Part shown: positions 1 through 64,000 of the stretch, one piece after another
How the letters are laid out: every line of letters starts with the position of its first letter
Numbering within the stretch: position 1 is the stretch's first letter
Virus record (IMG/VR): IMGVR_UViG_3300028416_000006
DNA: 64,000 nt
Source: a virus
Reading direction: 5' to 3' (one strand)
Program-made: the position numbers and the translations under genes
The notes under the pieces: generated by a model
Database searches by the model: none
The model's input: the letters and a program-made list of their open reading frames with translations, nothing else
What the model was told of the DNA's origin: nothing

Positions 1-972
1 AACTACTTTATCAACTACTTTATCAACTGCTTTATTAATTACTGGTGTAACAGATCCAGGCATATTAGTTAAAGCATCTCGTTGTGATTTAGTTAGTTTC
101 TTAGTAGTTTGTTTAGCAGCAATCTTTGTTGAAAGAGCTGTTGCTGGTGCTGAAATATCTTTTGATACTGGCGCTGCCTTTTTAGCTAAATCTTTAACTT
201 TGTCTGCTGTTTTAGTTGCAACTGACTTGGCTACATCTTTTGTTTTGTCTACTGTTTTAGTTGCAACTGACTTGGCTGCATCTGCGGCTTTTTGTAATGC
301 AGGATCAACCTTACCTGCTAATTTATCAAGTGCCTTACTAACTGATTTAGTAGTTACTATTGTTGCACTTGAAGAAGGTGCCTGGTTAACTACACTTAAT
401 ATTTGTTTTTTAATCTCTGCGGCATTTGGAGCGCCTATTCTAGTTGTAGTTGCTTTTCCATCTACACCTGCAAGAAATTCACCTTTGGCAGTTTTTATAG
501 TATCGCCTGGTTTTGCAGTTTGTACAGCCTTTTTAGTTGAAGTTTTTGCAGTAGTTGTGGTTGCGTTTGCTACTACATTTATACCTGTTGGAGGAACTGC
601 TGCATCTTTTGGAGTTGGAATATCAGCAGTTTTCTGTTGAGCTGCCTTGGCTGCTTTTTTGCTTTTATAGATTTCTTTACCTACTTTAAAGCCTTTACCA
701 GCTATTTTACCTAATACACCACCTGCCACGCCAATTGCTACATCTGTACCTACTCTAGCTGCAAATTCAGCCTGTGTTATTTTACCTGCGTCTAATTCTT
801 TTTTAGCTTTATATGTATCGTATGCTGTCCAGGCTGCACCACCGGCCCATAAAGCAACAGGTATTAACGGCAAAAATTCTAATATAATTTCTCGCTCGCC
901 TTTAGGTACGCCTATTTCTTTTAAAATTGTATCTGCTGGTAGATCTTTTTCTACTAAGTGTTCTAATCTCAT
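1..972 (-). CDS. Ala/Lys/Thr-rich protein, probable virion/internal head protein (3' end outside window)
   Basis: Not in ORF track. Read by hand from ATG at 972: MRLEHLVEKDLPADTILKEIG..., open to base 1. SD (AGGAG) and ATAAATA late motif upstream; internal AKSVATKT and DKVV repeats. Confidence 0.75.
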   Translation of the reverse strand, partial: MRLEHLVEKDLPADTILKEIGVPKGEREIILEFLPLIPVALWAGGAAWTAYDTYKAKKELDAGKITQAEFAARVGTDVAIGVAGGVLGKIAGKGFKVGKEIYKSKKAAKAAQQKTADIPTPKDAAVPPTGINVVANATTTTAKTSTKKAVQTAKPGDTIKTAKGEFLAGVDGKATTTRIGAPNAAEIKKQILSVVNQAPSSSATIVTTKSVSKALDKLAGKVDPALQKAADAAKSVATKTVDKTKDVAKSVATKTADKVKDLAKKAAPVSKDISAPATALSTKIAAKQTTKKLTKSQRDALTNMPGSVTPVINKAVDKVVDKVV

Positions 973-1019
973 TACTGATAACTCCTATTATTAGTATTTA
1001 TCAATAATGTAAATTATGC

Positions 1020-1295
1020 TTATAATATAAAAAGTTGTACGAATGCCCAAGAATTCATAATAGTAAACCATGTGCATAACACAATAGCACTACTTCCACG
1101 CCTGTATGTACTGAATACTGCTAGTATACTTCCTACTAGGTACAGTGGAACGAATATTGTTGTAGCAGGATCAAGTATTGTGAATGACAATACAGCACTT
1201 GCTACAATAAGAACTGTTGTTTCTACTATTTCTGCGTAAAAAGCCATGCGATCGGTTGCATAGCTTTGTTTAAAAAAGTTAATTATTTTATTCAA
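1020..1295 (-). CDS. small membrane protein
   Basis: About three hydrophobic segments; overlaps uvsE stop. Confidence 0.6.
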   Translation of the reverse strand: MNKIINFFKQSYATDRMAFYAEIVETTVLIVASAVLSFTILDPATTIFVPLYLVGSILAVFSTYRRGSSAIVLCTWFTIMNSWAFVQLFIL

Positions 1296-2308
1296 TTTGT
1301 GGATTCCTCAAATGGTATACTTGCCAAGTTTTTGCTTTTTGCTTCGACCATAATGTCAAAGTCTTTACGGAAAGTACCAGCCCATTCATTAACTGCGGTA
1401 TTCCACATAAGATCACTGTGTGCTCTTAGTTTTGCTTTTTTGTAGCCTTGTTCAATCAATGCCTTGTAATCAGGCTTGATGTCTATTGGGTGCCCTTCCA
1501 AAAGAGCTTGACGGCTAACGCTATAATGACAAGCAGGACGGACGCCCCGCCAACTATCAATGACACGTTTAATTCTATCATCGCTTGGAGTAATATATTC
1601 TCCGGTGCTATGAACCCAGTGATGGTGTATGTCGACAACTAATGCTACCTCCTTCTCAAGTTCGAGTGAGGCATCGAGGCCCCATGCGTTTTCGTCGTTT
1701 TCAATAGTAATACAGTTTCGTGCTTCTGGAGACAGTCGTTGAAGTGCGGCTTTGATACCGGCTGGACCTTGTCTACCTGAGATGTGGACGTTACACTTGA
1801 AGTCTTGCCAAGTTTTACCATAGCCCATCCACCTGATGATATCCGCATGATATTCGAACTCCTCTATACTGCGTTCTACTATTTCTGGTGTATCACTTGC
1901 TAGTACAACAAACTGACCTGGGTGCATACTAAGACGCACACCTAATTGTCGTGCAAGCTCACCTGCTTTGCCATAATATGTAGATGCATATGATCTTACC
2001 TCGGGACGTTTCCAAAAGTAACGCCAGTCTGGATGTGTTGCGGCAGGAAGCTGATTGCTACCTAGTCGAACCATACGCTGATTCTCTGGGAGACTGCCTA
2101 CATATTCAACAAGGTTGTAAACTGCTTGTGTGTTGTGTATCATAATATTCCACAAACGTTGTTCTGCGATATCTCGTGTTTGCTCGTTGAGCCAACGGAT
2201 AGTTGTAGATTTTTCTGTAAGTGGACGCTGAATTTCTTCTAGCAGTTTCTTTTTTTGTGTCTGATCGTGGTGTAAATATTTACACGCAAAGCCTACCTTG
2301 CCTACCAT
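1292..2308 (-). CDS. uvsE: UV DNA damage endonuclease
   Basis: GFACK, RLSMHPGQF, TIENDE, DIHHH and AHSD motifs of the UvdE family. Confidence 0.93.
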   Translation of the reverse strand: MVGKVGFACKYLHHDQTQKKKLLEEIQRPLTEKSTTIRWLNEQTRDIAEQRLWNIMIHNTQAVYNLVEYVGSLPENQRMVRLGSNQLPAATHPDWRYFWKRPEVRSYASTYYGKAGELARQLGVRLSMHPGQFVVLASDTPEIVERSIEEFEYHADIIRWMGYGKTWQDFKCNVHISGRQGPAGIKAALQRLSPEARNCITIENDENAWGLDASLELEKEVALVVDIHHHWVHSTGEYITPSDDRIKRVIDSWRGVRPACHYSVSRQALLEGHPIDIKPDYKALIEQGYKKAKLRAHSDLMWNTAVNEWAGTFRKDFDIMVEAKSKNLASIPFEESTN

Positions 2309-2338
2309 AAGTACCTCTATAAATTAAGTTATGCGTAT

Positions 2339-2368
2339 ATTATAGCAAGATTGGTTGGTTATGTCAAC
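2339..2368 (-). promoter_or_regulatory. sigma70-type promoter for uvsE
   Basis: TTGACA-17 nt-TATAAT on minus strand. Confidence 0.75.
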
Positions 2369-2370
2369 CG

Positions 2371-2925
2371 TTATTTAACGCCATTTTTACGAAGCCATTC
2401 AAATATTTCTTTGTTATCAAATTGTGGACTGCGTCTATGACTTTCTGGTAATGAATCCCAATCTCTTATAGCTGGGTGTGATTTTTTGCTTTCACTGAAA
2501 TACAATCCATAATGCCATCCTTCTCTAAGCATCTCATCACGCCATCTATTATGATGCCATTTGTTTAGATCAATTGTAGCTGCTTCCATAACTTCTGGGT
2601 CTATGTCAAGTTCTACATCTTGCATTGTATCGTATTGATTAGAGATTTCAATATTAAAATCTGGAATAAATTTATAATCCCATGCAGCAACAACAATTGC
2701 TGCTTCTTCTTGTGTAAGATCTCTAATAAGTGGAACTGTGTATGTGTTTGGAAATTCTGGGCAATTTGAATCAATGCCATATTCCATTGCAACTTCTTTA
2801 GAACCATGTTGATATGAAAATACAACTCCTTCTGGACTAAAGCGTTTGCAAATTCCTAGCCAATCCATTGCAGTTTCACTATCTAGTGCTTCTGTTGTTT
2901 TTAATATTATGTGATGTTGATACAT
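2371..2925 (-). CDS. RyR-domain protein
   Basis: C-terminal HNRWRDEMLREGWHYG...KKSHPAIRDWDSLPE matches the RyR repeat pattern. Confidence 0.7.
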   Translation of the reverse strand: MYQHHIILKTTEALDSETAMDWLGICKRFSPEGVVFSYQHGSKEVAMEYGIDSNCPEFPNTYTVPLIRDLTQEEAAIVVAAWDYKFIPDFNIEISNQYDTMQDVELDIDPEVMEAATIDLNKWHHNRWRDEMLREGWHYGLYFSESKKSHPAIRDWDSLPESHRRSPQFDNKEIFEWLRKNGVK

Positions 2926-2928
2926 TTA

Positions 2929-3288
2929 TTAATACCTACTTTTTGGTGGTTCGTTATAATTTGCTTCCGCTGAGGCTGAACCGCTATAACTAGCACGAGT
3001 TCCTGAAGTAGAAGTATCTGTTTGTACTACAATTTTACCACTATTTTCACTAGTACTATTTACATAAAGTCCAAACCATGCTGCACCTGCACCTACTACA
3101 ACACTAACTAGACCTGCTTGTGGCATGCTTGGATCTGGTAATGCCATAAACCATTCTGTTACGCTGTATAGCAAATAAATGTACATACTAATAAATGCAC
3201 GTGGAAATAAACGTAATCTATCAAACCAATATGGAAATGCTTCCAGTTTTGATATTTTACCGTCATTATTTAAATCTGTGTTTGCCAT
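2929..3288 (-). CDS. two-TM membrane protein (holin-like candidate)
   Basis: Two hydrophobic helices; SD and late motif upstream. Confidence 0.55.
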   Translation of the reverse strand: MANTDLNNDGKISKLEAFPYWFDRLRLFPRAFISMYIYLLYSVTEWFMALPDPSMPQAGLVSVVVGAGAAWFGLYVNSTSENSGKIVVQTDTSTSGTRASYSGSASAEANYNEPPKSRY

Positions 3289-3341
3289 TATTTGTATCTC
3301 CTTGTATAATTGTATTTATCCAATTTAGAATTACTAGTCAC

Positions 3342-3378
3342 AAAAAAACCCAATCCTATTTCTAAGACTGGGTTTTCT
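3342..3378 (-). terminator. intrinsic terminator
   Basis: AACCCAGTC...GATTGGGTT stem followed by T-run. Confidence 0.75.
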
Positions 3379-3397
3379 TTAATTACTTAACTGTAAC

Positions 3398-3703
3398 TTA
3401 TGCTACTGTCATTGCGCCTGCTGTTGAAAGACCTAAGCCCTGTAGTGCAGTTTGTAGTTCAGCTGCGTCAGCCCAAGCTGAGCCTTCAACTACTACAGTA
3501 AATACTGTACCACCAGTTGAGTGGTTGCTAAGACCGATAACTGTACCTTTTTGAGCTACTGCTTCTAGAATTGCTTCCATTTCTTCACCTGGGTTAACTT
3601 CACCTGATACGTCTGCAGCTGCAGTGATCACGAAGTCTGTCATTGTTGCGCCATAGTTGAATTTACCGAATTCAATTACGTTTGCTGGATTTCTTGTTGC
3701 CAT
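3398..3703 (-). CDS. small late protein, probably structural
   Basis: Own ATAAATA motif, strong SD and terminator; Ala/Gly/Thr-rich. Confidence 0.55.
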   Translation of the reverse strand: MATRNPANVIEFGKFNYGATMTDFVITAAADVSGEVNPGEEMEAILEAVAQKGTVIGLSNHSTGGTVFTVVVEGSAWADAAELQTALQGLGLSTAGAMTVA

Positions 3704-3771
3704 TTTATATTCTCCTAAAAATGTTTATTTTAATGTTCTGTGCTGTTGCACTACTTTTATTTATCCAATTT

Positions 3772-5931
3772 CTATCTTTTTACTACGTTTTGTTCAACAA
3801 AAATAGTCCAATTTACTGTTTTTGCTGCTTCGCCTGTAACAGAAATCTTTAAACTACTGTTAACACTATCAGCTACAACACTGCCAGACCACGTATCACT
3901 TGTAGTATCTGCTAGAGTTTCTCTACTTGGAGTGCCGATTAATGCTAATGTTCCACTAGTTTTATCAATAATACCTTGTAGTTTAATGCCATAATTGTCA
4001 GTGCCGTCTGCACCAATTATGTGTACATTGTACATAACTGTACTATTGTTATCTATTACTATTCTATTTCCTGTAGTTAATAATGCTTCCGTTGGTGTAG
4101 CATCTGTTGTAGTAATTGACATAACATAATTATCATGCGATGCTAGTACTACATTTGATATCTGTACTTGTCTGCTTACATTAGGTTCTATTACTTTTGA
4201 ATCAACATATGTAGTTGATGCCAGTCCTGCAATACTTGGAATGTAAGGTTTGTTTGATAGATCGTTATAATCGCCTGAGAATAGATTTGGTCTATTTACT
4301 AGATCGTTATAATCACCACTGAATAAATTAGGCTTGTTTGCTAAGTCTGTATAGTCAATACTAGATGCTATAGCACTACCTAATGATGCTAAACTTACTG
4401 TACTAATTACTGTATCAGGATCTGGTTCAATATTTAAAAGTTTTAAATCTGTTCCTACAATTTGTAAACTTAGATCTGAATTACCTGCAGGCTTATTAAG
4501 TAAGTCTGCATAATCACCTGAGAACAATACAGGTGTGTTTGTTAAATCGTTATAATCGCCACTAAAGTGATCGCCACGCTCTAATAGTTTCTGATCTACA
4601 TAGGCTTCTGTTGCATAACTACTGCCGCCAATTCCTGACGTAGAATCTAATGCTGGTGCCCAAGTTGAATTTGCACTATCCCATTTAAGTACTTGACCGT
4701 TTGAAGGAGCAGTACTTGATACATCAGATAGTCCACCTAAAGAAGTAGCGCCTCCGCCTCCTCCTGAATTATTAACCCACGCATAGTCTGTACCATTCCA
4801 ACTTAATACTTGGTTAGTTGCTGCTGAACTTCTGTTAAGATGTGTATCAACACTAGCATCTGTATAAGCTGCACCAGTTAATAAATTAGTTGTATCAGTT
4901 AAATCACTTACATCTACTGGTATAGTTGGTTTGTTTGTTAAGTTTGTATAGTCACCGTCAAACGCATCAGTAATACCAAAGCCTGCTATTGTAGTTGGTT
5001 TGCCAGTAATATCTGCCCAAACGCCACTGCCGCCATCTGTAATTCCATAACCTGCTAGTGTAGTTGGTGTGCTAGTTAGTGAACTAAACTGTCCATCAAA
5101 TAATGTTGGCTTGTTTGTTAAGTCGTCATAGTTACCACTAAATGGTGTTGGTATGCTTGGAGTATTAGTAAAGTTGTTATAGTCTAAGTAATAAGTGCCG
5201 TCTTGACTATCTAATGTGTCTGCATTACTTCCGCCGCCACCTGTTGTATTGTCTGACGCTGGTTCCCATGATGTACCATTGTATTTTAATACTTGTCCTG
5301 CGGTTGCACCTGACACACTTACATCTGTTAATGCACCAAGTGTTGTTGCTCCACCGCCACTTAATAAATTTGTTACATCTAATAAATCTTTTATATCAGT
5401 TGTTGCTATTTGATTTTGTACCCAGGATTGTGTTGCATATCCTGTTAAATCTGGAATTACTGGTGTGTTAGTAAGATTATTATAATCGCCATCAAAGAAT
5501 GTAGCATTTGCAATAGCAGTATTAATTTTGCCTGTAACTTGTGTAGAAGTATCGTAATTTGCTAATGAACCGTTTAATGCCGAAGTAGTAACATAATTGC
5601 TTAGATCTATATTACTATTATCTATACCGGCTATTTGAGCATCTACATATGTCTTATCTGCTTTAACTGATATAGCAGTGTTAAGTGTTGCTACTTGAGA
5701 GTTCAGTGATGCTGTAGTAGCATAAGAACTTAAATCAACTCCACCACCACTTTGTATATTTGCAATTAGTTGATTAACTTGTGCAAGTGTTGTAAATGAA
5801 TTTGTTTCGTTATGAAATGCTTTGTCAATACTTCTGTATACCAAAAGATCGCCATCAGCAATGGATGTTGTTAAATTAAAATCTGGTGTAGGTAGTTGTT
5901 GAATACCACCACTAAATGCTTGAATCGCCAA
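3772..5931 (-). CDS. tail fibre-like protein with FSGDYNDLxNKP repeats
   Basis: Repeated F(S/D)GDYxDLxNKP units, 'GQVLKWD/YN' fibre motifs, Gly linkers. Confidence 0.75.
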   Translation of the reverse strand: MAIQAFSGGIQQLPTPDFNLTTSIADGDLLVYRSIDKAFHNETNSFTTLAQVNQLIANIQSGGGVDLSSYATTASLNSQVATLNTAISVKADKTYVDAQIAGIDNSNIDLSNYVTTSALNGSLANYDTSTQVTGKINTAIANATFFDGDYNNLTNTPVIPDLTGYATQSWVQNQIATTDIKDLLDVTNLLSGGGATTLGALTDVSVSGATAGQVLKYNGTSWEPASDNTTGGGGSNADTLDSQDGTYYLDYNNFTNTPSIPTPFSGNYDDLTNKPTLFDGQFSSLTSTPTTLAGYGITDGGSGVWADITGKPTTIAGFGITDAFDGDYTNLTNKPTIPVDVSDLTDTTNLLTGAAYTDASVDTHLNRSSAATNQVLSWNGTDYAWVNNSGGGGGATSLGGLSDVSSTAPSNGQVLKWDSANSTWAPALDSTSGIGGSSYATEAYVDQKLLERGDHFSGDYNDLTNTPVLFSGDYADLLNKPAGNSDLSLQIVGTDLKLLNIEPDPDTVISTVSLASLGSAIASSIDYTDLANKPNLFSGDYNDLVNRPNLFSGDYNDLSNKPYIPSIAGLASTTYVDSKVIEPNVSRQVQISNVVLASHDNYVMSITTTDATPTEALLTTGNRIVIDNNSTVMYNVHIIGADGTDNYGIKLQGIIDKTSGTLALIGTPSRETLADTTSDTWSGSVVADSVNSSLKISVTGEAAKTVNWTIFVEQNVVKR

Positions 5932-5944
5932 GTGTATTTCTCCT

Positions 5945-6316
5945 CTAAATTAGCACGACAACTTTGTCAATAACGCCATGTAGTGCTTTATCATATGATC
6001 CTGCACCTAAGTATGCTCTGTCAACTTTAACACGCAAATAAACAAAGTTACCTTCGAAACTTGAACCTTTGGTAGCAGTTTGGGCTGTAAATTGTAAATA
6101 TGGTGTTATGTTATCCAAATCAATAGGAAACCAATCGTTTTCTGTTGGTTGTTCTACAATTGTTGCTTCTAAGTGAATTCTTCCAGTAAAGTTACTTACA
6201 TGGAAACTCATTGTATGTAAACCGTCAGCAAATCCATAGTAACCATCGCCTTTTACAGCGTCACTTGTATATGTAAGTTCGTTTTTATTTGTTAGAACTA
6301 TGTTAGAACTAGCCAT
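5945..6316 (-). CDS. hypothetical late protein, probably structural
   Basis: Late motif and SD upstream; precedes the fibre gene. Confidence 0.55.
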   Translation of the reverse strand: MASSNIVLTNKNELTYTSDAVKGDGYYGFADGLHTMSFHVSNFTGRIHLEATIVEQPTENDWFPIDLDNITPYLQFTAQTATKGSSFEGNFVYLRVKVDRAYLGAGSYDKALHGVIDKVVVLI

Positions 6317-6347
6317 TAATAATCTCCTTTAATCTTACAAGTATTTA

Positions 6348-6962
6348 TCAATTATCGAGTTCTTGAAGCGTTATACAGGTTTCCATAGTCATTCTAAGCA
6401 TATCACTGTATGCTAACTTGTATAACATCATAGTTTCTTCACTGTTTGTGAATATAGTGGGTGGTTGTGCTAATCTATTAATTGTTCCAAAGTAGGAACC
6501 ATATGAGGTGGATACAATTCTATTCTCACCTTTGGGAAAGTGTTCATATACCCATTGAATCATTTTTACACTTTCTTCACGGGTTGTATTCTTGTCCCAA
6601 TTATGCCATGCAGTTACTTTGTGCTTGTATCTGTTAAACCATAACTTGTTGCGTATAACTACTTTTCTATCACGCTTATGTAATAGTTCTCTATGCATTT
6701 CATTTAACGGTTGAGTTATTTCTTCTACTTCAAAATTGTTTAATACATCTTGTACAATTTCTGTATTTGATGTATATAAGTTACAATCATATTCATGCTT
6801 GCTTCTGTATATTTTTACTACTCTGTATTGTAGTCTTGCTAGAGAATCAAACTTATCGTATTTAAAACGGAAGTTGCGTGGTATTTTTGTTATTTTAAGT
6901 CGTGTATCAAAGTATCTATAAAATACAGTTTCTGTAGGCAGTACTGTTATATTATTTTCCAT
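6348..6962 (-). CDS. hypothetical protein
   Basis: 204 aa ORF coupled to clpA. Confidence 0.6.
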   Translation of the reverse strand: MENNITVLPTETVFYRYFDTRLKITKIPRNFRFKYDKFDSLARLQYRVVKIYRSKHEYDCNLYTSNTEIVQDVLNNFEVEEITQPLNEMHRELLHKRDRKVVIRNKLWFNRYKHKVTAWHNWDKNTTREESVKMIQWVYEHFPKGENRIVSTSYGSYFGTINRLAQPPTIFTNSEETMMLYKLAYSDMLRMTMETCITLQELDN

Positions 6963-9210
6963 TAATAGTTAGTGCGTCTTTTTTCCAATCTAGATCCAGT
7001 GTAAAGTCTTTATTGTGATCTAGCAAGTGTTTTGCTAACGGAAGTTTTACAGTTTCGTTGATTAGTCTTGCTAACGGTCTTGCACCCATTGCCGGATCGT
7101 ATCCTTTATCTTCTAGCATTGCTACTAATTCAGGCCCCCAATTAATTACAATATGTCTACCTTCTACATATGTTTCAAGTTCACCTAAGAACTTAATAAC
7201 AATACGCTTCATGTCGTTTCTTGTTAGTGCATTAAACTTAACAACACCATCTAGTCTGTTACGGAACTCTGGTGCAAAGTAATTGTTTACTGCATCGTCT
7301 ACTGCTTTTGCATTATATGTTTCTTCATTAAAGCCAATGCTTTTAACTGCCGCGTCTCTGGCTCCAAGGTTACTTGTCATAATAACAATAGCGTTCTTGG
7401 CACTTACTACTTTACCTGTACTTGATGTAATTGTACCTTCATCTAATAAACTTAACAATACGCTCATTAAATCTGGGTGTGCTTTTTCTACTTCGTCCAA
7501 TAATAACACACAATTAGGATTATCTTCTAATTGGTTAATAAGTAAACCATCACCTGCTTTACCATCACCGTGTCCTACATATCCTGGAGGTGAGCCTATT
7601 AGTTTTGATACTGTATGGCGTTCTTGATACTCTGCCATATCATATCTACATAGTTTCATACTCATTGACTGTGCTAGACGTTTAGCAAGTTCTGTTTTAC
7701 CTACACCTGTTGGACCTGTAAGCAAATAACTTGCAATAGGTTTAATAGGATCTTTAAGTCCTGCCATGCTAACTGTAATACTGTCAACTACTTTGTCAAT
7801 TGCCGTTTGTTGACCGAATACTGTGCTTTCTAAAAACTCTCTAACTTCTGAGTGCTTTTTATTTGTTGATTCGTCTTCTGCTTTTCCTAAATGTTCTTTT
7901 GGAATACCAGTTAGTCTTGCCACCTCTGCTTTAATTTCATCTTCGCCTAATATATCTAAGCGTTCTTCTGGTGGTAATATTCTATTAAATGCACATGCTC
8001 TATCAATAATATCAAATGCTTTATCTGGAAGTTTCTTATTAAAGATATATTGATTACTTAATTCAACTGAAAGATCTGCTGCTTCTGGTCTAATAGTAAC
8101 ATCGTGAAATGCTTCATATGATATTAGCGAGTTATAAACAACTTCTTTTGCGTCTATTAAGTTAGGTTCTGATACAACAACTTTTGTAAATCTACGTGCT
8201 AGTGCTGTTTCTTTTTCAAATACTTTTCTATATTCTTCATCTGTTGTAGCACCAATTACTTTTAGTTTACCATTGCTTAACGCTGGCTTTAACATATTGC
8301 CTGCATCCATAGTACCATTTGTACTACCTGCACCAATAATTGTGTGTATTTCGTCCACAAACAAAATAATATTAGGCTCTTGTATTAATGCTTCTGCTAA
8401 TTGCTTCATGCGTTCTTCAAAGTCGCCTCTGTATTTTGTACCGGCAACTAATTTAGTCATATCTAATTCCCACACAACCTTATCTTTAATAATATCAGGA
8501 ACATGTCCTTCAACAATAAGTTTTGCCAGTCCTTGTACAACTGCTGTTTTACCAACGCCACTTCCGCCTGTTAAAATAGCATTAGACTTTTTCTTTCGTG
8601 CTACTGCTTGTACTAATTCTTTTAATTCGTGTCTACGACCAATTAAGTCATCATACTCATCATATGCTTCGTTCATGTTAGTACAAAACTGTGCTAACAC
8701 ATCTCTAGGTGTCATTGCACCTTGTTGTCTACGAGGATCTGCTCCAATAACATCTGAAGGTCCAAAAATTTGTTCATTCTCTTGTGCTTGTGTTTCTTGC
8801 ATCCAACCAATAACTTTGTTTTTGCTAAGACCCATTTGCTCTGCGTACTGTGCCGCTACACTGTTTTCTTCACCTAGTATGCTTAATACTAAATCTAATT
8901 GGTTAAGATGTTTCTTGCCTTGAAATAATGCCTGTGTTAATGCTCTATTAAATACTCTTTCAAGCATTTGTGTTTTAAAAGGGTTTGGTTCTTCATTGTT
9001 GTCTTTGACTAGTTCTGCACAATGCTTCTCTAAATATTCTACTAATGCAATTTGTAAACTTTCTGCATCAGCGTTTACTTCGTAACACATTGCAATTACC
9101 TGTGGGTCATCTAAAATAACTGCTGCTAAATGTTCAATAGTTACGTATTCGTGTTTTAATTTCTTTGCTAAATTGATAGCAGTTATTACAATTTTTTCAA
9201 TATCAGTCAT
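6952..9210 (-). CDS. clpA: ATP-dependent Clp protease ATPase subunit ClpA
   Basis: Clp N-domain (HEYVTIEHL), two AAA+ modules (GVGKT twice, KYRGDFEER, GYVG), IGF loop, no ClpB middle domain. Confidence 0.9.
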   Translation of the reverse strand: MTDIEKIVITAINLAKKLKHEYVTIEHLAAVILDDPQVIAMCYEVNADAESLQIALVEYLEKHCAELVKDNNEEPNPFKTQMLERVFNRALTQALFQGKKHLNQLDLVLSILGEENSVAAQYAEQMGLSKNKVIGWMQETQAQENEQIFGPSDVIGADPRRQQGAMTPRDVLAQFCTNMNEAYDEYDDLIGRRHELKELVQAVARKKKSNAILTGGSGVGKTAVVQGLAKLIVEGHVPDIIKDKVVWELDMTKLVAGTKYRGDFEERMKQLAEALIQEPNIILFVDEIHTIIGAGSTNGTMDAGNMLKPALSNGKLKVIGATTDEEYRKVFEKETALARRFTKVVVSEPNLIDAKEVVYNSLISYEAFHDVTIRPEAADLSVELSNQYIFNKKLPDKAFDIIDRACAFNRILPPEERLDILGEDEIKAEVARLTGIPKEHLGKAEDESTNKKHSEVREFLESTVFGQQTAIDKVVDSITVSMAGLKDPIKPIASYLLTGPTGVGKTELAKRLAQSMSMKLCRYDMAEYQERHTVSKLIGSPPGYVGHGDGKAGDGLLINQLEDNPNCVLLLDEVEKAHPDLMSVLLSLLDEGTITSSTGKVVSAKNAIVIMTSNLGARDAAVKSIGFNEETYNAKAVDDAVNNYFAPEFRNRLDGVVKFNALTRNDMKRIVIKFLGELETYVEGRHIVINWGPELVAMLEDKGYDPAMGARPLARLINETVKLPLAKHLLDHNKDFTLDLDWKKDALTINGK

Positions 9211-9883
9211 TTTTCCTTAACCTCGTTATAAATTCTTCCATGTTATTACTATTTAAGTAAGGTATGTCTACCTTAATATGTATCCTTAAATTGCCCTTTC
9301 TTTTACTCTTTCTATTGTATAACCCATGTCCCTTTAGCACTATTATACTTCCTGTCACTGTATCTATTGGAATATCAATTTCACAGCGTTCTCCTGTTGG
9401 TGTCATTATCATAAATGAATTTAGTTTCATTACATCAATGACATCCAATGTCTTATACATTATAATATTATTTCCCGATCTTGTAAAGACTTTATTTGCT
9501 TTTTCTTTAACATTTATTATATATTTTTTTCGCTTGTCGGTTATTTTAAACTTATCACCTGCTAGTACGCCTGCTGGAATATTTACTTTTAAATATAAAT
9601 CTTCTTCTTCGTCAATTTTAATATAATCATTGACACCAGTAATTTGTTGTTCAATGGTTAATGCTAAATCTATCATCTGCACATTTACTGATTTTACAAT
9701 TGGAATATGATTCTTTTTTTGAATTTCTTCATATGCATCACTTATAGCTAGCCAGTCGGCGATCGTTCCGCCCTTATCTGGATGATTTTTTAGAGCTAAT
9801 TTTTTGTATGCTAGTTTGACCTCTTTTAGTGTAGCACCCGGTTCTAGGCCAAGAATAAACCAAGGGTTGTTCATTTTCTTCAT
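9203..9883 (-). CDS. DnaJ-class co-chaperone (J domain plus C-terminal domain, no Zn finger)
   Basis: HPDKGG motif; C-terminal GxG...GNL pattern. Confidence 0.85.
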   Translation of the reverse strand: MKKMNNPWFILGLEPGATLKEVKLAYKKLALKNHPDKGGTIADWLAISDAYEEIQKKNHIPIVKSVNVQMIDLALTIEQQITGVNDYIKIDEEEDLYLKVNIPAGVLAGDKFKITDKRKKYIINVKEKANKVFTRSGNNIIMYKTLDVIDVMKLNSFMIMTPTGERCEIDIPIDTVTGSIIVLKGHGLYNRKSKRKGNLRIHIKVDIPYLNSNNMEEFITRLRKND

Positions 9884-9928
9884 CGTAGTATTTATTGACA
9901 TTATGAAGAGCCTTAAACGTTAGTGTTT

Positions 9929-10378
9929 TTAATTAAGAAATTTATCGAGTATTCCTGTTTTTTCAACAGGAACTTCTTTGTTTTTGCTGTTGTGGTCATC
10001 TATATTTTTTTCTGTTTTTTCGTAGTATTCTTTGTATGCTTCAATAATTGCTTTTTGTTGTGATAACAATTTAATTATATCTGCCATGTTTAATGAAAGT
10101 TGCTCATAGCCTTCTGTTGTTAATGCATATATAACTACAGGTTCGCCATCTGCTTGTAACTTATCAAACACCTGGCCCAATGCATCTGGTGTAATAATAT
10201 CCCAATCAGCATCTCTTAATTCTAGTGTACCCGTTGCAGGTAATACTAGTGCTGGCTTTTCGATAGGCTCTGCTTTATATGAAATTACCTGTGGTGTAGT
10301 TGCACAACTACTTAGGAACGTAGTTAGGATTAGCAAGCTCAGGACATTCAGTATTGGCTTTTGATTTTTTTGTAACAT
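9929..10378 (-). CDS. o-spanin-like lipoprotein
   Basis: Lipobox LSSC; overlaps the upstream i-spanin-like gene. Confidence 0.65.
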   Translation of the reverse strand: MLQKNQKPILNVLSLLILTTFLSSCATTPQVISYKAEPIEKPALVLPATGTLELRDADWDIITPDALGQVFDKLQADGEPVVIYALTTEGYEQLSLNMADIIKLLSQQKAIIEAYKEYYEKTEKNIDDHNSKNKEVPVEKTGILDKFLN

Positions 10379-10781
10379 TGATTTCTTTCTCCGTTAATGG
10401 TGAACCGCTTAGTATCTCTATACATCTTGCTACGTTGTTACTGGCTTTGTCGATTATTTTTTCAACTAATCCAGGTCTTGCTTGTGCAAGTTGACCTAAG
10501 TCATGTTCGCTTAGTTTTTCTTCAAGTGTATCAACACGTGATTGTGCTGATGCAAATTCTTTGCTTACTTCATTAAATTGTTTTTGTACTTCTGCTAAAT
10601 CTTTTTGTACTGATACAAATGCGGCCTGTGAAGCTTCTGCGGCTTGTTCGGCAGTTGCGGCGTTTGTGGCATATACACGAATTTGTTCTTGTGTGTATGT
10701 GTAATACTTCCACGCACCTAATCCTACTGCACCGAGTACAGCAGTCATTATAAGAAGTAATTTAAGTTTTCCTAATATCAT
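10308..10781 (-). CDS. i-spanin-like protein
   Basis: N-terminal TM, coiled coil, C-terminal Cys residues; overlapped Rz/Rz1-type arrangement. Confidence 0.65.
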   Translation of the reverse strand: MILGKLKLLLIMTAVLGAVGLGAWKYYTYTQEQIRVYATNAATAEQAAEASQAAFVSVQKDLAEVQKQFNEVSKEFASAQSRVDTLEEKLSEHDLGQLAQARPGLVEKIIDKASNNVARCIEILSGSPLTEKEINVTKKSKANTECPELANPNYVPK

Positions 10782-10785
10782 AATA

Positions 10786-11253
10786 TTAATACTTGTTTAA
10801 AAATTTAATGCGTTCCGATATTGCTTGAGCTTCTGGGTTAGTGGCCATTTCATAATCGTAACTACTTGAGTATACACTACTTTCAAAGTTTTGTCTATTC
10901 CAATTTGAAGGCATATCGCTTTTGTATGCATTAAACATAAAGCTGTTTGCTGATTCGTCTACACGAGTGATATCTTTTAGTATGTTATCAATTGAATCAA
11001 ATAACTTACTGTTTCGTTGTAATTCAACAAAGACTTTGTAATTTCCGTCTTTGTTTGGGCCTGGTGACACATCTACATCAATACAGTCATGTCCTGTTTC
11101 AATAAACAGACTTAAATCTTTTGCTGGATCGGCATCTTTAACTTCAAATGCTAATACTACAACATTCTTATCATCGCCTATTTTACTTTTGTATTGATCT
11201 ACACTAAATGTTGATTGTACTAAATCTATTAAATCATTGTTTTGTATGCTCAT
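10786..11253 (-). CDS. hypothetical protein
   Basis: ORF in coupled run. Confidence 0.6.
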   Translation of the reverse strand: MSIQNNDLIDLVQSTFSVDQYKSKIGDDKNVVVLAFEVKDADPAKDLSLFIETGHDCIDVDVSPGPNKDGNYKVFVELQRNSKLFDSIDNILKDITRVDESANSFMFNAYKSDMPSNWNRQNFESSVYSSSYDYEMATNPEAQAISERIKFLNKY

Positions 11254-11777
11254 AAGTCTAATCCTTCGTCTGCTGCAGATATTTCATCTGTGTATGCTTG
11301 CTCTACTGCATTACTATCAATACCTTGATCATCAACACGCAATTTAGCTGCTTCTACATCATTCATATATTTTCTAGGCATTACTATTGTTACTAACCAA
11401 ACAGGCTTAATAACTCTTTTAGCACGAGTTTGTCCTGGTCTTTTACCGTCTGCTCCATCTTGTCCTTCGCTGTCGTCTGGACTTCTTAGTCTAGCAGCCG
11501 TAATGTATTCTTCTTCTGCAAAGTATACTTTACAACCATTCTTTGTTAAACGCATTGCACCTTCTGGATCTGGCATTTGATTCTTATAATACATTAATGT
11601 AACTGTTACCCAATATCTATCAATGTGTGGACCTTCTACAATTTCGCCTTCCATCCAGTTTTTATATGCATAAATGTTGGCTGTATCCATTACACGCTCA
11701 AAGTCCATTAGTGTTTCTAATGCACTATCTCGACTAGTGTTTGCTCTTAGGTTGTTTAAAATATAGTTTTGATCCAT
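11250..11777 (-). CDS. hypothetical protein
   Basis: SD and late motif upstream. Confidence 0.65.
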   Translation of the reverse strand: MDQNYILNNLRANTSRDSALETLMDFERVMDTANIYAYKNWMEGEIVEGPHIDRYWVTVTLMYYKNQMPDPEGAMRLTKNGCKVYFAEEEYITAARLRSPDDSEGQDGADGKRPGQTRAKRVIKPVWLVTIVMPRKYMNDVEAAKLRVDDQGIDSNAVEQAYTDEISAADEGLDL

Positions 11778-11925
11778 TGTGAATTCCTTTAATATATACT
11801 TATTTATGACAGTTAGGTTGTAGTGTCAACTTTTATTCTTTTTATACTAACTTAACTTAATTCTCAAAGTGTTAAATACATATGAGCAGGCAGTAAAGGG
11901 CCCAAGCATCCAAATAGGAGAACAC

Positions 11926-12660
11926 ATGGCTAAACGAGCTCGAAAAACAAAAAAACAACAATATCAACAAGAACATTCACAGGATAAGATAGTCCAACTT
12001 AACGCACACAGAAAAAGACATGTACAAATTGTTCCACGTAATCTCGCACAAGAAGATTATGTAGAGCTTCTTGACGATGAAAAACGTAACATTGTGTTTG
12101 CAATGGGACCTGCAGGTACAGGTAAAACATTGCTAGGCGTGTTAGCGGCTATTGACGCATACAATTCAAACTTATGTAGTAAAATTGTAATTACGCGACC
12201 TGCTGTTAGTGTTGATGAACAACATGGTTTTCTACCAGGAACACTAGTAGAAAAAATGGCACCATGGACAAGACCTATATTTGACGTAATGGAAGAATAT
12301 TGGTCACCAAGCACAATCGAAAACATGATTAATGAGAACATTATCGAGATTGCACCACTGGCATATATGCGTGGTAGAACTTTTAAGAATTCTTGGATTA
12401 TAGCAGACGAAATGCAAAATGCGACACCATCTCAAATGAAGATGTTATTAACACGCATTGGCGAGAATTCTAAAATTATTGTAACAGGAGACTTAGCACA
12501 ACACGACCGTGGATTCGAAGACAACGGTCTTAAAAATTTCGTAAAACTACTAGAACAAAGAGGTAGTGATATAATTGGAGTTGTCAGCTTTACCAAAGGT
12601 GATGTTGAACGACATGTCGCTGTTACTGAAGTTCTAACTATTTACGGAGACGAAGAATAA
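11926..12660 (+). CDS. phoH: PhoH-like ATPase
   Basis: GPAGTGKT, GFLPG, YMRGRTF, DEMQN, TGDLAQ; start moved to ATG after AGGAG. Confidence 0.95.
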   Translation: MAKRARKTKKQQYQQEHSQDKIVQLNAHRKRHVQIVPRNLAQEDYVELLDDEKRNIVFAMGPAGTGKTLLGVLAAIDAYNSNLCSKIVITRPAVSVDEQHGFLPGTLVEKMAPWTRPIFDVMEEYWSPSTIENMINENIIEIAPLAYMRGRTFKNSWIIADEMQNATPSQMKMLLTRIGENSKIIVTGDLAQHDRGFEDNGLKNFVKLLEQRGSDIIGVVSFTKGDVERHVAVTEVLTIYGDEE

Positions 12661-12661
12661 A

Positions 12662-13243
12662 TTAACTGTTGACAATCATGTCAACTATATCGGCCCAATT
12701 GCCTGCCATTTTTATTCCGTCCATTAAGACTTCATCTTTGTTATGATCGTGTTCTAATAGAATACTTTTTAATCCTAACTTAGCCCCACACTCTGCATTT
12801 TCGAGTTTGTCCTCGATCCAAAATGCATCACTTCCAACATACGGTGCTAATGCTTCGTCTTTGTCAGCACCTGTATCTAAGCATAGCACTTCTTTAAAAG
12901 TACCTTTACCAAATACATTCTCTAAGTTGTATTTCCGTAAACGAATTGCTTTTTTATCTAAACTCAAACTAGTAATACAATGAAATCGGTATCCATGTTC
13001 GTATAGTTTAGCAACACCACTTCGTGCATCACGGAATGCTTTTAAATAGCCCATCCATGCACTTTCGTTAAATATTTTAATTAGTTGTTTACCTTGAGAC
13101 TTTTCAAACCCATACTGCTGACTAATATCATACATTCCATGTGCTACTTTAACATGTCCATGTGATTCCATCCATTTATGAAACGCACTTTCCCAATCAA
13201 GTAGTACACCATCGCAATCTGTAAGTATGATTTTATCTTCCAT
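12662..13243 (-). CDS. HAD-superfamily phosphatase/nucleotidase (T4 30.2-like)
   Basis: DCDGVLLDW and WIEDK motifs. Confidence 0.8.
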   Translation of the reverse strand: MEDKIILTDCDGVLLDWESAFHKWMESHGHVKVAHGMYDISQQYGFEKSQGKQLIKIFNESAWMGYLKAFRDARSGVAKLYEHGYRFHCITSLSLDKKAIRLRKYNLENVFGKGTFKEVLCLDTGADKDEALAPYVGSDAFWIEDKLENAECGAKLGLKSILLEHDHNKDEVLMDGIKMAGNWADIVDMIVNS

Positions 13244-13276
13244 CTTTATTCCTCTTTTTTCTAACATTATGTATAT

Positions 13277-13307
13277 ATTATACGACAAGATGTCTTGGTT
13301 GTCAACC
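13277..13307 (-). promoter_or_regulatory. sigma70 promoter with AAGACATCTT spacer (copy 1)
   Basis: TTGACA-ACCAAGACATCTTGTCG-TATAAT. Confidence 0.85.
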
Positions 13308-13309
13308 TT

Positions 13310-13618
13310 TTATTTCATATCAATTAGGTCTTGATATTCCCAAACTGCTTTCTCATACTCACCTGGCCAACCACCATATACTCCCATTTCTAGACTGTTT
13401 TTCATCCAGAGCAAACTTTTATCTTCGCCTTCAAAGGATTTATTTCTTTCTATTTTGTGTAAGTATTCTGGCGTTAGTCCGTGTAGTGTAGTTAAGTCAT
13501 GCATATCAATGTTTGGTGCAAACTTCATCTTAACTATCATTGCTTGTTCGTCAGTCATTACAACCGTGTCGTTTTTGCCTTTGATAGTAACACTCCAAAC
13601 TTTTGTCATTACCACCAC
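13310..13618 (-). CDS. hypothetical protein
   Basis: ORF in coupled run. Confidence 0.5.
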   Translation of the reverse strand: MVVMTKVWSVTIKGKNDTVVMTDEQAMIVKMKFAPNIDMHDLTTLHGLTPEYLHKIERNKSFEGEDKSLLWMKNSLEMGVYGGWPGEYEKAVWEYQDLIDMK

Positions 13619-13818
13619 CCCAACACTCTACCGTTACCTGTAATAATCATTACACAAGTTAATACATGAAGAACAATCCAAAATGTTCTAAATGCTAATG
13701 CACGTCTTACATCTTTTTGTGTGATGGGCAAAAACTCAGGCTTATCCTCATCGTTGACACCAATTGGCATCCCAACTGTCCTTGCCCAAACTTTTAAAAA
13801 TCTTCTTTGTCCTGACAT
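13609..13818 (-). CDS. small membrane protein
   Basis: One TM; TAATG coupling. Confidence 0.55.
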   Translation of the reverse strand: MSGQRRFLKVWARTVGMPIGVNDEDKPEFLPITQKDVRRALAFRTFWIVLHVLTCVMIITGNGRVLGWW

Positions 13819-14255
13819 TAACGTCTCATTTGTGCTATTTCAACTGCCTGTTCTTTTTGATCTTCAAAGATAGGTACCATATTACTTTTGTGCATTGTTG
13901 CAATGCCTAGTAATTTGCGTTCGCCTGTGTACTGCATTGGCTCTTTGCGTGTGCCATTGCCACTAACATTATTACTAAGACTTGGATAGTCTTTTGTTTC
14001 ACGCACCTTAGGAGGCTCGTATGCTTTGCGTTTTGTTGTAGTTTTTGGGGCTTTGTATGTACCGCTTACATATGCGACAAAATCTTCAAACTCTGCAAAC
14101 TGCGCCGAGTGAATGTGTCGCTTACGACAATCTTTATTGTGCTGTCGCCATTGCACTTTTAGTTTTTCTAGCTTTGCTGGACTCATAGCCTTTTTGCTTT
14201 TCTTACGACTATATTGGGTTGTGGTCATATGTGGACCAAGTAGTTGCATCGTCAT
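13818..14255 (-). CDS. basic hypothetical phage protein
   Basis: SD and sigma70-like promoter upstream. Confidence 0.6.
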   Translation of the reverse strand: MTMQLLGPHMTTTQYSRKKSKKAMSPAKLEKLKVQWRQHNKDCRKRHIHSAQFAEFEDFVAYVSGTYKAPKTTTKRKAYEPPKVRETKDYPSLSNNVSGNGTRKEPMQYTGERKLLGIATMHKSNMVPIFEDQKEQAVEIAQMRR

Positions 14256-14314
14256 ATTTTACGCTCCATAGTAAATTTGTTACATTTACATTATAGCGTA
14301 AATTTGATACTTTG

Positions 14315-15622
14315 TCAAGTTTTGTATATTATTTCAGATAAAGTTTTATTATATTCGTGTAAATATTTTTCTCTAAATTTATCTTGTTCTTTAACAATAT
14401 CTATAAAATCTTCAAGATGGTTTTCTTTGGATTCTATTGCTTTTCTCATGTCACCTAACATAACAATTAAATGCCTGTGTGCGTCAGTATCAAAGTCTTT
14501 TTCAATTTTATCACACATAGCAAGTGCTTCTTGTTTATAAGTGTCTGGCAAGTTTCCTACTCTAAAATGTTTAGGAAATGTAAGTAATCGTATATTACTA
14601 TCAACATCATAAGTAGAAACAAAGTCTATAAAGTCATACATATTGTTATAATTAAACATTTGATAACTGGCATTGATTTGGATACCAAACCATTCATTTT
14701 CACTTTTATATTCTGCTAACTTATCGCATGTTTCTTTCATTTGGTCCCATGTAAATACTCCGTTACTACGCATGTATTCAAACAAAGGCCCATATGCATC
14801 AATACTAATATCTATACTAAGTTTTCCAAGTTTATTAAATTCGTCTAACCTATTAAAATCTATTTTTGAACCATTTGTTGTAATAGTCATATTAACTTTG
14901 TTCGGTTCTCCATGTTCTTCGAGAAGTTTCATTAACTTATATGGGTCTTCAGTCATAAAAGGTTCGCCGCCTGTCATCCATATACTTCTTATATCTTTTA
15001 ACATTTCTGGGTTGGCTTCGAGGTATTCATTAATGTTATTAAAGTTTTTCTCTCTATTACCATGTACTTGTTTATATAATTTTGGAAACAATGGAGTCAT
15101 ATGCCTATTTTCAGGAATCAAACTATTACTAAATTTAGAACTACACATTCTGCATTTAAAATTACATAAGTTACTAAAATTTACAAATAAATGAGTTACT
15201 TTATTTCCTGTCAGTTTAGGATTTGTATAAGGCTCTGGGTCTCCTAATCTTTTATGTCGCATACTATTAGACAACCAATTGATACGCTGACTCTTATAGC
15301 CATGTTGTTCTTTTTGTAAACAGTTCATACATCCATGTGTATCCCATTTACCTTCAAGCATATTTTTACGTAAGAATTGCATTTGATCACTTTCATGTGA
15401 ACTGCCCATTGGCGTATCGTTCATCATGCATCTGCTTACGACACCAGATGGATGCCAGCTTATTGTATTAAAAGGAACAGGACACCAACTTGGACTATGA
15501 AGATTTTTCCAGCCATTAGGAGCTTCAGTGTCATTTTCTTTTGATTTTATATTTAGATCATCAGAATGTACAATGTACCTTTCTGGTAAATTAAATTTAT
15601 CGTTTTTCTTGCCTATTTCCAT
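14315..15622 (-). CDS. radical SAM protein with N-terminal twitch/SPASM-like region
   Basis: CNFKCRMC, TGGEPF, TTNGS; N-terminal Cys cluster. Confidence 0.88.
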   Translation of the reverse strand: MEIGKKNDKFNLPERYIVHSDDLNIKSKENDTEAPNGWKNLHSPSWCPVPFNTISWHPSGVVSRCMMNDTPMGSSHESDQMQFLRKNMLEGKWDTHGCMNCLQKEQHGYKSQRINWLSNSMRHKRLGDPEPYTNPKLTGNKVTHLFVNFSNLCNFKCRMCSSKFSNSLIPENRHMTPLFPKLYKQVHGNREKNFNNINEYLEANPEMLKDIRSIWMTGGEPFMTEDPYKLMKLLEEHGEPNKVNMTITTNGSKIDFNRLDEFNKLGKLSIDISIDAYGPLFEYMRSNGVFTWDQMKETCDKLAEYKSENEWFGIQINASYQMFNYNNMYDFIDFVSTYDVDSNIRLLTFPKHFRVGNLPDTYKQEALAMCDKIEKDFDTDAHRHLIVMLGDMRKAIESKENHLEDFIDIVKEQDKFREKYLHEYNKTLSEIIYKT

Positions 15623-15717
15623 AGTATTATTTATGTGATTTTCAGTGATATAGCTTTCACCCATAAGATGAAAGCTAATTGTGTTAAATGAGCGTGGACA
15701 TTATCCTCGCCCATTAA

Positions 15718-16542
15718 TCATTTAAATAAGATTCTTAATGTATTAGGTCCTGCAATACCATCTGGTGTTAATCCTCTAAGTGATTGCCAACCTCGTAGTT
15801 TTGCTTCTGTGCCTTTACCAAAGATACCGTCTGCAGTAAGTCCAAGTGTTTCTTGTAATTTTACTACAGTTGGGCCTCGAGATCCAATACGTACTGTTTC
15901 ATAAGTTTCACGTGGCTCGTAATGTCCACCTAAAACTTCTAATGCATGTGCGTAATGTTTTTTGCGATCTTCTAGCCCAATAGTTCCACCATTAATACGT
16001 TTTGTCATACCAGTTATATCTTGGTTGTCACAATACTTATTAATGTTATTTGTATCCCAAAACCAACATGCACTTGCTAACGCTCCAATAGGACTGCGAA
16101 CAAACTCTGTGGCTTCTTCTGCACTCATACCTTCTGCTTTACCAAATTGTGTATAATTATATCGTCCAGTTAGTTGAAGAATACCGCCACCTCTAAAGCG
16201 CCAGCCATCTCCACTGTCTGTACCACCATTATCCATACGATTTGCATAAATTACATTTGCAATCTTTTCAGGTTGCCTATGATAATTTCTTGCATCTCGT
16301 CCTGCTCGTTTAAAATACTTTGGAAAAATCTTATCCAGTGCTTCGGCACTGTAGTTTAGATTCTCTGTTAGAACAGAATATCCACCAGATTCGTGACTTG
16401 TTTGAGCTATAAACCCTGCAACTCTATCAACTGTGTCGATATTCCATTTGGGCAAAACTCTCTGCATTGCATCATACCATTCAGCGGCATCAATACGTGG
16501 CAAAAGTTCTGCAACTTGCTCTATCTTAAAATCAAATTGCAT
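15718..16542 (-). CDS. GH19-family endolysin with peptidoglycan-binding domain
   Basis: FIAQTSHES, ENLNYS, FRGGGILQLTG, TKRINGG; C-terminal DGIFG/DGIAG repeats. Confidence 0.9.
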   Translation of the reverse strand: MQFDFKIEQVAELLPRIDAAEWYDAMQRVLPKWNIDTVDRVAGFIAQTSHESGGYSVLTENLNYSAEALDKIFPKYFKRAGRDARNYHRQPEKIANVIYANRMDNGGTDSGDGWRFRGGGILQLTGRYNYTQFGKAEGMSAEEATEFVRSPIGALASACWFWDTNNINKYCDNQDITGMTKRINGGTIGLEDRKKHYAHALEVLGGHYEPRETYETVRIGSRGPTVVKLQETLGLTADGIFGKGTEAKLRGWQSLRGLTPDGIAGPNTLRILFK

Positions 16543-16547
16543 ATGTG

Positions 16548-16709
16548 CTACTCACCTTTTAACAAGGTGTAGGCACCATAAACAATAGCTGCATAGGCAG
16601 CCCAGGCGATTAGTCCGTCAAACATAAGTGCAATTACACCCATGGCAATCAGAGCTCCGCCATCCCAAGATGTGCGTTCGCTTAGTCTATTTTTAATCCA
16701 TTCAATCAT
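16548..16709 (-). CDS. small two-TM protein (holin candidate)
   Basis: 53 aa hydrophobic protein directly upstream of endolysin; AAGGAG SD. Confidence 0.55.
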   Translation of the reverse strand: MIEWIKNRLSERTSWDGGALIAMGVIALMFDGLIAWAAYAAIVYGAYTLLKGE

Positions 16710-16847
16710 AATGATCTCCTTTTTTGATAGTTTCAGTGAGAATCTTCCCACATTTTTAACATAGACAACTCAGACGATTTATGCCTGAGTTACTATATTA
16801 AATTAGTTTACACTAGAAATGTGTTATTGTCAAGTGTATTTATAATC

Positions 16848-17438
16848 CTATTGGTCTACGTTGTAATTAATGGAGTCGTAGTTAACCTGTGCATAACTGT
16901 TTCTTAGATGCTTAGGAAGCCATTGGCTTGCTGGACTAGGATTGTTATCTTTGGCGTTTTTTAAACGAGCTTCTATTTTGAGCTGTTTTTTTCTATTTTT
17001 ATTATTATGCTTTTTATTACATTTTATTTTTTCAGGTGAAGGTGGTTTTGCTTGTTTTTCTATTTCTTTAAGAATTTGTTGCCTTGATGTTTCAAAACAA
17101 TAATCGTCATCGTCAGGTTGTGCAACATTATTACGTTCTGTTCTTGCATTAGCCAATGCCACTCCTGCTTCTGTTCCTACTTTACTACCTTTTTTATAAT
17201 TACATCCACTACACAATATTTGTAAATTATCAATATCAAGTGCTAACTCTGGGTGCAGCTTTAAAGGCAGTACATGATCCACTGCTGGTTCGCACCATTT
17301 TTTAAAACTGAACTCCACTTTACAATTTGCACAACATCCTGTATTCTTAGTTTTCATCACTAGATTACGTAGTGCTATCCATTCAGAAGTCCTATAGAAC
17401 TTTTTTGCCAGTTGGTTTTCACTTAAATTATCCAACAT
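16848..17438 (-). CDS. HNH endonuclease
   Basis: CANC...VDHVLP...NLQILCSGCNYKK. Confidence 0.85.
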   Translation of the reverse strand: MLDNLSENQLAKKFYRTSEWIALRNLVMKTKNTGCCANCKVEFSFKKWCEPAVDHVLPLKLHPELALDIDNLQILCSGCNYKKGSKVGTEAGVALANARTERNNVAQPDDDDYCFETSRQQILKEIEKQAKPPSPEKIKCNKKHNNKNRKKQLKIEARLKNAKDNNPSPASQWLPKHLRNSYAQVNYDSINYNVDQ

Positions 17439-17449
17439 GTTAAAATTCC

Positions 17450-17608
17450 TTATCCGAAAATCATTACTACAATTACAATAGCAATAAACCATCCAACCCA
17501 ATTAGTACCGCCAATCAAGCCTTTGCTTTTAGCACAATCGTAGCAGTAACGATATTTTGTTGGTGTTTGTTTTGTGCATAAAAACGCATCACACGTCTTT
17601 TTACTCAT
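17450..17608 (-). CDS. 52 aa Cys4 plus TM microprotein
   Basis: Hand translation MSKKTCDAFLC...YCYDC...WFIAIVIVVMIFG; ATGA coupling. Confidence 0.55.
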   Translation of the reverse strand: MSKKTCDAFLCTKQTPTKYRYCYDCAKSKGLIGGTNWVGWFIAIVIVVMIFG

Positions 17609-17745
17609 AGCCCTAATATTCCAAATAGATTAAACCAACCCATTAGTGTTCCAATAGTAATTGGTGTGCCAATCATCATTAAAGCAATAATTAAAAATGC
17701 TAGTAGGGCGCCTTTGTTGTCACCTGCTTCGTTTGGGTTACTCAT
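17605..17745 (-). CDS. 46 aa membrane microprotein
   Basis: Hand translation MSNPNEAGDNKGALLAFLIIALMM...; GGAG SD. Confidence 0.55.
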   Translation of the reverse strand: MSNPNEAGDNKGALLAFLIIALMMIGTPITIGTLMGWFNLFGILGL

Positions 17746-17747
17746 GT

Positions 17748-17903
17748 TTAATCTCCGTATTTGTTTCTAAGTCTTGATCGATCATTGTATTTTATCATGA
17801 TCGTCCATTCTGGATGTTTGCTAACAAATTCATTTGCTTCTAGCAAACTATCGCAGGTATCTTCCCAGATACTTCCAGTCTTAAGATTTACTATGTAAAA
17901 CAT
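17748..17903 (-). CDS. 51 aa hypothetical protein
   Basis: Hand translation MFYIVNLKTG...; TAATG coupling. Confidence 0.5.
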   Translation of the reverse strand: MFYIVNLKTGSIWEDTCDSLLEANEFVSKHPEWTIMIKYNDRSRLRNKYGD

Positions 17904-18014
17904 TATTTGTTTAGCATCCTTGTACATGTAAAAAAGCTATTCTCATTTAAACAGTCTTTCCACTGATGAAAGCCTATTGCTAGTAAAAGACCAACAACAA
18001 CTGCAAGAAATACC

Positions 18015-18446
18015 TTATTCATGCTCTCCACCATCGGCGCGGCCATTGTAACCACCAAACACATTTGGTTTACGTCGAGCGGTTTCAAAGGTTGCTACTG
18101 TTACTGCAATTGCACCTAGCAATAGTGTATGTAGCATCATACTGAACACTCCTGCCCACATGCTACCTACTATGATAGCAAACACAATACACCACATCCA
18201 CGCAAGTACCTGCATGATCATATGTCGTGTGCTGAAATCTGGAATATTACTTAGTGGATTCTTATTATGATCCATTACTACATTCCAACAATTATAAATC
18301 CATTCTCTCATTGATATTACCTTTCTAAATATTACCTTTGTAGGATAATGTGCATCTGCGTCATCACGAAATTCGATTGCATCGTTTACATCGTGAAACT
18401 CCTGTGATACCTTGCGGTCTTTGAAATATGCTGTTACCCTATACAT
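18015..18446 (-). CDS. membrane-associated hypothetical protein
   Basis: Two C-terminal TM helices; sigma70-like promoter immediately upstream. Confidence 0.6.
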   Translation of the reverse strand: MYRVTAYFKDRKVSQEFHDVNDAIEFRDDADAHYPTKVIFRKVISMREWIYNCWNVVMDHNKNPLSNIPDFSTRHMIMQVLAWMWCIVFAIIVGSMWAGVFSMMLHTLLLGAIAVTVATFETARRKPNVFGGYNGRADGGEHE

Positions 18447-18490
18447 ACAACTAAGATAACACCTTTTATATATGTTGTCAACCTTTTTAT

Positions 18491-18565
18491 TGGCTGGAAC
18501 GATAGGACTCGAACCTATACTCTACGCTACCAAAAAGCGGTGCATTACCATTATGCTACGTTCCA
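18491..18565 (-). tRNA. tRNA-Gln(TTG)
   Basis: Cloverleaf, loop TT-TTG-GT, encoded CCA. Confidence 0.92.
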
Positions 18566-18576
18566 TTACCAGTAAC

Positions 18577-18664
18577 TGGCGGACAGTTAGGGATTCGAAC
18601 CCTAGGAAGGTTGCCCTTCGTCGGTTTAGTAAACCGGTGCTTTCGACCACTCAGCCAACTGTCC
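18577..18664 (-). tRNA. tRNA-Ser(ACT)
   Basis: Long variable arm, G73, loop TT-ACT-AA, CCA. Confidence 0.88.
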
Positions 18665-18669
18665 TTACT

Positions 18670-18753
18670 TGGTGCGGATGGAGAGACTCGAACTCTCACG
18701 CCGTAAAGCACAGGTACCTAAAACCTGCGTGTCTACCATTCCACCACATCCGC
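18670..18753 (-). tRNA. tRNA-Leu(TAG)
   Basis: Class II cloverleaf, CAGGT-TTTAGGT-ACCTG. Confidence 0.93.
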
Positions 18754-18760
18754 ATGTGTG

Positions 18761-18985
18761 TTATTTAGTAACTATATATGTTCCGTCAGTGCGGTTATAT
18801 GCTTCAATTAAAAGTTCCCACATTTCAGTTGATACTTTTACTACATCGTGAGTGTCAAATTCTTTATCGTATTGTGTAATGTAAATAATATCTTCTTGAA
18901 AATGCATTATAACATCTTCAAAATTTGCATTAGTATCCATTACTGTTACAACGCTTTCATCAAACTCTTCTTCTACTGTAAACAT
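18761..18985 (-). CDS. acidic hypothetical protein within tRNA cluster
   Basis: 74 aa ORF between tRNAs. Confidence 0.55.
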   Translation of the reverse strand: MFTVEEEFDESVVTVMDTNANFEDVIMHFQEDIIYITQYDKEFDTHDVVKVSTEMWELLIEAYNRTDGTYIVTK

Positions 18986-19004
18986 ACATAGTTCTTTCTT
19001 ATTT

Positions 19005-19081
19005 TGGTACTCCCGGTAGGATTCGAACCTACGATCGACCCGTTATGAGCGGGGGGCATTAGACCGCTATGCTACAAGAGT
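19005..19081 (-). tRNA. tRNA with CAT anticodon (probably Ile2, possibly elongator Met)
   Basis: Loop CT-CAT-AA; paired 1-72 and no GGG/CCC initiator stem. Confidence 0.88.
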
Positions 19082-19087
19082 ATTATT

Positions 19088-19161
19088 TGGCAAAGGTGAA
19101 GAGAATCGAACTCCTACTTGCGGATTTGGAATCCGCCGTGATACCATTTCACTACACCCCT
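19088..19161 (-). tRNA. tRNA-Trp(CCA)
   Basis: GCGGA-TTCCAAA-TCCGC, G73, CCA. Confidence 0.92.
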
Positions 19162-19166
19162 ATATT

Positions 19167-19251
19167 TGGTACTCGCACCCGGACTCGAACCGGGACGCCA
19201 TATGGCCACAGATTTTAAGTCTGTTATGTCTACCAATTCCATCATGCGAGC
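19167..19251 (-). tRNA. tRNA-Leu(TAA)
   Basis: ACAGA-CTTAAAA-TCTGT, variable arm. Confidence 0.93.
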
Positions 19252-19253
19252 AT

Positions 19254-19330
19254 TGGCGTCCCCTACAGGATTCGAACCTGTGACCTACTGCTTAGAAGGC
19301 AGTTGCTCTATCCAGCTGAGCTAAGGAGAC
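19254..19330 (-). tRNA. tRNA-Arg(TCT)
   Basis: ACTGC-CTTCTAA-GCAGT, A20. Confidence 0.95.
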
Positions 19331-19339
19331 CAAAACTGT

Positions 19340-19645
19340 TTAAATTTGTGTCGGTTCCTCTGCTGTAATTAAATACATTTTATTGAGTATTGCATCTAGA
19401 TTTGATGCAGTTAGATATCCAGCGACTGTGTCGCCTTCTGTTGTGATGCCTGGAAGTTCACACATTTGTTCTTTGTCTGTTCCCCAGTCTTTAAACACAC
19501 CTACTTCGTACATGCCTGATTTGCCACCATATGACATGTCATTACAGATTATGCTTAGTTTATATTTGCCAAAGTCAATAATTGCTTGCTTACCTGTTAT
19601 GTGAGGCTTACCTTGGTCTAACATTTTTATGTCTTTGAATCGCAT
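19340..19645 (-). CDS. hypothetical protein
   Basis: 101 aa ORF with SYGG...YE pattern seen in small phage proteins. Confidence 0.6.
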   Translation of the reverse strand: MRFKDIKMLDQGKPHITGKQAIIDFGKYKLSIICNDMSYGGKSGMYEVGVFKDWGTDKEQMCELPGITTEGDTVAGYLTASNLDAILNKMYLITAEEPTQI

Positions 19646-19816
19646 TTTACTTCTCTATTGCGTCTAGTTGTTTTTCAAGTTCTGTTATATATTGTTCGAG
19701 CGTACTAATTGTAGTATAAAGGTGTCCAGTAGCACTTGGCTTGATACGGCTTTTGAACACCTCTATTAATTCTTTTGAAACTTCTATTTTATTAGTTATT
19801 TCACTAAATTCTACCA

Positions 19817-20050
19817 CTATTTTAATCCAAATAGATCTTCAAAGGCTTTTGCTGCAGTTTGCTTTTCTTTGCTTTGTTTACTAGTTGGTTCTTCTAAATA
19901 AGGTTGTTTAACTGTATTCACATAATCAATTTCTTCCAAAATTTCAATGCGTTCCTTAACTTTTTTAAGTGCCATACGGACTTCCTGGCTGTTTTCTTCT
20001 TTGTTCATTTCATCTTTGATGATTTCCACAATTTGTCTACTATTAATCAT
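19817..20050 (-). CDS. hypothetical protein
   Basis: First ORF after the sigma70-like promoter at ~20080-20109. Confidence 0.55.
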   Translation of the reverse strand: MINSRQIVEIIKDEMNKEENSQEVRMALKKVKERIEILEEIDYVNTVKQPYLEEPTSKQSKEKQTAAKAFEDLFGLK

Positions 20051-20162
20051 ATCCGCTCTTCCTTGTTTTAGTGTTATTAGTATAACACAATAGTCACATC
20101 TCTGTCAACTATTTATTATCTTATATATACTGTTTACCTAAGATAATAAATAGTAATATACT

Positions 20163-21377
20163 TTGTTAATGAAATCGACTATTCCAACAACAATGTATAC
20201 ATTATATGATATACACTATGTAAAGTCAATACCTAATTTAAAAAAAATGGAAAAATATTACAACTTTGAACACGCACCCGACAAGCTACCTCCACAATGT
20301 GGAATAGGTTGGCTATTGGAACCATGCGACACTGTGTATCAAAATTTACTTGACTATTACAGTTTTCAATATAGAAGAATACCACAAATAGCACATAATA
20401 CACTTTATGATTTATGTAATGCTGGTATACAAGCAGACTTTAAAAAATTACTAATATTTAAACAGGGCATACTTCTAGACGACTTTGTAGAAAACACAGA
20501 ACAATATTGGAATACAGAATACAAAGATTGTGTAGTAGTTGGAAATGAACATGCATTATACATAGATTTAGAATGGTGGTACACATTTAATAAGCCAGAT
20601 ACATTTGATAAAATAATAAAAATTGCTCCTAATGTAGGAACGTGGAATACTAAATTAAGTAATGGTATGAGCTATAAAAATATATGTGATGTTGGAAAAA
20701 CATTGTGGGCTACAAGATGGTATGCTTCCAATACAGAAACAATGGATACTGAAAGAAAACAACATAGAACTAGTAGTGTGTTTAGTACTAGCGGTGGAAT
20801 TAGTCCTATATCAAACGCATATACTCAAAATTTAAAACCAGGTGGTACTTTACTTTGTTATGACACTGATGTACTTGCACTAAGTATGCAATCTTATATA
20901 TTTGACAAATGGGATGGTAGGTATTGGAAAATGTTTGTTGAAGATTATATTAACGAACATCCGGTACAAGCAGAACATTTTACATGTGTTTCAGACTTAC
21001 CTAATACTGATGCATATTTAGATAAACTAGGAGAGCCATTTGTAGAATGGTGGAACACTGTTGCAAAAACATTCAATGTAAAATATGTAAACACTGACTT
21101 AATAAATGTTAATCAAGTTATTGAAGATTTAGATGACGAGGTAGGTCAAGGTCAAGATTTTGAAAAAGTGTTCATTGATATTAGTAATGCATTTAATTAC
21201 GAAATAAATTCTATGCTTTATAGCAAAAATGTAAGAATAGAAGTAGAAAGAAAATACATAAAATATTTTAATAGATACAAAGACAAATTTATTAAAAAAG
21301 GTTTTGATTTAGAAATAATGAATCTAGATAAAAGATATCCACATTTGCCTAAATTGTTTCCTTGGCAGAAATTCTAA
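20163..21377 (+). CDS. hypothetical protein
   Basis: 404 aa plus-strand ORF with ATAAATA upstream. Confidence 0.7.
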   Translation: MLMKSTIPTTMYTLYDIHYVKSIPNLKKMEKYYNFEHAPDKLPPQCGIGWLLEPCDTVYQNLLDYYSFQYRRIPQIAHNTLYDLCNAGIQADFKKLLIFKQGILLDDFVENTEQYWNTEYKDCVVVGNEHALYIDLEWWYTFNKPDTFDKIIKIAPNVGTWNTKLSNGMSYKNICDVGKTLWATRWYASNTETMDTERKQHRTSSVFSTSGGISPISNAYTQNLKPGGTLLCYDTDVLALSMQSYIFDKWDGRYWKMFVEDYINEHPVQAEHFTCVSDLPNTDAYLDKLGEPFVEWWNTVAKTFNVKYVNTDLINVNQVIEDLDDEVGQGQDFEKVFIDISNAFNYEINSMLYSKNVRIEVERKYIKYFNRYKDKFIKKGFDLEIMNLDKRYPHLPKLFPWQKF

Positions 21378-21378
21378 C

Positions 21379-21455
21379 TGGCGGACCCGAGAGGATTCGA
21401 ACCTCTGGCCTTTGGTTCCGCAAACCAATGCTCTATCCAACTGAGCTACGGGTCC
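21379..21455 (-). tRNA. tRNA-Arg(GCG)
   Basis: TTGGT-TTGCGGA-ACCAA, A20, CCA. Confidence 0.92.
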
Positions 21456-21495
21456 ATTCATTAATATATAACATTTAACCCGATTAGTCAACCAT

Positions 21496-21526
21496 AAAAA
21501 AAGGCCGCATAAAGCGACCTTTTTTA
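21496..21526. terminator. intrinsic terminator (possibly bidirectional)
   Basis: A-run, AGGCCGC/GCGACCT stem, T-run. Confidence 0.7.
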
Positions 21527-21541
21527 ACTTATTTGTTAAGT

Positions 21542-22126
21542 TTAAAAACTAACTGTAAGTCCTACACTAACTTCTTTGTCAGTTGATTTCCAATCACTGT
21601 TAAGTGAATTAGTCAACTTGGCATTTAATGAAGTAGATGTGCCTAACGCAACTTTCGTACCGATAGTAAAGTTTGGTGTTGCTTTATCAATACTTGTAAA
21701 GTCACCTTCTACTGATTTTAACATATAGTCAACTTCAGCATATGGGGCAATAAGACCTAGGTCCATTTTACCACCTACAGTTGGAGTGAAATGCATTTCT
21801 GATTTAGTAAATGTATCTCCCCAATTGTATTCAGCTTCACCACTTAGGTAAGTACCAACTGGTCCAACGTTAAGAACGTCTAGAGTTTTTCCAACAGAAA
21901 CACTATAATCACGGTTAGTTCCGTTATCACTTACTCCTGCTCCAAAATCTAATGATCTTCCCATTGTGTACACATCAATTGATCTAGATGTATCGTTAGT
22001 TGACAATGAAACTCCCATAGTTGCCGATTCGGCAGCCATTGAGACTGTTGTATTGTCATAGTTCTCGGCTTGTGCCGTTCCAGTTAAAGCGACCATTAGA
22101 GCCGCCGTCATTATAATATTTCTCAT
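21542..22126 (-). CDS. outer-membrane beta-barrel protein
   Basis: Sec signal (AQA cleavage), alternating beta-strand pattern, C-terminal VSVGLTVSF. Confidence 0.7.
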   Translation of the reverse strand: MRNIIMTAALMVALTGTAQAENYDNTTVSMAAESATMGVSLSTNDTSRSIDVYTMGRSLDFGAGVSDNGTNRDYSVSVGKTLDVLNVGPVGTYLSGEAEYNWGDTFTKSEMHFTPTVGGKMDLGLIAPYAEVDYMLKSVEGDFTSIDKATPNFTIGTKVALGTSTSLNAKLTNSLNSDWKSTDKEVSVGLTVSF

Positions 22127-22177
22127 AATATTTCCTTGATTTTATTATTATATACTTTAACGCTAATTGCATTATAG

Positions 22178-22466
22178 TAGCAAGTTGATTCTGTTGCCAG
22201 GTCCAACTTGCAAAAACCCCTACGTGCTTAAAACTAAGCCGCTAATGCCATTTCTGGCGAATAATTGTCATTTGCAATTATAAAGTTTGTTCGCGGTAAC
22301 GGCGCTTACATCCCGGCAACTCCCTTTACCTATTAGCTACCCAGTCGAACCTATTTCAACCCCATCAAAAACACACTATGAACTACTAGTAACAATGTGT
22401 TTATGGTGGAGTTGTCCGGTACCGCCCCGGAGTCCTGAATCAGCGTTGAGTAAATTTCAACATTGC
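22178..22466 (-). ncRNA. ssrA: circularly permuted two-piece tmRNA, alphaproteobacterial type
   Basis: Acceptor piece ending CAACTCCACCA (3' end 22404) with GGCGGTA T-loop; coding piece starts GGGGTTGAAATAGGTTCGAC at 22363; G3:U pair; tag ANDNYSPEMALAA* at 22275-22234. Confidence 0.93.
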
Positions 22467-22489
22467 GTATTATTTATGATAACACAAAA

Positions 22490-22900
22490 TTAAGTTATGT
22501 CAACCGGTTTTGCGTTTATTTGTTGTTTTTTTCCAGAATAATCTCTAACTGCGGCTTTAATGGCATCTTCTGCCAATACGCTACAGTGTATCTTAACTGG
22601 TGGCAATGCAAGTTCTTCTACTATTGTTGTGTTTTTAATCTCTTGTGCTTGATCTAGTGTCATACCTTTAAGCATAGTTGTTACCATACTTGAACTAGCA
22701 ATTGCACTTCCACAACCGTATGTTTTGAATTTTGCATCTTCAATAATGCCATCTTCTGTTACTTTAATTTGTAAACGCATTACATCACCACATGCAGGTG
22801 CGCCTACCATTCCAGTTCCGATATTATCTTCCTTGGGGTCGAACTTACCTACATTTCTTGGATTATTGTAATGGTCTAGCACTTTTTCGCTATATGCCAT
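22490..22900 (-). CDS. iscU: Fe-S cluster scaffold IscU
   Basis: GAPACGD, KTYGCGSAIASSS, LPPVKIHCS. Confidence 0.95.
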   Translation of the reverse strand: MAYSEKVLDHYNNPRNVGKFDPKEDNIGTGMVGAPACGDVMRLQIKVTEDGIIEDAKFKTYGCGSAIASSSMVTTMLKGMTLDQAQEIKNTTIVEELALPPVKIHCSVLAEDAIKAAVRDYSGKKQQINAKPVDIT

Positions 22901-22921
22901 AATTTCTTCCTATTTGAAATA

Positions 22922-23413
22922 CTATTTATCTAATTTATACTCAAAATTCTGAGTAGTTGCATTATACTGTACTAACTTAGCACCGTTGCTTATATGAAAA
23001 TGTGCTGCCATTGGTGTTAATGGCGATAATGTAACTATTCGTTCAATATCTGTTTTTTCTACTATGTGTTGCTTTAGTTTTGCTACTATTTCTCTACCTG
23101 CGCCTCTTTTACGTGACCATACTGTATATGCAACTGCAATATTGGCGTTCTCAAGTAAATGTGCATTCTCACTGATTAAGCTAAGTTCTCTTTCACTTTG
23201 TGGCAAATCATTGCAAAATGCTACACAGATAATACCTTCAATATTATCTTTGTATTTTAGTCCATAAATTTTTCTACCATAACTTGTTCTGAATTCTAAG
23301 TCCAAATCAGGTCTTACTGGATCTTCACTTACATCAATATCAGTTAACTCTACTAATTCGCTAGAGTTAACCCACCTGAAGAAGTTATCAATTGATTCTT
23401 TAAATATTTTCAA
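22922..23413 (-). CDS. hypothetical protein, GNAT-like
   Basis: YTVWSRKRGAG and FHISNGA resemble acetyltransferase motifs. Confidence 0.5.
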   Translation of the reverse strand: MKIFKESIDNFFRWVNSSELVELTDIDVSEDPVRPDLDLEFRTSYGRKIYGLKYKDNIEGIICVAFCNDLPQSERELSLISENAHLLENANIAVAYTVWSRKRGAGREIVAKLKQHIVEKTDIERIVTLSPLTPMAAHFHISNGAKLVQYNATTQNFEYKLDK

Positions 23414-23424
23414 TTGCTACTCCT

Positions 23425-23961
23425 CTATAAAGATGCAAAAACATTTTCTGGTGTTGTTTCACCATACGGATCAGAATCTTCTGCTGATGCATCGGGTTCA
23501 ATAAACATTTTGTTAATTACACCGTTCTCAACAATCATTGCATATCGTCTGCTACGCTTGTTAAATCCTACATCACTCATGTCAATTAATTGACCCATAC
23601 CTTCTGTAAATGTTCCATTACCATCTGGCAATACTTTAACATTCTTAAGATTATTAGCATCACGCCAGGCATTCATAACAAATGAATCATTAACACTTAC
23701 ACAATAAATATCGCTTACGCCTACGTCATAAAAGTCTTGTGCATAAAGTTCAAATCCTGGTAACTGAAATGTGCTACATGTTGGTGTAAATGCACCTGGT
23801 AAACTAAACACTACAACTAGTTTATCTTTGAAGATTTCATCTGTTGTTAGCTCTGCCCAAGTTGATGGTACAATCTCACAGGAATTTGTTTTACTGTTTG
23901 ACGGATCTGGTACTCGTACTTTAAATGTAACTGCTGGTACATTGCTATTTTCTTTCGTCAT
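23425..23961 (-). CDS. peroxiredoxin (Prx5/Redoxin family)
   Basis: PGAFTPTCS, SVNDSFVM, RSRRYAM. Confidence 0.93.
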   Translation of the reverse strand: MTKENSNVPAVTFKVRVPDPSNSKTNSCEIVPSTWAELTTDEIFKDKLVVVFSLPGAFTPTCSTFQLPGFELYAQDFYDVGVSDIYCVSVNDSFVMNAWRDANNLKNVKVLPDGNGTFTEGMGQLIDMSDVGFNKRSRRYAMIVENGVINKMFIEPDASAEDSDPYGETTPENVFASL

Positions 23962-24051
23962 TATAGACTCCTTTATTTCATTAGTGTAATTATAGTATAT
24001 TATTATCTGTTTGTCAATAGTTTTTGTCTATTTTTAATAAATAGTTATAGT

Positions 24052-24363
24052 ATGTTAGAATCAGAAGCAATGAAAATATCAATGTTCTTAGAACCATTAA
24101 TAGGGCTAGGAATCACTGCGATAATAGTACTATGGTTTAAAGAAGCTGTAGGAGATTTTGTAGCAAGTCTAAGATGGAAAATGAAACCAGGATTTGAACC
24201 CGGTGACGAAGTATTTTTAGATGGAGAAAAGGCTACTATTATTAGTATAGGCATGCGAGAAACTATATTTGAAATTGATAACGGTCGAGGTAAAGTATGG
24301 AGATATATCTACAATACACGCATACCAACACATAGATTGGAGAAATTAATTGTTAAAAAATAA
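24052..24363 (+). CDS. MscS beta-domain-like small membrane protein
   Basis: TM followed by FEPGDEVFLDG...IGMRET. Confidence 0.6.
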   Translation: MLESEAMKISMFLEPLIGLGITAIIVLWFKEAVGDFVASLRWKMKPGFEPGDEVFLDGEKATIISIGMRETIFEIDNGRGKVWRYIYNTRIPTHRLEKLIVKK

Positions 24364-25105
24364 TATAGATTGGCATCTAGCAGAATTATGTATAGATGTA
24401 TCGAAGATAGTATACGAAGAAAAAACAGAAGTAGTTAAATTCCTAAAAGATAACAAAATAAAACATTCAAGTGTTAAATTCTTTGAAAAAGAAAACGCAC
24501 AAGGCTATGGTATTGTTATGCCTGACTATGTGATCGTTGCTTTTAGAGGTACTGAAGGCGCTCAAATGGGTGACTTATTAGCAGATATCAAGGCTTGGCC
24601 TGCAGGTGCAGATACAACAGGTACAGTACATTCTGGATTTAAACATGAATTAGATAAACTATATCCTGAAATTATTAAGTGGTTGGGTAAAAAACTAACT
24701 ACTAAAAAAATAGTAATTACTGGACATAGTTTGGGAGCTGCAATGGCAACTATATGTGCTACTAGATTTCACCAAGCAGGTGCAGATTTAGTTTTATATA
24801 CATATGGGTCACCAAAAGTAGGTGATAGAACATGGGGCGAACAGTTTAATGATATAGAGGCGTATAGATTTGTTAATAACAACGATATTGTTACTAGAGT
24901 TCCATTCTTTGGATATTACAAACATGTAGGGCAAATAGAGTATATTACATACGATGTGCATATCAAAACCAAAGTAACATGGTGGCAACGCTTTAAAGAC
25001 AGAATGAAAGGAACTGGTAAAGCAATTAGTAAGTTTCAGTTCTTTGATGGACTATATGACCACTTTGGAAATCAATATATTAAGAAAATTAAGACTCGTA
25101 AATAA
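24350..25105 (+). CDS. class 3 lipase
   Basis: VAFRGT, GHSLGAA, YTYGSPKVG, NNNDIVTRVP. Confidence 0.9.
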   Translation: MLKNNIDWHLAELCIDVSKIVYEEKTEVVKFLKDNKIKHSSVKFFEKENAQGYGIVMPDYVIVAFRGTEGAQMGDLLADIKAWPAGADTTGTVHSGFKHELDKLYPEIIKWLGKKLTTKKIVITGHSLGAAMATICATRFHQAGADLVLYTYGSPKVGDRTWGEQFNDIEAYRFVNNNDIVTRVPFFGYYKHVGQIEYITYDVHIKTKVTWWQRFKDRMKGTGKAISKFQFFDGLYDHFGNQYIKKIKTRK

Positions 25106-26066
25106 TTTGATTTGGATCTTTTCCGTGTACCCACGTACTATCTAATGCTTTAATAACACACTTTGACTTATATTTTTCAACTGTTAATGCTAGTTGTTCA
25201 TCACTTCCAACTAAATCTGATTTTATAATATCATAACAAGGCGTTTTATTTTTATCTATAGCAAGTATAATCATATGCTCTAATCCATTGTTACGCCAAT
25301 TGTATCCAATACGTGTATCTTCACCTTTTATAAACCCATCATAACGTATTACATCCCAAAAATTAAATCTGATGTTTTCCGGATCTGCTTCTAATACTTT
25401 TTGATTATCAGTCTCGACAATAGTTGTACCATTAACCACAACTGCGTGACCATCAAATACTGTACTATTGTTTTGTGCTAAATTTACAAACTGTTCGTCG
25501 TGTATATTCCAACCCTCGATATTATTACCTTCTTTATCCTTGTAACTTATTATACCTTTATGTACGATTACATTAACACGTAAGCCTCTGCTAATAGGTT
25601 GTACTGCGGCTGGATATTGTTTAAATGTTTTATAGTCTGCTACAGTGGGCGAACTTATTGGATAAATCATTATTAACCCAGGCCATACTGCATTTATTGT
25701 TTCTAGCTCAAGTCCCAAATCCAAGTCTTGTCTTAGCAAACTAACAAATAGATCTGCTTCTCGATCATCAATATGTTGCATTGCCATTTGACAAGAGAAG
25801 TTTTTTTCTCTTTCATCATATTTTTCGTCTATAATGTCTGTTAGAATATGTAGGAATCTTGTTAATCCCATACCAAACTTTTTACCATTTCGTCTTGGAA
25901 CAAAATCTTGCATTCCAAAGTCTACCCAAGGATTATATGCAATAGTAAGTATGCGTTTAAATATAGGTTCTTTTTGATAAGTTGTAAGAAGCTCTAGTTT
26001 CTCCTCCTGAGTACTAAAGGTCTGTAACTTTGTTATTAATTCTGATAATAGATGTACTTTGCTCAT
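25089..26066 (-). CDS. DNA ligase-like protein lacking catalytic residues
   Basis: T4-type ligase N-domain and degenerate motifs (QPISRGLR, FDGH, FWDVI); no OB domain. Confidence 0.6.
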   Translation of the reverse strand: MSKVHLLSELITKLQTFSTQEEKLELLTTYQKEPIFKRILTIAYNPWVDFGMQDFVPRRNGKKFGMGLTRFLHILTDIIDEKYDEREKNFSCQMAMQHIDDREADLFVSLLRQDLDLGLELETINAVWPGLIMIYPISSPTVADYKTFKQYPAAVQPISRGLRVNVIVHKGIISYKDKEGNNIEGWNIHDEQFVNLAQNNSTVFDGHAVVVNGTTIVETDNQKVLEADPENIRFNFWDVIRYDGFIKGEDTRIGYNWRNNGLEHMIILAIDKNKTPCYDIIKSDLVGSDEQLALTVEKYKSKCVIKALDSTWVHGKDPNQIIYES

Positions 26067-26094
26067 ACAACTATTTATCAAATTAAAACTAACG

Positions 26095-26126
26095 TAAATA
26101 AGGGCGCCTATTTGCCGCCCTTTTTC
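26095..26126. terminator. terminator closing the microprotein operon
   Basis: AGGGCG/CGCCCT stem flanked by A/T runs. Confidence 0.7.
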
Positions 26127-26170
26127 TTTTCTATTGGTTTTTTAAAGTAAGTGTGATTTGGATCTAACAT
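26108..26170 (-). CDS. putative 20 aa basic peptide MLDPNHTYFKKPIEKKKGGK
   Basis: TAATG-coupled to upstream ORF; stop lies inside terminator. Confidence 0.35.
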   Translation of the reverse strand: MLDPNHTYFKKPIEKKKGGK

Positions 26171-26304
26171 TAGTTAGTCTTGTACATATTATGTTTGAAC
26201 TCAGAGATCTCATTGGCTTTGTCGTGCATGCCCATTTCTCTAAGTTGTTTAATACTCATACAGTAACTTCTGTATTCCATTAGTTTCATAAATCGTTTAA
26301 ACAT
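26170..26304 (-). CDS. 44 aa microprotein
   Basis: Hand translation MFKRFMKLMEYRSYCMSIKQLREMGMHDKANEISEFKHNMYKTN; TAATG coupling. Confidence 0.6.
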   Translation of the reverse strand: MFKRFMKLMEYRSYCMSIKQLREMGMHDKANEISEFKHNMYKTN

Positions 26305-26489
26305 TAATAAGTCTTTCTATAAATTTTGTCGCCACGTGCAACTGATTTAATGTCGCCTCTGCATAATCCAATATCATTTAACTCAAAGTCGTTTAATTCT
26401 GACAAAGCCTTTTCTGTTGCTCTGCGGCTTTGCTTGTTTGCATAAGCACGTTTTACCCAACTTAGTTTATTTGTTATAGTATTAATCAT
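26304..26489 (-). CDS. DUF1127 (YjiS-like) small protein
   Basis: RRATEKALSELNDFELNDIGLCRGDI signature. Confidence 0.88.
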   Translation of the reverse strand: MINTITNKLSWVKRAYANKQSRRATEKALSELNDFELNDIGLCRGDIKSVARGDKIYRKTY

Positions 26490-26674
26490 TATCTACTCTC
26501 CAGCATTAGTTTTTTTGCTTCTTCTGTGTAGCCTTGTCTATGTAATTCAGCGGCTGCTCTTGCACGACCTGCCGATTCACCAAATGACCAAATAGCCATC
26601 ATTACTTTTAATGATGCTTGTTTAATTTTTTCACAAACACTACATGTTTGTTTGTATATTAATGTTGTTGTCAT
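26489..26674 (-). CDS. 61 aa microprotein
   Basis: Start MTTTLIY by ATGA overlap; GRARAAAELHRQGY motif. Confidence 0.65.
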   Translation of the reverse strand: MTTTLIYKQTCSVCEKIKQASLKVMMAIWSFGESAGRARAAAELHRQGYTEEAKKLMLESR

Positions 26675-26877
26675 TTTACTGCTACCTTGATATTGATATC
26701 TGCAAGACCCATCTTTGGTGCAGATCCTTTGTGTTCTAGCATATAGTTGTAGGCATATTGCCAATCAGAACCATATTCTGTTTTTGCATAAGTCATTAGG
26801 GTGTTATTGTAAGCCACACGACTTCTACGTGAGCCATTGAATAATCCCGACCATGCACTAAAAAAAGTGTTAGCCAT
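26671..26877 (-). CDS. 68 aa microprotein
   Basis: Start MANTFF after GGAG SD; YAKTEYGSDWQYAY motif. Confidence 0.7.
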   Translation of the reverse strand: MANTFFSAWSGLFNGSRRSRVAYNNTLMTYAKTEYGSDWQYAYNYMLEHKGSAPKMGLADINIKVAVK

Positions 26878-26894
26878 TTTATATTCTCCGTTAT

Positions 26895-27095
26895 ATGTGT
26901 GGATGTTTTTGGGAAAGCATCCGTTATTTGCCAGTCTCTCCTGGCCGCTACCACGATACCTCATAATGTATCGCTTGTAAGGCATGGGTTATGCCCTGGT
27001 CTTTCCCAGAGTCAGTTAGCGTGGCACTAACTGCCGCTCTTTTTTTCTGAGCCGAGGTCGCTCTATACTACGTTGTATATGTAAATAACAACACG
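26895..27095 (-). ncRNA. structured multi-hairpin RNA (5' leader or sRNA), family unrecognised
   Basis: GC-rich island with about 8 consecutive stem-loops and an 8-nt long-range complement. Confidence 0.65.
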
Positions 27096-27200
27096 ACATT
27101 GTATTGCTCTTATTACACTTTTATTTATCACGCATTCACGCAATAAACCGTACTTATTTATGCAAAGACGCTATGCACTATACACATACCGTCTTAAAAG

Positions 27201-28310
27201 TTATATTTTGGTTGTTGAGCTTTCGTATGTTTTGTTAAACTGATTATTAACACGAACGAATGTTGTACACTTGCTCAATTGTTTTAATTTCATTGCACCT
27301 GCGTATGTACAAGTACTACGCAACCCGCCTAGGATTGCTTGTATGGTGTGCTGTACTGCACCTCTGTATGGAACTAGTACTTCTCGTCCTTCGCTTGCAC
27401 GATAGTCTTTTAGTCCTCCAAAGTGTTTTGTATTTGCTGCATCACTACTCATTCCGTAAAAAGCCACAAACTGTTTTTGTTCAAGTAAAGGTTTTTCTGC
27501 TGTGAGCCATTCATTGGTTGCATACATCTTACTAATAACTTCGCCGCCGCCTTGATCATGTCCTGCAAGCATACCGCCTAGCATTACATAATCGGCACCA
27601 CCAGCAAATGCTTTAGCCACATCACCACTAGAGTTACAGCCCCCATCAGCAATAATATGTCCACCAAGTCCATGTGCCGCATCTGCACATTCAATGACTG
27701 CACTAAGTTGCGGATACCCGACTCCTGTTTGGATTCGTGTTGTACACACGCTTCCTGGTCCAATTCCGACTTTAACGATGTCTGCTCCATTTAAAATTAA
27801 CTCCTCTGTCATCTCTCCGGTTACTACATTACCTGCTATAATTACTAAATTAGGAAATGCATTACGAACTTTTTTAACATGTTGTGCAAAGTGATCACTG
27901 TAACCATTTGCAATATCCATACATACATATTTTAGTTTATTGCTTACTTTATTATACACGGCTTCTAACTTATCAAAGTCTATTGTTCCTGTACCAATGC
28001 TCATAGCAATGTTTTGTGTTCTTCTATTATCTGGATAATCATTGTTAAAAAAATCTACAAGTTCTTCCACTGAATATGTTTTTACTAAACATGTAAATAT
28101 ATTTTGTTGTGCAAGTTCATCTGCCATTTCAAATGTTCCAACACCATCCATGTTAGCAGCCATAATAGGAATACCTTCGTACTCATGTCTGCTGTTTCTA
28201 AATTTAAACTTGCGTTCAAGTCTTACTTGTTTGCGTGAACTTAATGTACTACGCTTTGGACGAATTAAAACGTCACTGTAGTCTAATTTTATGTCTTGAT
28301 CAATTCTCAT
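27201..28310 (-). CDS. guaC: GMP reductase
   Basis: [37 protein letters not shown]. Confidence 0.95.
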
Positions 28311-28713
28311 TTTTACATACCCTATGTCTTAAATCTGTTGTACTGAATCTGTGATCTCTTTTATTAAAGTGTAGATCTATGTCTCGTCTTTTACAAATGT
28401 CTTTTCCTGTAAAATCTTTTTCTCTGTATTCTTCACCTAGTATACGTACATCAATATGATACATTTCTAGTATATCTTCTAAATCTTTTTCTAATGCATA
28501 TGGAATAATTTCATCAACATACTGTACTGCATTAAGTTGTGTGTAACGCTCTACAATTGATTGTATTGGCGGATTCTTAGAATCCCTATCAACACTTGGA
28601 TCCATTTGTAATCCACAAATCAAATAATCGCATTGTTCTTTTGCTTCTCTTAACATTTGTACATGTCCTGCATGTAATAAATCAAATGTACTGCAAGTAA
28701 ATCCTATTTTCAT
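28300..28713 (-). CDS. cytidylyltransferase (TagD-like)
   Basis: [17 protein letters not shown]. Confidence 0.88.
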
Positions 28714-29105
28714 ATTAATAATCCTTGTACAAAGTTCATAGCTACTGCTGTTCCAGTTATAGCACTTCCTATCATAATAGCTCTGTCGCCCCAAGCCATT
28801 CCAACAAATATCCAACCAATACTACTAACCATATATGCTACTTGGCCCCAAAATACTAATCCAGCACTAATTAAAAAGACTCCACAAACTGCAAAGCCCA
28901 TTGCTGCCCACTTAATATACCAGTCTGTTGTACCAACTGGTGTTGTTGGTGTTAAGTCTTCTACTTCAGATTGTAGTTCTGACAATTCTTTCTTTAAACG
29001 CTTACGTTCAGCACCTAATTCCATAGCCAGTTTTCCAGCTTTGGTCATTTGACTATCTTTGTATTCGGCTTTAACTTCTTGGCGTATTTCTTCTTCTTTT
29101 GTCAT
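28710..29105 (-). CDS. membrane protein
   Basis: Coiled coil plus about three TM; coupled at both ends. Confidence 0.6.
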   Translation of the reverse strand: MTKEEEIRQEVKAEYKDSQMTKAGKLAMELGAERKRLKKELSELQSEVEDLTPTTPVGTTDWYIKWAAMGFAVCGVFLISAGLVFWGQVAYMVSSIGWIFVGMAWGDRAIMIGSAITGTAVAMNFVQGLLI

Positions 29106-29671
29106 AATCCTAAAATTCCGTATGCTTCGTATGGAAGCCAATGTGTTTTCATTTGTTCTGGATGCCATAACACTGCTATTATATTGTCTAATTTCCAACT
29201 TTCACAAAATCCATACTCATCTGTAGCCAAACATGTTGCACCCGTAGGTATAGTTTTTAGTACTTGTTCATGTCTACTATAAACTTCAACATCACTACCC
29301 TTATAGTTTACACTATGATTGATGTGATGTCTACCGTTTTCTTGTAAAGATCCACCATGAGCAACTGTCAAGAACTGACAGCCTCTGCTGATTCCTAATA
29401 TTGGTTTGTTGTATAGTTTTGCTAAATCTAACGTGTGTTTTTCAACTCGTAACCGATTTTCATTGTATTGCCAGTTTCCTGGTATCATACTGTTGCCGCC
29501 TGTAAACACTACTAAGTCACTATTAACTATTGTATCTGTTTTATAATGTTCTAAGTGGTTTGGTATTGGCAACAATGTATGACCAGAGAACATTTCATAA
29601 AATCCATGATCAATGCTATCGTATGGTCCGTTTCGAAATTCAATCACACGTTGCGTGATTGCTATTTTCAT
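29102..29671 (-). CDS. class I glutamine amidotransferase / peptidase C26-like protein
   Basis: FTGGN, PILGISRGCQ, WHPE. Confidence 0.82.
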   Translation of the reverse strand: MKIAITQRVIEFRNGPYDSIDHGFYEMFSGHTLLPIPNHLEHYKTDTIVNSDLVVFTGGNSMIPGNWQYNENRLRVEKHTLDLAKLYNKPILGISRGCQFLTVAHGGSLQENGRHHINHSVNYKGSDVEVYSRHEQVLKTIPTGATCLATDEYGFCESWKLDNIIAVLWHPEQMKTHWLPYEAYGILGL

Positions 29672-29679
29672 TTAATTGT

Positions 29680-29982
29680 TTATTCTGCTTTTTCTATTGT
29701 AACGTCTAATGGAAATTGGTTTCTTCGTGCGTCAGTAATAGTTTCCACACATTTTTGCTCAGCTACTTCGTAACTGTATGTGCCTGCAATGCCTCGGCCC
29801 TTTTCGTGGACTTCAAGCATCACCACGTTTGCTTGTTCTGTCGATCTATTAAAAATTGTCTGTAAAACATTTACAACAAACTCCTGTGGCGTAGAGTCAT
29901 CGTTTAACAATACAACATTGTATCTTGATGGTGTTTTTAATTTAGTTATTTCTGCTACGCTACTTGATGATGCTTGAGTCAT
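29680..29982 (-). CDS. clpS: Clp adaptor ClpS
   Basis: YNVVLLNDD, MLEVHEKG, EVAEQK, FPL. Confidence 0.93.
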   Translation of the reverse strand: MTQASSSSVAEITKLKTPSRYNVVLLNDDSTPQEFVVNVLQTIFNRSTEQANVVMLEVHEKGRGIAGTYSYEVAEQKCVETITDARRNQFPLDVTIEKAE

Positions 29983-29996
29983 TTTTTTACCTTATA

Positions 29997-30419
29997 TTAG
30001 TCAATGTTAATAGTTCGTGGTTTCTTTTCGTCTGGAATATTTTGTTCCAATGTAACTACTAAGATACCGTTATCTAGCTTCGACGATGTTACTTCTACAT
30101 AATCAGCTAAACTAAATTCTCTTGTGAAGTTTCTAGTTCCGATGCCTTTGTGTAAATATTCAATCTCTTCCTCGATTGGTTTCTTTTCAGCGTTAATTGA
30201 AAGTGTATTACCGTCTTGTTGGATTTTTATTTCGTCTTTATCAAAACCTGCTACTGCTAGGCTAATAGAATAGCTACTGTCACTTTCCTTTACAATATTG
30301 TAAGGTGGGTAACCGCCTGTGTTTGTTGTGAAAGCATTTGCCATCTCATCAAACATACTATCAAATCCTATTGTAGTTTTATAAAAATCTGGAAGATTTA
30401 GTGTTGTTAATCTAGTCAT
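29997..30419 (-). CDS. small heat shock protein Hsp20 (IbpA-like)
   Basis: IGFD, YPPYNI, LAVAGF, YLHKGI, LDNGIL. Confidence 0.95.
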   Translation of the reverse strand: MTRLTTLNLPDFYKTTIGFDSMFDEMANAFTTNTGGYPPYNIVKESDSSYSISLAVAGFDKDEIKIQQDGNTLSINAEKKPIEEEIEYLHKGIGTRNFTREFSLADYVEVTSSKLDNGILVVTLEQNIPDEKKPRTINID

Positions 30420-30508
30420 ATCTTTTCTCCTTATATTAAGCAAGATTATTTAGAACCCTTTCGGCGTTCTATGTATACGGTAGGAATCAGTCCTGTTGTA
30501 TACATTGT
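30420..30508 (-). promoter_or_regulatory. ROSE-like RNA thermometer leader of hsp20
   Basis: Two upstream hairpins, then TCTTGCT positioned to pair with the AGGAGA SD. Confidence 0.65.
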
Positions 30509-30547
30509 TATTTATCTACATTTATAGACAAATTCAGTTATAACGTA

Positions 30548-30814
30548 TTAGTATAGTCTTTTCTTTACGATTGAATCTTTAGCTATTTCTCTACGTCTTC
30601 TAGCTCGGCCTGCCGCCTCTGCTTTAAGTCTTTTTTCAGTATTACTAACAAAGTATCTGCGTTCGCGTACTTCGTTCATAAGTCCAGTTTTCATAACTAA
30701 CTTCTTAAGTTTTCTCATAGCTTGTTCTACATTGCCATTTCTAACTTCTACAGATAGTCCAGGACCAAACTGAGGTTTTTCATTACGTTTATTATTTTTG
30801 TTATAGTTTCCCAT
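30548..30814 (-). CDS. rpsU: ribosomal protein bS21
   Basis: VEVRNGNVEQAMRKLKK...RERRYF...EKR. Confidence 0.88.
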   Translation of the reverse strand: MGNYNKNNKRNEKPQFGPGLSVEVRNGNVEQAMRKLKKLVMKTGLMNEVRERRYFVSNTEKRLKAEAAGRARRRREIAKDSIVKKRLY

Positions 30815-30822
30815 GTTTACCT

Positions 30823-31353
30823 TTATTGTATTTTACCAGATACACGATTGTTCTGTGATGATATTTGCTCGTATTCTACTTCTAATAGATAAGCAAATGT
30901 ATTTAGCAATTCCCTTGCAAGGTCTTGCCTCCCACGTTCTCTACCACGCAAAACAACTGTAACTGTTACTTTGTTATTTTTATCCAAAAATTTACGAGCT
31001 GCTTTAGCTTTGGTCTCTAAATCATGTGTATCTATGTTTAGTCCCATACGCACTTCTTTGGTCTCTACAACGCTTTCTCGTTGCTTCTTCTTTGCCAGTT
31101 TTTCTTTTTGCTTTAATGAATACAAATGCTTGTTTAGATCAATTATTTTACAAACTGGTGGATCTGCCTTTTCGGCTATCAACACTAAATCTAAATACAG
31201 TGACTTTGCTTCATCTAAAGCATCTTTCAAAGACAGCACCTGGCTTTCACCGTCTGGAAAGTTTACTCTAACTTCTTTTGCTCTTATTCGATCATTTGCG
31301 ATTACAAATGGGCCTTTTGTACGTTGTTTATATCCTTTGTTTCTATTCTGCAT
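30823..31353 (-). CDS. infC: translation initiation factor IF-3
   Basis: NDRIRAKEVR, DLVLIAEKADPPVCKI, KEVR, HDLETK, RGRE. Confidence 0.92.
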   Translation of the reverse strand: MQNRNKGYKQRTKGPFVIANDRIRAKEVRVNFPDGESQVLSLKDALDEAKSLYLDLVLIAEKADPPVCKIIDLNKHLYSLKQKEKLAKKKQRESVVETKEVRMGLNIDTHDLETKAKAARKFLDKNNKVTVTVVLRGRERGRQDLARELLNTFAYLLEVEYEQISSQNNRVSGKIQ

Positions 31354-32560
31354 TGTCACCTTTGATAAATTGTGGCTGTGCGTTTCTAGAAATAACTTGT
31401 TCATTTATAATAATTTTGCGTACTCCCTTTTCATATAATTCTGGCAATTGATATTGAGTTTCTAATAGTGCTTGATCTAATATTTTACGTAAACCTCTAG
31501 CACCTAATTCTTCATCAATGGCAGTTTTTGCAATTTGTTCCAATGCTGTTATTGTAAACTCTATTTGTATTTTGTCAAGTAGAAAAAGCTCTTTTATTTG
31601 ATCAATTATACTACCCACTGGTTCAGTTAGTATGCGTACAAGATCGTTCTTATTTAACGGTCTTAAGACGTTTACAGACGGTAATCTACCTACAAATTCC
31701 GGTATAAGTCCATACTTCACTAAATCACGTGTTTGTAAGTGCTTTTCCCATTGTTCTACATCAGTGTCTAAACCGTCGTTAAATCCTATCTTTGCTTTGC
31801 CGAGCCGGTTAACCACAACATCTTGTAGGCCAACAAAGGCTCCACCTACTACAAATAGTATGTTACTGGTGTCTATATTCACCTTCTCCGGGTTATGTTG
31901 CGGTTTGTTCGGAACCGCTAGTATAGTACCTTCCATGAGCTTTAAAAGGCTCTGTTGTACGCCTTCTCCTGAAACGTCTCTACTCAGGCTAACATAGTCA
32001 TTACGTTTTGCTTTTTTATCAATCTCGTCAACATATATAATACCATGCTCTGTGCGTTCTTGATTGTAATTTGCTGCTTGAAATAATTTGTGTATTAGAA
32101 CTTCTGCATCGTCGCCTGCATATCCACTTTCAGTAATAACAGTTGCATCAGTAACTACCATTGGTACACCTAAAAAGTCTGCAAGTGTTTGTGCTAACAA
32201 TGTTTTACCAGTTCCTGTAGGACCGCATAATAGTACATTGCTTTTTTGTAATTTTGTTTTTGTAGTTGTTGATATTCTTTTATAGTGATTGTATATTGCT
32301 ACACTCAAAGTCTTTTTTGCATAATCTTGACTAATTACGTGTTTGTCTAAATCGTTATGTATTTCTCTAGGAGTAGGAACTTCATATTTTTTACCATAAT
32401 TTTTATGTATAGCTTCTACTTTCTTTTCTTTAACAATGCCGTAGCAAAGTTCAACACAATCGCTACAAATGTGAGTATCATTTTCACCTGCTAGTAGCTT
32501 TTTTACTTGTGTTGCGTCTTTGTTACAAAAATTGCATATGGTAGGTTTGCTAGACTTCAT
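31343..32560 (-). CDS. clpX: ATP-dependent Clp protease ATPase ClpX
   Basis: C4 Zn-binding domain, GPTGTGKT, DEIDK, RDVSGEGVQQ, IGF, GLIPEFVGR. Confidence 0.95.
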   Translation of the reverse strand: MKSSKPTICNFCNKDATQVKKLLAGENDTHICSDCVELCYGIVKEKKVEAIHKNYGKKYEVPTPREIHNDLDKHVISQDYAKKTLSVAIYNHYKRISTTTKTKLQKSNVLLCGPTGTGKTLLAQTLADFLGVPMVVTDATVITESGYAGDDAEVLIHKLFQAANYNQERTEHGIIYVDEIDKKAKRNDYVSLSRDVSGEGVQQSLLKLMEGTILAVPNKPQHNPEKVNIDTSNILFVVGGAFVGLQDVVVNRLGKAKIGFNDGLDTDVEQWEKHLQTRDLVKYGLIPEFVGRLPSVNVLRPLNKNDLVRILTEPVGSIIDQIKELFLLDKIQIEFTITALEQIAKTAIDEELGARGLRKILDQALLETQYQLPELYEKGVRKIIINEQVISRNAQPQFIKGDNAE

Positions 32561-32999
32561 TAAAATATTCTGGGCTCATCTGTAGTTTTATATAGTTGTT
32601 TATATCATCTAATGATCTTACAACTAGATTAGTGCCTGTAGCATTTATTAATTTTACAGTTTCTCTTCGTTTGTATTTATCGCTGTAAAATAACACTGTA
32701 TTTTCTTCATCTTTTGATTTTAAAAGTCCCGACATAATATCTTCCCATGCACACGTATCAACATCGATAACCATAAAGTCGCATGTTTTAGAAACATTCC
32801 ACATCCATGGTAATGTTTCTGAATTAGTTTTTTTATTTTGTACTAAGAACACAATGCTTGTTGCAATAAACTTTTCAAATAATTCTTTTACTGATGCAAT
32901 AAAAGTTTCATTGGTACTTGAAATAAGAATACTTATTCCATGTTCTGTCATATAAAGGTCTGGGGGTGTTACAGTGTAACTACTGTTATCAATTTTCAT
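32550..32999 (-). CDS. hypothetical protein
   Basis: ORF coupled to clpX. Confidence 0.6.
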   Translation of the reverse strand: MKIDNSSYTVTPPDLYMTEHGISILISSTNETFIASVKELFEKFIATSIVFLVQNKKTNSETLPWMWNVSKTCDFMVIDVDTCAWEDIMSGLLKSKDEENTVLFYSDKYKRRETVKLINATGTNLVVRSLDDINNYIKLQMSPEYFNEV

Positions 33000-34466
33000 T
33001 TAATTTTTCTTTTTTCGTTGTAATTTTTTTGACTTATCGTTTAGATCGTATTGTAATTGTTCTATTAGGTATTTTCTGTTGCCGTGTGTATCAATTGTAT
33101 ATTCTTCACCTTTTGAATCCGTATGCACTACGTCTTCTTCATATATTTTATTTTGAACAACAGGTTTTTTGGAAGTCTTGTTGTCTTTTTTATTACCCAC
33201 AACATCTTTCTTAACGTCGGTGACATCTTTATCATTGTTAAATTTTGTAGGTTTTTCTTTTTTTTCATGTGTTCCTTTTGTTGATTTGCGTAATCCTAAT
33301 CCAGATATTCCTGCAAGAACAAGTACAACTGCTAAAGGATCAAATACAAATACAAGTACTAGTATAACATATCTTACTGTTTCTTCCAAGATATTTTTAC
33401 CAGGTTCTTGTCCATAAACTAATTCTGCAATATACTTAACTGGACCAACTTCTGCTTCTAGTTTTCTACTTTCGCCTTGTAGTGTATATTTTGTAGTATA
33501 AAGTGATTCCAACTTATCTTCAGAATCAACAATTAAATTACGCTGCGTCTCAATTAATACTGTATTGTCTTGTTGTTGACCTTGTCCAAGTTGAGCTCTA
33601 AGTCTAGTGATTAGGGTGTTAGAGTCTGCAATCTGTTGTTCTGCTAACATTCTAAGTCTTTTAATTTCCTGTCTAGCAGTTTTTGTTACAGTATCTTCTT
33701 CTGTCCTAACTTTATTTAGCTGATAAACAGCTATGCGTCTAGCCTTGGCATTATCTTCTTTAAACTTCTTTAATGCTTCTCTAGTATTATACCCTATTCT
33801 TCCATCTTGTGCAACTCCTATTAGGCCTTGCATTTTCTTTACTTCGCCGCTAATTGAATATTCGTCTAACAATTCTAACTTTTTATCAATGTTACTTATT
33901 TCTCTTTCGTATGGAGCAGTAGCATTTTCTTTGTCAGATGCTTGTTTATCAATAATAGCATTCTGTTCGTCAATTGATGGTTGTACTCCATCGTATGCTG
34001 AATTAATTCTTTCTTGTTCTGTACGTATTTTTTCTTGTATTTCAATGTCTTTAGTATCGTCTACTTGTTCAAGTTTAACAATTTTATCTTCTGACTTAGT
34101 AATAATTAATTTATTTCTTACTATGCTTTCTTCTATACGCTCAAGTTGGGCAACGTTCTCACTAGCCGCACTAGTTTGTTCAATGTGTGCTTTAGATAAA
34201 AATCCAAATATGCCCATGCTCGTAATAAACATAAGCATTATCACGGCTACAGTGAGATACGTTTTAATTAAAAATGGAGCTGATTTCCAGTTCATGTGCA
34301 ACCAGACAGCTGATGTCAACTTGCCTACTTCTAGCACAGACCCCATAATAATAATCGGTATAACGGCACTGGCAAATATAGCCACAAGTCCAACAATGCT
34401 GTAGTAGGCCGCCACAGCACTTATAGATAGTGCAACTAAAACTGTCCAGTAACCGAATAACCTCAT
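33000..34466 (-). CDS. multi-TM coiled-coil membrane protein
   Basis: About three N-terminal TM, long coiled coil, C-terminal TM. Confidence 0.7.
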   Translation of the reverse strand: MRLFGYWTVLVALSISAVAAYYSIVGLVAIFASAVIPIIIMGSVLEVGKLTSAVWLHMNWKSAPFLIKTYLTVAVIMLMFITSMGIFGFLSKAHIEQTSAASENVAQLERIEESIVRNKLIITKSEDKIVKLEQVDDTKDIEIQEKIRTEQERINSAYDGVQPSIDEQNAIIDKQASDKENATAPYEREISNIDKKLELLDEYSISGEVKKMQGLIGVAQDGRIGYNTREALKKFKEDNAKARRIAVYQLNKVRTEEDTVTKTARQEIKRLRMLAEQQIADSNTLITRLRAQLGQGQQQDNTVLIETQRNLIVDSEDKLESLYTTKYTLQGESRKLEAEVGPVKYIAELVYGQEPGKNILEETVRYVILVLVFVFDPLAVVLVLAGISGLGLRKSTKGTHEKKEKPTKFNNDKDVTDVKKDVVGNKKDNKTSKKPVVQNKIYEEDVVHTDSKGEEYTIDTHGNRKYLIEQLQYDLNDKSKKLQRKKKN

Positions 34467-34467
34467 A

Positions 34468-34818
34468 TTATTTCCCTATGTTATAACGAATTGCGAGACC
34501 TTCATCTACTAATAATTCGTTTATACAAACCTCGTTGTTGTCAACAACAACATAGATCTTTCCAAGTATACGACCATACTTGCCACGCTTGTTAAGTATA
34601 GTTTCTACTTTAAATTCTTTGTTCAATAAGTCCATTAAACGTTGCTTAACGTCAAGTCCTTTTTGTTTGATATCAACGTTTGTTGATCTACTATCAGGTG
34701 TGTCAATACCATACAACTTTAAACGTTGCTTAATAATGATATCGAAACCTAAATCAATTTCAATGTCCAAAGTATCACCGTTTATTACTCTTACTAATTT
34801 TGCTTTATATGTATACAT
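34468..34818 (-). CDS. thermonuclease (SNase) family
   Basis: RVINGDT, LYGIDTP, GKYGRILG, LVDEGLA. Confidence 0.85.
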   Translation of the reverse strand: MYTYKAKLVRVINGDTLDIEIDLGFDIIIKQRLKLYGIDTPDSRSTNVDIKQKGLDVKQRLMDLLNKEFKVETILNKRGKYGRILGKIYVVVDNNEVCINELLVDEGLAIRYNIGK

Positions 34819-34898
34819 AAAAAATTCCTTATCTAATATAAAAACAGTTAATACTTGAACTGCTTAATATTTATGTTATTTTTGGTGGTACTTAAATA

Positions 34899-35588
34899 CT
34901 ATGTTTTAGTATTCTTGTCTAACCATGCCTTAGCGGCTCTTTTAGTAGGTGGATCGTTTAAAAACTTCTGTACTTCTCTATATACGTTATCAAAGTTCTC
35001 TTTACGATCTGGGTCTTCTAACCCGCCACTATTGTCTATTACATGGAACTTTGCAGCTCCAAAGACTTGTTGGAATTTCATTATGTTTTGTTGAACTCGC
35101 TGCCACATAACAGTTACCATATCTGTTGGTATTGTTCTAGCTCTTGCAGCATTACGTTCTTGTGCTACCTCTTCACTTGTGTTAACAAATAACATCATTG
35201 TATCGTAACCTAAATCACCCAATTGTTTTTTGGCTACTGATACTTTAGATACATCCTTGCCGGTGCCATCAATTACTAAACCTAAGCGACCATCTAGATA
35301 TAAGTCTTCTCTTGTTTTAGTAATTTCTTTAGCACGGTTACGGATTTCTTGCCCCTTGTTGCTTCCAACAACTTCAGGGTCACTTAAATCAATATTGTGT
35401 TTTTTAGCAAGATACTCATAAACGTCATCACTATTAAGAGGTTTTAATCCACCACCAGTTAATAGTTTTTGAGCCACATAGCTTTTACCCGAGCCAGGAC
35501 CACCGGCTAGGAATACTGCTTTAAATATGTGAGGATCGTTTGGACCTTCTAGTATTTGCTCTGTTTCTAATATATCATGTATCTTCAT
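34899..35588 (-). CDS. P-loop kinase (zeta toxin/AAA_33-like)
   Basis: GGPGSGKS, NSDD, IDGTG, RNAARAR lid. Confidence 0.8.
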   Translation of the reverse strand: MKIHDILETEQILEGPNDPHIFKAVFLAGGPGSGKSYVAQKLLTGGGLKPLNSDDVYEYLAKKHNIDLSDPEVVGSNKGQEIRNRAKEITKTREDLYLDGRLGLVIDGTGKDVSKVSVAKKQLGDLGYDTMMLFVNTSEEVAQERNAARARTIPTDMVTVMWQRVQQNIMKFQQVFGAAKFHVIDNSGGLEDPDRKENFDNVYREVQKFLNDPPTKRAAKAWLDKNTKT

Positions 35589-35623
35589 ACTATTATTTAT
35601 ACAAATATAGTATTACAAATATA

Positions 35624-36211
35624 TTATGTTTTCCGAACAACAACTTTATCAGCTAGGCCAAAATCTACGGCTTCTTGTGCTGACATAAAATTATCACGTT
35701 CCATAGCTGCACTAAGCTCTTCGTAAGTTTTACCTTTTGAGTTATGCTTCTCGTACATGCGTGTAAGATTTTCTTTCATCTTAATAATTTCTTTTACTTG
35801 GATTTCCATGTCTGTTGCTTGTCCGCCTGCTCCACCGCTTGGTTGGTGAATCATTGTACGTGAATTTGGCAATACTAAACGTTTGCCTGGTTTTCCTGCC
35901 ATAGCAAGGAAACTACCCATACTACATGCTTGTCCCATTACAATTGTACTTACTGGAGATTTAATAAACTGCATTGTATCATATATGCCTAATCCTGCGG
36001 TTACTACACCACCTGGACTATTAATATAAAAGTTAATATCTTCTGCACTATTTTGTGATTCTAAAAATAGCATCTGTGCAACTACTAAATTTGCACTATG
36101 GTCATTAACTTCGCCGTTAAGCATTACAATACGATCTTTTAGCAAACGACTATAAATGTCATATGCACGTTCGCCTCTGCCTGTACTCTCAATTACTGTT
36201 GGTATTATCAT
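35624..36211 (-). CDS. clpP: ClpP protease
   Basis: [23 protein letters not shown] (Ser), MIHQP (His), ERDNF (Asp). Confidence 0.97.
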
Positions 36212-36226
36212 TTTATCTCCTGTGTG

Positions 36227-37081
36227 TTAATCTTTATATCTTACTTGTAAGTCCATAATTATACTATAACGATCACCTAGATCGTCTTGTGAATTATGTT
36301 GCATTCCATGATATGTAGGTATCCATCCACTCTGTTCTGAATGTTCTCCATGCATAATTAACATTTTATTATCTGCTAGTTCCATAATCATATCTTGTTT
36401 ATTTGTTTTTGTATTCTTTGCCCAAAACTCTGAATAATTTTCACCTAAATGTAATCCTGCTAGAGTTTCATCACAATGCTCATTTCCAAATCGTATAGAG
36501 TTATGTTTTCTATGTTCTGTACGATTTTTTTCTGTAGCACTAGGAGTATTATACTTGATAATCATCAATTTGTAAAGAATTAAATCTTCCCATTTTTCTG
36601 ATTGATCTGAATAATTTTCATACAAGTAGTGTTCTAATACTGATTTAAAATCTCTATGCATTTCTACAAAGTAGCTAAATTCTTCAGGAACTGGTTCTTT
36701 AATTTCTTCTTCTGTCCAGGAATAGAAATATATCTTTTTACGTTCTACTGTCTCTGATGATTTTCCAAGGTTGTTATTTCGTGTCCATGTTTCTGGACCA
36801 GACATAAAGTCATTGTCCCAACTAAAACAATTACCAGAGTATATATGCGAATAACTTTTATTTGGCATATTTGGGTCATTTGTTTCTTCAATATTTTGTT
36901 CAATATTTATTTTTTTAAAAAAATCTTCATCTACTGTTTCATGTAATTTTTCTGCCATTGCAAAACGATTTGCATATTTTGTAGATAACAATGTAGAATC
37001 AGCAAGTGGCCATGTACCTGCTTGCTGATAATCTTGTAATTCTTCGTATGTGAATAATTTATGTGTTGGTGTTGTTTCCAT
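36227..37081 (-). CDS. possible 2OG-Fe(II) oxygenase-fold protein
   Basis: HCD...PTYHG...RYSII pattern. Confidence 0.5.
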   Translation of the reverse strand: METTPTHKLFTYEELQDYQQAGTWPLADSTLLSTKYANRFAMAEKLHETVDEDFFKKINIEQNIEETNDPNMPNKSYSHIYSGNCFSWDNDFMSGPETWTRNNNLGKSSETVERKKIYFYSWTEEEIKEPVPEEFSYFVEMHRDFKSVLEHYLYENYSDQSEKWEDLILYKLMIIKYNTPSATEKNRTEHRKHNSIRFGNEHCDETLAGLHLGENYSEFWAKNTKTNKQDMIMELADNKMLIMHGEHSEQSGWIPTYHGMQHNSQDDLGDRYSIIMDLQVRYKD

Positions 37082-37274
37082 TTGGTACCTTCTGTATTTC
37101 TTGTATACCAGTTGATTTATCTTCGACTATTTTAATATAGCCTCCATTCTCAAGTAGTTGTAGAGTTGATTCCATACCTTCATTAACACCCTGTTTGTAT
37201 CCAGTTCGTTGACTAAAGTATGCACAGGCCATTGTAAACAAGCCTAGTATAACCATTAAATCTAATCCTATCAT
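37059..37274 (-). CDS. small membrane protein
   Basis: N-terminal TM. Confidence 0.55.
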   Translation of the reverse strand: MIGLDLMVILGLFTMACAYFSQRTGYKQGVNEGMESTLQLLENGGYIKIVEDKSTGIQEIQKVPNGNNTNT

Positions 37275-37278
37275 AATA

Positions 37279-37797
37279 CTATTTACCTCCGTTAACTACA
37301 CCAACTGCTATAGGATATAAAGGATGTAAATGTACTTTATCCATAACGCTTATAAGGTGTGCTTTTTCTTTTAAAAACACTTTAGCAAAACTTGGATCAT
37401 TTGCTTCAATGTCATCGCTGTTGTCTATGAGATCAGCAAGTTTAACAATTTGTGCTTCTCTACTTGCTTGACTCAAACGCTCTGCATCAATTGCCTTACG
37501 CTTTGCACGGTTTCCATCTTCTGGCTTGCTAACATCAGTAAGCTCAACAACCAACTTGTGGATCTTCCAACCAAACTCTTCAGCAATCATCTCACTGGTT
37601 ACATATGTATCTTCCAACACATCATGTAACAATGCGGCCGCTATCATCTCTTCGGTGCCTTCGTAATCGGCAACCATTTTAGATACCCTGCGTGGGTGAA
37701 CTATATAGTCCACTCCACTGTATTTGCGTTTTTGTCCAATTGCAGCGTGAGCCACACTAGCGAACAAATCTGCTTTTTGAATAACGTCCATTTTCAT
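37279..37797 (-). CDS. HD-domain hydrolase, small alarmone hydrolase (SpoT-HD/Mesh1)-like
   Basis: AH..QKRK...YIVHP, ALLHDVLEDT, VKLADLIDN. Confidence 0.85.
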   Translation of the reverse strand: MKMDVIQKADLFASVAHAAIGQKRKYSGVDYIVHPRRVSKMVADYEGTEEMIAAALLHDVLEDTYVTSEMIAEEFGWKIHKLVVELTDVSKPEDGNRAKRKAIDAERLSQASREAQIVKLADLIDNSDDIEANDPSFAKVFLKEKAHLISVMDKVHLHPLYPIAVGVVNGGK

Positions 37798-37801
37798 TTC
37801 C

Positions 37802-38140
37802 TTATTTCAAGTAATGTGGGCCTGTCCACGCAACACTAAATTCTTCAAAAATGTTACCTCGAGCGGCATTTGTTGCTGGTGCATTCCAGCCTGCAGCTTT
37901 AAGGATATCACCTTTTTTAAACTTAGGACCATCTTCTTTAACAATAAAGCCCCATACACCATTGTCACGTATAATCTTAATATACTTTTTGCCTTCTTTA
38001 ATAGTAAAACTATTTTCAAAGTTAGCAAGTGTTTTACCAAAGTAACTATCTGGATCTGGTGTTCCACGATCACTAGCAGTAACAAACTTTGTATAATCTA
38101 CTTTACACTTTTGGATCAATGTTTGGATTTCGTTTTGCAT
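37802..38140 (-). CDS. early hypothetical protein
   Basis: AGGAG SD; behind promoter copy 2. Confidence 0.7.
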   Translation of the reverse strand: MQNEIQTLIQKCKVDYTKFVTASDRGTPDPDSYFGKTLANFENSFTIKEGKKYIKIIRDNGVWGFIVKEDGPKFKKGDILKAAGWNAPATNAARGNIFEEFSVAWTGPHYLK

Positions 38141-38173
38141 TTTTAACTCCTGTTTTTTATTAACTATACTTAT

Positions 38174-38204
38174 AGTATACGGCAAGATGTCTTACTTGTC
38201 AACC
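38174..38204 (-). promoter_or_regulatory. sigma70 promoter with AAGACATCTT spacer (copy 2)
   Basis: TTGACA-AGTAAGACATCTTGCCG-TATACT. Confidence 0.85.
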
Positions 38205-38207
38205 TTT

Positions 38208-38387
38208 TTAATCAAAAAAGTTACCTAAAACCCAAACAAACTTTGTGTCGCTTACTTGGTTCCACATTCCGTCTTTCCAATTTGACCACAATATAGCCTT
38301 GTTTGCATCTTCCATAACATCAAGTCCGTTTTCTGCTTTTGCAGTAAATATATCACCTAAATGATTTTCAAATGTAAATGTTTTCAT
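38208..38387 (-). CDS. 59 aa hypothetical protein
   Basis: Hand translation MKTFTFENHLGD...; AGGAG SD. Confidence 0.55.
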   Translation of the reverse strand: MKTFTFENHLGDIFTAKAENGLDVMEDANKAILWSNWKDGMWNQVSDTKFVWVLGNFFD

Positions 38388-38390
38388 AAT

Positions 38391-38645
38391 TTATACTCCT
38401 TCAAATTCTTCTACTTCGCGACCTTCTGCGAACAACATCAATTCAACAGCTAATGCACGTGCTTGTTCACGAGTTAAATCTATATGGTTAAAAAAGCCAT
38501 CTGATGTAGTAGGCTGTTGAAAACCACGTGCTTTCTTCTGTGTTATCTGAACACACTGCATGCGATCCTGTCCACCCCAAAAACGAGTTTGAGTTAATTC
38601 AGTTGTTGAATCTAAATTTGGTACATTGCGTAAATCAGTTGACAT
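38391..38645 (-). CDS. early hypothetical protein
   Basis: Behind promoter copy 3. Confidence 0.65.
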   Translation of the reverse strand: MSTDLRNVPNLDSTTELTQTRFWGGQDRMQCVQITQKKARGFQQPTTSDGFFNHIDLTREQARALAVELMLFAEGREVEEFEGV

Positions 38646-38680
38646 GCTATAATCTTTCTGTTTGTTTAACTTATACTACT

Positions 38681-38711
38681 AATATATACTAAGATGTCTT
38701 GGTTGTCAACC
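38681..38711 (-). promoter_or_regulatory. sigma70 promoter with AAGACATCTT spacer (copy 3)
   Basis: TTGACA-ACCAAGACATCTTAGTA-TATATT, preceded by stem-loop 38714-38740. Confidence 0.85.
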
Positions 38712-38764
38712 AGAAAACGCAAGAAAGAATCCTGCGTTTCCAATGACTTAGAAATTAATTTAAA

Positions 38765-39916
38765 TTAATCTTGTCTTGTTCCGTGGCCGTAATCAATAAT
38801 TACTGGAAACCTAGGAATACCGTCTGGTGTTAAATCGAAGTATCTGCAAGTAGCCCAATTTGGCATTCCTTTAGCAGTGTTTAACATCTCCCACAATTCT
38901 TTTAATTGTGCTTGTTGTCCACGAACACCTGATCCAAAATCTTTACCTTCTTTATCACGCAAGATGAATCGTTTAGCATATCCACTCCAATTACCTTTAC
39001 CTTCTAGTACTTGGATAACCTCAAATTCTTCAGTTTTAAACTCTTTACGCTTTAAAAGATTTTTGCTACGCTTGTTGTCATATGTTGCATCATTACGCAC
39101 CATTTGACCTTCATAGCCTTGTTCCATATATTCACTATACAATGCATCTAGTTGATCTTGTGATTCACAGTAATCAGTTTTTACAATTTTTACATAATCG
39201 TTGTTTGTCCAATATGCTTGTTTAACACGATTAGTAAACTTCATATCTGTTGCTGATTTATCATACATATCATAAACATGATATTCAACCAGTGTTTTTG
39301 CTTCAGCCATATCTTCTGGTGTGCTTTTTAACTTACGAACCAAACTTGTAATTTTATTAAAGTTTGCTTTTAGTTCATGATTGTACAATTCACCATCTAA
39401 AATGTGATGTGGATTTTGTTCCATATAACCTTTTAGTGATTCCCAAATATGAGGACAACTTGTAATAGGCTTACCTGCTCGTGTCCACATACCTCTACTA
39501 TCAACCACACAACGAATTCCATCTAGTTTAGGTTGACTCCAACCTTCACTTTGTGGACGCTTAGTGTAATCATGTGCAAGCATTGGCTTGAATCGCTCAT
39601 AAGAGTCAACGTCTGCTACGTTTTCAAAATACTCTTTTTCGATGCGTTTATCCCATAATGCCTGGGCTTCAGCTTTTGCTTGACTTAAACTTGTAGTTTC
39701 ATTTACTTTACCAACATTTTTTGGAGTACTTAGATTCCATTCACTAGTAACTTTTTGTCCGTCAACTGTACCACTGATTGTTCTAGTTCCTGCACTGCCT
39801 TGATCAGTAACTTCTAATCCTGTCAGGATTCCTTCAGCATATTCAACTTCCCACATACGAATCTTGCCAGTTGTATCACGCTTAAAAAGAGTTGGTAATT
39901 TAATTAAGTTTTTCAT
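38765..39916 (-). CDS. ATP-dependent DNA ligase
   Basis: PMLA, QPKLDGIR, LDGELY, YHVYD, EGQMVR, LLKRK, PRFP. Confidence 0.92.
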   Translation of the reverse strand: MKNLIKLPTLFKRDTTGKIRMWEVEYAEGILTGLEVTDQGSAGTRTISGTVDGQKVTSEWNLSTPKNVGKVNETTSLSQAKAEAQALWDKRIEKEYFENVADVDSYERFKPMLAHDYTKRPQSEGWSQPKLDGIRCVVDSRGMWTRAGKPITSCPHIWESLKGYMEQNPHHILDGELYNHELKANFNKITSLVRKLKSTPEDMAEAKTLVEYHVYDMYDKSATDMKFTNRVKQAYWTNNDYVKIVKTDYCESQDQLDALYSEYMEQGYEGQMVRNDATYDNKRSKNLLKRKEFKTEEFEVIQVLEGKGNWSGYAKRFILRDKEGKDFGSGVRGQQAQLKELWEMLNTAKGMPNWATCRYFDLTPDGIPRFPVIIDYGHGTRQD

Positions 39917-40062
39917 TTGTACTCCTAGTTAGTTTTCTTAAAAGTGTTCCGGCAGTTGTCATCCAAAAATTATATGCCCAACTGTCTTTGGGATTTTGTT
40001 TTGCAGTACGAACACAATTATCAATTCTGTGTTCGTACAATTCTATAGTTGCTTGATCCAAC

Positions 40063-40410
40063 TTAGTCTAACCTCGAACCAGCATATGCTTTAAAACCAA
40101 ATGACTCAAAAACTTTAGCTGCCGCTTCGGCGCCTGCTTCTTTGACATCAACGTTTTGCACACTAACACCTGAAGGGTTGTAAATTTGAAATGCTTTAGT
40201 GTAGTCTTGTTTAACACCAGCTTGTTTCATAGCACGACCTAGTTTAGTATTACCTTTAATACCATAGATATTAACCCATGCAAACCCACAAGGATAATTG
40301 TCTTTACCATCTAGTTTCTCAACAAGGTAATCACTAGCGGCCTCATATGCTGCCTTTTTAGCTTGAGCAACAATTGTTTTTAATTCATTTACATCATAAT
40401 CTAAATTCAT
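40063..40410 (-). CDS. early hypothetical protein
   Basis: Behind promoter copy 4; GGAG SD. Confidence 0.65.
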   Translation of the reverse strand: MNLDYDVNELKTIVAQAKKAAYEAASDYLVEKLDGKDNYPCGFAWVNIYGIKGNTKLGRAMKQAGVKQDYTKAFQIYNPSGVSVQNVDVKEAGAEAAAKVFESFGFKAYAGSRLD

Positions 40411-40450
40411 ATTATTCTCCAGTAGTTAATTTTTTAGTGTTTATACTTAT

Positions 40451-40481
40451 AGTATACAGTAAGATGTCTTACTTGTCAACC
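40451..40481 (-). promoter_or_regulatory. sigma70 promoter with AAGACATCTT spacer (copy 4)
   Basis: TTGACA-AGTAAGACATCTTACTG-TATACT. Confidence 0.85.
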
Positions 40482-40487
40482 TTTTTT

Positions 40488-40907
40488 TTAAAGTCCTACA
40501 AATGCGTTATAAACATATGGCTTGTTCCACTTACCAACATTAATGCTAGTATAATGTGAACGATGGAAGTAATCAGTCATTGCATCATCATTACAAAAGT
40601 AGTTTGGACCTTTCATAGCATCCACTAGCTCTACTAAAAAGTCAGCACCATCACCGTATGTTTCTGGGTAGTATTCATTAACTTGAATATAACCATCGCT
40701 TTCTACAAATGGCACACCACGTTGACGACAAGTTTCCATATTCTTTTTATTCTGTTCACCAACAAAGTCAATAGCACCTTCTTTGATGTTTACACAAAGT
40801 GTTGAATGATTGTTAACGCTAATTGATGCTTTAACACGGTGCTTTTTTAGTACTGCCTTAATAGCTGGTGTAAGTGCTTTTTTCATTTCTTGTGATACAT
40901 ATGCCAT
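40488..40907 (-). CDS. early hypothetical protein
   Basis: Behind promoter copy 5. Confidence 0.65.
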   Translation of the reverse strand: MAYVSQEMKKALTPAIKAVLKKHRVKASISVNNHSTLCVNIKEGAIDFVGEQNKKNMETCRQRGVPFVESDGYIQVNEYYPETYGDGADFLVELVDAMKGPNYFCNDDAMTDYFHRSHYTSINVGKWNKPYVYNAFVGL

Positions 40908-40939
40908 CTAGTTCATTCCTTTATTGTTTATATACTTAT

Positions 40940-40970
40940 AGTATACAGTAAGATGTCTTGGTTGTCAACC
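40940..40970 (-). promoter_or_regulatory. sigma70 promoter with AAGACATCTT spacer (copy 5)
   Basis: TTGACA-ACCAAGACATCTTACTG-TATACT. Confidence 0.85.
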
Positions 40971-40985
40971 TTTTTAGTCAAGAAA

Positions 40986-41008
40986 AAACCCTTGTAATAC
41001 AAGGGTTT
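40986..41008 (-). terminator. palindrome/terminator upstream of promoter copy 5
   Basis: AAACCCTTGTA-A-TACAAGGGTTT with T-run on the minus strand. Confidence 0.65.
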
Positions 41009-41032
41009 GTAAGTTTTTTTAAGTTTTTTTTA

Positions 41033-41419
41033 TTAATCCCAATGCATTTTGTTATTTTTTTGATGCAAATAGTCTTCTTTTACACGAAACATTTCTTCTA
41101 AGGATATTCTAAAACTATACCTATTGAAATTAATTCCAACAAACTGTGCAGGAACACATTCTGGTCTAGGTCCAAATCTACTGTAATACCACCAAATTTT
41201 GCCATCGCCTATTGTTTCTATATTACCTTGTATCCCATCATCGATATTCCAATTTTCTATAATAAATTCAAAATCTTTTTGTTTAAATTCTCTGTTAATA
41301 ACTACGTAATCTGTTATTTTAAAAGATACCTTTACACGTTCTTTGTCCTTAAACAAATAGAGTTTAATTGGATCTGTAAATAACACTACATGATTATCAT
41401 CTTTTATCGTGGGCATCAA
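41033..41419 (-). CDS. hypothetical protein
   Basis: Coupled ORF. Confidence 0.55.
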   Translation of the reverse strand: MMPTIKDDNHVVLFTDPIKLYLFKDKERVKVSFKITDYVVINREFKQKDFEFIIENWNIDDGIQGNIETIGDGKIWWYYSRFGPRPECVPAQFVGINFNRYSFRISLEEMFRVKEDYLHQKNNKMHWD

Positions 41420-41928
41420 TTGTCTCCTTGATGATTTTTAAAGTCTTCATAATATTGATGTATCCAGTTTTGGTCTGGTTTATCAATTCCAATAGTATTC
41501 CATAATGTGTCTAATCCATCTAATGTAGTCCATTGGTCTTGAGCTAACAAAACATCACCTGGGCTATCCCATTCAATTTCACCGCCGTCAATTTCTGTTC
41601 GAATCATCATTACAGGTAAGTTTCTACTCCACTTCCAAATGTCTTCATAATTTTGTGCATGTAATAAAACTGATATACTTTTATCTTTAATTAAATTTAA
41701 TAACCCATTAAATTGTTCTTCAGATATTTCTATAGCATTTCTTATGTTATTATCATACCAGTTTTTATCTTCTTCTGATATGTTCCAACAATTATCGTGC
41801 AGACAACTATTTTCCCAATGTTCTCCTGCTTGGCTTTCACCGTGTAGCATTGGACTATTATTAAGCAAATATGGAATCTCTACTTGATTTATATTCTGTC
41901 CACTGCATATTAAATATAATGTGTTCAT
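41416..41928 (-). CDS. hypothetical protein
   Basis: Coupled ORF. Confidence 0.55.
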   Translation of the reverse strand: MNTLYLICSGQNINQVEIPYLLNNSPMLHGESQAGEHWENSCLHDNCWNISEEDKNWYDNNIRNAIEISEEQFNGLLNLIKDKSISVLLHAQNYEDIWKWSRNLPVMMIRTEIDGGEIEWDSPGDVLLAQDQWTTLDGLDTLWNTIGIDKPDQNWIHQYYEDFKNHQGDN

Positions 41929-42182
41929 TTTATTCCTTTTATTATTTTTCTTTTTTCAATTGCGTCTTTAAGATCTACTAGATACTCACCTTCTATCATG
42001 TTTATAATAGTTTCTGTTACACCTATTTCATGTTGTAACATTCCCAATCTAAGCATCATTTTCTCAAGTTCTCCTTGGTAAAATTCTAACTCTTTTTGTT
42101 TGCGTTCTTTTTCATCGTATAAATCGCTAATATTAATAATGAATTTTTTATCTCCACTATTGTGTCCAAATAAGCCTGACAT
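41925..42182 (-). CDS. coiled-coil hypothetical protein
   Basis: AGGAG SD. Confidence 0.6.
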   Translation of the reverse strand: MSGLFGHNSGDKKFIINISDLYDEKERKQKELEFYQGELEKMMLRLGMLQHEIGVTETIINMIEGEYLVDLKDAIEKRKIIKGIK

Positions 42183-42280
42183 TCAAAACTCCTTTTAGTA
42201 TTACATAAAAAATAGGTCCGCTGACACTGTCCTATGGTAAAACTCTCAACATTTTACCGGGCCAAAGTATTTTTTACTTA

Positions 42281-42976
42281 CTAGTATTTAGCAGTAAAAA
42301 TACTATAGCCTATTTTATAATCTATGCCATGCGATATAAAGTCTACCGCTGAATGTAATTTTCCCATATCAAATGTAATAGCATCACCTGGTTGCCATCT
42401 TACAATAGACTCAACTGTTAATCCATGCAATGCGTCATATGGCACATGAGTTAGATATTCATTATAAATTTGTTTGTTAAATGGGTTATCTGTGTATCCA
42501 ACAATGTCACTATAATCAGTTAGAATTTTATTATAATATGTTTCTGGCACACTTTTATATCCTCTAAAACACTTAACTGGTCCGTCTAAATAGTACTGAT
42601 CAAATACTACAAAATTAGTTGGCTTTGAAATTTCTAGTGGTATTACTACTGTTTTAAATATGTCATATACCTTTTCGTGATAATCATCATTGTGAATAAT
42701 ATGAGGTCTCTCTACACGAAATATATTACTACCCCATACTAGATTTTCACCAATTAGATTATCAACAAATTTTTGCACAGGTTCAAACCATTCCTGTGGT
42801 TCATTTCTATCTGGACTATAGTTCATTACTACAGGTCCTGTATTCTTTTCTATATGTTTTGCATTATGAAATTGATTAAGTAAGTAATCAATAAAACCTT
42901 GATTTACAATATTTTTATGTACTGTTGCACTTTCGTACCTATCGGTTATTGCTTTCTTTTGTGCGTCTGTTCTCAC
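42281..42976 (-). CDS. possible 2OG-Fe(II) oxygenase-fold protein
   Basis: HIIHND...WQPGDAITFD...LHS. Confidence 0.55.
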   Translation of the reverse strand: MRTDAQKKAITDRYESATVHKNIVNQGFIDYLLNQFHNAKHIEKNTGPVVMNYSPDRNEPQEWFEPVQKFVDNLIGENLVWGSNIFRVERPHIIHNDDYHEKVYDIFKTVVIPLEISKPTNFVVFDQYYLDGPVKCFRGYKSVPETYYNKILTDYSDIVGYTDNPFNKQIYNEYLTHVPYDALHGLTVESIVRWQPGDAITFDMGKLHSAVDFISHGIDYKIGYSIFTAKY

Positions 42977-43755
42977 CCTACAAATGCTCTTTCTACTACA
43001 TACTCACCGGGTGTTTTACTATCACCTTCTGTAAATCCTTCGCCTTTTAAGTATTCAATTAATTCTGCATTCATTGGCATTGATCCACATATCATTACTC
43101 TATCATGTAAAGGTGATAAGTCAGCTAGTCCTAGTTTCTTCTGAACATCACCATTATACATTGCAGTTGTTACACGGCCTGTATTTTCATAATCTTCACG
43201 TGTGCAAGTAAAGTATGTTCTAAGTTTACCTTCTGTGACTTGACTGTATATTTCATCTTCATTTAAATTATCTATAAGGTCTTTAAATGCTAATTCTTTT
43301 TCTATTCTCGTACCCCATACTACAATGACATTATCGTAGTGTTCGTACGTATCTACGCCGCGTACAATACTCATAAAAGGGGCGATTCCTGTTCCGGTAG
43401 CTAGTAGGTACAGATTGCGTCCAGGCTTTAAATTTGCGTGTACTAGGGTGCCTACGGCCTTTGGATTAATTAGTATTTCATCGCCTACTTTAACATGCTG
43501 TAGTTTACTTGTAAGCGGACCGTCTTGTACTTTAATGCTATAAAATTCTAATGTTTCCTGATGGTTTGGACTTGCTACTGAATAAGCTCTCATTATAGGT
43601 TTATTCTTTTGTAGTTTTTCTGACCAGTGGTCTAGTCCAATCATCATAAACTCACCATCTCTAAACCTTACACTACTATCGCGAGTAGTTGTAATATGAA
43701 ATAATGTGTCTGTGTAATGTGTTACTGATAATACTGTTTCTTTATGTGCTGCCAT
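42973..43755 (-). CDS. fpr: ferredoxin-NADP+ reductase
   Basis: RAYSVAS, GPLTSKL, ATGTGIAPF, MICGS, VERAFV. Confidence 0.93.
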   Translation of the reverse strand: MAAHKETVLSVTHYTDTLFHITTTRDSSVRFRDGEFMMIGLDHWSEKLQKNKPIMRAYSVASPNHQETLEFYSIKVQDGPLTSKLQHVKVGDEILINPKAVGTLVHANLKPGRNLYLLATGTGIAPFMSIVRGVDTYEHYDNVIVVWGTRIEKELAFKDLIDNLNEDEIYSQVTEGKLRTYFTCTREDYENTGRVTTAMYNGDVQKKLGLADLSPLHDRVMICGSMPMNAELIEYLKGEGFTEGDSKTPGEYVVERAFVG

Positions 43756-43769
43756 TTATTCTCTCAATT

Positions 43770-43844
43770 TGGTATTCGGTAGGGGAATTGAACCCCTCTT
43801 GCCAGGTTGAAAACCTGGAGTCCTAACCGATAGACGAACCGAAC
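43770..43844 (-). tRNA. tRNA-Glu(TTC)
   Basis: CCAGG-TTTTCAA-CCTGG, CCA. Confidence 0.92.
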
Positions 43845-43878
43845 ATGAAGTACATTATAGACGAATTTTTAATATTTG

Positions 43879-44271
43879 TCAACTCTTACATGCATTGCAA
43901 TTTTCAATACATACTAACGGAGGGTTGTCACTTTCCCATCCTTCTACACTTGTGTACTTATTATAAATTTCTAAATTTATTATATCTTCTAATGTGTGAT
44001 GTTCTAGATTATTAAATTCTGGATCTTCTTTTAATAACTTAGACATTACTGGGTCATCAAACAATGCCCTTGACTCAGTATTTAGCAAATCATTTTTAAT
44101 TTCTTCTTCTGATGGCTCTTCAAATTCATGCCATTCTTTCATATGTCTTTTATCATATGCATTACTAAAAAAACAACAAGGCCAAACTCTGCCATCCGAT
44201 GCTACTTCCCACATTCTGTCACCTGTATCTGGACATATGCAATTAGAAGAATCTATATTATATTTGCTCAT
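43879..44271 (-). CDS. stand-alone SPASM-like Fe-S domain
   Basis: DGRVWPCC...CIENC. Confidence 0.7.
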   Translation of the reverse strand: MSKYNIDSSNCICPDTGDRMWEVASDGRVWPCCFFSNAYDKRHMKEWHEFEEPSEEEIKNDLLNTESRALFDDPVMSKLLKEDPEFNNLEHHTLEDIINLEIYNKYTSVEGWESDNPPLVCIENCNACKS

Positions 44272-44966
44272 AATAATTTATCTGCTTTTAGTTTAGATTG
44301 CTTTGTTATCAACCCATGTGGTCTATTATTATATCGAATAAATGTTTTAACGTTTATCTCATTTGCTATTTTACGCATTGTTGGTATTTGTTGCCAATTC
44401 CATTCAAATATTATAAAATTCCATATTGCGTAGCCACCTGCTTTTGAAAATGCTGACATGTTATCCATTGCTTTCTGCCAATTGACTCCTTCTCTATATT
44501 TCCAATTAGTTTCATGCGTTGTTCCATCAATTGCAAAATTAATTTCTAACTCTCTTTTGTACTTATTTCCGATATGTGTATACCATTCTTTATTTCGAAG
44601 GGCACCATTTGTTGATATAATAACTTTCTTTGTAAATTCAAATGCAGTAGATATAAAGTCATCAATTTGAGGATGCATCATTGGATCACCAAACTCTCCG
44701 CAGAACTCAATGCTACTAAATTGTAAGTTAGGCGATGCAGCTAGTGTTTGCTTAAATATATTCAAATCCATATGTTTTAGGTCTAGCCAGGATTCTTTAT
44801 CTCCAGTATATTCATTGGTTCTAGCACAACTACGACATCGTGCTTGACAATAAGTTGTTAATGCAAAATCAATTTTATGTTTAGCACCAAGATTCTTTTT
44901 TGTCACCGTAATACTCTCTTGCAAATCCATTTTCAATAAGCATATGTCGTAAACTTTTGCCATCAA
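44268..44966 (-). CDS. radical SAM protein (start uncertain)
   Basis: CQARCRSC, CGEFGDPMMHP, STNG, FAIDG. Confidence 0.85.
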   Translation of the reverse strand: MMAKVYDICLLKMDLQESITVTKKNLGAKHKIDFALTTYCQARCRSCARTNEYTGDKESWLDLKHMDLNIFKQTLAASPNLQFSSIEFCGEFGDPMMHPQIDDFISTAFEFTKKVIISTNGALRNKEWYTHIGNKYKRELEINFAIDGTTHETNWKYREGVNWQKAMDNMSAFSKAGGYAIWNFIIFEWNWQQIPTMRKIANEINVKTFIRYNNRPHGLITKQSKLKADKLL

Positions 44967-45339
44967 TAATGATATCGCCTAATACTCGGCCGCCGAACTT
45001 ATCCCATTTATAAATTGCTACTTGAAGCGTTGTTGCTCCGTTCAACTGATCTTTAGTAAACTGTGATGCTTGTTCGCCCCATGCAGCCTCGGACTCGCAT
45101 TCTGCTCTCCAGCTCTTTTCGGGAGTGTCTACTCCATAAACACGAATACTTAATTCCTGTTTAAGTGGCTCTGGCAAAAAGTCTGCTCTAAAGGCTACAG
45201 TATCTCCATCAATGACTCTAGTTATTTCAAAGTCGTAAACGACCATATCAACTTCTTTGGCTGATGTTGTATTTGCAAACAAGAATCCTAACATTAGCAT
45301 TCCTATTACTACTAAACCTCTACCTATATTTCTATTCAT
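44881..45339 (-). CDS. thermonuclease with signal peptide
   Basis: Signal peptide; RVIDGDT, YGVDTPE, DKFGGRVLG. Confidence 0.85.
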   Translation of the reverse strand: MNRNIGRGLVVIGMLMLGFLFANTTSAKEVDMVVYDFEITRVIDGDTVAFRADFLPEPLKQELSIRVYGVDTPEKSWRAECESEAAWGEQASQFTKDQLNGATTLQVAIYKWDKFGGRVLGDIIIDGKSLRHMLIENGFAREYYGDKKESWC

Positions 45340-45358
45340 AATTTAATTTCCTTAAATT

Positions 45359-45434
45359 TGGCTCCCCAAGCTGGGCTCGAACCAACGACAACCTGATTAA
45401 CAGTCAGGTGCTCTACCAACTGAGCTATTGAGGA
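45359..45434 (-). tRNA. tRNA-Asn(GTT)
   Basis: CCTGA-CTGTTAA-TCAGG. Confidence 0.94.
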
Positions 45435-45455
45435 TTATTTTGTATATACTTGTAT

Positions 45456-46337
45456 TTATAAGTACTTGTTAAAGGTACTAGCATATAATTCTTTTTTACG
45501 CTTATATAACTTATCATAATCAATAAGAAATTTTTTCAATCTAAAAGACGGCATTATTTCTAAATAATCTAATATTACTGAAGGATGATCAAACCAATCA
45601 TCAGTAACAACTATATGACTTTTTTCTGAGTTTGCATATGTAAATAGTGTATCAGTAAAATCTTCTTGTTGTTGTCTTTTTGTCTCAAATAATCTAGCAT
45701 GATCCTCGGCGTCGATTAGTGTAATACTATCCATGCCTTTTTCTAATGCATCTGCTAAATCATGATGTGCAAAATTTAATTGCCACATATATTTCAATGT
45801 ACCATTCTGAAATGCTTGATTGAATTGTTCACTATATTTTTCATTCCACACTTCATGCCAATTTTCAATATTATGTTCGCTAGCCCAAAGTTGTGTTTGG
45901 TCAGTAATGTCTTTTGTTGTTTCTATCCATGCAAATGCATACTGACTTATATAAAAAAATAACTGCTCCTCTGCACTATTATCAACTAGTATTGTTTTAT
46001 CTGCTTTAATAGTATTATCTAAGTTTGCTAAATTACTAGTATAATTACTCCAAAGAAAATAATCAAACTGTGATTTTATTGTCTCATCAAATACTGATAT
46101 AGGATCTACTATACCTTTTTGAGAATTATCTAGCAATGCAATAGATTCTTTATGTAATGAATGAAGCGGTGCTTTTTCATCTTCAATTGCAATAGCACCA
46201 ATATGGTGTCCATTTGGCCTACAATAGCCTGTGTTGAACGCATATAAGTCTTTTGGACCTATATTAAGTTCTTGCGAAAGCCACCAGTGTATTGCTGGTG
46301 CACTTCCTGTATCATGTTGGTAAATGGATATGTCCAT
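45456..46337 (-). CDS. hypothetical protein
   Basis: 293 aa ORF between tRNAs. Confidence 0.65.
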   Translation of the reverse strand: MDISIYQHDTGSAPAIHWWLSQELNIGPKDLYAFNTGYCRPNGHHIGAIAIEDEKAPLHSLHKESIALLDNSQKGIVDPISVFDETIKSQFDYFLWSNYTSNLANLDNTIKADKTILVDNSAEEQLFFYISQYAFAWIETTKDITDQTQLWASEHNIENWHEVWNEKYSEQFNQAFQNGTLKYMWQLNFAHHDLADALEKGMDSITLIDAEDHARLFETKRQQQEDFTDTLFTYANSEKSHIVVTDDWFDHPSVILDYLEIMPSFRLKKFLIDYDKLYKRKKELYASTFNKYL

Positions 46338-46353
46338 AAGTTATCCTATAGTT

Positions 46354-46429
46354 TGGTGGAGGTAAGCGGGATCGAACCGCTGACCTTCTGGTTGCAAACC
46401 AGACGCTCTCCCATCTGAGCTATACCCCC
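46354..46429 (-). tRNA. tRNA-Ala(TGC)
   Basis: G3:U70, TCTGG-TTTGCAA-CCAGA. Confidence 0.95.
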
Positions 46430-46635
46430 TATTTGAAATACTTAGCAAGCATTTCTTTGCGATCATGTGCTGATGCCATTTTATCAAGTTCACCTTGAAT
46501 AGCTTCCATTACATCACTGTGTTCGCCTATTCCTGCGGGATTAGTTAAATATATTTCAACATTCATTTTGTGTAATTGAATTTCACCGTCTGCATGTTGT
46601 ATAGCTGTTTTTAACATCTCATCTCTAAGTTTCAT
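46429..46635 (-). CDS. small phage hypothetical protein
   Basis: NPAGIGEHSD motif; stop codon shares its last base with tRNA-Ala G1. Confidence 0.65.
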   Translation of the reverse strand: MKLRDEMLKTAIQHADGEIQLHKMNVEIYLTNPAGIGEHSDVMEAIQGELDKMASAHDRKEMLAKYFK

Positions 46636-46740
46636 TTATATATCTTTCTTTTTTATTCTGTCTATTTGTATTTCCGATTACAACTTGTTACAGTTGGGCG
46701 TCCTGTGCCTCTCTCTCGTATTTTATATTCTCTTTTTATA

Positions 46741-46816
46741 TGGTGCCGGTAGAATGATTCGAACACTCGACCTACTGATTACAAATCAGTTGCTCTACCA
46801 ACTGAGCTATACCGGC
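46741..46816 (-). tRNA. tRNA-Thr(TGT)
   Basis: ACTGA-TTTGTAA-TCAGT. Confidence 0.94.
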
Positions 46817-46840
46817 ATAATTTAACTACTCTTTTATTTA

Positions 46841-47002
46841 TCAGTTAGCAATCTCTTCGTGTACTTGGATTACTTTATCAAAGATATCGTGTCCTAAAAT
46901 TCCTTCATCTATGGGAGGGTCCAAATCTAAGTGTTCTTCAAAGGCTAGATCTTTCATATACGATTTAAAGATTGCATCTTTATCGTAGTAATCGTGTCCC
47001 AT
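46841..47002 (-). CDS. 53 aa acidic hypothetical protein
   Basis: Hand translation MGHDYYDKDAIFK...; TAATG coupling. Confidence 0.5.
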   Translation of the reverse strand: MGHDYYDKDAIFKSYMKDLAFEEHLDLDPPIDEGILGHDIFDKVIQVHEEIAN

Positions 47003-47283
47003 TATTGTAGTTCTGGAAACATTTGCTTTATATAGTTTCTTACGATAACATTAGTATCATTGTCTACAGATTCAATTGAAATAGATTTAATACCTTTTTC
47101 TTTAACTTCATTTTTCGCTAATTGTAATAATTCACGTTTATTAAGTCTTTGTATCTGTGTTAAATTAACTGCATTGCTCGTAAGAGCACTTAGTATATAA
47201 TTGCCAACATCGAGTTCACTCATTGGAACTTCAATCTTAGCTTTAATGCGTTTTATTCCATCCTTGTATTCTGTTGCTCTCAT
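47002..47283 (-). CDS. hypothetical protein
   Basis: 93 aa ORF behind a sigma70-like promoter. Confidence 0.55.
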   Translation of the reverse strand: MRATEYKDGIKRIKAKIEVPMSELDVGNYILSALTSNAVNLTQIQRLNKRELLQLAKNEVKEKGIKSISIESVDNDTNVIVRNYIKQMFPELQ

Positions 47284-47350
47284 TTTTTTACCATGTTAAT
47301 ATATTTAATTGTTTTATAATAAGGTTTTACGCTTATTAAGTACTACTATA

Positions 47351-48106
47351 CTAGTAAGATAAGGTTTTGTCAACCGAAATGTCTTGTTTTCTACCAAAAT
47401 AGTACATATTATAGTAAACATCTATTGCAATCATGTCGTTTGTTGCAAACCAGTCATTATGTACACATGTTGGGCCTTTTACATGTAATTCACCGTCTAC
47501 TATCTTCCAATCACAGTAATAATTGTTACCTAATATAGTAAAATCACTAGGTGGAGTTCTATGTATAAGATACTCTGATTGTTCTTGTACTTTTTGTATT
47601 GATTCCATACTATCAAACACTGCATTAATAGTAATAGGTCCTATTTCGCTCATACCCCAATTAGGTTGCACAATAGCACCCTTGCTTACAAATGCTTCAA
47701 TCATTTCCCATGTCACACGATCACTTCCACCTAAAATGCGTTTACCAGTAAGATCACAATCAGCAAATCCTTTGGTATTCATTAATGCATACATCTGTGC
47801 TGGTGCTAAAAATGTATGTGTATAATTTGCAAAATCTTTTAAAAAAGTAAATGCATTAAATTGTTGTACTTTAAATTCTGCACCAATACTGTATGCAGGT
47901 AATGTTTGTGTTAATAATCCTCCTGCATGTGTCATACGTGTAACTGTAAGTATCTTTGATTTTTTGGAAATATCCTGGGCATCCAATGCCACTTCAACAC
48001 ATGCTTTTAGATTGTCTGGTGTTCTGTGTACTACCTTGGCAGGGCCTGTAGTTCCACTAGAGCTTATTTCAACTCCATGTGTAAGCATATGTTTGTAGTC
48101 TGTCAT
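47351..48106 (-). CDS. minimal AMP-binding (ANL superfamily) enzyme
   Basis: SSGTTGPAK, HAGGL, WGMSE, GELHVKGP, WFATND, FGRK. Confidence 0.85.
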   Translation of the reverse strand: MTDYKHMLTHGVEISSSGTTGPAKVVHRTPDNLKACVEVALDAQDISKKSKILTVTRMTHAGGLLTQTLPAYSIGAEFKVQQFNAFTFLKDFANYTHTFLAPAQMYALMNTKGFADCDLTGKRILGGSDRVTWEMIEAFVSKGAIVQPNWGMSEIGPITINAVFDSMESIQKVQEQSEYLIHRTPPSDFTILGNNYYCDWKIVDGELHVKGPTCVHNDWFATNDMIAIDVYYNMYYFGRKQDISVDKTLSY

Positions 48107-49134
48107 TGTTCGTACTTAGCTAAACTATTATTAATCTGGTTATTAACTCTTACAAAGGTTGTACGATTATAAACGTCTTTTATATTGTCTGCACCCACAT
48201 ATGTACATACACTGCGTAAACCACCCTGTATCTGCTTTATAACGCTTACAATAGACCCTTTTGCAGGTATCATTAAGTCTCTTCCTTCGTTGGGTCTATA
48301 CTCTTGTTCTGTTGGATTTGTGCGGTTGTACATTGTTGTGCTTCCTAATCCATAAAAGTTTACATATTTCTTTCCGTCAATTTCAACAATATTATCACAT
48401 TCTTCTGACTTAGAAACCATACCGCCTACCATCACCATAAATGCTCCGGCGCCTATTGCTTTTGCAACATCACCTGCAGTAACACAACCACCATCGGAAA
48501 TAACTCCCATGTCGTGTACTCTGGCTGCGGATGCTACATTCATAATTGCACTTAACTGCGGAACTCCTACACCTACTTCCGATCTTGTCCTACATGCAGC
48601 GCCACTTCCAACTCCAACTTTTAATAAGTCTGCACCTGCTTCGTGTAGTTTAGAAACAAGTTCAGGAGTAGCAATGTTACCTGCTGAAATTTTAATATGA
48701 GGGAATAAATCTCTGTAAGTTTTAACTGTGTTAACTATACCATCTACATTAGCATATACATTAGCAATGTCAACATTAATCAATCCAATATCTGGAAACT
48801 TTGTAACAACTTCAATTGTTTTTTCTAAGTCCCACTTTTGTACACCACTTGTAATTGCAATATATTTTCTATCTTCCATTTTACCAAGTTCTTCTAAATG
48901 TTCTTCTGCTGTATATTCTTTATGTATAAATGTAAACACTCTCATAGGAGTAAGGATATTTGCAATTTTATATGTTCCTGTACTAAGCATATTCGAAACA
49001 CACACTGGCGTTGCTTTTGCACCAAGCCAATCAATTTCAATATCTACACTTTTTCGTGTAAGTGTTTTACTACTAGCCAATGGTTCAATAAGAACATCAC
49101 TAAAGTCTAATTTAATATCATTTTTAATTTTCAT
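48103..49134 (-). CDS. divergent GMP reductase paralogue
   Basis: KLDFSDVLI, GVGSGAACRTR, SDGG, FYGLGS, YRPNEG. Confidence 0.85.
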   Translation of the reverse strand: MKIKNDIKLDFSDVLIEPLASSKTLTRKSVDIEIDWLGAKATPVCVSNMLSTGTYKIANILTPMRVFTFIHKEYTAEEHLEELGKMEDRKYIAITSGVQKWDLEKTIEVVTKFPDIGLINVDIANVYANVDGIVNTVKTYRDLFPHIKISAGNIATPELVSKLHEAGADLLKVGVGSGAACRTRSEVGVGVPQLSAIMNVASAARVHDMGVISDGGCVTAGDVAKAIGAGAFMVMVGGMVSKSEECDNIVEIDGKKYVNFYGLGSTTMYNRTNPTEQEYRPNEGRDLMIPAKGSIVSVIKQIQGGLRSVCTYVGADNIKDVYNRTTFVRVNNQINNSLAKYEQ

Positions 49135-49138
49135 TTTC

Positions 49139-50515
49139 TTATCCTAAATTATGTTTATCTTTTATTCGTTGTATTGCATCCAGTGTTGGAATTTTAACAG
49201 TTTTATCGTAATCAAATACTTTTGGTTTATTGATAAAATTAAATCCAAGTGCTGTTTGGAACATAAAGTATATATGTGTTGTGTTATACAAGCATTCTAA
49301 ACTTCCGTTTTTAAATATTTCCATTTGCTCTTTTAGTTTCTCTGGAATAGGTTTCTTTTTCTGATCTTGCCAAAATTTTGTATCATTTCGTGTTGCTGAT
49401 CGATAATGTAATATAGTAAAATCTCTAAAGTCAGTTACCATCTCATGAACGTATTTATTATACTGATCTATTGTCTTTTGTTTTTTAAATACTTTTATCA
49501 ATTCTTCAGCACTGTAAATACTACAATGTAATGCAGTTGCTTCTAGTGGTTCGATAAATCCTGCACTTAATCCAATAAAAGCATAATTTACACCTGCTGT
49601 TTTCTTATAACATCCACTTGTGTACTCTACTACTTTAATTGGTTCAACATCATGTCCAAGATACTTTTGTGCTTCAGCAATTACTTCATCAGATGATGCA
49701 TGCTTTGTACTGTAATTATATCCTGATCCACAATTGTTTGTTTTTGGAACTTCCCACATCCATCCACTTTCCATTGCTCTTGAAACTGTATACGCTTGTT
49801 TCTTTGCAGGAAGTAAAAATGGAACTGCGGCATTAATATCTAACCATTCTTCATAAGGTTCAAATTCATGTTCAACAAAATCTGCAAACAAACGCCTAAA
49901 GCCTGTTGAGTCTACATAAAAGTCTGCTGTGTATGAATCTTTTTCTCCGTGTAAACTTATTATCTTTCCATTATTGACTTCAACATCAATAATAGTATCA
50001 ACTGTGCTAGTAACTTTAGTACTTTCTAAACACTTGTCTCTGAAAAATTGTCCTACATTCCTGCCATCAAAATGAAATGTATGTCTTTTAACTTCTGTAA
50101 AGTCTTGTAATTCATGTTTCATTAGAAATGCATTAATACTTACATCATCTACATCTATATTATCTTCTAATATTTTGTACATAATGTCAATATCTTTGTT
50201 TGGCGAGTGCTCAGGATTTCTTCTAGCATCATAATGCCATGCATCTACATACTTGTTAAACTTAGTTCCTACACCTTGCCAGTTCTCAAATAATATTCCT
50301 AACTTAACTGTGGAATTAGTTTTTTCTAAAAATTCTTTGTGGTCACCTTTAAGTATAATATCGTCTAGCGAGCCAGTTGCTCCTTCTCCTGTTCCTATAA
50401 TAGGAACTGTACCACTGTGAATAACTTGTATTTCGTCAACAGATTCACTGCGTAGTATTTGATACGCTGAGGCCCAAGAAGCTGAACCGCCTCCAACTAT
50501 AATAAGTTTTTTCAT
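49139..50515 (-). CDS. flavin-dependent (tryptophan) halogenase-family protein
   Basis: VGGGSASW, IGTGE, TVKLGI, GWMWEVP, GFIEPLEAT. Confidence 0.88.
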   Translation of the reverse strand: MKKLIIVGGGSASWASAYQILRSESVDEIQVIHSGTVPIIGTGEGATGSLDDIILKGDHKEFLEKTNSTVKLGILFENWQGVGTKFNKYVDAWHYDARRNPEHSPNKDIDIMYKILEDNIDVDDVSINAFLMKHELQDFTEVKRHTFHFDGRNVGQFFRDKCLESTKVTSTVDTIIDVEVNNGKIISLHGEKDSYTADFYVDSTGFRRLFADFVEHEFEPYEEWLDINAAVPFLLPAKKQAYTVSRAMESGWMWEVPKTNNCGSGYNYSTKHASSDEVIAEAQKYLGHDVEPIKVVEYTSGCYKKTAGVNYAFIGLSAGFIEPLEATALHCSIYSAEELIKVFKKQKTIDQYNKYVHEMVTDFRDFTILHYRSATRNDTKFWQDQKKKPIPEKLKEQMEIFKNGSLECLYNTTHIYFMFQTALGFNFINKPKVFDYDKTVKIPTLDAIQRIKDKHNLG

Positions 50516-51021
50516 AATATCATTCCTTTTAATTTATTTTCGTAAATATTACAAACATCTTCAAACGCTTCTTCAAAGCAGAGTTGAAATACTAGTCTAG
50601 TATTGTTATCTTCAGTAAAATGCACATTATGATTGTAGCCACCTGTGTTTAATATGGCACCTTGATTATCATAGTTTATATCACATACAAAGTTTTCGTC
50701 ATCGTCATAAAAATGTGTCTTACCACCGTTATTTGTTAATGGAAAACTAATAACAGTTTGTCTTGGCATATATAAATTTTCGTATTCGTTATATCTATTT
50801 TTGTCTTTGTGTATTTTACTTCCAGATTCAGTTACACGTAGCATCTGACATACACAATTTAGTCCTGTAGTATTAAACTTTTGTATAGTACTTGGTAATT
50901 TAAAGAAACTTATTTTATAGCTTATGTCTACAAATGCCTCTGGTGCATATGCTATTTCTAACAATTGCTCCTTAGTATTATCTGATATCATATAAGGTAT
51001 TAATTTATAATACGGTTCCAT
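50512..51021 (-). CDS. possible 2OG-Fe(II) oxygenase-fold protein
   Basis: IHKD...HNV...RLVFQ. Confidence 0.55.
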   Translation of the reverse strand: MEPYYKLIPYMISDNTKEQLLEIAYAPEAFVDISYKISFFKLPSTIQKFNTTGLNCVCQMLRVTESGSKIHKDKNRYNEYENLYMPRQTVISFPLTNNGGKTHFYDDDENFVCDINYDNQGAILNTGGYNHNVHFTEDNNTRLVFQLCFEEAFEDVCNIYENKLKGMIL

Positions 51022-51841
51022 AAACTTCTTTCATATTTTCATACTCAGTCATTAGTTGTTGAGTAATAGGTCCTGACTTTTGTGTTGCAGTAACTCCGCC
51101 ACTTGAACTTGTTATAAAAACTTCATCTGCATTATTAAATTCTTCTTGTGATATTGGTAGTCTACAAAACAGAATGCCGTTGTTTCGTGCAATGTCTTCT
51201 ACTACTGTCATTGTAATACCTTTTAGAACATTTTTGTCTGCTGTGTAAATAACTTTGTTTTTGACAATGCCTACATTAAATCCTGGACCTTCTGTAACAT
51301 GTCCATCTACGTCTACAAGAATAGTTGTGTCTGCGTCTGTTGGTTTGTTACGTTGGCTCATTGTTAAGTCTAGCCAAGCCATATTTTTATATTCTTGCCC
51401 ATAGTAATCATCACTGACTCTGTTTGTATTTGTATCTAGATATAAATTTACAATAGGATTGTTTGCAATAGGATAACTAGGCTTGATATACATAGCAAAA
51501 TGTATTGGACAGTTTTCTATGTCTCGTGGATTACCGCTTGGTGGAGCGCCGCGCCATACAAGGAACCAAACAAACGCATTTGTAACATCATTTAGTCTTT
51601 TAAGTTCCTTAACAATGGCTAATCTGTCTACATCTGGTAGCTCTAGTCCATATCGCTTTGCACTGTTTTCAAATCTTGTTGAATGTCTTTCGTAACAAAA
51701 TGCTTTACCGTTATAAACAGGCATAACATCATATGTAGCATCACAGTGTATAAATCCAAAGTCCAATATGCTTGGACCAATTTCTCTTAATGGCTTATAT
51801 TCGCCATCTCTGTATGCTATTAAATCTAATACATTAGTCAT
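51005..51841 (-). CDS. PLP-dependent class IV aminotransferase
   Basis: DATYD, YKN (catalytic Lys), TEGPGFN, LKGIT, ADEVFITSS. Confidence 0.9.
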   Translation of the reverse strand: MTNVLDLIAYRDGEYKPLREIGPSILDFGFIHCDATYDVMPVYNGKAFCYERHSTRFENSAKRYGLELPDVDRLAIVKELKRLNDVTNAFVWFLVWRGAPPSGNPRDIENCPIHFAMYIKPSYPIANNPIVNLYLDTNTNRVSDDYYGQEYKNMAWLDLTMSQRNKPTDADTTILVDVDGHVTEGPGFNVGIVKNKVIYTADKNVLKGITMTVVEDIARNNGILFCRLPISQEEFNNADEVFITSSSGGVTATQKSGPITQQLMTEYENMKEVYGTVL

Positions 51842-52103
51842 CGAAATGCACCTTTTGTAATTGTGGGTCGTCTGGTAGTTTTTTCTTAAGAGTTTTTAAC
51901 CTACTAATTCTCCATTCGAGTAATTTAAAATCAAGTACCCAAGGAAAAATTGCATGTATTAGACTTCCAATACAAACAAATAATAGGAAGAAAAATTCCA
52001 TTATAGCAAGTTTGAAATGCCAAAGGTATCCAACAATTCCAGTTAAATGTTCGACATTTGCTTTATATTTTGCATCTATTAGATGCTTACGATTGAACCA
52101 CAT
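51834..52103 (-). CDS. small membrane protein (DUF6356-like)
   Basis: GYLWHFKLA...LIHAIFPW. Confidence 0.55.
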   Translation of the reverse strand: MWFNRKHLIDAKYKANVEHLTGIVGYLWHFKLAIMEFFFLLFVCIGSLIHAIFPWVLDFKLLEWRISRLKTLKKKLPDDPQLQKVHFDD

Positions 52104-52644
52104 AGTTCCCTCTCAATCTATTTCTTCTTTTTGTATACTCATGTATATTCAGTTTCCATACTGTTTGTTGTGTATAATATAATTCCATATCAGCATGTTT
52201 TGATAATATTCCTTGCTTTGCAAGTAATCCCATAAGCCTATGATTGCGTGATGCTTTTCCATTTGAATGCTCATGATCTATGTTAGTTGTTAGGTATAAC
52301 TCATTGCTAGGACACCATTCAATAAATTTTGGAATCATTTCACGTTGTGTAATGCTATTCCAGTCGCCTTTGCCTAGTCCTTTAAAGTTATCATTATGGG
52401 GTAGTTCACAACCTCTAAACATTATGCGCCATGCATTTGGTCCTACTTCTGGTAATGGATGACAACCTGCTACTGCTACAATTTCATTGTTTACTATAGC
52501 ACAAAAATATTCACCTTGCTCTTTACACCATTCATATTTCATTGCTTTTAAACTACTGTTGTTTATATATTTTAATTCTTTTGCTTTACTACAGAATCTT
52601 TCCAACATCGAAATATGATTGTTAGTTATTATTTCTATTTTCAT
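52087..52644 (-). CDS. GNAT-like protein
   Basis: EIVAVAGCH...RIMFRGCELP. Confidence 0.5.
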   Translation of the reverse strand: MKIEIITNNHISMLERFCSKAKELKYINNSSLKAMKYEWCKEQGEYFCAIVNNEIVAVAGCHPLPEVGPNAWRIMFRGCELPHNDNFKGLGKGDWNSITQREMIPKFIEWCPSNELYLTTNIDHEHSNGKASRNHRLMGLLAKQGILSKHADMELYYTQQTVWKLNIHEYTKRRNRLRGNYVVQS

Positions 52645-52664
52645 TTATTACCTTTGTTTGGTTG

Positions 52665-53954
52665 TTACCAACTAGATAAAGCTGCTCTAAACCAGATAGC
52701 AGTAGTGCCATCATAGTCTGCATTTGCTACATAAATGTAAGTACCGTCTGATGCAATATTACCTTTTTTATCTCCGCTCTTACCAATAGCACTATTAGGA
52801 ACTGTTTGTACTATTGGACTAGCATTTGGTCCTAAGTTTGTTGTATTAGCAGGTGGAGTAGATACAACTGTTCCACTTTCTGTTAATCCTGTCATTCCTG
52901 GCTGTGCTACATTTTCTGCTGGGCCGCCTGAGCTAATTTGTTGTACTACTTGAGTAGTGTCTGTTGTATATCTTATTATTCTTCCACATTCATCATATAC
53001 TGGTACTTGCTCTGATAACTGTACTGTAGGATCTCCATCGTTTTCTAATTTTGCAATCATTTCTTGTTCAAGTATATAATAAAAAATATTATTACCTGCT
53101 GAGTCTACTGCATAACCTTTTAAACTATTATATAACGCTTGTAAATTACTTGCATATTGTTGACTCTTTGCTAGAGTCATATTATCCATATCTACTGCTA
53201 CACCAACTTGTGTGTTTACCCGTGTACTTGGTGCAAAAATACTGCCACCGTTTGATTCTGTTCCGCTAAAATTGTTCTCAAACTCAATAAGATTTTTGAT
53301 ATCATTACTAAATGCATTTAGATCACTAATAATACTATTTCTTAACGAAGTAGGCATTCCTAATAGGTTATCAATATTATCACCTAACTGTTTTAATAAT
53401 CCACCAGTAAACAAGTTTGGATTAAATTTACCATCACTGCCAATACATCCACCAATATCACTATCTAACATAGTTCCTAATGTATCTAATATATCTTTAC
53501 CCGCACCTGTAAAACTTCCTGTTGCATCTTTTAATACGTTTGGAATAGCACGTGGAACAATGGGTGTACCACAGAAGTTAATCATGTTAGCAATAGCGGC
53601 AAACTCTGCCACTGCGGCATTAAGTCTACTTAATGCATTATCAATGTTAGTATGTGCTATGAATTCATCTAAGGCAGCTTCTGCTTCAAGTAACGCATTT
53701 TTTAAATCTGATAAAGCTGAAGGTAGTTCTGGTATTAATCTGCCTATGTTAATTTTTAAACATATTTGCAAATTAGGTAATTTTACACCGTTACCGGCTA
53801 GTAAACTACATATAATTTCTTTTAAACTAAATGATTGTGTTTGTGGAGTAATAGTTCCATTATTTAGGTCTACATCAGCACCAGTAGGAATGTCAACAGT
53901 AGTCCTATTGATATAATCACTTGCATTTTTTACTCCATCTACAAAATCACTCAT
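52665..53954 (-). CDS. probable structural/baseplate-associated protein
   Basis: Follows PAAR; C-terminal GDKKGNIASDGTYIYV...W motif typical of fibre ends. Confidence 0.55.
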   Translation of the reverse strand: MSDFVDGVKNASDYINRTTVDIPTGADVDLNNGTITPQTQSFSLKEIICSLLAGNGVKLPNLQICLKINIGRLIPELPSALSDLKNALLEAEAALDEFIAHTNIDNALSRLNAAVAEFAAIANMINFCGTPIVPRAIPNVLKDATGSFTGAGKDILDTLGTMLDSDIGGCIGSDGKFNPNLFTGGLLKQLGDNIDNLLGMPTSLRNSIISDLNAFSNDIKNLIEFENNFSGTESNGGSIFAPSTRVNTQVGVAVDMDNMTLAKSQQYASNLQALYNSLKGYAVDSAGNNIFYYILEQEMIAKLENDGDPTVQLSEQVPVYDECGRIIRYTTDTTQVVQQISSGGPAENVAQPGMTGLTESGTVVSTPPANTTNLGPNASPIVQTVPNSAIGKSGDKKGNIASDGTYIYVANADYDGTTAIWFRAALSSW

Positions 53955-53955
53955 G

Positions 53956-54246
53956 CTATGCTCCTATATGTACATCTGGACTACCAGAGGTTGCTGATGG
54001 ACTGCAATGAGGTCCGCCCGGTAATGGACATAATGAATCGGATGCAGCTGAGTTGCCGTTTAATACAACCAATACTTCGCCAACAAATACCTTGTTGCAT
54101 GCAGCGTTTAGTTCACCACCGCCATGTGTGTTCGGATCATTGTCTACACTGATTGGTCTATTATTTACAAATACTCTAGAGTTGTTTGATGCAGTTGTAC
54201 CTGCACCGCAACTACGTGAGTCTCCATTTCTATGAACCTGTGGCAC
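53956..54246 (-). CDS. PAAR-domain spike tip protein
   Basis: HRNGDSRSCG, VFVN, H/C ligands, SGSPDV. Confidence 0.85.
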   Translation of the reverse strand: MPQVHRNGDSRSCGAGTTASNNSRVFVNNRPISVDNDPNTHGGGELNAACNKVFVGEVLVVLNGNSAASDSLCPLPGGPHCSPSATSGSPDVHIGA

Positions 54247-54535
54247 TTGCTATTGCTATTCCTGTACTTTGTTTAATATACATTTCACTGGCATCCTTTG
54301 CTGACTTAACTATGCATATAATGTTATTTATCTTTAACTTTACTTTGGTGTCTGGTGCAATTGTAAACATATACGGAGCTAGTGCCATTCCATTTTGTGC
54401 TGCAATTAAAATATAAGGTTTAACAACCGTAACTACATCTTCGTTTTCATCTTCAAAACGTGCAATCATTTCTTCACCCGAAGAAAGTTTAATACTTACT
54501 ACATCACTTACTTTATACTGTGCTTCTATTAACAT
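54230..54535 (-). CDS. Sm-like fold hypothetical protein
   Basis: SIKLSSGEEMIAR pattern. Confidence 0.6.
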   Translation of the reverse strand: MLIEAQYKVSDVVSIKLSSGEEMIARFEDENEDVVTVVKPYILIAAQNGMALAPYMFTIAPDTKVKLKINNIICIVKSAKDASEMYIKQSTGIAIASATGS

Positions 54536-54545
54536 ATGTTATCCT

Positions 54546-54797
54546 TTATAATGAATGTCCGGTACCATTGTAACTTGTATCTTCAATGTACTTGACTAGT
54601 TGATCGTACCCACCTATTTTGTTGCCACTAACAACAATCTGTGGGAATGTTCTGGCAGTTGGAAATTCTTCTACCATAACTTCTCTTGTGAAATCTTTAT
54701 CTAACTGCTTGTATTCGAAATCTAAACCTCTAGACTCGCATAACCTTTTAGCGGCGTCACAATAACCGCATTGTGTTTTTCCATAAATTGTAATCAT
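54546..54797 (-). CDS. glutaredoxin
   Basis: CGYC, TFPQI, IGGY. Confidence 0.93.
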   Translation of the reverse strand: MITIYGKTQCGYCDAAKRLCESRGLDFEYKQLDKDFTREVMVEEFPTARTFPQIVVSGNKIGGYDQLVKYIEDTSYNGTGHSL

Positions 54798-55921
54798 AAA
54801 CTCATCCCTGAAAATGTGTCTTCACCTACGTCTTTTTTCACACCACCAATAATATAAGAACTAATCTCTGTTTCTTGCGGTGCTACTTGTACTTCTGCTC
54901 CACTAATCCATTTTTGTGTCCATGGTAGTGGGTTTGCTTGTGAAGTTGTATAAGGACACTTCATGCCAAGTCCTATCATACGCTTACAACAAATCCATTC
55001 AATGTAGTCGCTCAACAACTGTGCATTAAGACCAATCATTGATCCATCCTTAAACAAATAGTTTGCCCATTCTTTTTCTTGCTCAACTGCATCAACGAAC
55101 ATTTGTGTTACTTCGTCTTTACATTCTTCTGCAATTTTTAGGAAGTCTGGGTCTTCTTTTGTTAACACTTTTGATAACAAGTACTGTGTACTTGCTAAGT
55201 GTACGTTTTCGTCACGGGCAATAAACTTAATAATCTTAGCATTGCCTTCCATCTTTTTAAGTTCTGCAAATGCCCAAGAGCATGCGAAACTTACATAGAA
55301 ACGAATTCCTTCTAAAATGTTAACACTATTCATTGTTAACCAAATCTTTTTCTTTAATTCATATTCATCTACTTCAACTATTTTACCGTTTACTTTGTGT
55401 TTACCTACACCTAATAATTGATAATATTGAGATAGTTCAATAAGCTCATCATAGTATTTTGAAATGTCATCGCCACAGTCGGTAATTTCTTTACTGTCCA
55501 TTAACTCGTCAAATATTACAGTAGGATTAGAGTAAATGTTACGGATAATGTGTGTATAACTTCTACTGTGAATTGTTTCACTAAATGTCCAAGTCATAAT
55601 CCAATTTTCTAATTCTGGTAAACTTGTAATAGGACCAAATGCTTCAACTGGTGCTCTACCCTGTACACTGTCTAGTAAGATTTGCCTTTTGAGATTAGCA
55701 GTAAAAATGTGTTGCTCATGCTCTGTGAGATTTTTAAAATCTTGTGAATCTTTACTAACATCCACTTCTTCAGGACGCCAAAAGAATCCTAACTGTTTAT
55801 CAGTTAGTTTATCAAACTGTTTGTATTTCACAGTATCATATCGTTGAAAGCCTAATTGGCCATCTAGAAATGCATTACATTCAGTGTGGTATTTTTCATT
55901 TTTTGTGTTTAAAATTGTCAT
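54794..55921 (-). CDS. nrdB: class Ia ribonucleotide reductase beta subunit
   Basis: FFWRPEE, ETIHSRSY, EGIRFYVSF, RDENVH, VAPQETEISSY. Confidence 0.97.
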   Translation of the reverse strand: MTILNTKNEKYHTECNAFLDGQLGFQRYDTVKYKQFDKLTDKQLGFFWRPEEVDVSKDSQDFKNLTEHEQHIFTANLKRQILLDSVQGRAPVEAFGPITSLPELENWIMTWTFSETIHSRSYTHIIRNIYSNPTVIFDELMDSKEITDCGDDISKYYDELIELSQYYQLLGVGKHKVNGKIVEVDEYELKKKIWLTMNSVNILEGIRFYVSFACSWAFAELKKMEGNAKIIKFIARDENVHLASTQYLLSKVLTKEDPDFLKIAEECKDEVTQMFVDAVEQEKEWANYLFKDGSMIGLNAQLLSDYIEWICCKRMIGLGMKCPYTTSQANPLPWTQKWISGAEVQVAPQETEISSYIIGGVKKDVGEDTFSGMSL

Positions 55922-55933
55922 TCATGTGTTTCC

Positions 55934-58255
55934 TTAAATTGTGCAACTATCACAGTAGTCGTCATATTCATCGTCTGATTCAAAACTATCTCTTCCTAAT
56001 AGTTCTTCTTTATTTTGCTTATCAAAATCAATTTCGCCCTGTCCGTCAAATGTATTGAAGTAATACAATTGCTTACCACCATACTTGTAAAACATTACAA
56101 GATGTTGTAACATGACACTCATTGGTATCTTTTCTTCTTCATAGAATTCTGGGTTATAGCTTGTATTAACACTGATACCTTGATCAATATACTTTTGTAA
56201 TACTGCCATAATTTTTAAGTAACCTTCTGGACTACGCTGGTCCCACAGTAGGTCATATTTGTTCTTTAAGCGTGGATAACCAGGAACCACTTGCTTTAGT
56301 ACTCCGTGTTTACTTTGCTTAACACTAACAAATGCACGTGGTGGTTCAATACCGTTTGTGCTGTTGCTAATTTGTGCTGATGTTTCAGCAGGCATAAGTG
56401 CCATTAGTGTACTATTGCGAATACCTGTTGCTTTAAGTTGTTCACGCAAACCTTCCCAATCTTGTCTTTCTTTGTGAGGTACTAGCTCATCTAATTCTTG
56501 CTTGTATGTTTGATTAGGAGTAATTCCATCGCCGTATTTTGTTTCATATATACCATCAATGTTTCCTTTATCAATGGCCAAATCTGCACTTGCTTTAATT
56601 AAGTAATAACTCCATGCTTCTGCCCATTCGTCTACTAATTCTAATCCATCTTTATCAATATCTTGATAATTTAAATCATTCTTTGCTAACCAAAATGCAA
56701 AGTTAATAATACCAATACCCAATGGACGTCTTTTTGCTGTGCTTAGTTCTGCGGCTAATACTGGATACTTTTGATAATCCAATAGCTCATCTAGTCCACG
56801 CACTGCAAGTCTACATACTCGTTCAAAATCTCCTGGAGATTTAATGTTACCCCAATTAATTGCACTTAATGTACATAAACTAATTTCTCCATGTGTATCA
56901 CTGAAAAAAGATAATGGTTTAGTAGGCAAGTTAATCTCACAACATAAGTTGCTTTGTTTAATAGGTGCTACTTCTGGCTTAAACGCTCCATGTGTATTTG
57001 CATGATCCACATTCATTAAGTAAATGCGTCCAGTGTTTTTGCGTTCTTCCATAAACTGTCCAAATAGTTCTGCCGCTGGCATAACTTTCTTTCGTGTTAC
57101 TGTACGCTCTGCTTCTTCATATAATTCTTTAAATTTGTCTTGATCATCAAAAAAGGCCTCATATAGACCTGGTACATCCGATGGTGAAAATAAAGTAATA
57201 TCTCCGCCTGTGAGTAGACGTTCGTACATAAGTTTATTAAACTGTACTCCATAGTCCATATGCCTAACACGATTGTCTTCTGTACCTTTGTTATTTTTGA
57301 GAACAAGTAATTCTTCTGCTTCCATATGCCAAATTGGATAATATAGTGTTGCGGCTCCGCCTCTTACTCCACCTTGTGAGCAAGACTTAACAGAACTTTG
57401 AAATAACTTATAAAATGGAATAACACCAGTATGTGATGCGTCACCATTTCTAATTGGACTTCCTATTGAACGAATACTTCCTGCTCCAATGCCAATACCT
57501 GCTTTTTGACTTACATACTTTACAATAGCACTACTAGTTGCGTTAATGCTATCAAGACTATCATCGGTCTCAATAAGAACACAACTAGAAAATTGTCGTT
57601 GTGGTGTTCTGAGGCCTGCCATAATAGGTGTAGGCAAACTAATGTCAAAATTACTGATAGCGTCATAGTATTCCTTCACATACTTCATTCTAGTTTCTTT
57701 TGGATATGTAGCAAACAACGTTGCAGATATCATCATGTATGCAATTTGTGGTGTTTCGAATATTTCGCCTGTTACACGATTTTGTACTAAGTATTTTCCA
57801 CGAAACTGTTCCATGCCAACATATGTAATGTTTTCATCTCTGTCGTGTTTAATATAATTGTTTAATGTATTAATTTCTTCATCGCTATAAACGGAGAAAA
57901 AACTTTCATCGTAATGTCCTAGGTCAACATTTCTGCGAGCAATCTCTTTAAGATGAGGAGGCTCAAAAGATTGATAAACTATCTTTCGCAAATGATAGTT
58001 AATTAATCTGCCTGCTACCCATTGATAATTTGGAGTTTCTTCACTGATAAGATCAGCTGCTGCTTTAATTAATGTTTCTTGAATGTTTGCACTTTCAATT
58101 CCATTATAAAATTGTAAATGACTTTTTAATTCTACTTGACTTGCACTTACGCCTGTTACATCGTTGCATGCATAAAATACTACTTTATGCATTTTCTCTA
58201 GATCTAATTCTTCGCGAGATCCATCACGCTTTACTATTGTTATATCTTTACTCAT
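55934..58255 (-). CDS. nrdA: class Ia ribonucleotide reductase alpha subunit
   Basis: ATP cone, FSSC, SNLCCEI, LYY, C-terminal CDSC. Confidence 0.97.
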   Translation of the reverse strand: MSKDITIVKRDGSREELDLEKMHKVVFYACNDVTGVSASQVELKSHLQFYNGIESANIQETLIKAAADLISEETPNYQWVAGRLINYHLRKIVYQSFEPPHLKEIARRNVDLGHYDESFFSVYSDEEINTLNNYIKHDRDENITYVGMEQFRGKYLVQNRVTGEIFETPQIAYMMISATLFATYPKETRMKYVKEYYDAISNFDISLPTPIMAGLRTPQRQFSSCVLIETDDSLDSINATSSAIVKYVSQKAGIGIGAGSIRSIGSPIRNGDASHTGVIPFYKLFQSSVKSCSQGGVRGGAATLYYPIWHMEAEELLVLKNNKGTEDNRVRHMDYGVQFNKLMYERLLTGGDITLFSPSDVPGLYEAFFDDQDKFKELYEEAERTVTRKKVMPAAELFGQFMEERKNTGRIYLMNVDHANTHGAFKPEVAPIKQSNLCCEINLPTKPLSFFSDTHGEISLCTLSAINWGNIKSPGDFERVCRLAVRGLDELLDYQKYPVLAAELSTAKRRPLGIGIINFAFWLAKNDLNYQDIDKDGLELVDEWAEAWSYYLIKASADLAIDKGNIDGIYETKYGDGITPNQTYKQELDELVPHKERQDWEGLREQLKATGIRNSTLMALMPAETSAQISNSTNGIEPPRAFVSVKQSKHGVLKQVVPGYPRLKNKYDLLWDQRSPEGYLKIMAVLQKYIDQGISVNTSYNPEFYEEEKIPMSVMLQHLVMFYKYGGKQLYYFNTFDGQGEIDFDKQNKEELLGRDSFESDDEYDDYCDSCTI

Positions 58256-58293
58256 TCGCCATCCAATTTCTTTCGTTTATAATCTTAGTAAGA

Positions 58294-58728
58294 TTATTTT
58301 ACCAAGGTACTTACTTGTATATCAGCAAGTACATTGAATTCATTCATTACTTCTTTTGTGTTTATACTATCATAATTATAGTTTAAAATATGCATATCGT
58401 CAACCAAAACTATTAGCTTTATCTCACTATTTTCCACATTTTGTACATGTAATATTCTACAAGGAATATCACTGTAATGCAGAGTATATGCCATACACAA
58501 ACCTACAACATTTTCATCGTAGTTATTTGTATTTAACAAGTCCCAAGGATTAGGCCATGTAGTGTGATCATACGGATCAATAACTCTAGTACCCAAGGGC
58601 GTAGTTTTCCAAAAATCAATTACAACTCTTAGTTGTGAATTTCTATCTGAAACTTCTACTATTTCTTTTCTTAATTCGCGCCACCTACGAAGTCTAGGTT
58701 TCAGCGGTAATTGCCACGTATCTTTCAT
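58294..58728 (-). CDS. hypothetical protein
   Basis: 144 aa ORF. Confidence 0.6.
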   Translation of the reverse strand: MKDTWQLPLKPRLRRWRELRKEIVEVSDRNSQLRVVIDFWKTTPLGTRVIDPYDHTTWPNPWDLLNTNNYDENVVGLCMAYTLHYSDIPCRILHVQNVENSEIKLIVLVDDMHILNYNYDSINTKEVMNEFNVLADIQVSTLVK

Positions 58729-58733
58729 TTAAG

Positions 58734-59513
58734 TTACTTAAATGATTTTTGTATGTATGTAAATTCGTGTGAATTTGTTACATCAGTTGTATCAAATGCT
58801 AAAAGCCATTTATCGCCATCAGCTGCTAAACTAAATTCAACAGGTACTGTTCCATTGGAAATATCGTATTCATCTTTAATAGACGAGTTAGTAGCTGTTC
58901 CAGTTTTATCAATTAATATTTTTAATGTACCATGTCTAAATCCAGTTGCAACTGATAATGTATAATCAAGTGTTATGCTATCTTTATTATCAATTAAAAA
59001 TGATACTTCTTTGGTTCCTGCAATAATATTCTCAGGAGTTCCGGCTGCTTGAGCTTTAGCAAATGTGATTGTTTTTGGTGGGTTTGGAAATGCTTCCGCA
59101 TTATACCCAAACTCTCTATTATAATTAAAATAAACTATATCATTAACATCGGGTACTCTGTTTCCAGAAAGAATTAAACCATCAACATTTATTTTTACTG
59201 TTTCATCTTCAAATGAAATTAACGAACCAGGGACTTCAATATTAGTAGTCGAATCAAATGGATCAATTGTTATAGAGTAAGTAACTTCATTTAATAATTC
59301 AATAAAACTTTCAGTAATAGGAGTACTACCTACTGTAAATTCATATTGCCATTCAGTTAATGTACACGTACCTTTAGACCCTTGAATAGGTTCCATTCCC
59401 ATAAAAACCTTTTGTACATCAGTTGCCAATCCTAATTCACCAGGAAGTAGTTTTGGAAGCTGTGCTATATCGCCTTTACGTGCAGTTATTCTTGCTTTAG
59501 TTACTGTTGCCAT
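58734..59513 (-). CDS. probable structural protein
   Basis: N-terminal LLPGELGLATD fibre-anchor-like motif; late motif upstream. Confidence 0.6.
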   Translation of the reverse strand: MATVTKARITARKGDIAQLPKLLPGELGLATDVQKVFMGMEPIQGSKGTCTLTEWQYEFTVGSTPITESFIELLNEVTYSITIDPFDSTTNIEVPGSLISFEDETVKINVDGLILSGNRVPDVNDIVYFNYNREFGYNAEAFPNPPKTITFAKAQAAGTPENIIAGTKEVSFLIDNKDSITLDYTLSVATGFRHGTLKILIDKTGTATNSSIKDEYDISNGTVPVEFSLAADGDKWLLAFDTTDVTNSHEFTYIQKSFK

Positions 59514-59540
59514 AATTGTTTCTTCCTTATATTAATGTAT

Positions 59541-60230
59541 TTATGATAGGCGGTAGAATTTTTCTAACCTTTGAGCCCACTTTATTTCCCAATCTTTGAA
59601 ATCATTTGTGTCACTTTCAAATAGTTGCCATTCACAATCTCCACTACACATAAAGATAGCAATACGGCTAATATCAGTGCCATACATCTCGTTGTGTGCG
59701 TTTGCGTATGCGGCGCCTTGTAGGAAATAATCATCAATCCATTCACGCTTTTTAGGTTTATTTGTTTGTTTAAAGTCCATAATAGTTGCTTCGCCTTTGT
59801 ATACACCAACTAAATCTGTTGTGCCTGCATACAATTCTTTTGCTACTAAGTTTACTTCTGTACCCCATATTTCATCAACATCATTTTCAATGTTATCCAC
59901 AACCACTTGTGCCATTGCTTTAGCTTGTTGATGTACTATATTGTTTCCTGGGTTATATGTTTCGTATTCGCCTAATGCCCAATGTTCTAATATATTGTGC
60001 ATAACTGTTCCACGATTTGCAGCAGTTGTTGTAATACGCTGTGCTTCTTCTGTACCAACACGCTTACGCCAATTTGCTAACGCTTGTCGCTTTTCTGCTG
60101 GTTGTGTAGCACTTAGGATTGTTGTTACACTTGGAACTGGATCGCCCCAAGGATTTTGATATAGACGTTTACCGTCTACACTAGTTCGTTTAAATTCTTG
60201 ATATGGGTATTGATTTATAATTTTAGGCAT
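59541..60230 (-). CDS. PD-(D/E)XK exonuclease (Cas4/MGME1-like)
   Basis: PSVTTIL, RGTVMH, AGTTD, DFKQ, QGAAY. Confidence 0.88.
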   Translation of the reverse strand: MPKIINQYPYQEFKRTSVDGKRLYQNPWGDPVPSVTTILSATQPAEKRQALANWRKRVGTEEAQRITTTAANRGTVMHNILEHWALGEYETYNPGNNIVHQQAKAMAQVVVDNIENDVDEIWGTEVNLVAKELYAGTTDLVGVYKGEATIMDFKQTNKPKKREWIDDYFLQGAAYANAHNEMYGTDISRIAIFMCSGDCEWQLFESDTNDFKDWEIKWAQRLEKFYRLS

Positions 60231-60248
60231 ACATAAAGTATACTATAA

Positions 60249-61001
60249 TTAAGACAGGATGTCAACGAATTTAGGCAAAATATAATTGTCAAATACCCAT
60301 TTATTTGCTTTAGGGCTCCAATGGTTATCATCTTCACTAATGATTAAATCATTCTCCAATAACAGTTTATCTTTTAATACATGGATATCCAGTGTTCCAT
60401 CACTTTCATAGAATTGTTCTTGTACTATTTGCCATATATTAAAATTCTTCAAAAGATAAAGATATGCACTGTCTACATTTTCGTCATTTGGATCTTCTAG
60501 CAATTCTAGTTTTATTATATGTTTAAAGTTATACAGACTATCCATGTTGTCATACCAATTTTTGTTAAAATTTTGATAAGCAGTTGACATAGACTGTGCA
60601 GACAGCGCCTCTTTTATTGATTTTTCAATATGTGCTGGTGCAGGTGAATTTATATTACGCACTACAGTATCGCTATGAACTGAATACCAGTAATGACAAG
60701 AATATGCTAGATTTGTGTAATTCTTATCTACTTCTTCTGATATTTCAAACATTCCATCTTTATCACCGTAGTGTTGAAATGTTCTATGATTGAATGTTCT
60801 GTTAGTAACAACCACATCAACATCTTTCATTTTTGCATCAACAATTGCTAATCGAAAATAATCGTAGCCTCGTCCGCCTAATGAATAATTAAAATATTGA
60901 TGTTGTGGGAATTGTTGTGCTAGTAAATAAGACCAATGATTTTTTCCTTGGCCTTCTTGGTCATAAGCTGAGAAGCTATCCCCAATAAATGCTATTTTCA
61001 T
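60249..61001 (-). CDS. SGNH/GDSL hydrolase-like protein
   Basis: FIGDSFS, NYSLGG, DNHW. Confidence 0.65.
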   Translation of the reverse strand: MKIAFIGDSFSAYDQEGQGKNHWSYLLAQQFPQHQYFNYSLGGRGYDYFRLAIVDAKMKDVDVVVTNRTFNHRTFQHYGDKDGMFEISEEVDKNYTNLAYSCHYWYSVHSDTVVRNINSPAPAHIEKSIKEALSAQSMSTAYQNFNKNWYDNMDSLYNFKHIIKLELLEDPNDENVDSAYLYLLKNFNIWQIVQEQFYESDGTLDIHVLKDKLLLENDLIISEDDNHWSPKANKWVFDNYILPKFVDILS

Positions 61002-61002
61002 A

Positions 61003-61377
61003 TTAAATTTCTATTTCTGTTAGTCCGAATTCTCTGTCTAAATATTTGTATTCTACTTTAACTGGATCCCAAACTTGAATATGTTCTATTACATCGTTTG
61101 GATCAAACGGTCCACATGTGTATACGTCTAGTTGTATTAGTGCTGGGTCAACATCATTCCATACGTGGCATGCGAAGTGTGATGTTTCAATAATAACAAC
61201 ACAAGTTGGTCCATTGTTACCTGGCATATAATCTATGTTTGCTGATATAGGACCTTCTAGTATTTTCATACCAATTTTGTCCACGAGTTCGATCATCCAC
61301 TCTTTGAGTTCAGATTCAATTGGTGGCTTATTTGCTTCAATTCTTAGGATGATATGCTTATGTACTGGCGAAAGCAT
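61003..61377 (-). CDS. speD: pyruvoyl-dependent S-adenosylmethionine decarboxylase-family proenzyme
   Basis: IETSHFACHVW, LDVYTCG. Confidence 0.82.
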   Translation of the reverse strand: MLSPVHKHIILRIEANKPPIESELKEWMIELVDKIGMKILEGPISANIDYMPGNNGPTCVVIIETSHFACHVWNDVDPALIQLDVYTCGPFDPNDVIEHIQVWDPVKVEYKYLDREFGLTEIEI

Positions 61378-61381
61378 ACTA

Positions 61382-61999
61382 CTACCAGTACACGTACCAT
61401 TTAAATGTTCTAGAAGTAACTGTATTTGTTAATCGTTCAATCTTATAACCTAAATCTGAGAAGTGTTTTATTACTTGCTGCATTTGATTTTGAATAGCAC
61501 GGTCAGTTAATGTACCTTGCCATGATGCGTAATAGTCTACACTAGTTGGATTTGGAAGTGAGTACACACCTGCTACAAATCCCAATGAAGCATTTGCTGT
61601 TCCGGCTCCAATTTCATATGACCATGTTGCACCTGGACTATCTTCTATTGTTAGTACCAAATAGCCTGCGTCTTTTGAAGCTGTCACGCCTGGAACCGAT
61701 GCATCATTGATGTCTGAGATTATTGCATTAAGTGATGTTCCAGAAGTACCTAGTGTTACTGTAGTACTATCTATAATAAGTGTGTCACCTACGTTAACTG
61801 TGGGGGTGTTAACTGTACCAATTCTTTGTATACTTGGTGTTGAAACTGTCATTGTAGTACCATCGTCAACTGACGCTTCAAATTTTCCTAGTCCACTTGC
61901 AGTAATAATAGCTTCCATGATAGCCTGTGTTTCTTTATACACAATCATATCCTGTGATGCTTTTGATCTTGCCTGGGCTGCGTTTAATCCTACACTCAT
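61382..61999 (-). CDS. probable structural protein
   Basis: Thr/Gly-rich beta insert; in late operon. Confidence 0.55.
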   Translation of the reverse strand: MSVGLNAAQARSKASQDMIVYKETQAIMEAIITASGLGKFEASVDDGTTMTVSTPSIQRIGTVNTPTVNVGDTLIIDSTTVTLGTSGTSLNAIISDINDASVPGVTASKDAGYLVLTIEDSPGATWSYEIGAGTANASLGFVAGVYSLPNPTSVDYYASWQGTLTDRAIQNQMQQVIKHFSDLGYKIERLTNTVTSRTFKWYVYW

Positions 62000-62322
62000 T
62001 TGCTCAACTCTTTATCTACTTGTTTCTTAGCCATTGCTTTGACTTTTTTCTTATTTTTTTCTGGGTCAACTTTATTTAGGTTACTAGCACCCATACTTGC
62101 AGTATTAAAATACACTATACCATCTTTAATATTATTAACAATAGGTATGTTGTCTAATTCATCAAACAGTGACTGGTCGTCAACATCTACACCCATTGCT
62201 ACTAGTTCTCCAACTAGTGTGTCAAGTGGAATGCTTTCAACTCCTTCGCTACTTAATATAGACAGTAGATCAATTACTTTTGAATCTACTACTGATATTT
62301 CAAAAAGATCAGTGTATCTCAT
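61996..62322 (-). CDS. hypothetical late protein
   Basis: MRYTDLFE N-terminus. Confidence 0.6.
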   Translation of the reverse strand: MRYTDLFEISVVDSKVIDLLSILSSEGVESIPLDTLVGELVAMGVDVDDQSLFDELDNIPIVNNIKDGIVYFNTASMGASNLNKVDPEKNKKKVKAMAKKQVDKELSK

Positions 62323-62326
62323 AGTA

Positions 62327-63085
62327 TTACTTCTTTAATACCGCGAATGCTTGTTTTAAAATTTCTTTGTTAACTTTACCATCGGCCTGTGCTTCTTTTA
62401 CCATACTTAGTGCTTGGAGATATGCATCTTCTTTCATTTCTCTTCCACCGTCGTCTGTTTCTGCACTTGCAGCATCGGCACCTTCAAAGTCGTCCATTTC
62501 TGGTTCTACTTCAATGTCACCACCTATGTCATCAAGTCCTGCATCCATACCTGCATCATCCATTCCCATGTCTGATTCTGGTGCTTGACCTTGAGCTACT
62601 AAAACTGCATCTGCCACTTGTGCGTTTGCTGATTTTACTGCTTCGAGAGCCGAGCCAATTGCCGCTTCTGCTGATGCATTAAATGTATCTGCTTCTGCTG
62701 TACCGACTTCTTCTTTCATTGCATTTGTAATACTCATTAACTCTTCTACTTGCATACTAGCTAAATTTTCAGCCATTTTCTGTAGATCGTCTGCCATATT
62801 TTTTGCTGCTAAAAGGACTTCTGCTTGGTCTAGTTCATTTTCCATTATTGGATTATTTTCCATAGCTGTGTTTATACCTTCCAGAACTAGCAATAACTTC
62901 TGATATTGCTTATTGTTTACTTCTACACCACTTTCACGTAGTGCTTTGATTTTTGTTTCAGTAACTGCTTTAACTTTTTCTAACTTGGCGTTGCCAGCTG
63001 AAAAGTCAAAACTCATACCAAATACTTCTTTAAGTGTTGAATCTAATTTGTTTAGATTCTTTACGTTTAATTGTTTTAATTCCAT
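62327..63085 (-). CDS. acidic coiled-coil protein, prohead core/scaffold-like
   Basis: Glu/Asp/Ala-rich; late motif at 63121-63127. Confidence 0.55.
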   Translation of the reverse strand: MELKQLNVKNLNKLDSTLKEVFGMSFDFSAGNAKLEKVKAVTETKIKALRESGVEVNNKQYQKLLLVLEGINTAMENNPIMENELDQAEVLLAAKNMADDLQKMAENLASMQVEELMSITNAMKEEVGTAEADTFNASAEAAIGSALEAVKSANAQVADAVLVAQGQAPESDMGMDDAGMDAGLDDIGGDIEVEPEMDDFEGADAASAETDDGGREMKEDAYLQALSMVKEAQADGKVNKEILKQAFAVLKK

Positions 63086-63129
63086 GTTATTACCCCACTA
63101 GAGTTTTTTATTATATATTGTATTTATGC

Positions 63130-63747
63130 TCAAAGGGTACTTTTGATCTGTTTTTTGATTTCTTTCATCTTATAAACAGCTGCACCTTGTTTTGCCATTG
63201 CAATATCGTGTTTACTGCTCTCTACAATGGTTTTGCACTTCATTTTATATGTTGCTGCTTCTTGCAACGAACTTGCGTATCTGTTATCTAACTCTAATAG
63301 TCTATTTACTTTGCTATCATTATTAAATAGTAACCCTTTTACAACACCCATTGCTGTTTCAAACAATGCTAGTTCATGGTGAATAATTTCATCACCTTCT
63401 TTAATATTGTAAAATGTTTTCTTAATGCCTGGTACAATGGTTGTCTTTTCCATTGTAATTTCATAATTGTTTACTCTAACCGTATCGCCTTTTTTATCTA
63501 TTGCTGATAATTCAATGTCATTCTCTGATTCTTTTACGATATCTTTAGTAACTTGCGTTGTTGCTTCGTCTAATTTTTGTAAAATACTTAGCATACCTTC
63601 TGCATTTTTACTAACACTACCTAATATAGTAGGAGATGGTTTATTTTTCTCGTTTTTAACTTTTTGTGCAGCAGTTGGTTCTGCTTCGGCTGATTCGTTT
63701 AATTTAGCAATGATATCCATCATTCCTTTTACTTCTTCTGTTGGCAT
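63130..63747 (-). CDS. hypothetical late protein
   Basis: TAATG-coupled; several (L/I/V)xE sites. Confidence 0.6.
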   Translation of the reverse strand: MPTEEVKGMMDIIAKLNESAEAEPTAAQKVKNEKNKPSPTILGSVSKNAEGMLSILQKLDEATTQVTKDIVKESENDIELSAIDKKGDTVRVNNYEITMEKTTIVPGIKKTFYNIKEGDEIIHHELALFETAMGVVKGLLFNNDSKVNRLLELDNRYASSLQEAATYKMKCKTIVESSKHDIAMAKQGAAVYKMKEIKKQIKSTL

Positions 63748-63956
63748 TATAGGCTCCCTTTCATACGTTCATAATATACTTTATTATTCTCTACTATCTT
63801 CTTAACAATATTTTTGTTAACTAGGCTTTGAATTAGGTAAACTTCACGTTCTGACAAATCGTCTTTGCATGTACGTTCTAATAAGTTTTCGTACATTGCA
63901 CATTCGTGAAGTGAAATAAATGTTGGGATTCCGCCTGGGGTTTCAATGCTTTTCAT
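63747..63956 (-). CDS. hypothetical protein
   Basis: GGAG SD. Confidence 0.55.
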   Translation of the reverse strand: MKSIETPGGIPTFISLHECAMYENLLERTCKDDLSEREVYLIQSLVNKNIVKKIVENNKVYYERMKGSL

Positions 63957-64000
63957 TTATCTCCCCATTGCCAATTGTTTTAGGCGTTCAATTTCTTGTG

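Follow-up and report, generated by a model that had tools for sequence, protein, structure and literature searches.

The proteolysis, chaperone and translation genes carried by the stretch of DNA analyzed here (64,000 nucleotides of IMG/VR record IMGVR_UViG_3300028416_000006; hereafter, the window) form a real and conserved gene set, which is not new because cultured giant phages already have annotated counterparts of these genes in matching order. The explanation we favor, with a probability of roughly 60% for the reading as a whole, is that the window comes from an uncultured marine jumbo myophage with a T4-type capsid, placed in the PA5oct/Atu_ph07/Rak2-like supergroup, and that its two inherited, old gene blocks plus a tmRNA represent a kit for supplementing and retargeting host functions, one that depends on the host and is not self-sufficient. 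The genome of this phage is estimated at ~360 kb. One block runs from the DNA ligase to HD hydrolase-x-clpP-kinase-nuclease-x-x-clpX-infC-rpsU-hsp20-clpS (x, intervening gene), the other from phoH, on the opposite strand, through dnaJ-like-clpA to the tail fibre, and the alpha-type, two-piece tmRNA lies behind iscU. All ten items listed in the preliminary description of this DNA were recovered intact and in place with Pfam, NCBIfam, Rfam and ARAGORN, every one of them on the minus strand (Table 1).

Table 1. Features of the window discussed in the text (positions are those of the whole stretch).
Feature	Position	Strand	Basis and remarks
Tail-fibre-like protein	3772..5931	-	phrog_9729 tail fibre, 6.5e-11; two genes downstream of clpA
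ClpA-type two-ring AAA+ unfoldase, 752 aa	6952..9210	-	Pfam Clp_N, AAA, AAA_lid_9, AAA_2, ClpB_D2-small
Short J-domain co-chaperone, 232 aa	9203..9901	-	Pfam DnaJ 34.5 bits + DnaJ_C 62.9 bits
PhoH	11869..12660	+	Pfam PhoH 232.5 bits; upstream of dnaJ-clpA, opposite strand
Two-piece (permuted) alpha-type tmRNA	22143..22524	-	ARAGORN; tag ANDNYSPEMALAA
ClpS adaptor, 100 aa	29680..29982	-	Pfam ClpS 100.1 bits
Small heat-shock protein, IbpA-like	29997..30443	-	Pfam HSP20 70.7 bits; probable start ATG 30419, from sequence reading
Ribosomal protein bS21, basic 20-residue N-terminal extension	30548..30814	-	Pfam Ribosomal_S21 46.7 bits
IF3	30823..31404	-	Pfam IF3_N + IF3_C; probable start Met18, 31353
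ClpX unfoldase, 405 aa	31343..32560	-	Pfam zf-C4_ClpX + AAA_2
Clade-specific 149-aa protein	32550..32999	-	End overlaps clpX start by 11 nt
Conserved 488-aa protein	33000..34466	-	Hydrophobic N-terminal and central segments
SNase-type nuclease	34468..34818	-	Pfam; between clpP and clpX
Zeta-toxin/AAA_33-type kinase	34899..35588	-	Pfam; between clpP and clpX
ClpP peptidase, 195 aa	35624..36211	-	Pfam CLP_protease 265 bits
Conserved 284-aa protein	36227..37081	-	Directly upstream of clpP
Stand-alone SpoT/Mesh1-type HD hydrolase domain, 172 aa	37279..37797	-	Pfam HD_4 58.4 bits
ATP-dependent DNA ligase	38765..39916	-	phrog_114, 7.4e-63

The DNA of the window is viral. The preliminary description had named a cellular or chimeric contig as one outcome that would undo its reading, and the named genes are indeed all of bacterial type, as they would be in a cellular contig or in a phage-bacterium chimera, several of them scoring above the NCBI bacterial equivalog cut-offs. 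Against this origin, which we regard as extremely improbable, GC content is even (32-39.5%), almost every gene lies on one strand, and phage genes are interleaved along the whole window, with contents usual for a large phage (PhoH, endolysin, HNH, RNR, ligase and 13 tRNAs). Further, the block is common to 56 IMG/VR contigs, and on two of the related ones, G004 (192 kb, CheckV 52%) and G005 (124 kb, CheckV 34%), it occurs together with a Gp23 capsid protein (278 bits) and an S77 prohead protease, while no ClpX closer than 47% was found among 185,579 prokaryote species genomes.

The genes clpX-infC-rpsU-hsp20-clpS are consecutive, as originally described, with spacing that ranges from slight overlap to about 100-130 nt. 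ClpX exceeds both ClpX equivalog cut-offs of NCBIfam (485.6 vs. 359 and 441 vs. 370.75 bits), as do IF3 (infC, 141.7 vs. 60) and bS21 (TIGR00030, 45.4 vs. 28.95) their own, and its Walker A/B motifs, pore-2 loop (RDVSGEG), IGF and sensor-2 are seen in the alignment with solved ClpX. The small heat-shock protein is below its cut-off (IbpA, 121.6 vs. 212 bits), and so is ClpS, the closest solved relative of which is Caulobacter ClpS (3dnj, E 7e-25). ClpS retains the NDD and His pocket residues but has exchanged the gatekeeper Met for Gln, and Tyr for Ser; the gatekeeper alternates between Met and Gln over 38 relatives. The reported IGF ClpP-docking loop is present in both ATPases (KIGFN in ClpX and KSIGFNE in ClpA, aligned to the E. 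coli IGL), and the ClpP triad was confirmed, with Ser, His and Asp kept in 32/32 relatives and the N-terminal axial loop IIPTVIE also present. The sequences thus support the view that the parts are intact, with the residues required for docking on ClpP and for cutting. ClpP is not of the prohead-protease kind by its scores, which are 300.7 bits (cut-off 249) on the ClpP subfamily model of NCBIfam vs. 111 (cut-off 120) on the head-maturation model.

Around these genes, the HD hydrolase matches the NCBIfam spoT_relA model over the hydrolase part only, its HD and ED residues can be made out in LLHDVLEDT, and the DNA ligase is the upstream edge of the shared neighborhood. The 284-aa protein, for which Pfam gave no match, is syntenic in 25/27 relatives, and the nuclease and the kinase are syntenic in relatives as well. 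The 488-aa protein has no Pfam or PHROG match and is filler within the block; its invariant hydrophobic stretches in an alignment of 16 relatives indicate that it is probably membrane-bound. The 149-aa protein had no match in Pfam, NCBIfam or PHROG, precedes clpX in 25/27 relatives and is predicted to have a flavodoxin-like fold (AF2 pLDDT 82, pTM 0.80), the top structural matches of the model being a putative nucleoside deoxyribosyltransferase (Z 11.5), receiver domains (Z ~10) and TIR domains (Z ~10).

The grouping is more than chance because the order is identical in dozens of diverged contigs. Specifically, 33/35 distinct relatives share the order clpX-infC-(rpsU)-(hsp20)-clpS, where clpP lies upstream by a few kb, and clpS follows clpX within 4 kb in all 35 that have enough flank; infC, hsp20 and rpsU lie between the two in 33, 31 and 21 of them, respectively, and clpP is upstream of clpX in 25/27. 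It could be argued that the genes are independent, host-derived helpers that top up host functions and that their order was fixed by chance and passed on by descent, without physical or regulatory coupling, given that rpsU is missing in a third and hsp20 in a tenth of the relatives, that unrelated nucleotide-metabolism genes separate clpP from clpX, and that the genes are interspersed with unrelated ones in the Sinorhizobium phage Phosso (below). We consider this quite improbable, however, since the order persists at ClpX identities down to 39-45%, across marine, soil and Pseudomonas phages, the block genes abut or overlap within the marine clade, and ClpX, ClpA, ClpS and ClpP are known from bacteria to interact physically. 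These data support conservation of the block under selection, although the common order may owe more to inheritance than to co-operation.

Comparison with cultured giant phages, in line with the survey of co-occurrence that had been proposed as a check, showed these genes arranged alike, and the combination is not new, given Atu_ph07, AP-J-162, Phosso and PA5oct. PA5oct (MK797984, Arenbergviridae; genes EST35_0255-0260, 0272, 0294-0298), the host of which is a gammaproteobacterium, has a compact clpX-rpsU-two small genes-hsp20-clpS block like that of the window, with identities of 39% for ClpX, 55% for ClpP, 40% for ClpS and 41% for ClpA. Ligase and clpP are in the neighborhood of the block as in the window, the ligase lying between clpS and clpP, but the block is without IF3, and clpP comes after clpS instead of preceding clpX. 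In Atu_ph07 (MF403008), a 490-kb phage of a soil alphaproteobacterium for which ClpX, ClpA, ClpP, ClpS, DnaJ, Hsp20 and IF3 are reported, with seven Clp-family genes and DnaJ already listed (Attai et al. 2018, PMC6102473), the order clpX-infC-...-hsp20-tdk-clpS is that of the window, although the block is looser (~6 kb with inserts) and clpP is ~27 kb away. In GAP32, infC adjoins clpS.

The nearest approach to the full list of the window in cultured phage is made by the Sinorhizobium phages Phosso (PV764938) and AP-J-162. For the latter, six Clp proteins, Hsp20, DnaJ, IF3 adjoining clpX, a tmRNA and S21, the gene of which is described as similar to one of Atu_ph07, have been reported (PMC11242549). 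Phosso (GC 47%) has ClpA, ClpX, ClpP, ClpS, IF3, S21, a DnaJ-like protein and an alpha-type tmRNA (108 bits, a match 690 nt long, uncalled by ARAGORN), in the order clpX-infC-...-S21-...-clpS. Its genes, however, are dispersed: unrelated genes spread clpX to clpS over ~17 kb, so that the genes need not be tightly linked to function, clpP and clpA are >200 kb away, and a single gene, for a peptide deformylase, separates dnaJ and clpA.

The second block is centered on clpA. ClpA aligns end to end (residues 10-748) with E. coli ClpA (1ksf, E 1.2e-163), is without an M-domain, and has Walker A/B motifs in both rings and the KYR and GYVG pore loops; its top NCBIfam model is ClpA TIGR02639, at 746 bits vs. 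a cut-off of 993. The gene for the J-domain protein shares 8 nt with the start of clpA, and its HPD motif (in KNHPDKGG) is kept in 4/4 relatives. The protein is far under the DnaJ equivalog cut-off (81 vs. 377), and a Pfam search found no DnaJ zinc-finger domain in it, only ~15 residues separating the J domain from DnaJ_C. Small genes and a tail fibre in Atu_ph07, and structural genes in PA5oct, follow adjacent dnaJ-clpA as in the window, and PhoH is upstream on the opposite strand in PA5oct as well.

This constant position beside structural genes could point to an assembly role instead. That is, the Clp ATPases, the J-protein and Hsp20 might mainly chaperone or process virion proteins, with dnaJ-clpA serving the adjacent structural proteins and not host targets, and virion assembly has been raised as a possible role before (Iyer et al. 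2021, PMC7824862; Attai et al. 2018, PMC6102473). This explanation is unlikely in our view because ClpP is a true ClpP by the scores given above and relatives have a separate, T4 gp21-type S77 protease beside the capsid gene. In addition, no assembly role is known for ClpS, IF3, bS21 or tmRNA.

The tmRNA (Rfam RF01849, 116.7 bits; RF04321, 120.9 bits) has directly readable tag codons and a TTGACA-17-TATCAT site upstream; no glutamine riboswitch reached Rfam thresholds in the window. Relatives also carry a tmRNA behind iscU, with tags ANDNYSPEMALAA, ANANYEPEMALAA and ANNNYEPEMAMAA, the middle of which varies while AN.NY and A[LM]AA are kept, a pattern that fits a working degron. Marine myophages (Melnitz and pelagimyophages) likewise have an alpha-type permuted ssrA behind a sigma-70-like promoter, and tagging of host proteins by phage for degradation has already been proposed for them (Buchholz et al. 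2022, PMC9004378), but these phages are T4-like and smaller, and the latter study mentions no Clp genes.

The preliminary description saw in these parts an autonomous machine that remodels the host proteome and ribosomes. Taken in full, this would be one integrated tag-and-destroy circuit, independent of host factors, in which the phage tmRNA marks host proteins for destruction by phage ClpXP and ClpAPS while ribosomes are altered by IF3 and bS21. In its favor, no catalytic or docking motif is damaged, the tag ends in the canonical Ala-Ala in every relative, as in E. coli and Caulobacter, and the three nearest large contigs each have tmRNA, clpA and the clpX block. Nevertheless, we find such a circuit improbable. 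SmpB is the obligate partner of tmRNA, Hsp70 that of J-proteins, and SspB an adaptor. As had been remarked, none is seen in the window (no SmpB, SspB or HSP70 family match by Pfam, ~75 ORFs), which is part of a genome, such that SmpB or DnaK could lie outside it, nor were they found in five related contigs (G001-G005, 86-205 kb, 24-56% complete). Moreover, tmRNA and clpA were undetected in 124-192 kb fragments of more distant members that keep the clpX block, and Atu_ph07 has no tmRNA above Rfam thresholds and none in Table 1 of PMC11242549; together with the PA5oct block without IF3, it follows that the parts come and go separately.

The delivery of tmRNA-tagged proteins to the phage's own ClpX appears doubtful. 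Compared with the bacterial ClpXP/ClpAPS and ssrA-SmpB systems, the protein parts of the window are orthologue-like with working motifs, but ClpX has pore-1 GYAG and a shorter PNKPQHNPEK in place of the RKH loop. Six E. coli ClpX residues read the ssrA tag (PMC7652416); in the window, the loop is variable and three residues shorter, which removes R228 and H230, and Ala and Ser stand in place of V154 and T199, respectively. Atu_ph07 ClpX probably keeps a full-length loop, with the variant GGRKN that we infer to belong to this phage. The RKH and pore-1 rules were worked out on ClpX of E. coli and human and might not hold for phage ClpX; nonetheless, a link from tmRNA to phage ClpX seems unlikely, as the whole clade of this ClpX lost the loop that E. 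coli uses for the ssrA tag.

From the gene identities, motifs, viral origin and conserved order, we infer the following assembly, substrates and timing for the host-dependent kit. The tmRNA, needing host AlaRS, EF-Tu and SmpB for charging and delivery, would release ribosomes stalled on broken mRNAs and add the ...ALAA tag, for which host ClpXP or phage ClpA is a likelier reader than phage ClpX, the latter being without the RKH loop. IF3 and bS21 would join host 30S subunits and bias initiation to phage mRNAs, and the small heat-shock protein and the J-protein, with host DnaK, may hold and pass on unfolded proteins. Finally, phage ClpX and ClpA would use the IGF loops to dock on phage ClpP, and perhaps on that of the host as well, yielding ClpXP and ClpAP-ClpS proteases that would sustain and redirect regulated proteolysis once host gene expression collapses.

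The window adds a new marine representative to an inherited gene block already known among jumbo phages, and it is neither a new combination of genes nor autonomous. That is, of the autonomous tag-and-destroy machine for proteostasis and translation proposed in the preliminary description, the phage-encoded, intact parts stand, and the novelty of the combination and the autonomy do not. All ten items named there were recovered where they had been placed, on the minus strand, by ORF listing, ARAGORN, Rfam, and Pfam (table).

Table. Features of the window discussed in the text, with the evidence for the ten named items.
Feature	Coordinates	Strand	Evidence
RyR-domain protein	2371-2925	-	32.7 bits
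Tail-fibre-like protein	3772-5931		
ClpA	6952-9210	-	Pfam, alignment to E. coli ClpA
J-domain protein	9203-9901	-	Pfam
phoH	11869-12660	opposite	
Permuted alpha-type tmRNA	22143-22524	-	ARAGORN, RF01849, RF04321
Promoter-like site TTGACA-17-TATCAT	22476-22504	-	
ClpS	29680-29982	-	Pfam
Hsp20	29997-30443	-	Pfam
rpsU-hsp20 gap	30420-30547	-	
Hairpin, 15-bp perfect stem	30471-30505		
bS21	30548-30814	-	Pfam, NCBIfam
IF3	30823-31404	-	Pfam, NCBIfam
ClpX	31343-32560	-	Pfam, NCBIfam
orf149	32550-32999	-	
orf488	33000-34466		
ClpP	35624-36211	-	Pfam, NCBIfam
orf284	36227-37081		
Stand-alone SpoT-type HD domain	37279-37797	-	Pfam HD_4
Small-molecule enzyme run	42281-51841	-	
FAD/NAD oxidoreductase	42973-43755	-	
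SPASM domain protein	43879-44271	-	
Radical-SAM protein	44268-44966	-	
AMP-binding fragment	47351-48106	-	
Dehydrogenase	48103-49134	-	
Tryptophan-halogenase-like flavoenzyme	49139-50515	-	
Class IV aminotransferase	51005-51841	-	
S-adenosylmethionine decarboxylase-like protein	61003-61377	-	48.8 bits

The window is viral, neither cellular nor chimeric. Its GC content is even (32-39.5%), almost all genes lie on one strand, and it carries 13 tRNAs, PhoH, a GH19 endolysin with a peptidoglycan-binding domain, an HNH endonuclease, radical-SAM enzymes, IscU, GMP reductase, DNA ligase, RNR, and a tail-fibre-like protein. Scanning IMG/VR with ClpX gave 56 loci, and two related contigs, G004 (192 kb, 52% complete by CheckV) and G005 (124 kb, 34%), carry the clpX block together with T4-type head genes, namely a major capsid protein (PF07068, Gp23, 278 bits) and a gp21-type S77 prohead protease (PF03420); the completeness of these two contigs implies a genome near 360 kb. 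Taken together, these results bear out the phage origin claimed earlier. A ClpX search through the genomes of 185,579 prokaryote species recovered only ordinary bacterial ClpX at no more than 47% identity, which rules out a cellular origin or a prophage. No near-identical DNA was found in the phage collection, and the tmRNA type and the hosts of the named relatives Atu_ph07 and Phosso only suggest that the host is an alphaproteobacterium.

The proteolytic parts themselves are intact. ClpX combines a zf-C4_ClpX domain (Pfam, 53 bits) with a single AAA+ ring, and, like IF3 and bS21, passes the NCBIfam equivalog cut-offs (NF003745, 485.6 vs. 359; TIGR00382, 441 vs. 370.75). Alignment to solved ClpX revealed the motifs GPTGTGKT, YVDEIDK, and GARGLR, with zinc finger, Walker A/B, pore-2 loop RDVSGEG, ClpP-docking IGF loop, and sensor-2 all present; KIGFN aligns with the IGF of the solved protein, which confirms the docking loop proposed for ClpX, and IGF is conserved in 39 members of a 40-sequence alignment that comprises the window, 37 relatives from IMG/VR, Atu_ph07, and Phosso. 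The same claim for ClpA also held, with IGF opposite the IGL of E. coli ClpA. This protein is colinear with E. coli ClpA (1ksf) over residues 10-748 and consists of Clp_N and two AAA+ rings without an M-domain, both rings being intact (GGSGVGKT/LFVDEIH and GPTGVGKT/LLLDEVEKA) and the pore loops KYR and GYVG present. The NCBIfam cut-offs are missed by four divergent proteins, ClpA, ClpS, the J-protein, and the small heat-shock protein (IbpA models), although TIGR02639 is still the top model for ClpA (746.3 bits vs. a cut-off of 993; ClpB, 587). The Ser-His-Asp triad of ClpP is intact, as had been claimed, in alignment to 8r05, and the protein exceeds the subfamily model NF001368 (300.7 vs. 249) and falls short of TIGR00493 (283 vs. 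308.6). One RefSeq record labels an Atu_ph07 ClpP copy as a head-maturation protease; for the window ClpP this assignment was ruled out by the model scores (111 vs. 120 on the head-maturation model) and by the separate S77 prohead protease of the relatives. In about one third of the related IMG/VR ClpP sequences, the catalytic His lies in MIHRV rather than MIHQP and the catalytic Asp in KFDTF rather than ERDNF, that is, one sub-clade retains the triad in different surroundings.

ClpS exceeds the Pfam cut-off (100.1 bits vs. 23) and lies under every NCBIfam ClpS equivalog cut-off (best, 104.6 vs. 149); its N-degron pocket retains NDD and the His, with the gatekeeper Met replaced by Gln and a Tyr by Ser. 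The protein previously called DnaJ does have a J domain with HPD and a DnaJ_C domain, separated by only about 15 residues, but it lacks a zinc-finger match and scores 81 vs. 377 on TIGR02349, failing as a type I DnaJ; it belongs with the J-domain co-chaperones rather than with DnaJ itself. Among the translation genes, IF3 matches IF3_N (74.8 bits), IF3_C (74.3 bits), and TIGR00168 (141.7 vs. 60). The family match begins at residue 36 and the ORF as listed shares 62 nt (31343-31404) with the end of clpX, and the true start is probably Met18 at 31353, 7 nt past the clpX stop. bS21 (Pfam, 46.7 vs. 27 bits; TIGR00030, 45.4 vs. 28.95) carries a basic N-terminal extension like those described from huge phages. 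The SpoT/Mesh1-type HD_4 domain (58.4 vs. 27.2 bits) has its HD and ED residues and, consisting of the HD domain alone, is a candidate small alarmone hydrolase. No family match was obtained for orf488, which looks like a membrane protein, or for orf284.

A few additional features of the window deserve mention. The sole sizeable gap in the block, between rpsU and hsp20 (104 nt between the ORFs as listed, or about 128 nt if hsp20 begins at its probable start), contains a TATAAAT motif, a perfect-stem hairpin, and a second short hairpin ahead of the hsp20 ribosome-binding site; hsp20 may be controlled by a late promoter of its own or by an RNA switch. A promoter/terminator scan of 28-38.5 kb was not clearly over shuffled background. 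Further along, a run of small-molecule enzymes is interspersed with tRNA-Glu, Asn, Ala, and Thr and looks like a phage biosynthetic or amino-acid-modifying cassette. The RyR-domain and S-adenosylmethionine decarboxylase-like proteins are found occasionally in large phages.

Searching the window proteins against all loci with tblastn revealed the kept order clpP-(kinase)-nuclease-orf488-orf149-clpX-infC-(rpsU)-(hsp20)-clpS-(GATase)-cytidylyltransferase-GMP reductase, which holds down to about 45% ClpX identity; we take such conserved gene order as evidence for old viral ancestry. clpS lies within 4 kb downstream of clpX in all 35 distinct relatives whose downstream flank is long enough, with infC between the two in 33, hsp20 present in 31, and rpsU in 21 of these 35, and the clpX-to-clpS span among relatives is 1.7-3.3 kb. 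Upstream, clpP is found within 6.5 kb in 25 of the 27 relatives with enough flank. The three nearest large contigs also carry clpA (83-97% identity) and an alpha tmRNA.

The combination is already known, and the block order is shared with PA5oct, Atu_ph07, Phosso, and GAP32. By ClpP, ClpA, and ClpS, the nearest named phages are Sinorhizobium phage Phosso (PV764938) and Agrobacterium phage Atu_ph07 (MF403008), the latter reported to have seven Clp-family genes and DnaJ (Attai et al. 2018, PMC6102473). Atu_ph07 has clpX-infC-(record origin)-three small genes-hsp20-tdk-clpS on one strand and, elsewhere, dnaJ-clpA-three small genes-tail fibre, similar to the dnaJ-like gene, clpA, two small genes, and tail-fibre-like gene of the window. 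In Phosso, clpX-infC...S21...clpS is spread over 17 kb, and this phage also encodes clpP, clpA with a DnaJ-like gene nearby, and an alpha tmRNA (108 bits). At 690 nt, the tmRNA match (349553-350242) is roughly double the usual size, and it received no ARAGORN call; it may have an insertion between its two pieces. Pseudomonas phage PA5oct (MK797984) has a compact clpX-S21-two small genes-heat-shock protein-clpS arrangement with ligase and clpP nearby, and phoH...dnaJ-clpA-structural genes, where phoH is on the opposite strand, as in the window. In GAP32, a Rak2-like phage, infC adjoins clpS. Sinorhizobium phage AP-J-162 is reported to encode six Clp proteins, with IF3 adjoining clpX, and in addition Hsp20, DnaJ, S21, L7/L12, GroES, and a tmRNA (PMC11242549). 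Further, ClpP, ClpS, ClpA, ClpX, and IF3 have been discussed for group 2.2 jumbo phages (Iyer et al. 2021, PMC7824862), IF3, S21, tmRNA, and SmpB have been described from huge phages (Al-Shayeb et al. 2020, PMC7162821), and two-piece tmRNAs are known from marine myophages, for which tagging of host proteins was already proposed (Buchholz et al. 2022, PMC9004378). Both gene order and the head genes on block-bearing contigs place the window within the inherited Clp/translation block of PA5oct/Atu_ph07/Rak2-like phages.

Autonomy of the system is not supported either. The tmRNA itself is well supported (RF01849, 116.7 vs. a gathering score of 50 bits; RF04321, 120.9 vs. 47), and ARAGORN called it as permuted with the tag ANDNYSPEMALAA, which has an Ala-Ala end. 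Among the window and its relatives, the tag is ANDNYSPEMALAA, ANANYEPEMALAA, or ANNNYEPEMAMAA, and the tmRNA is always behind iscU. The order iscU-tmRNA-...-tRNA-Arg is conserved in the relatives, and a promoter-like site lies directly past iscU, ahead of the tmRNA, which is predicted to have its own sigma-70-like promoter. Any working tmRNA requires SmpB. Consistent with the earlier statement that SmpB is absent from the window, none of about 75 window ORFs scanned matched it; the SmpB profile (PF01668) also found nothing in five related contigs of 86-205 kb and was positive in 10 bacteria used as control. The system is therefore host-dependent. Similarly, the window and the related contigs yielded no Hsp70 gene, so the partner of the J-protein must come from the host.

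The presumed link from tmRNA to phage ClpX is also weak. In E. coli ClpX, recognition of the ssrA tag depends critically on six residues, Y153, V154, T199, V202, R228, and H230 (Fei et al. 2020, PMC7652416). The window ClpX keeps the Y and V202, has Ala for V154 and Ser for T199, and loses both R228 and H230 in a tag-reading RKH loop that is three residues shorter (PNKPQHNPEK). Across the 40 aligned sequences, the shortened loop is freely variable and pore-1 is GYAG in 33; GGRKHPQ is kept only by the most distant IMG/VR members, and GGRKN in two sequences, probably Atu_ph07 and Phosso. By analogy with E. coli and human precedents, Ala-Ala tags should be poorly read by the window ClpX, in which case tagged proteins would pass to host ClpXP or phage ClpA.

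A side lead is the neighboring orf149, a 149-aa protein whose gene end overlaps the clpX start. It has no sequence family match (Atlas, nothing above 0.81), and its confident model (pLDDT 82) has a flavodoxin-like fold with about equal matches (Z 10-11.5) to a putative nucleoside deoxyribosyltransferase (Z 11.5), receiver (Z about 10), and TIR domains; the acidic pair after strand 1 is absent. The orf149-family HMM matches only the RKH-less marine clade and finds nothing next to clpX in the distant contigs that retain RKH or in Atu_ph07, Phosso, PA5oct, or GAP32. Since this pattern amounts to a single evolutionary event, a CpdR- or RssB-like adaptor (we also weighed an SspB-like one) is a possible but low-probability lead from the fold model. 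A role in nucleotide metabolism is at least as likely, because orf149 is surrounded by genes for a nuclease, a kinase, a cytidylyltransferase, and GMP reductase. We consider it quite improbable that the marine-clade ClpX was retargeted rather than merely copied, with the short, variable RKH loop, GYAG, and orf149 having arrived together. Were orf149 an adaptor of the CpdR or RssB type, the phage would possess a ClpXP for itself alone with a separate substrate code, and the canonical ...ALAA tmRNA tag would then fall to host ClpXP or phage ClpAP.

Extrapolating from bacterial systems to the parts, motifs, and inheritance that we observe directly, phage ClpXP and ClpAP-ClpS complexes would be the simplest expectation, because both unfoldases have IGF loops and ClpP is complete; host ClpP may also take part in mixed complexes. 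Hsp20 and the HPD-bearing J-protein would hold unfolded proteins and pass them to host Hsp70, while IF3 and bS21 would act at initiation on the 30S subunit.

In conclusion, the finding reveals no new type of system; it adds to the Clp-protease jumbo phages a marine branch that is abundant and widely sampled (56 IMG/VR contigs), with its own set of Clp proteases, chaperones, IF3, bS21, and tmRNA. The block order is among the more stable features of the PA5oct/Atu_ph07/Rak2-like supergroup and is hence a useful marker. Given this stable order, cultured relatives are good stand-ins for finding what the phage ClpXP and ClpAPS degrade.

Follow-up and report, generated by a model that had tools for sequence, protein, structure and literature searches.

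A conserved, modular leader RNA upstream of a basic-microprotein operon in uncultured marine phages

The window analysed here is a 64,000-nt stretch of viral DNA (IMG/VR record IMGVR_UViG_3300028416_000006), which carries on its minus strand five short open reading frames (ORFs) of 68, 61, 61, 44 and 20 aa joined by ATGA/TAATG overlaps, exactly as described in a first-pass annotation made from the sequence alone (Table 1). They are preceded by an intergenic stretch (about 27115-26878) that we take as the leader. The eight stem-loops previously proposed for this region are all present when the minus strand is read directly, spanning 26901-27092, and their minus-strand fold beats 200 of 200 dinucleotide shuffles (z = -4.0). 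The leader also has a higher GC content (0.44-0.49) than its flanks (about 0.30-0.35), in agreement with its description as a GC-rich island. The locus is the self-contained phage module that had been suggested, comprising a promoter motif, a structured non-coding leader, a microprotein operon and a terminator-like hairpin. For the closing terminator, a GGGCG/CGCCC hairpin with a U-rich run is indeed seen, but a simple terminator scan did not flag it.

Table 1. Features of the leader and operon in the 64,000-nt window, in 5′ to 3′ order of the minus strand.
Feature	Position	Strand	Basis or remark
T4-type late-promoter-like motif GATAAATA, then AAAGTG	27122..27129	(-)	motif enrichment
5′-proximal hairpin GUUGU-UAUUUACAUAU-ACAAC	27072..27092	(-)	sequence; specific to the window's lineage
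H0, H-type pseudoknot	27037..27063	(-)	covariation
H0 stem GAGC/GCUC	27060-27063 + 27049-27052	(-)	loop reads GACCUCG
H0 pseudoknot pairing, loop CUC with GAG	27054-27056 + 27037-27039	(-)	A-rich linker 27040-27048 between
Inserted hairpin CAGUUAG-UGCCACG-CUAACUG	27013..27033	(-)	window's close relatives only
P1 unit hairpin CUGG-GAAAGA-CCAG	26996..27009	(-)	conserved hexaloop
P2 hairpin GGCAU-AACCC-AUGCC	26981..26995	(-)	covariation
Junction UUACAAG, continuing into GCGAU	26974..26980	(-)	near-invariant in alignments A3 and A6
P3 hairpin CGAUAC-AUUAUGAG-GUAUCG	26954..26973	(-)	compensatory changes
P4 unit hairpin GCCAG-GAGAGA-CUGGC	26930..26945	(-)	second conserved hexaloop
P5, 3′ module, GGAUG-C-UUU[CCCA]AAA-A-CAUCC	26901..26922	(-)	minimum-free-energy fold and comparison with L010
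Shine-Dalgarno GGAG of ORF1	26886..26889	(-)	sequence
ORF1, 68 aa, family F1 (AKTEYG.DW.YAY)	26671..26877	(-)	no Pfam family
ORF2, 61 aa, family F3 (FGESAGRARAAAEL.RQGY..EAK.LML, N-terminal CxxC)	26489..26674	(-)	homologues
ORF3, 61 aa, DUF1127	26304..26489	(-)	Pfam PF06568
ORF4, 44 aa, family F4 (MFKRF.KAMEYRSYCM.I..LR)	26170..26304	(-)	recurs in many operons
ORF5, 20 aa (MLDPNHTYFKKPIEKKKGGK)	26108..26170	(-)	recurring peptide
Terminator-like hairpin AAGGGCG-loop-CGCCCUU and U-rich run	26100..26122	(-)	read from sequence

The predicted DUF1127 gene is confirmed by a match of ORF3 to PF06568 (E = 2.1e-8; 34.2 bits against a cut-off of 23.3; residues 14-47), while searches of ORF1, ORF2, ORF4 and ORF5 against Pfam and PHROGs returned nothing significant. 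In about nine out of every ten loci the leader is directly followed by the F1 gene and then by DUF1127 and other basic microprotein genes, and the protein families of the operon are all basic (median pI 9.3-9.7). F1 forms 193 clusters at 50% identity, all unnamed; a word-indexed homologue search with ORF1 gave eight unnamed matches, the ESM Atlas gave no usable match for it, and ten distant F1 relatives fall into clusters that are 'hypothetical' or unnamed (a 1219-aa bird protein in one of them looks like a clustering artefact). Its AlphaFold model, of moderate confidence, consists of one long helix (residues 19-48, mean pLDDT 67) with no recognisable RNA-binding fold. Relatives of ORF2 are encoded at 190 viral loci, and their ESM Atlas clusters hold viral 'hypothetical protein' entries only. 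The place of ORF5 is taken in other loci by five variants of the peptide MLDPDH(T/S)Y.KPK...K. Families F1, F3, F4 and F5 are nameless, and the understanding of DUF1127 proteins, as RNA-binding or PhoR-binding regulators, is just beginning.

The modules of the leader follow one another in the order late-promoter motif, 5′ structure, unit hairpins, an optional P2/junction/P3 block, 3′ hairpin and Shine-Dalgarno (SD) sequence. Right after the promoter, every version has a 5′ structure that is either an H-type pseudoknot (H0), whose third loop is A-rich, or a long hairpin. Among 24 distinct copies of H0, 88% of the alignment cells are paired and double-sided changes number 19, compared with 5.5 ± 1.9 after shuffling (0 of 500 shuffles as high), with compensatory loop/tail variants including CUCA:UGAG, UUCA:UGAA, UCCA:UGGA, AUCA:UGAU and CACC:GGUG; the window's own copy has three pseudoknot pairs only. 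The inserted hairpin is missing from type B and type C leaders. Its GCCACG loop and the complementary CGUGGU are found in the sequence, as are the two AGCGGC copies pointed out earlier; in the relative L029 this loop has become UGCCAAG while CGUGGU is unchanged.

Unit hairpins occur in one to about five copies per leader, and their hexaloop and closing pair (G-NANAGA-C) are almost invariant. Hexamers of the form [ACG]ANAGA sit on a perfect 4-bp stem in 59% of cases in leaders versus 3.8% across all loci, and the hexaloop hairpins use 38 distinct 4-bp stems with a G-C closing pair in 51 of 55. The P1 stem covaries (pair 8-20 is GC in 23 copies, UA in 18 and AU in 16), its loop reads G-A-N-A-G-A in every copy compared, and P1 and P4 are the sole G-NANAGA-C hairpins within the 64-kb window. 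P2 is 99% paired with double-sided changes at four of its five pairs, P3 shows AU-to-GC compensatory changes in L005, L031 and L036, and the stem equivalent to P3 in type B leaders covaries at six of seven pairs. P5 is the type A form of a near-invariant GGUAUUGCU-NN-CCUYAAGCA hairpin (the 21-nt 3′ module), which also occurs with UUGCU/AGCA, AUGCU/AGCAU or GUGA/UCAC stems and has a C-rich apical loop in all forms. This module is conserved in sequence and not by covariation, and the two loop positions beside CC vary freely (UU, UC, CC, GU, CU, AU, AA or GA). Its hairpin ends 10-20 nt ahead of the SD of the first gene, and an SD-like motif lies 9-22 nt 3′ of it in 119 leaders.

The conservation to be expected upstream of homologous operons is found, the leader lying 5′ of 17 of 19 ORF1 homologues and of about 50 of 80 kept ORF2-homologue loci, both sets having been located by protein alone. 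Its exact 3′ module occurs in >120 viral IMG/VR contigs, and 124 distinct leader sequences were collected. An Rfam 15 scan of the window at the gathering threshold, a check proposed in the first-pass annotation, gave no match in the leader; a permissive scan of 26000-27400 (E <= 10) yielded two chance-level matches to unrelated families, and six diverse homologous loci had no match at E <= 1. Likewise, blastn with the locus and tblastn with ORF1 and ORF2 found no match in 50,697 GenBank phage records. When the 3′ module was sought in 185,579 cellular genomes, 72 matches were obtained against an estimated 70 or so expected by chance; a covariance model identified only four of the 72 as true leaders, all on metagenome-assembled genome (MAG) contigs. 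The leader is a real, conserved and modular structured RNA of uncultured marine phages that is catalogued nowhere. Marine phages have so far yielded few structured RNA families. This one is abundant, covaries clearly and is a ready candidate for a new Rfam family.

Late transcription is suggested by a [T/G]ATAAATA or TAAATAA motif, which 112 of 120 leaders have at a distance of 50-204 nt 5′ of the 3′ module, compared with a background of 7% of random 230-nt windows from the same loci. T4-type late promoters have a TATAAATA box shortly 5′ of the transcript start. In two studies, contigs from RNA libraries stop at 27095/27096, immediately before the first hairpin and about 20 nt farther downstream than the motif predicts, with one of them entering adapter, which is a weak hint of an RNA 5′ end. 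Exact RNA contigs cover 26532-27096 and continue without a break through the leader into ORF1 and ORF2, although contigs alone cannot prove a single transcript across leader and ORFs. ORF3 shares its strand with the leader, and overlapping ORFs, with no terminator in between, connect the two. Contigs of the leader and operon were 5-15x deeper than neighbouring contigs in three metatranscriptome runs, a depth that in Logan contigs cannot rank the parts of a transcript and that, where it is very high over the leader core in run X20, includes related-phage contigs. Run X19 also has an 802-nt 'joint'.

We tentatively propose that the basic microproteins encoded by the operon bind to the leader, which would serve as their platform, with a mechanism that we infer as follows. 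The RNA would act as the 5′ leader of a late-transcribed basic-microprotein operon, in which the repeated identical hexaloops and the invariant 3′ hairpin are putative protein-binding sites, the likeliest candidate binder being one of the operon's own basic microproteins, either F1 or DUF1127. Binding would then control how the operon mRNA is translated or processed, or how stable it is, through an autoregulated leader or a ribonucleoprotein. A variable number of identical loops is typical of protein-binding arrays and not of an aptamer. Protein binding is also consistent with the tight coupling of the leader to the F1 gene, the basic nature of all operon protein families, the lack of a conserved SD-sequestering helix or terminator in the leaders, and the RNA binding found for the DUF1127 protein CcaF1, which acts on sRNAs transcribed together with its gene (PMC8034643). 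Against it count the F1 model, in which an RNA-binding fold is not recognisable, and the lack of correlation between the RNA modules and the presence of any particular microprotein apart from F1. Furthermore, DUF1127 proteins can work by protein-protein contact, for example with PhoR (PMC12501420). The gap between the end of the 3′ hairpin and the SD makes simple steric occlusion not obvious, and the sequence conservation of this hairpin, stem included, fits a base-pairing seed equally well.

Such a seed features in the main alternative, a possible but less probable one, in which the leader is cleaved off within the single-stranded, AU-rich RNA that links the 3′ hairpin to the SD, and then acts in trans. 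Either its C-rich loops (CCUC/CCCA) would be anti-Shine-Dalgarno seeds that target mRNAs of the host or the phage, or the RNA would be a decoy titrating a host RNA-binding protein. Its counterparts would be the cuckoo/CcsR RNAs, which share transcripts with DUF1127 genes, and the precedent is provided by alphaproteobacterial CIN1 loci, where sRNAs with C-rich anti-SD loops arise from one of the UTRs (5′ or 3′) of a DUF1127 gene and mature with the help of the DUF1127 protein (PMC8034643). The alphaproteobacterial-type tmRNA in the window points to a host of that class, CCUC occurs in the loops of both H0 and P5, the 3′ hairpin is kept in sequence without covariation as a seed would be, and in a few loci (L319, L269 and L283) one more hairpin stands between the leader and the first ORF. 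However, the leader is not similar to Rfam ar14/cuckoo or any other family, its loops carry CCUC only and not CCUCCUCCC, the H0 loop is consumed by its own pseudoknot, and two P5 loop positions beside CC are free to vary, which is unusual for a seed. In addition, the RNA contigs are continuous from leader into ORF1 and ORF2 and gave no separate leader-sized species. Of the ribonucleoprotein and processed-sRNA alternatives named in the first-pass annotation, the former comes close to our preferred explanation and the latter to its main rival.

It is rather unlikely that the leader is a passive element without a specific partner, whose structures only shield the 5′ end of an abundant late mRNA or provide a ribosome standby or enhancer site. 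The structured element directly after the promoter in every version, the high RNA depth over the operon, and an SD that predicted ensembles do not clearly show as either sequestered or exposed would all suit this role. However, stabilising hairpins need no conserved loops, and the hexaloop, its G-C closing pair, the junction and the 21-nt 3′ module stayed near-invariant while the stems changed often, which points to specific recognition. We consider unlikely, too, a metabolite or ion riboswitch that switches via UGGGAAAG:CUUUCCCA, or via AGCGAU:AUUGCU in competition with P5. The exact 8-nt complementarity claimed for such a switch exists, with UGGGAAAG (27008-27001) being the reverse complement of CUUUCCCA (26917-26910). 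The supposedly free loop CUUUCCCA is mostly inside the P5 stem in the minimum-free-energy fold and by comparison with L010, and in 59 distinct leaders the TGGGAAAG/CTTTCCCA pairing shows no covariation, reaching 71.9% compared with 71.3 ± 0.8 in column-shuffled controls (138 of 500 as high). Its outer pairs are unpaired in 47 and 34 of the 59 leaders and the middle pair fails in 28, and exchanging the 3′ loops among leaders leaves complementarity no lower. AGCGAU on the junction side may pair with AUUGCU in the P5 5′ strand, a pairing with which the data are compatible (90% versus 20-67% in slid controls) but for which covariation is not seen. Like this possible pairing, a position in the 5′ UTR, conserved unpaired nucleotides beside covarying stems, and the compact minimal form of L071 and L039 (pseudoknot, one hairpin and 3′ hairpin) would fit a riboswitch, as would the repeated identical loops, which the guanidine-II riboswitch also has. 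Nevertheless, the members share no single aptamer architecture, since H0 and P2/junction/P3 are optional and the number of hairpins varies. A sense-strand search of the leader found no terminator, and 109 leaders have no conserved SD partner (averaged per SD nucleotide, the pairing probability is 0.10 for the P5 loop and 0.22 for the tail). That these searches turned up no conserved expression platform speaks against a classical riboswitch. The genes downstream encode regulatory-type microproteins; enzymes or transporters, which would hint at a ligand, are not among them. Finally, the frame open from ATG 26985 in the window could make ORF1 a 104-aa protein, a reading we regard as exceedingly improbable. 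Indels of +4 nt (L005) and -1 nt (L009) fall within the extension in relatives that are 94-95% identical in ORF1, the same ATG meets TGA after four codons in type B leaders, stem substitutions are compensatory, and GGAG stands 8 nt before ATG 26877 in all copies. The earlier designation of the leader as non-coding is upheld by these indels and compensatory changes in close relatives.

Several further ideas about the loops were set aside. CsrA-type sites were dropped with GGA lying outside the loop, Hfq ARN triplets were examined and dropped, and the commonest loops match the SD poorly as SD-mimicking ribosome standby sites. Pairing of the P2 and P1 loops reaches 5 bp only in some GAUAGA variants and shows no consistent covariation, the DWQY codons considered for long-range pairing with UAUUGC are not conserved, and positions 33 and 37 do not fit mimicry of a tRNA anticodon loop by the 7-nt P5 loop.

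In a bolder and more doubtful version of the protein-binding platform, the phage would make an abundant late ribonucleoprotein with the leader as RNA subunit, the leader's hexaloops and 3′ hairpin being loaded with F1, DUF1127 and others, with the particle or the processed RNA reprogramming host RNA metabolism or translation in marine alphaproteobacteria. If true, this ribonucleoprotein would be a phage-borne, structurally unrelated counterpart of CcaF1-CcsR and a new class of structured phage RNA. The leader RNA offers an easily synthesised handle on what these microproteins bind, and it raises a second question, namely why phages of oligotrophic-ocean bacteria express these microproteins so strongly late in infection.

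Among known systems, the CIN1 loci (cuckoo/CcsR/NfeR, ar14) combine in one transcription unit a DUF1127 gene (ccaF1) and a structured RNA carrying C-rich hairpin loops, which occupies either the 5′ or the 3′ UTR, an arrangement that the phage locus probably shares. The CIN1 protein binds RNA and promotes maturation of the structured RNA (PMC8034643). This maturation is RNase E-dependent in cuckoo/CcsR RNAs. The alphaproteobacterial type of the window's tmRNA is a further likeness. There is no match in sequence or structure, however, and in place of two hairpins each with a CCUCCUCCC loop the phage leader has GACCUCG (H0) and CCCA or UUCCUCA (P5). Purine-hexaloop arrays and the pseudoknot are features of the phage RNA that cuckoo RNAs lack, the gene beside it is usually F1 and not DUF1127 as at CIN1, and it is phage-borne and probably driven by a late promoter. 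A DUF1127-type gene is also controlled via its mRNA leader in S. meliloti, where attenuation of duf1127_1 requires a translated uORF and premature termination (bioRxiv 10.1101/2025.01.31.635925), whereas the phage leader has neither a conserved uORF nor a terminator.

The distance from H0 to the SD is as much as about 170 nt, and many leaders lack H0. It resembles the preQ1-I riboswitch in having a small hairpin and an A-rich tail that folds back so that its end pairs with the loop as an H-type pseudoknot, but H0 has no Rfam match, and its pseudoknot strand abuts the stem, leaving no second loop for the ligand-contacting C. CsrB/RsmZ-type sponges and phage coat or repressor operators share with the leader a varying number of hairpins, drifting stems and a short conserved loop motif, and multi-hairpin protein-binding RNAs likewise occur just 5′ of a ribosome-binding site; CsrA sites are GGA, while the leader loops are NANAGA closed by G-C, with a partner that is putative here. 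The boxB hairpins of lambda and P22 are bound by arginine-rich N peptides and offer a lead only, with short G-C-closed stems, purine-rich loops (GAAAA, GAAGA and GACAA versus GAAAGA, GACAGA and GAGAGA in the leader) and basic small proteins encoded nearby. Unlike boxB, the leader has hexaloops and not pentaloops, the first loop base is not always G, the hairpins form arrays and not single sites, and there is no boxA or sign of antitermination. In the leader of T4 gene 32 mRNA, a 5′ pseudoknot nucleates autogenous translational repression; the phage leader, likewise of a T4-type phage, has a comparable 5′-proximal H-type pseudoknot, and the product of the gene behind it may bind its own mRNA. 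The gene 32 pseudoknot is followed by unstructured A/U-rich RNA, whereas here structured hairpins follow and a plain hairpin often replaces the pseudoknot.

The window comes from a phage. Its gene content includes 12 tRNAs, ribonucleotide reductase, proteases and a tail-fibre-like product, and near-identical sequence is present among IMG/VR viral contigs. In the neighbourhood studied, all genes lie on the minus strand, and a gap of 323 nt between a GMP-reductase-like gene and the first of five small ORFs (ORF1-ORF5) holds a conserved, structured, non-coding, late-promoter-associated leader that heads the microprotein operon. Read on the minus strand, the eight stem-loops, the exact 8-nt complementarity between UGGGAAAG and CUUUCCCA and the ATGA/TAATG overlaps of the small ORFs described by the first-pass annotation are all present, each stem-loop at its stated position. 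The G+C content of the leader exceeds that of its flanks, and its folding beats 200 of 200 dinucleotide shuffles (z = -4.0). A two-piece (permuted) tmRNA of the alphaproteobacterial type (Rfam 117-121 bits; ARAGORN tag ANDNYSPEMALAA) is also encoded in the window, and one homologous locus (L261) likewise has a tmRNA, ~6 kb from its leader.

Features of the leader-operon locus and the tmRNA in the window
Feature	Coordinates	Strand	Remarks
GMP-reductase-like gene	27201-28310	-	Pfam IMPDH, E = 1e-71
Late-promoter-type motif	27122-27129	-	GATAAATA, window copy
Hairpin	27072-27092	-	confined to the window's close relatives
H0	27049-27063	-	5' element
Hairpin	27013-27033	-	confined to the window's close relatives
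P1	26996-27009	-	hexaloop unit hairpin
P4	26930-26945	-	hexaloop unit hairpin
ORF1	26671-26877	-	68 aa, F1 family
ORF2	26489-26674	-	61 aa, F3 family
ORF3	26304-26489	-	61 aa, DUF1127 protein
ORF4	26170-26304	-	44 aa, F4 family
ORF5	26108-26170	-	20 aa
Terminator-like hairpin	~26100-26122	-	U-rich tail, 3' of ORF5
Ligase-like gene	25089-26081	-	directly after operon; weak match, PHROG 114, E = 3e-20; no ligase match in Pfam search
tmRNA	22143-22524	-	

The leader RNA is absent from every catalogue searched. The first-pass annotation could assign the module to no family; Rfam 15 returned no match in the leader at the gathering threshold or at E <= 10, nor any at E <= 1 for six diverse homologous loci, and GenBank phage records contained no copy of the locus DNA and no ORF1 or ORF2 relatives. 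Conservation upstream of homologous operons, which had been proposed as a check, was found in loci collected by protein alone: the leader precedes 17 of 19 ORF1 relatives and ~50 of 80 ORF2 relatives, always on the strand of the genes. Its most conserved 20-mer occurs in at least 120 IMG/VR contigs, which together with loci found earlier gave 124 distinct leader sequences. The same 20-mer matched 72 times in 185,579 cellular genomes (chance estimate ~70), and a covariance model recognised only four of these as real leaders, all on marine MAG contigs, which may be prophages or phage sequence binned wrongly. Two equal-scoring copies (L238:4961-5110 and L200:885-1034) lie on separate contigs, one of 335 kb, of a single Red Sea Neomarinimicrobiota MAG; the others are on a Flavobacteriales and a Legionellales MAG contig. 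Translation from ATG 26985 was considered and rejected, the frame being interrupted by +4 and -1 nt indels in close relatives and by an early TGA in other lineages.

The leader family is modular. In 112 of 120 leaders a TATAAATA-type motif precedes the 3' module by 50-204 nt (background, 7% of random windows). The 5' element is either a longer plain hairpin or H0, in which the loop of a 4-bp hairpin forms an H-type pseudoknot with a UGAG-like tetramer beyond an A-rich linker. Pairing in this pseudoknot stands at 88% across 24 distinct H0 copies, and 19 double-sided changes compare with 5.5 +/- 1.9 after shuffling (0/500). Its compensatory variants are CUCA:UGAG, UUCA:UGAA, UCCA:UGGA, AUCA:UGAU and CACC:GGUG; the window copy has three pseudoknot pairs only. 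One to about five unit hairpins follow, with a [G/A/C]-A-N-A-G-A hexaloop usually preceded by GACR or GGCA, 38 different 4-bp stems and a G-C closing pair in 51 of 55. In leaders 59% of these hexamers cap a perfect 4-bp stem, versus 3.8% in all fetched loci, and P1 and P4 are the only two such hairpins within the 64 kb. An optional insert comprises hairpin P2, the junction UUACAAGYGAU and hairpin P3; P1/P2/P3 are 94% paired in 59 distinct leaders, with 182 double-sided changes versus 52 +/- 7 (0/500). The 3' module is always a hairpin whose apical loop is C-rich, separated from GGAG by an AU-rich spacer of 9-22 nt. Most leaders have it as GGUAUUGCU-NN-CCUYAAGCA and the window's lineage as GGAUGCUUUCCCAAAAACAUCC; AUGCU/AGCAU and GUGA/UCAC also occur.

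The first-pass annotation placed CUUUCCCA in a loop of the last hairpin and offered a riboswitch-like switch as one possible reading of the module. That hairpin folds as GGAUG-C-UUU[CCCA]AAA-A-CAUCC in the window, where CUUUCCCA is mostly stem, and in another locus (L010) the stem is kept with changed letters. Among 59 leaders the eight pairs are no better matched than shuffled ones (71.9% paired versus 71.3 +/- 0.8; 138/500 as high), both outer pairs are missing from the majority, and 28 leaders cannot form the middle pair. The P1 loop is constantly GAAAGA or GAUAGA while the 3' loop is free to change at the two positions beside CC (UU, UC, CC, GU, CU, AU, AA, GA), and swapping 3' loops between leaders caused no drop in the best complementary run (4.79 native versus 4.89 +/- 0.12). 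Given the shuffling, pair-by-pair and loop-swap results, the pairing would be a feature of the window's lineage at most. An alternative pairing of AGCGAU with AUUGCU, which would compete with the 3' hairpin, is compatible in 90% of cells and shows no covariation beyond chance.

The F1 family (100 distinct proteins) is the first ORF 3' of the leader in about nine of ten loci. Its residues E34, Y35 and W39 are invariant within AKTEYG.DW.YAY; it matches no Pfam family, recruits 193 clusters of metagenomic proteins, all unnamed, and is modelled with moderate confidence as one long helix. The genes that follow differ in order and number among operons and include DUF1127, F3, F4 and F5 (YLASS.DL.ELERRQR) proteins, short hydrophobic peptides and the ORF5 peptide. 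All operon protein families are basic (median pI 9.3-9.7), and the helix pattern noted earlier in ORF2 and ORF4 holds across F3 and F4. ORF5 is probably translated, since its sequence, MLDPDH(T/S)Y.KPK...K, is conserved at operon ends in other lineages; its stop codon lies within the loop of the terminator-like hairpin. In related operons (L011:3180-3440, L044, L016 and L004, for example) a C-terminal N-L-(K/R)-G-W-V tail ends 34 of 59 DUF1127, 13 of 35 F5 and 6 of 100 F1 proteins, and none of the window's five ORFs. A tag common to unrelated microproteins suggests a shared docking or degradation signal.

Structured RNA in one transcription unit with DUF1127-type microprotein genes is an arrangement already known from the CIN1 loci of Alphaproteobacteria. 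The leader shares neither sequence nor architecture with the cuckoo RNAs. It is phage-borne and late-expressed, and its main linkage is to a protein family that has not been described. We tentatively propose that the operon's own basic proteins could bind the leader, which would then act as an autoregulatory leader or form an RNP. The features resemble a protein-binding platform rather than a metabolite aptamer: hairpin number varies and stems drift around a constant loop, the 3' hairpin is sequence-invariant, the leader has no expression platform and is tightly linked to one microprotein gene, and the operon's products are uniformly basic. A riboswitch is improbable: variable numbers of hairpins with one kept loop are unlike a metabolite aptamer, and the search for an expression platform yielded neither a sense-strand terminator in the leader nor, across ensembles predicted for 109 leaders, a conserved SD partner.

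One DUF1127 protein, CcaF1, is an RNA binder that matures the sRNAs transcribed together with its own gene (PMC8034643). RNA binding by DUF1127 proteins should not be assumed, since others act on PhoR by protein-protein contact (PMC12501420). That the leader is processed into a CcsR-like trans-acting sRNA or sponge is rather unlikely, and a passive stabiliser or enhancer is improbable.

The stretch is present in six metatranscriptome runs. In three of four runs compared, leader and operon contigs are 5-15 times deeper than those of neighbouring genes (X16, 32 versus 2.5-6.7; X19, 120 versus 7-15; X20, 69-155 versus 4-15), in data that do not resolve strand, transcript ends or separate leader species; depth is flat in the fourth (X5), perhaps through DNA carry-over. 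In two studies exact contigs cover 26532-27096/27095 and end there, one running on into adapter sequence, which hints weakly at an RNA 5' end at 27095/27096, ~20 nt downstream of the promoter-motif prediction. Several runs also have RNA and DNA contigs that break at 26281/26282 and 26531/26532, flanking the DUF1127 gene. DUF1127 and F5 genes are exchanged, added or relocated among relatives at the position of 26282-26531, apparently a gene-shuffling hotspot between strains.
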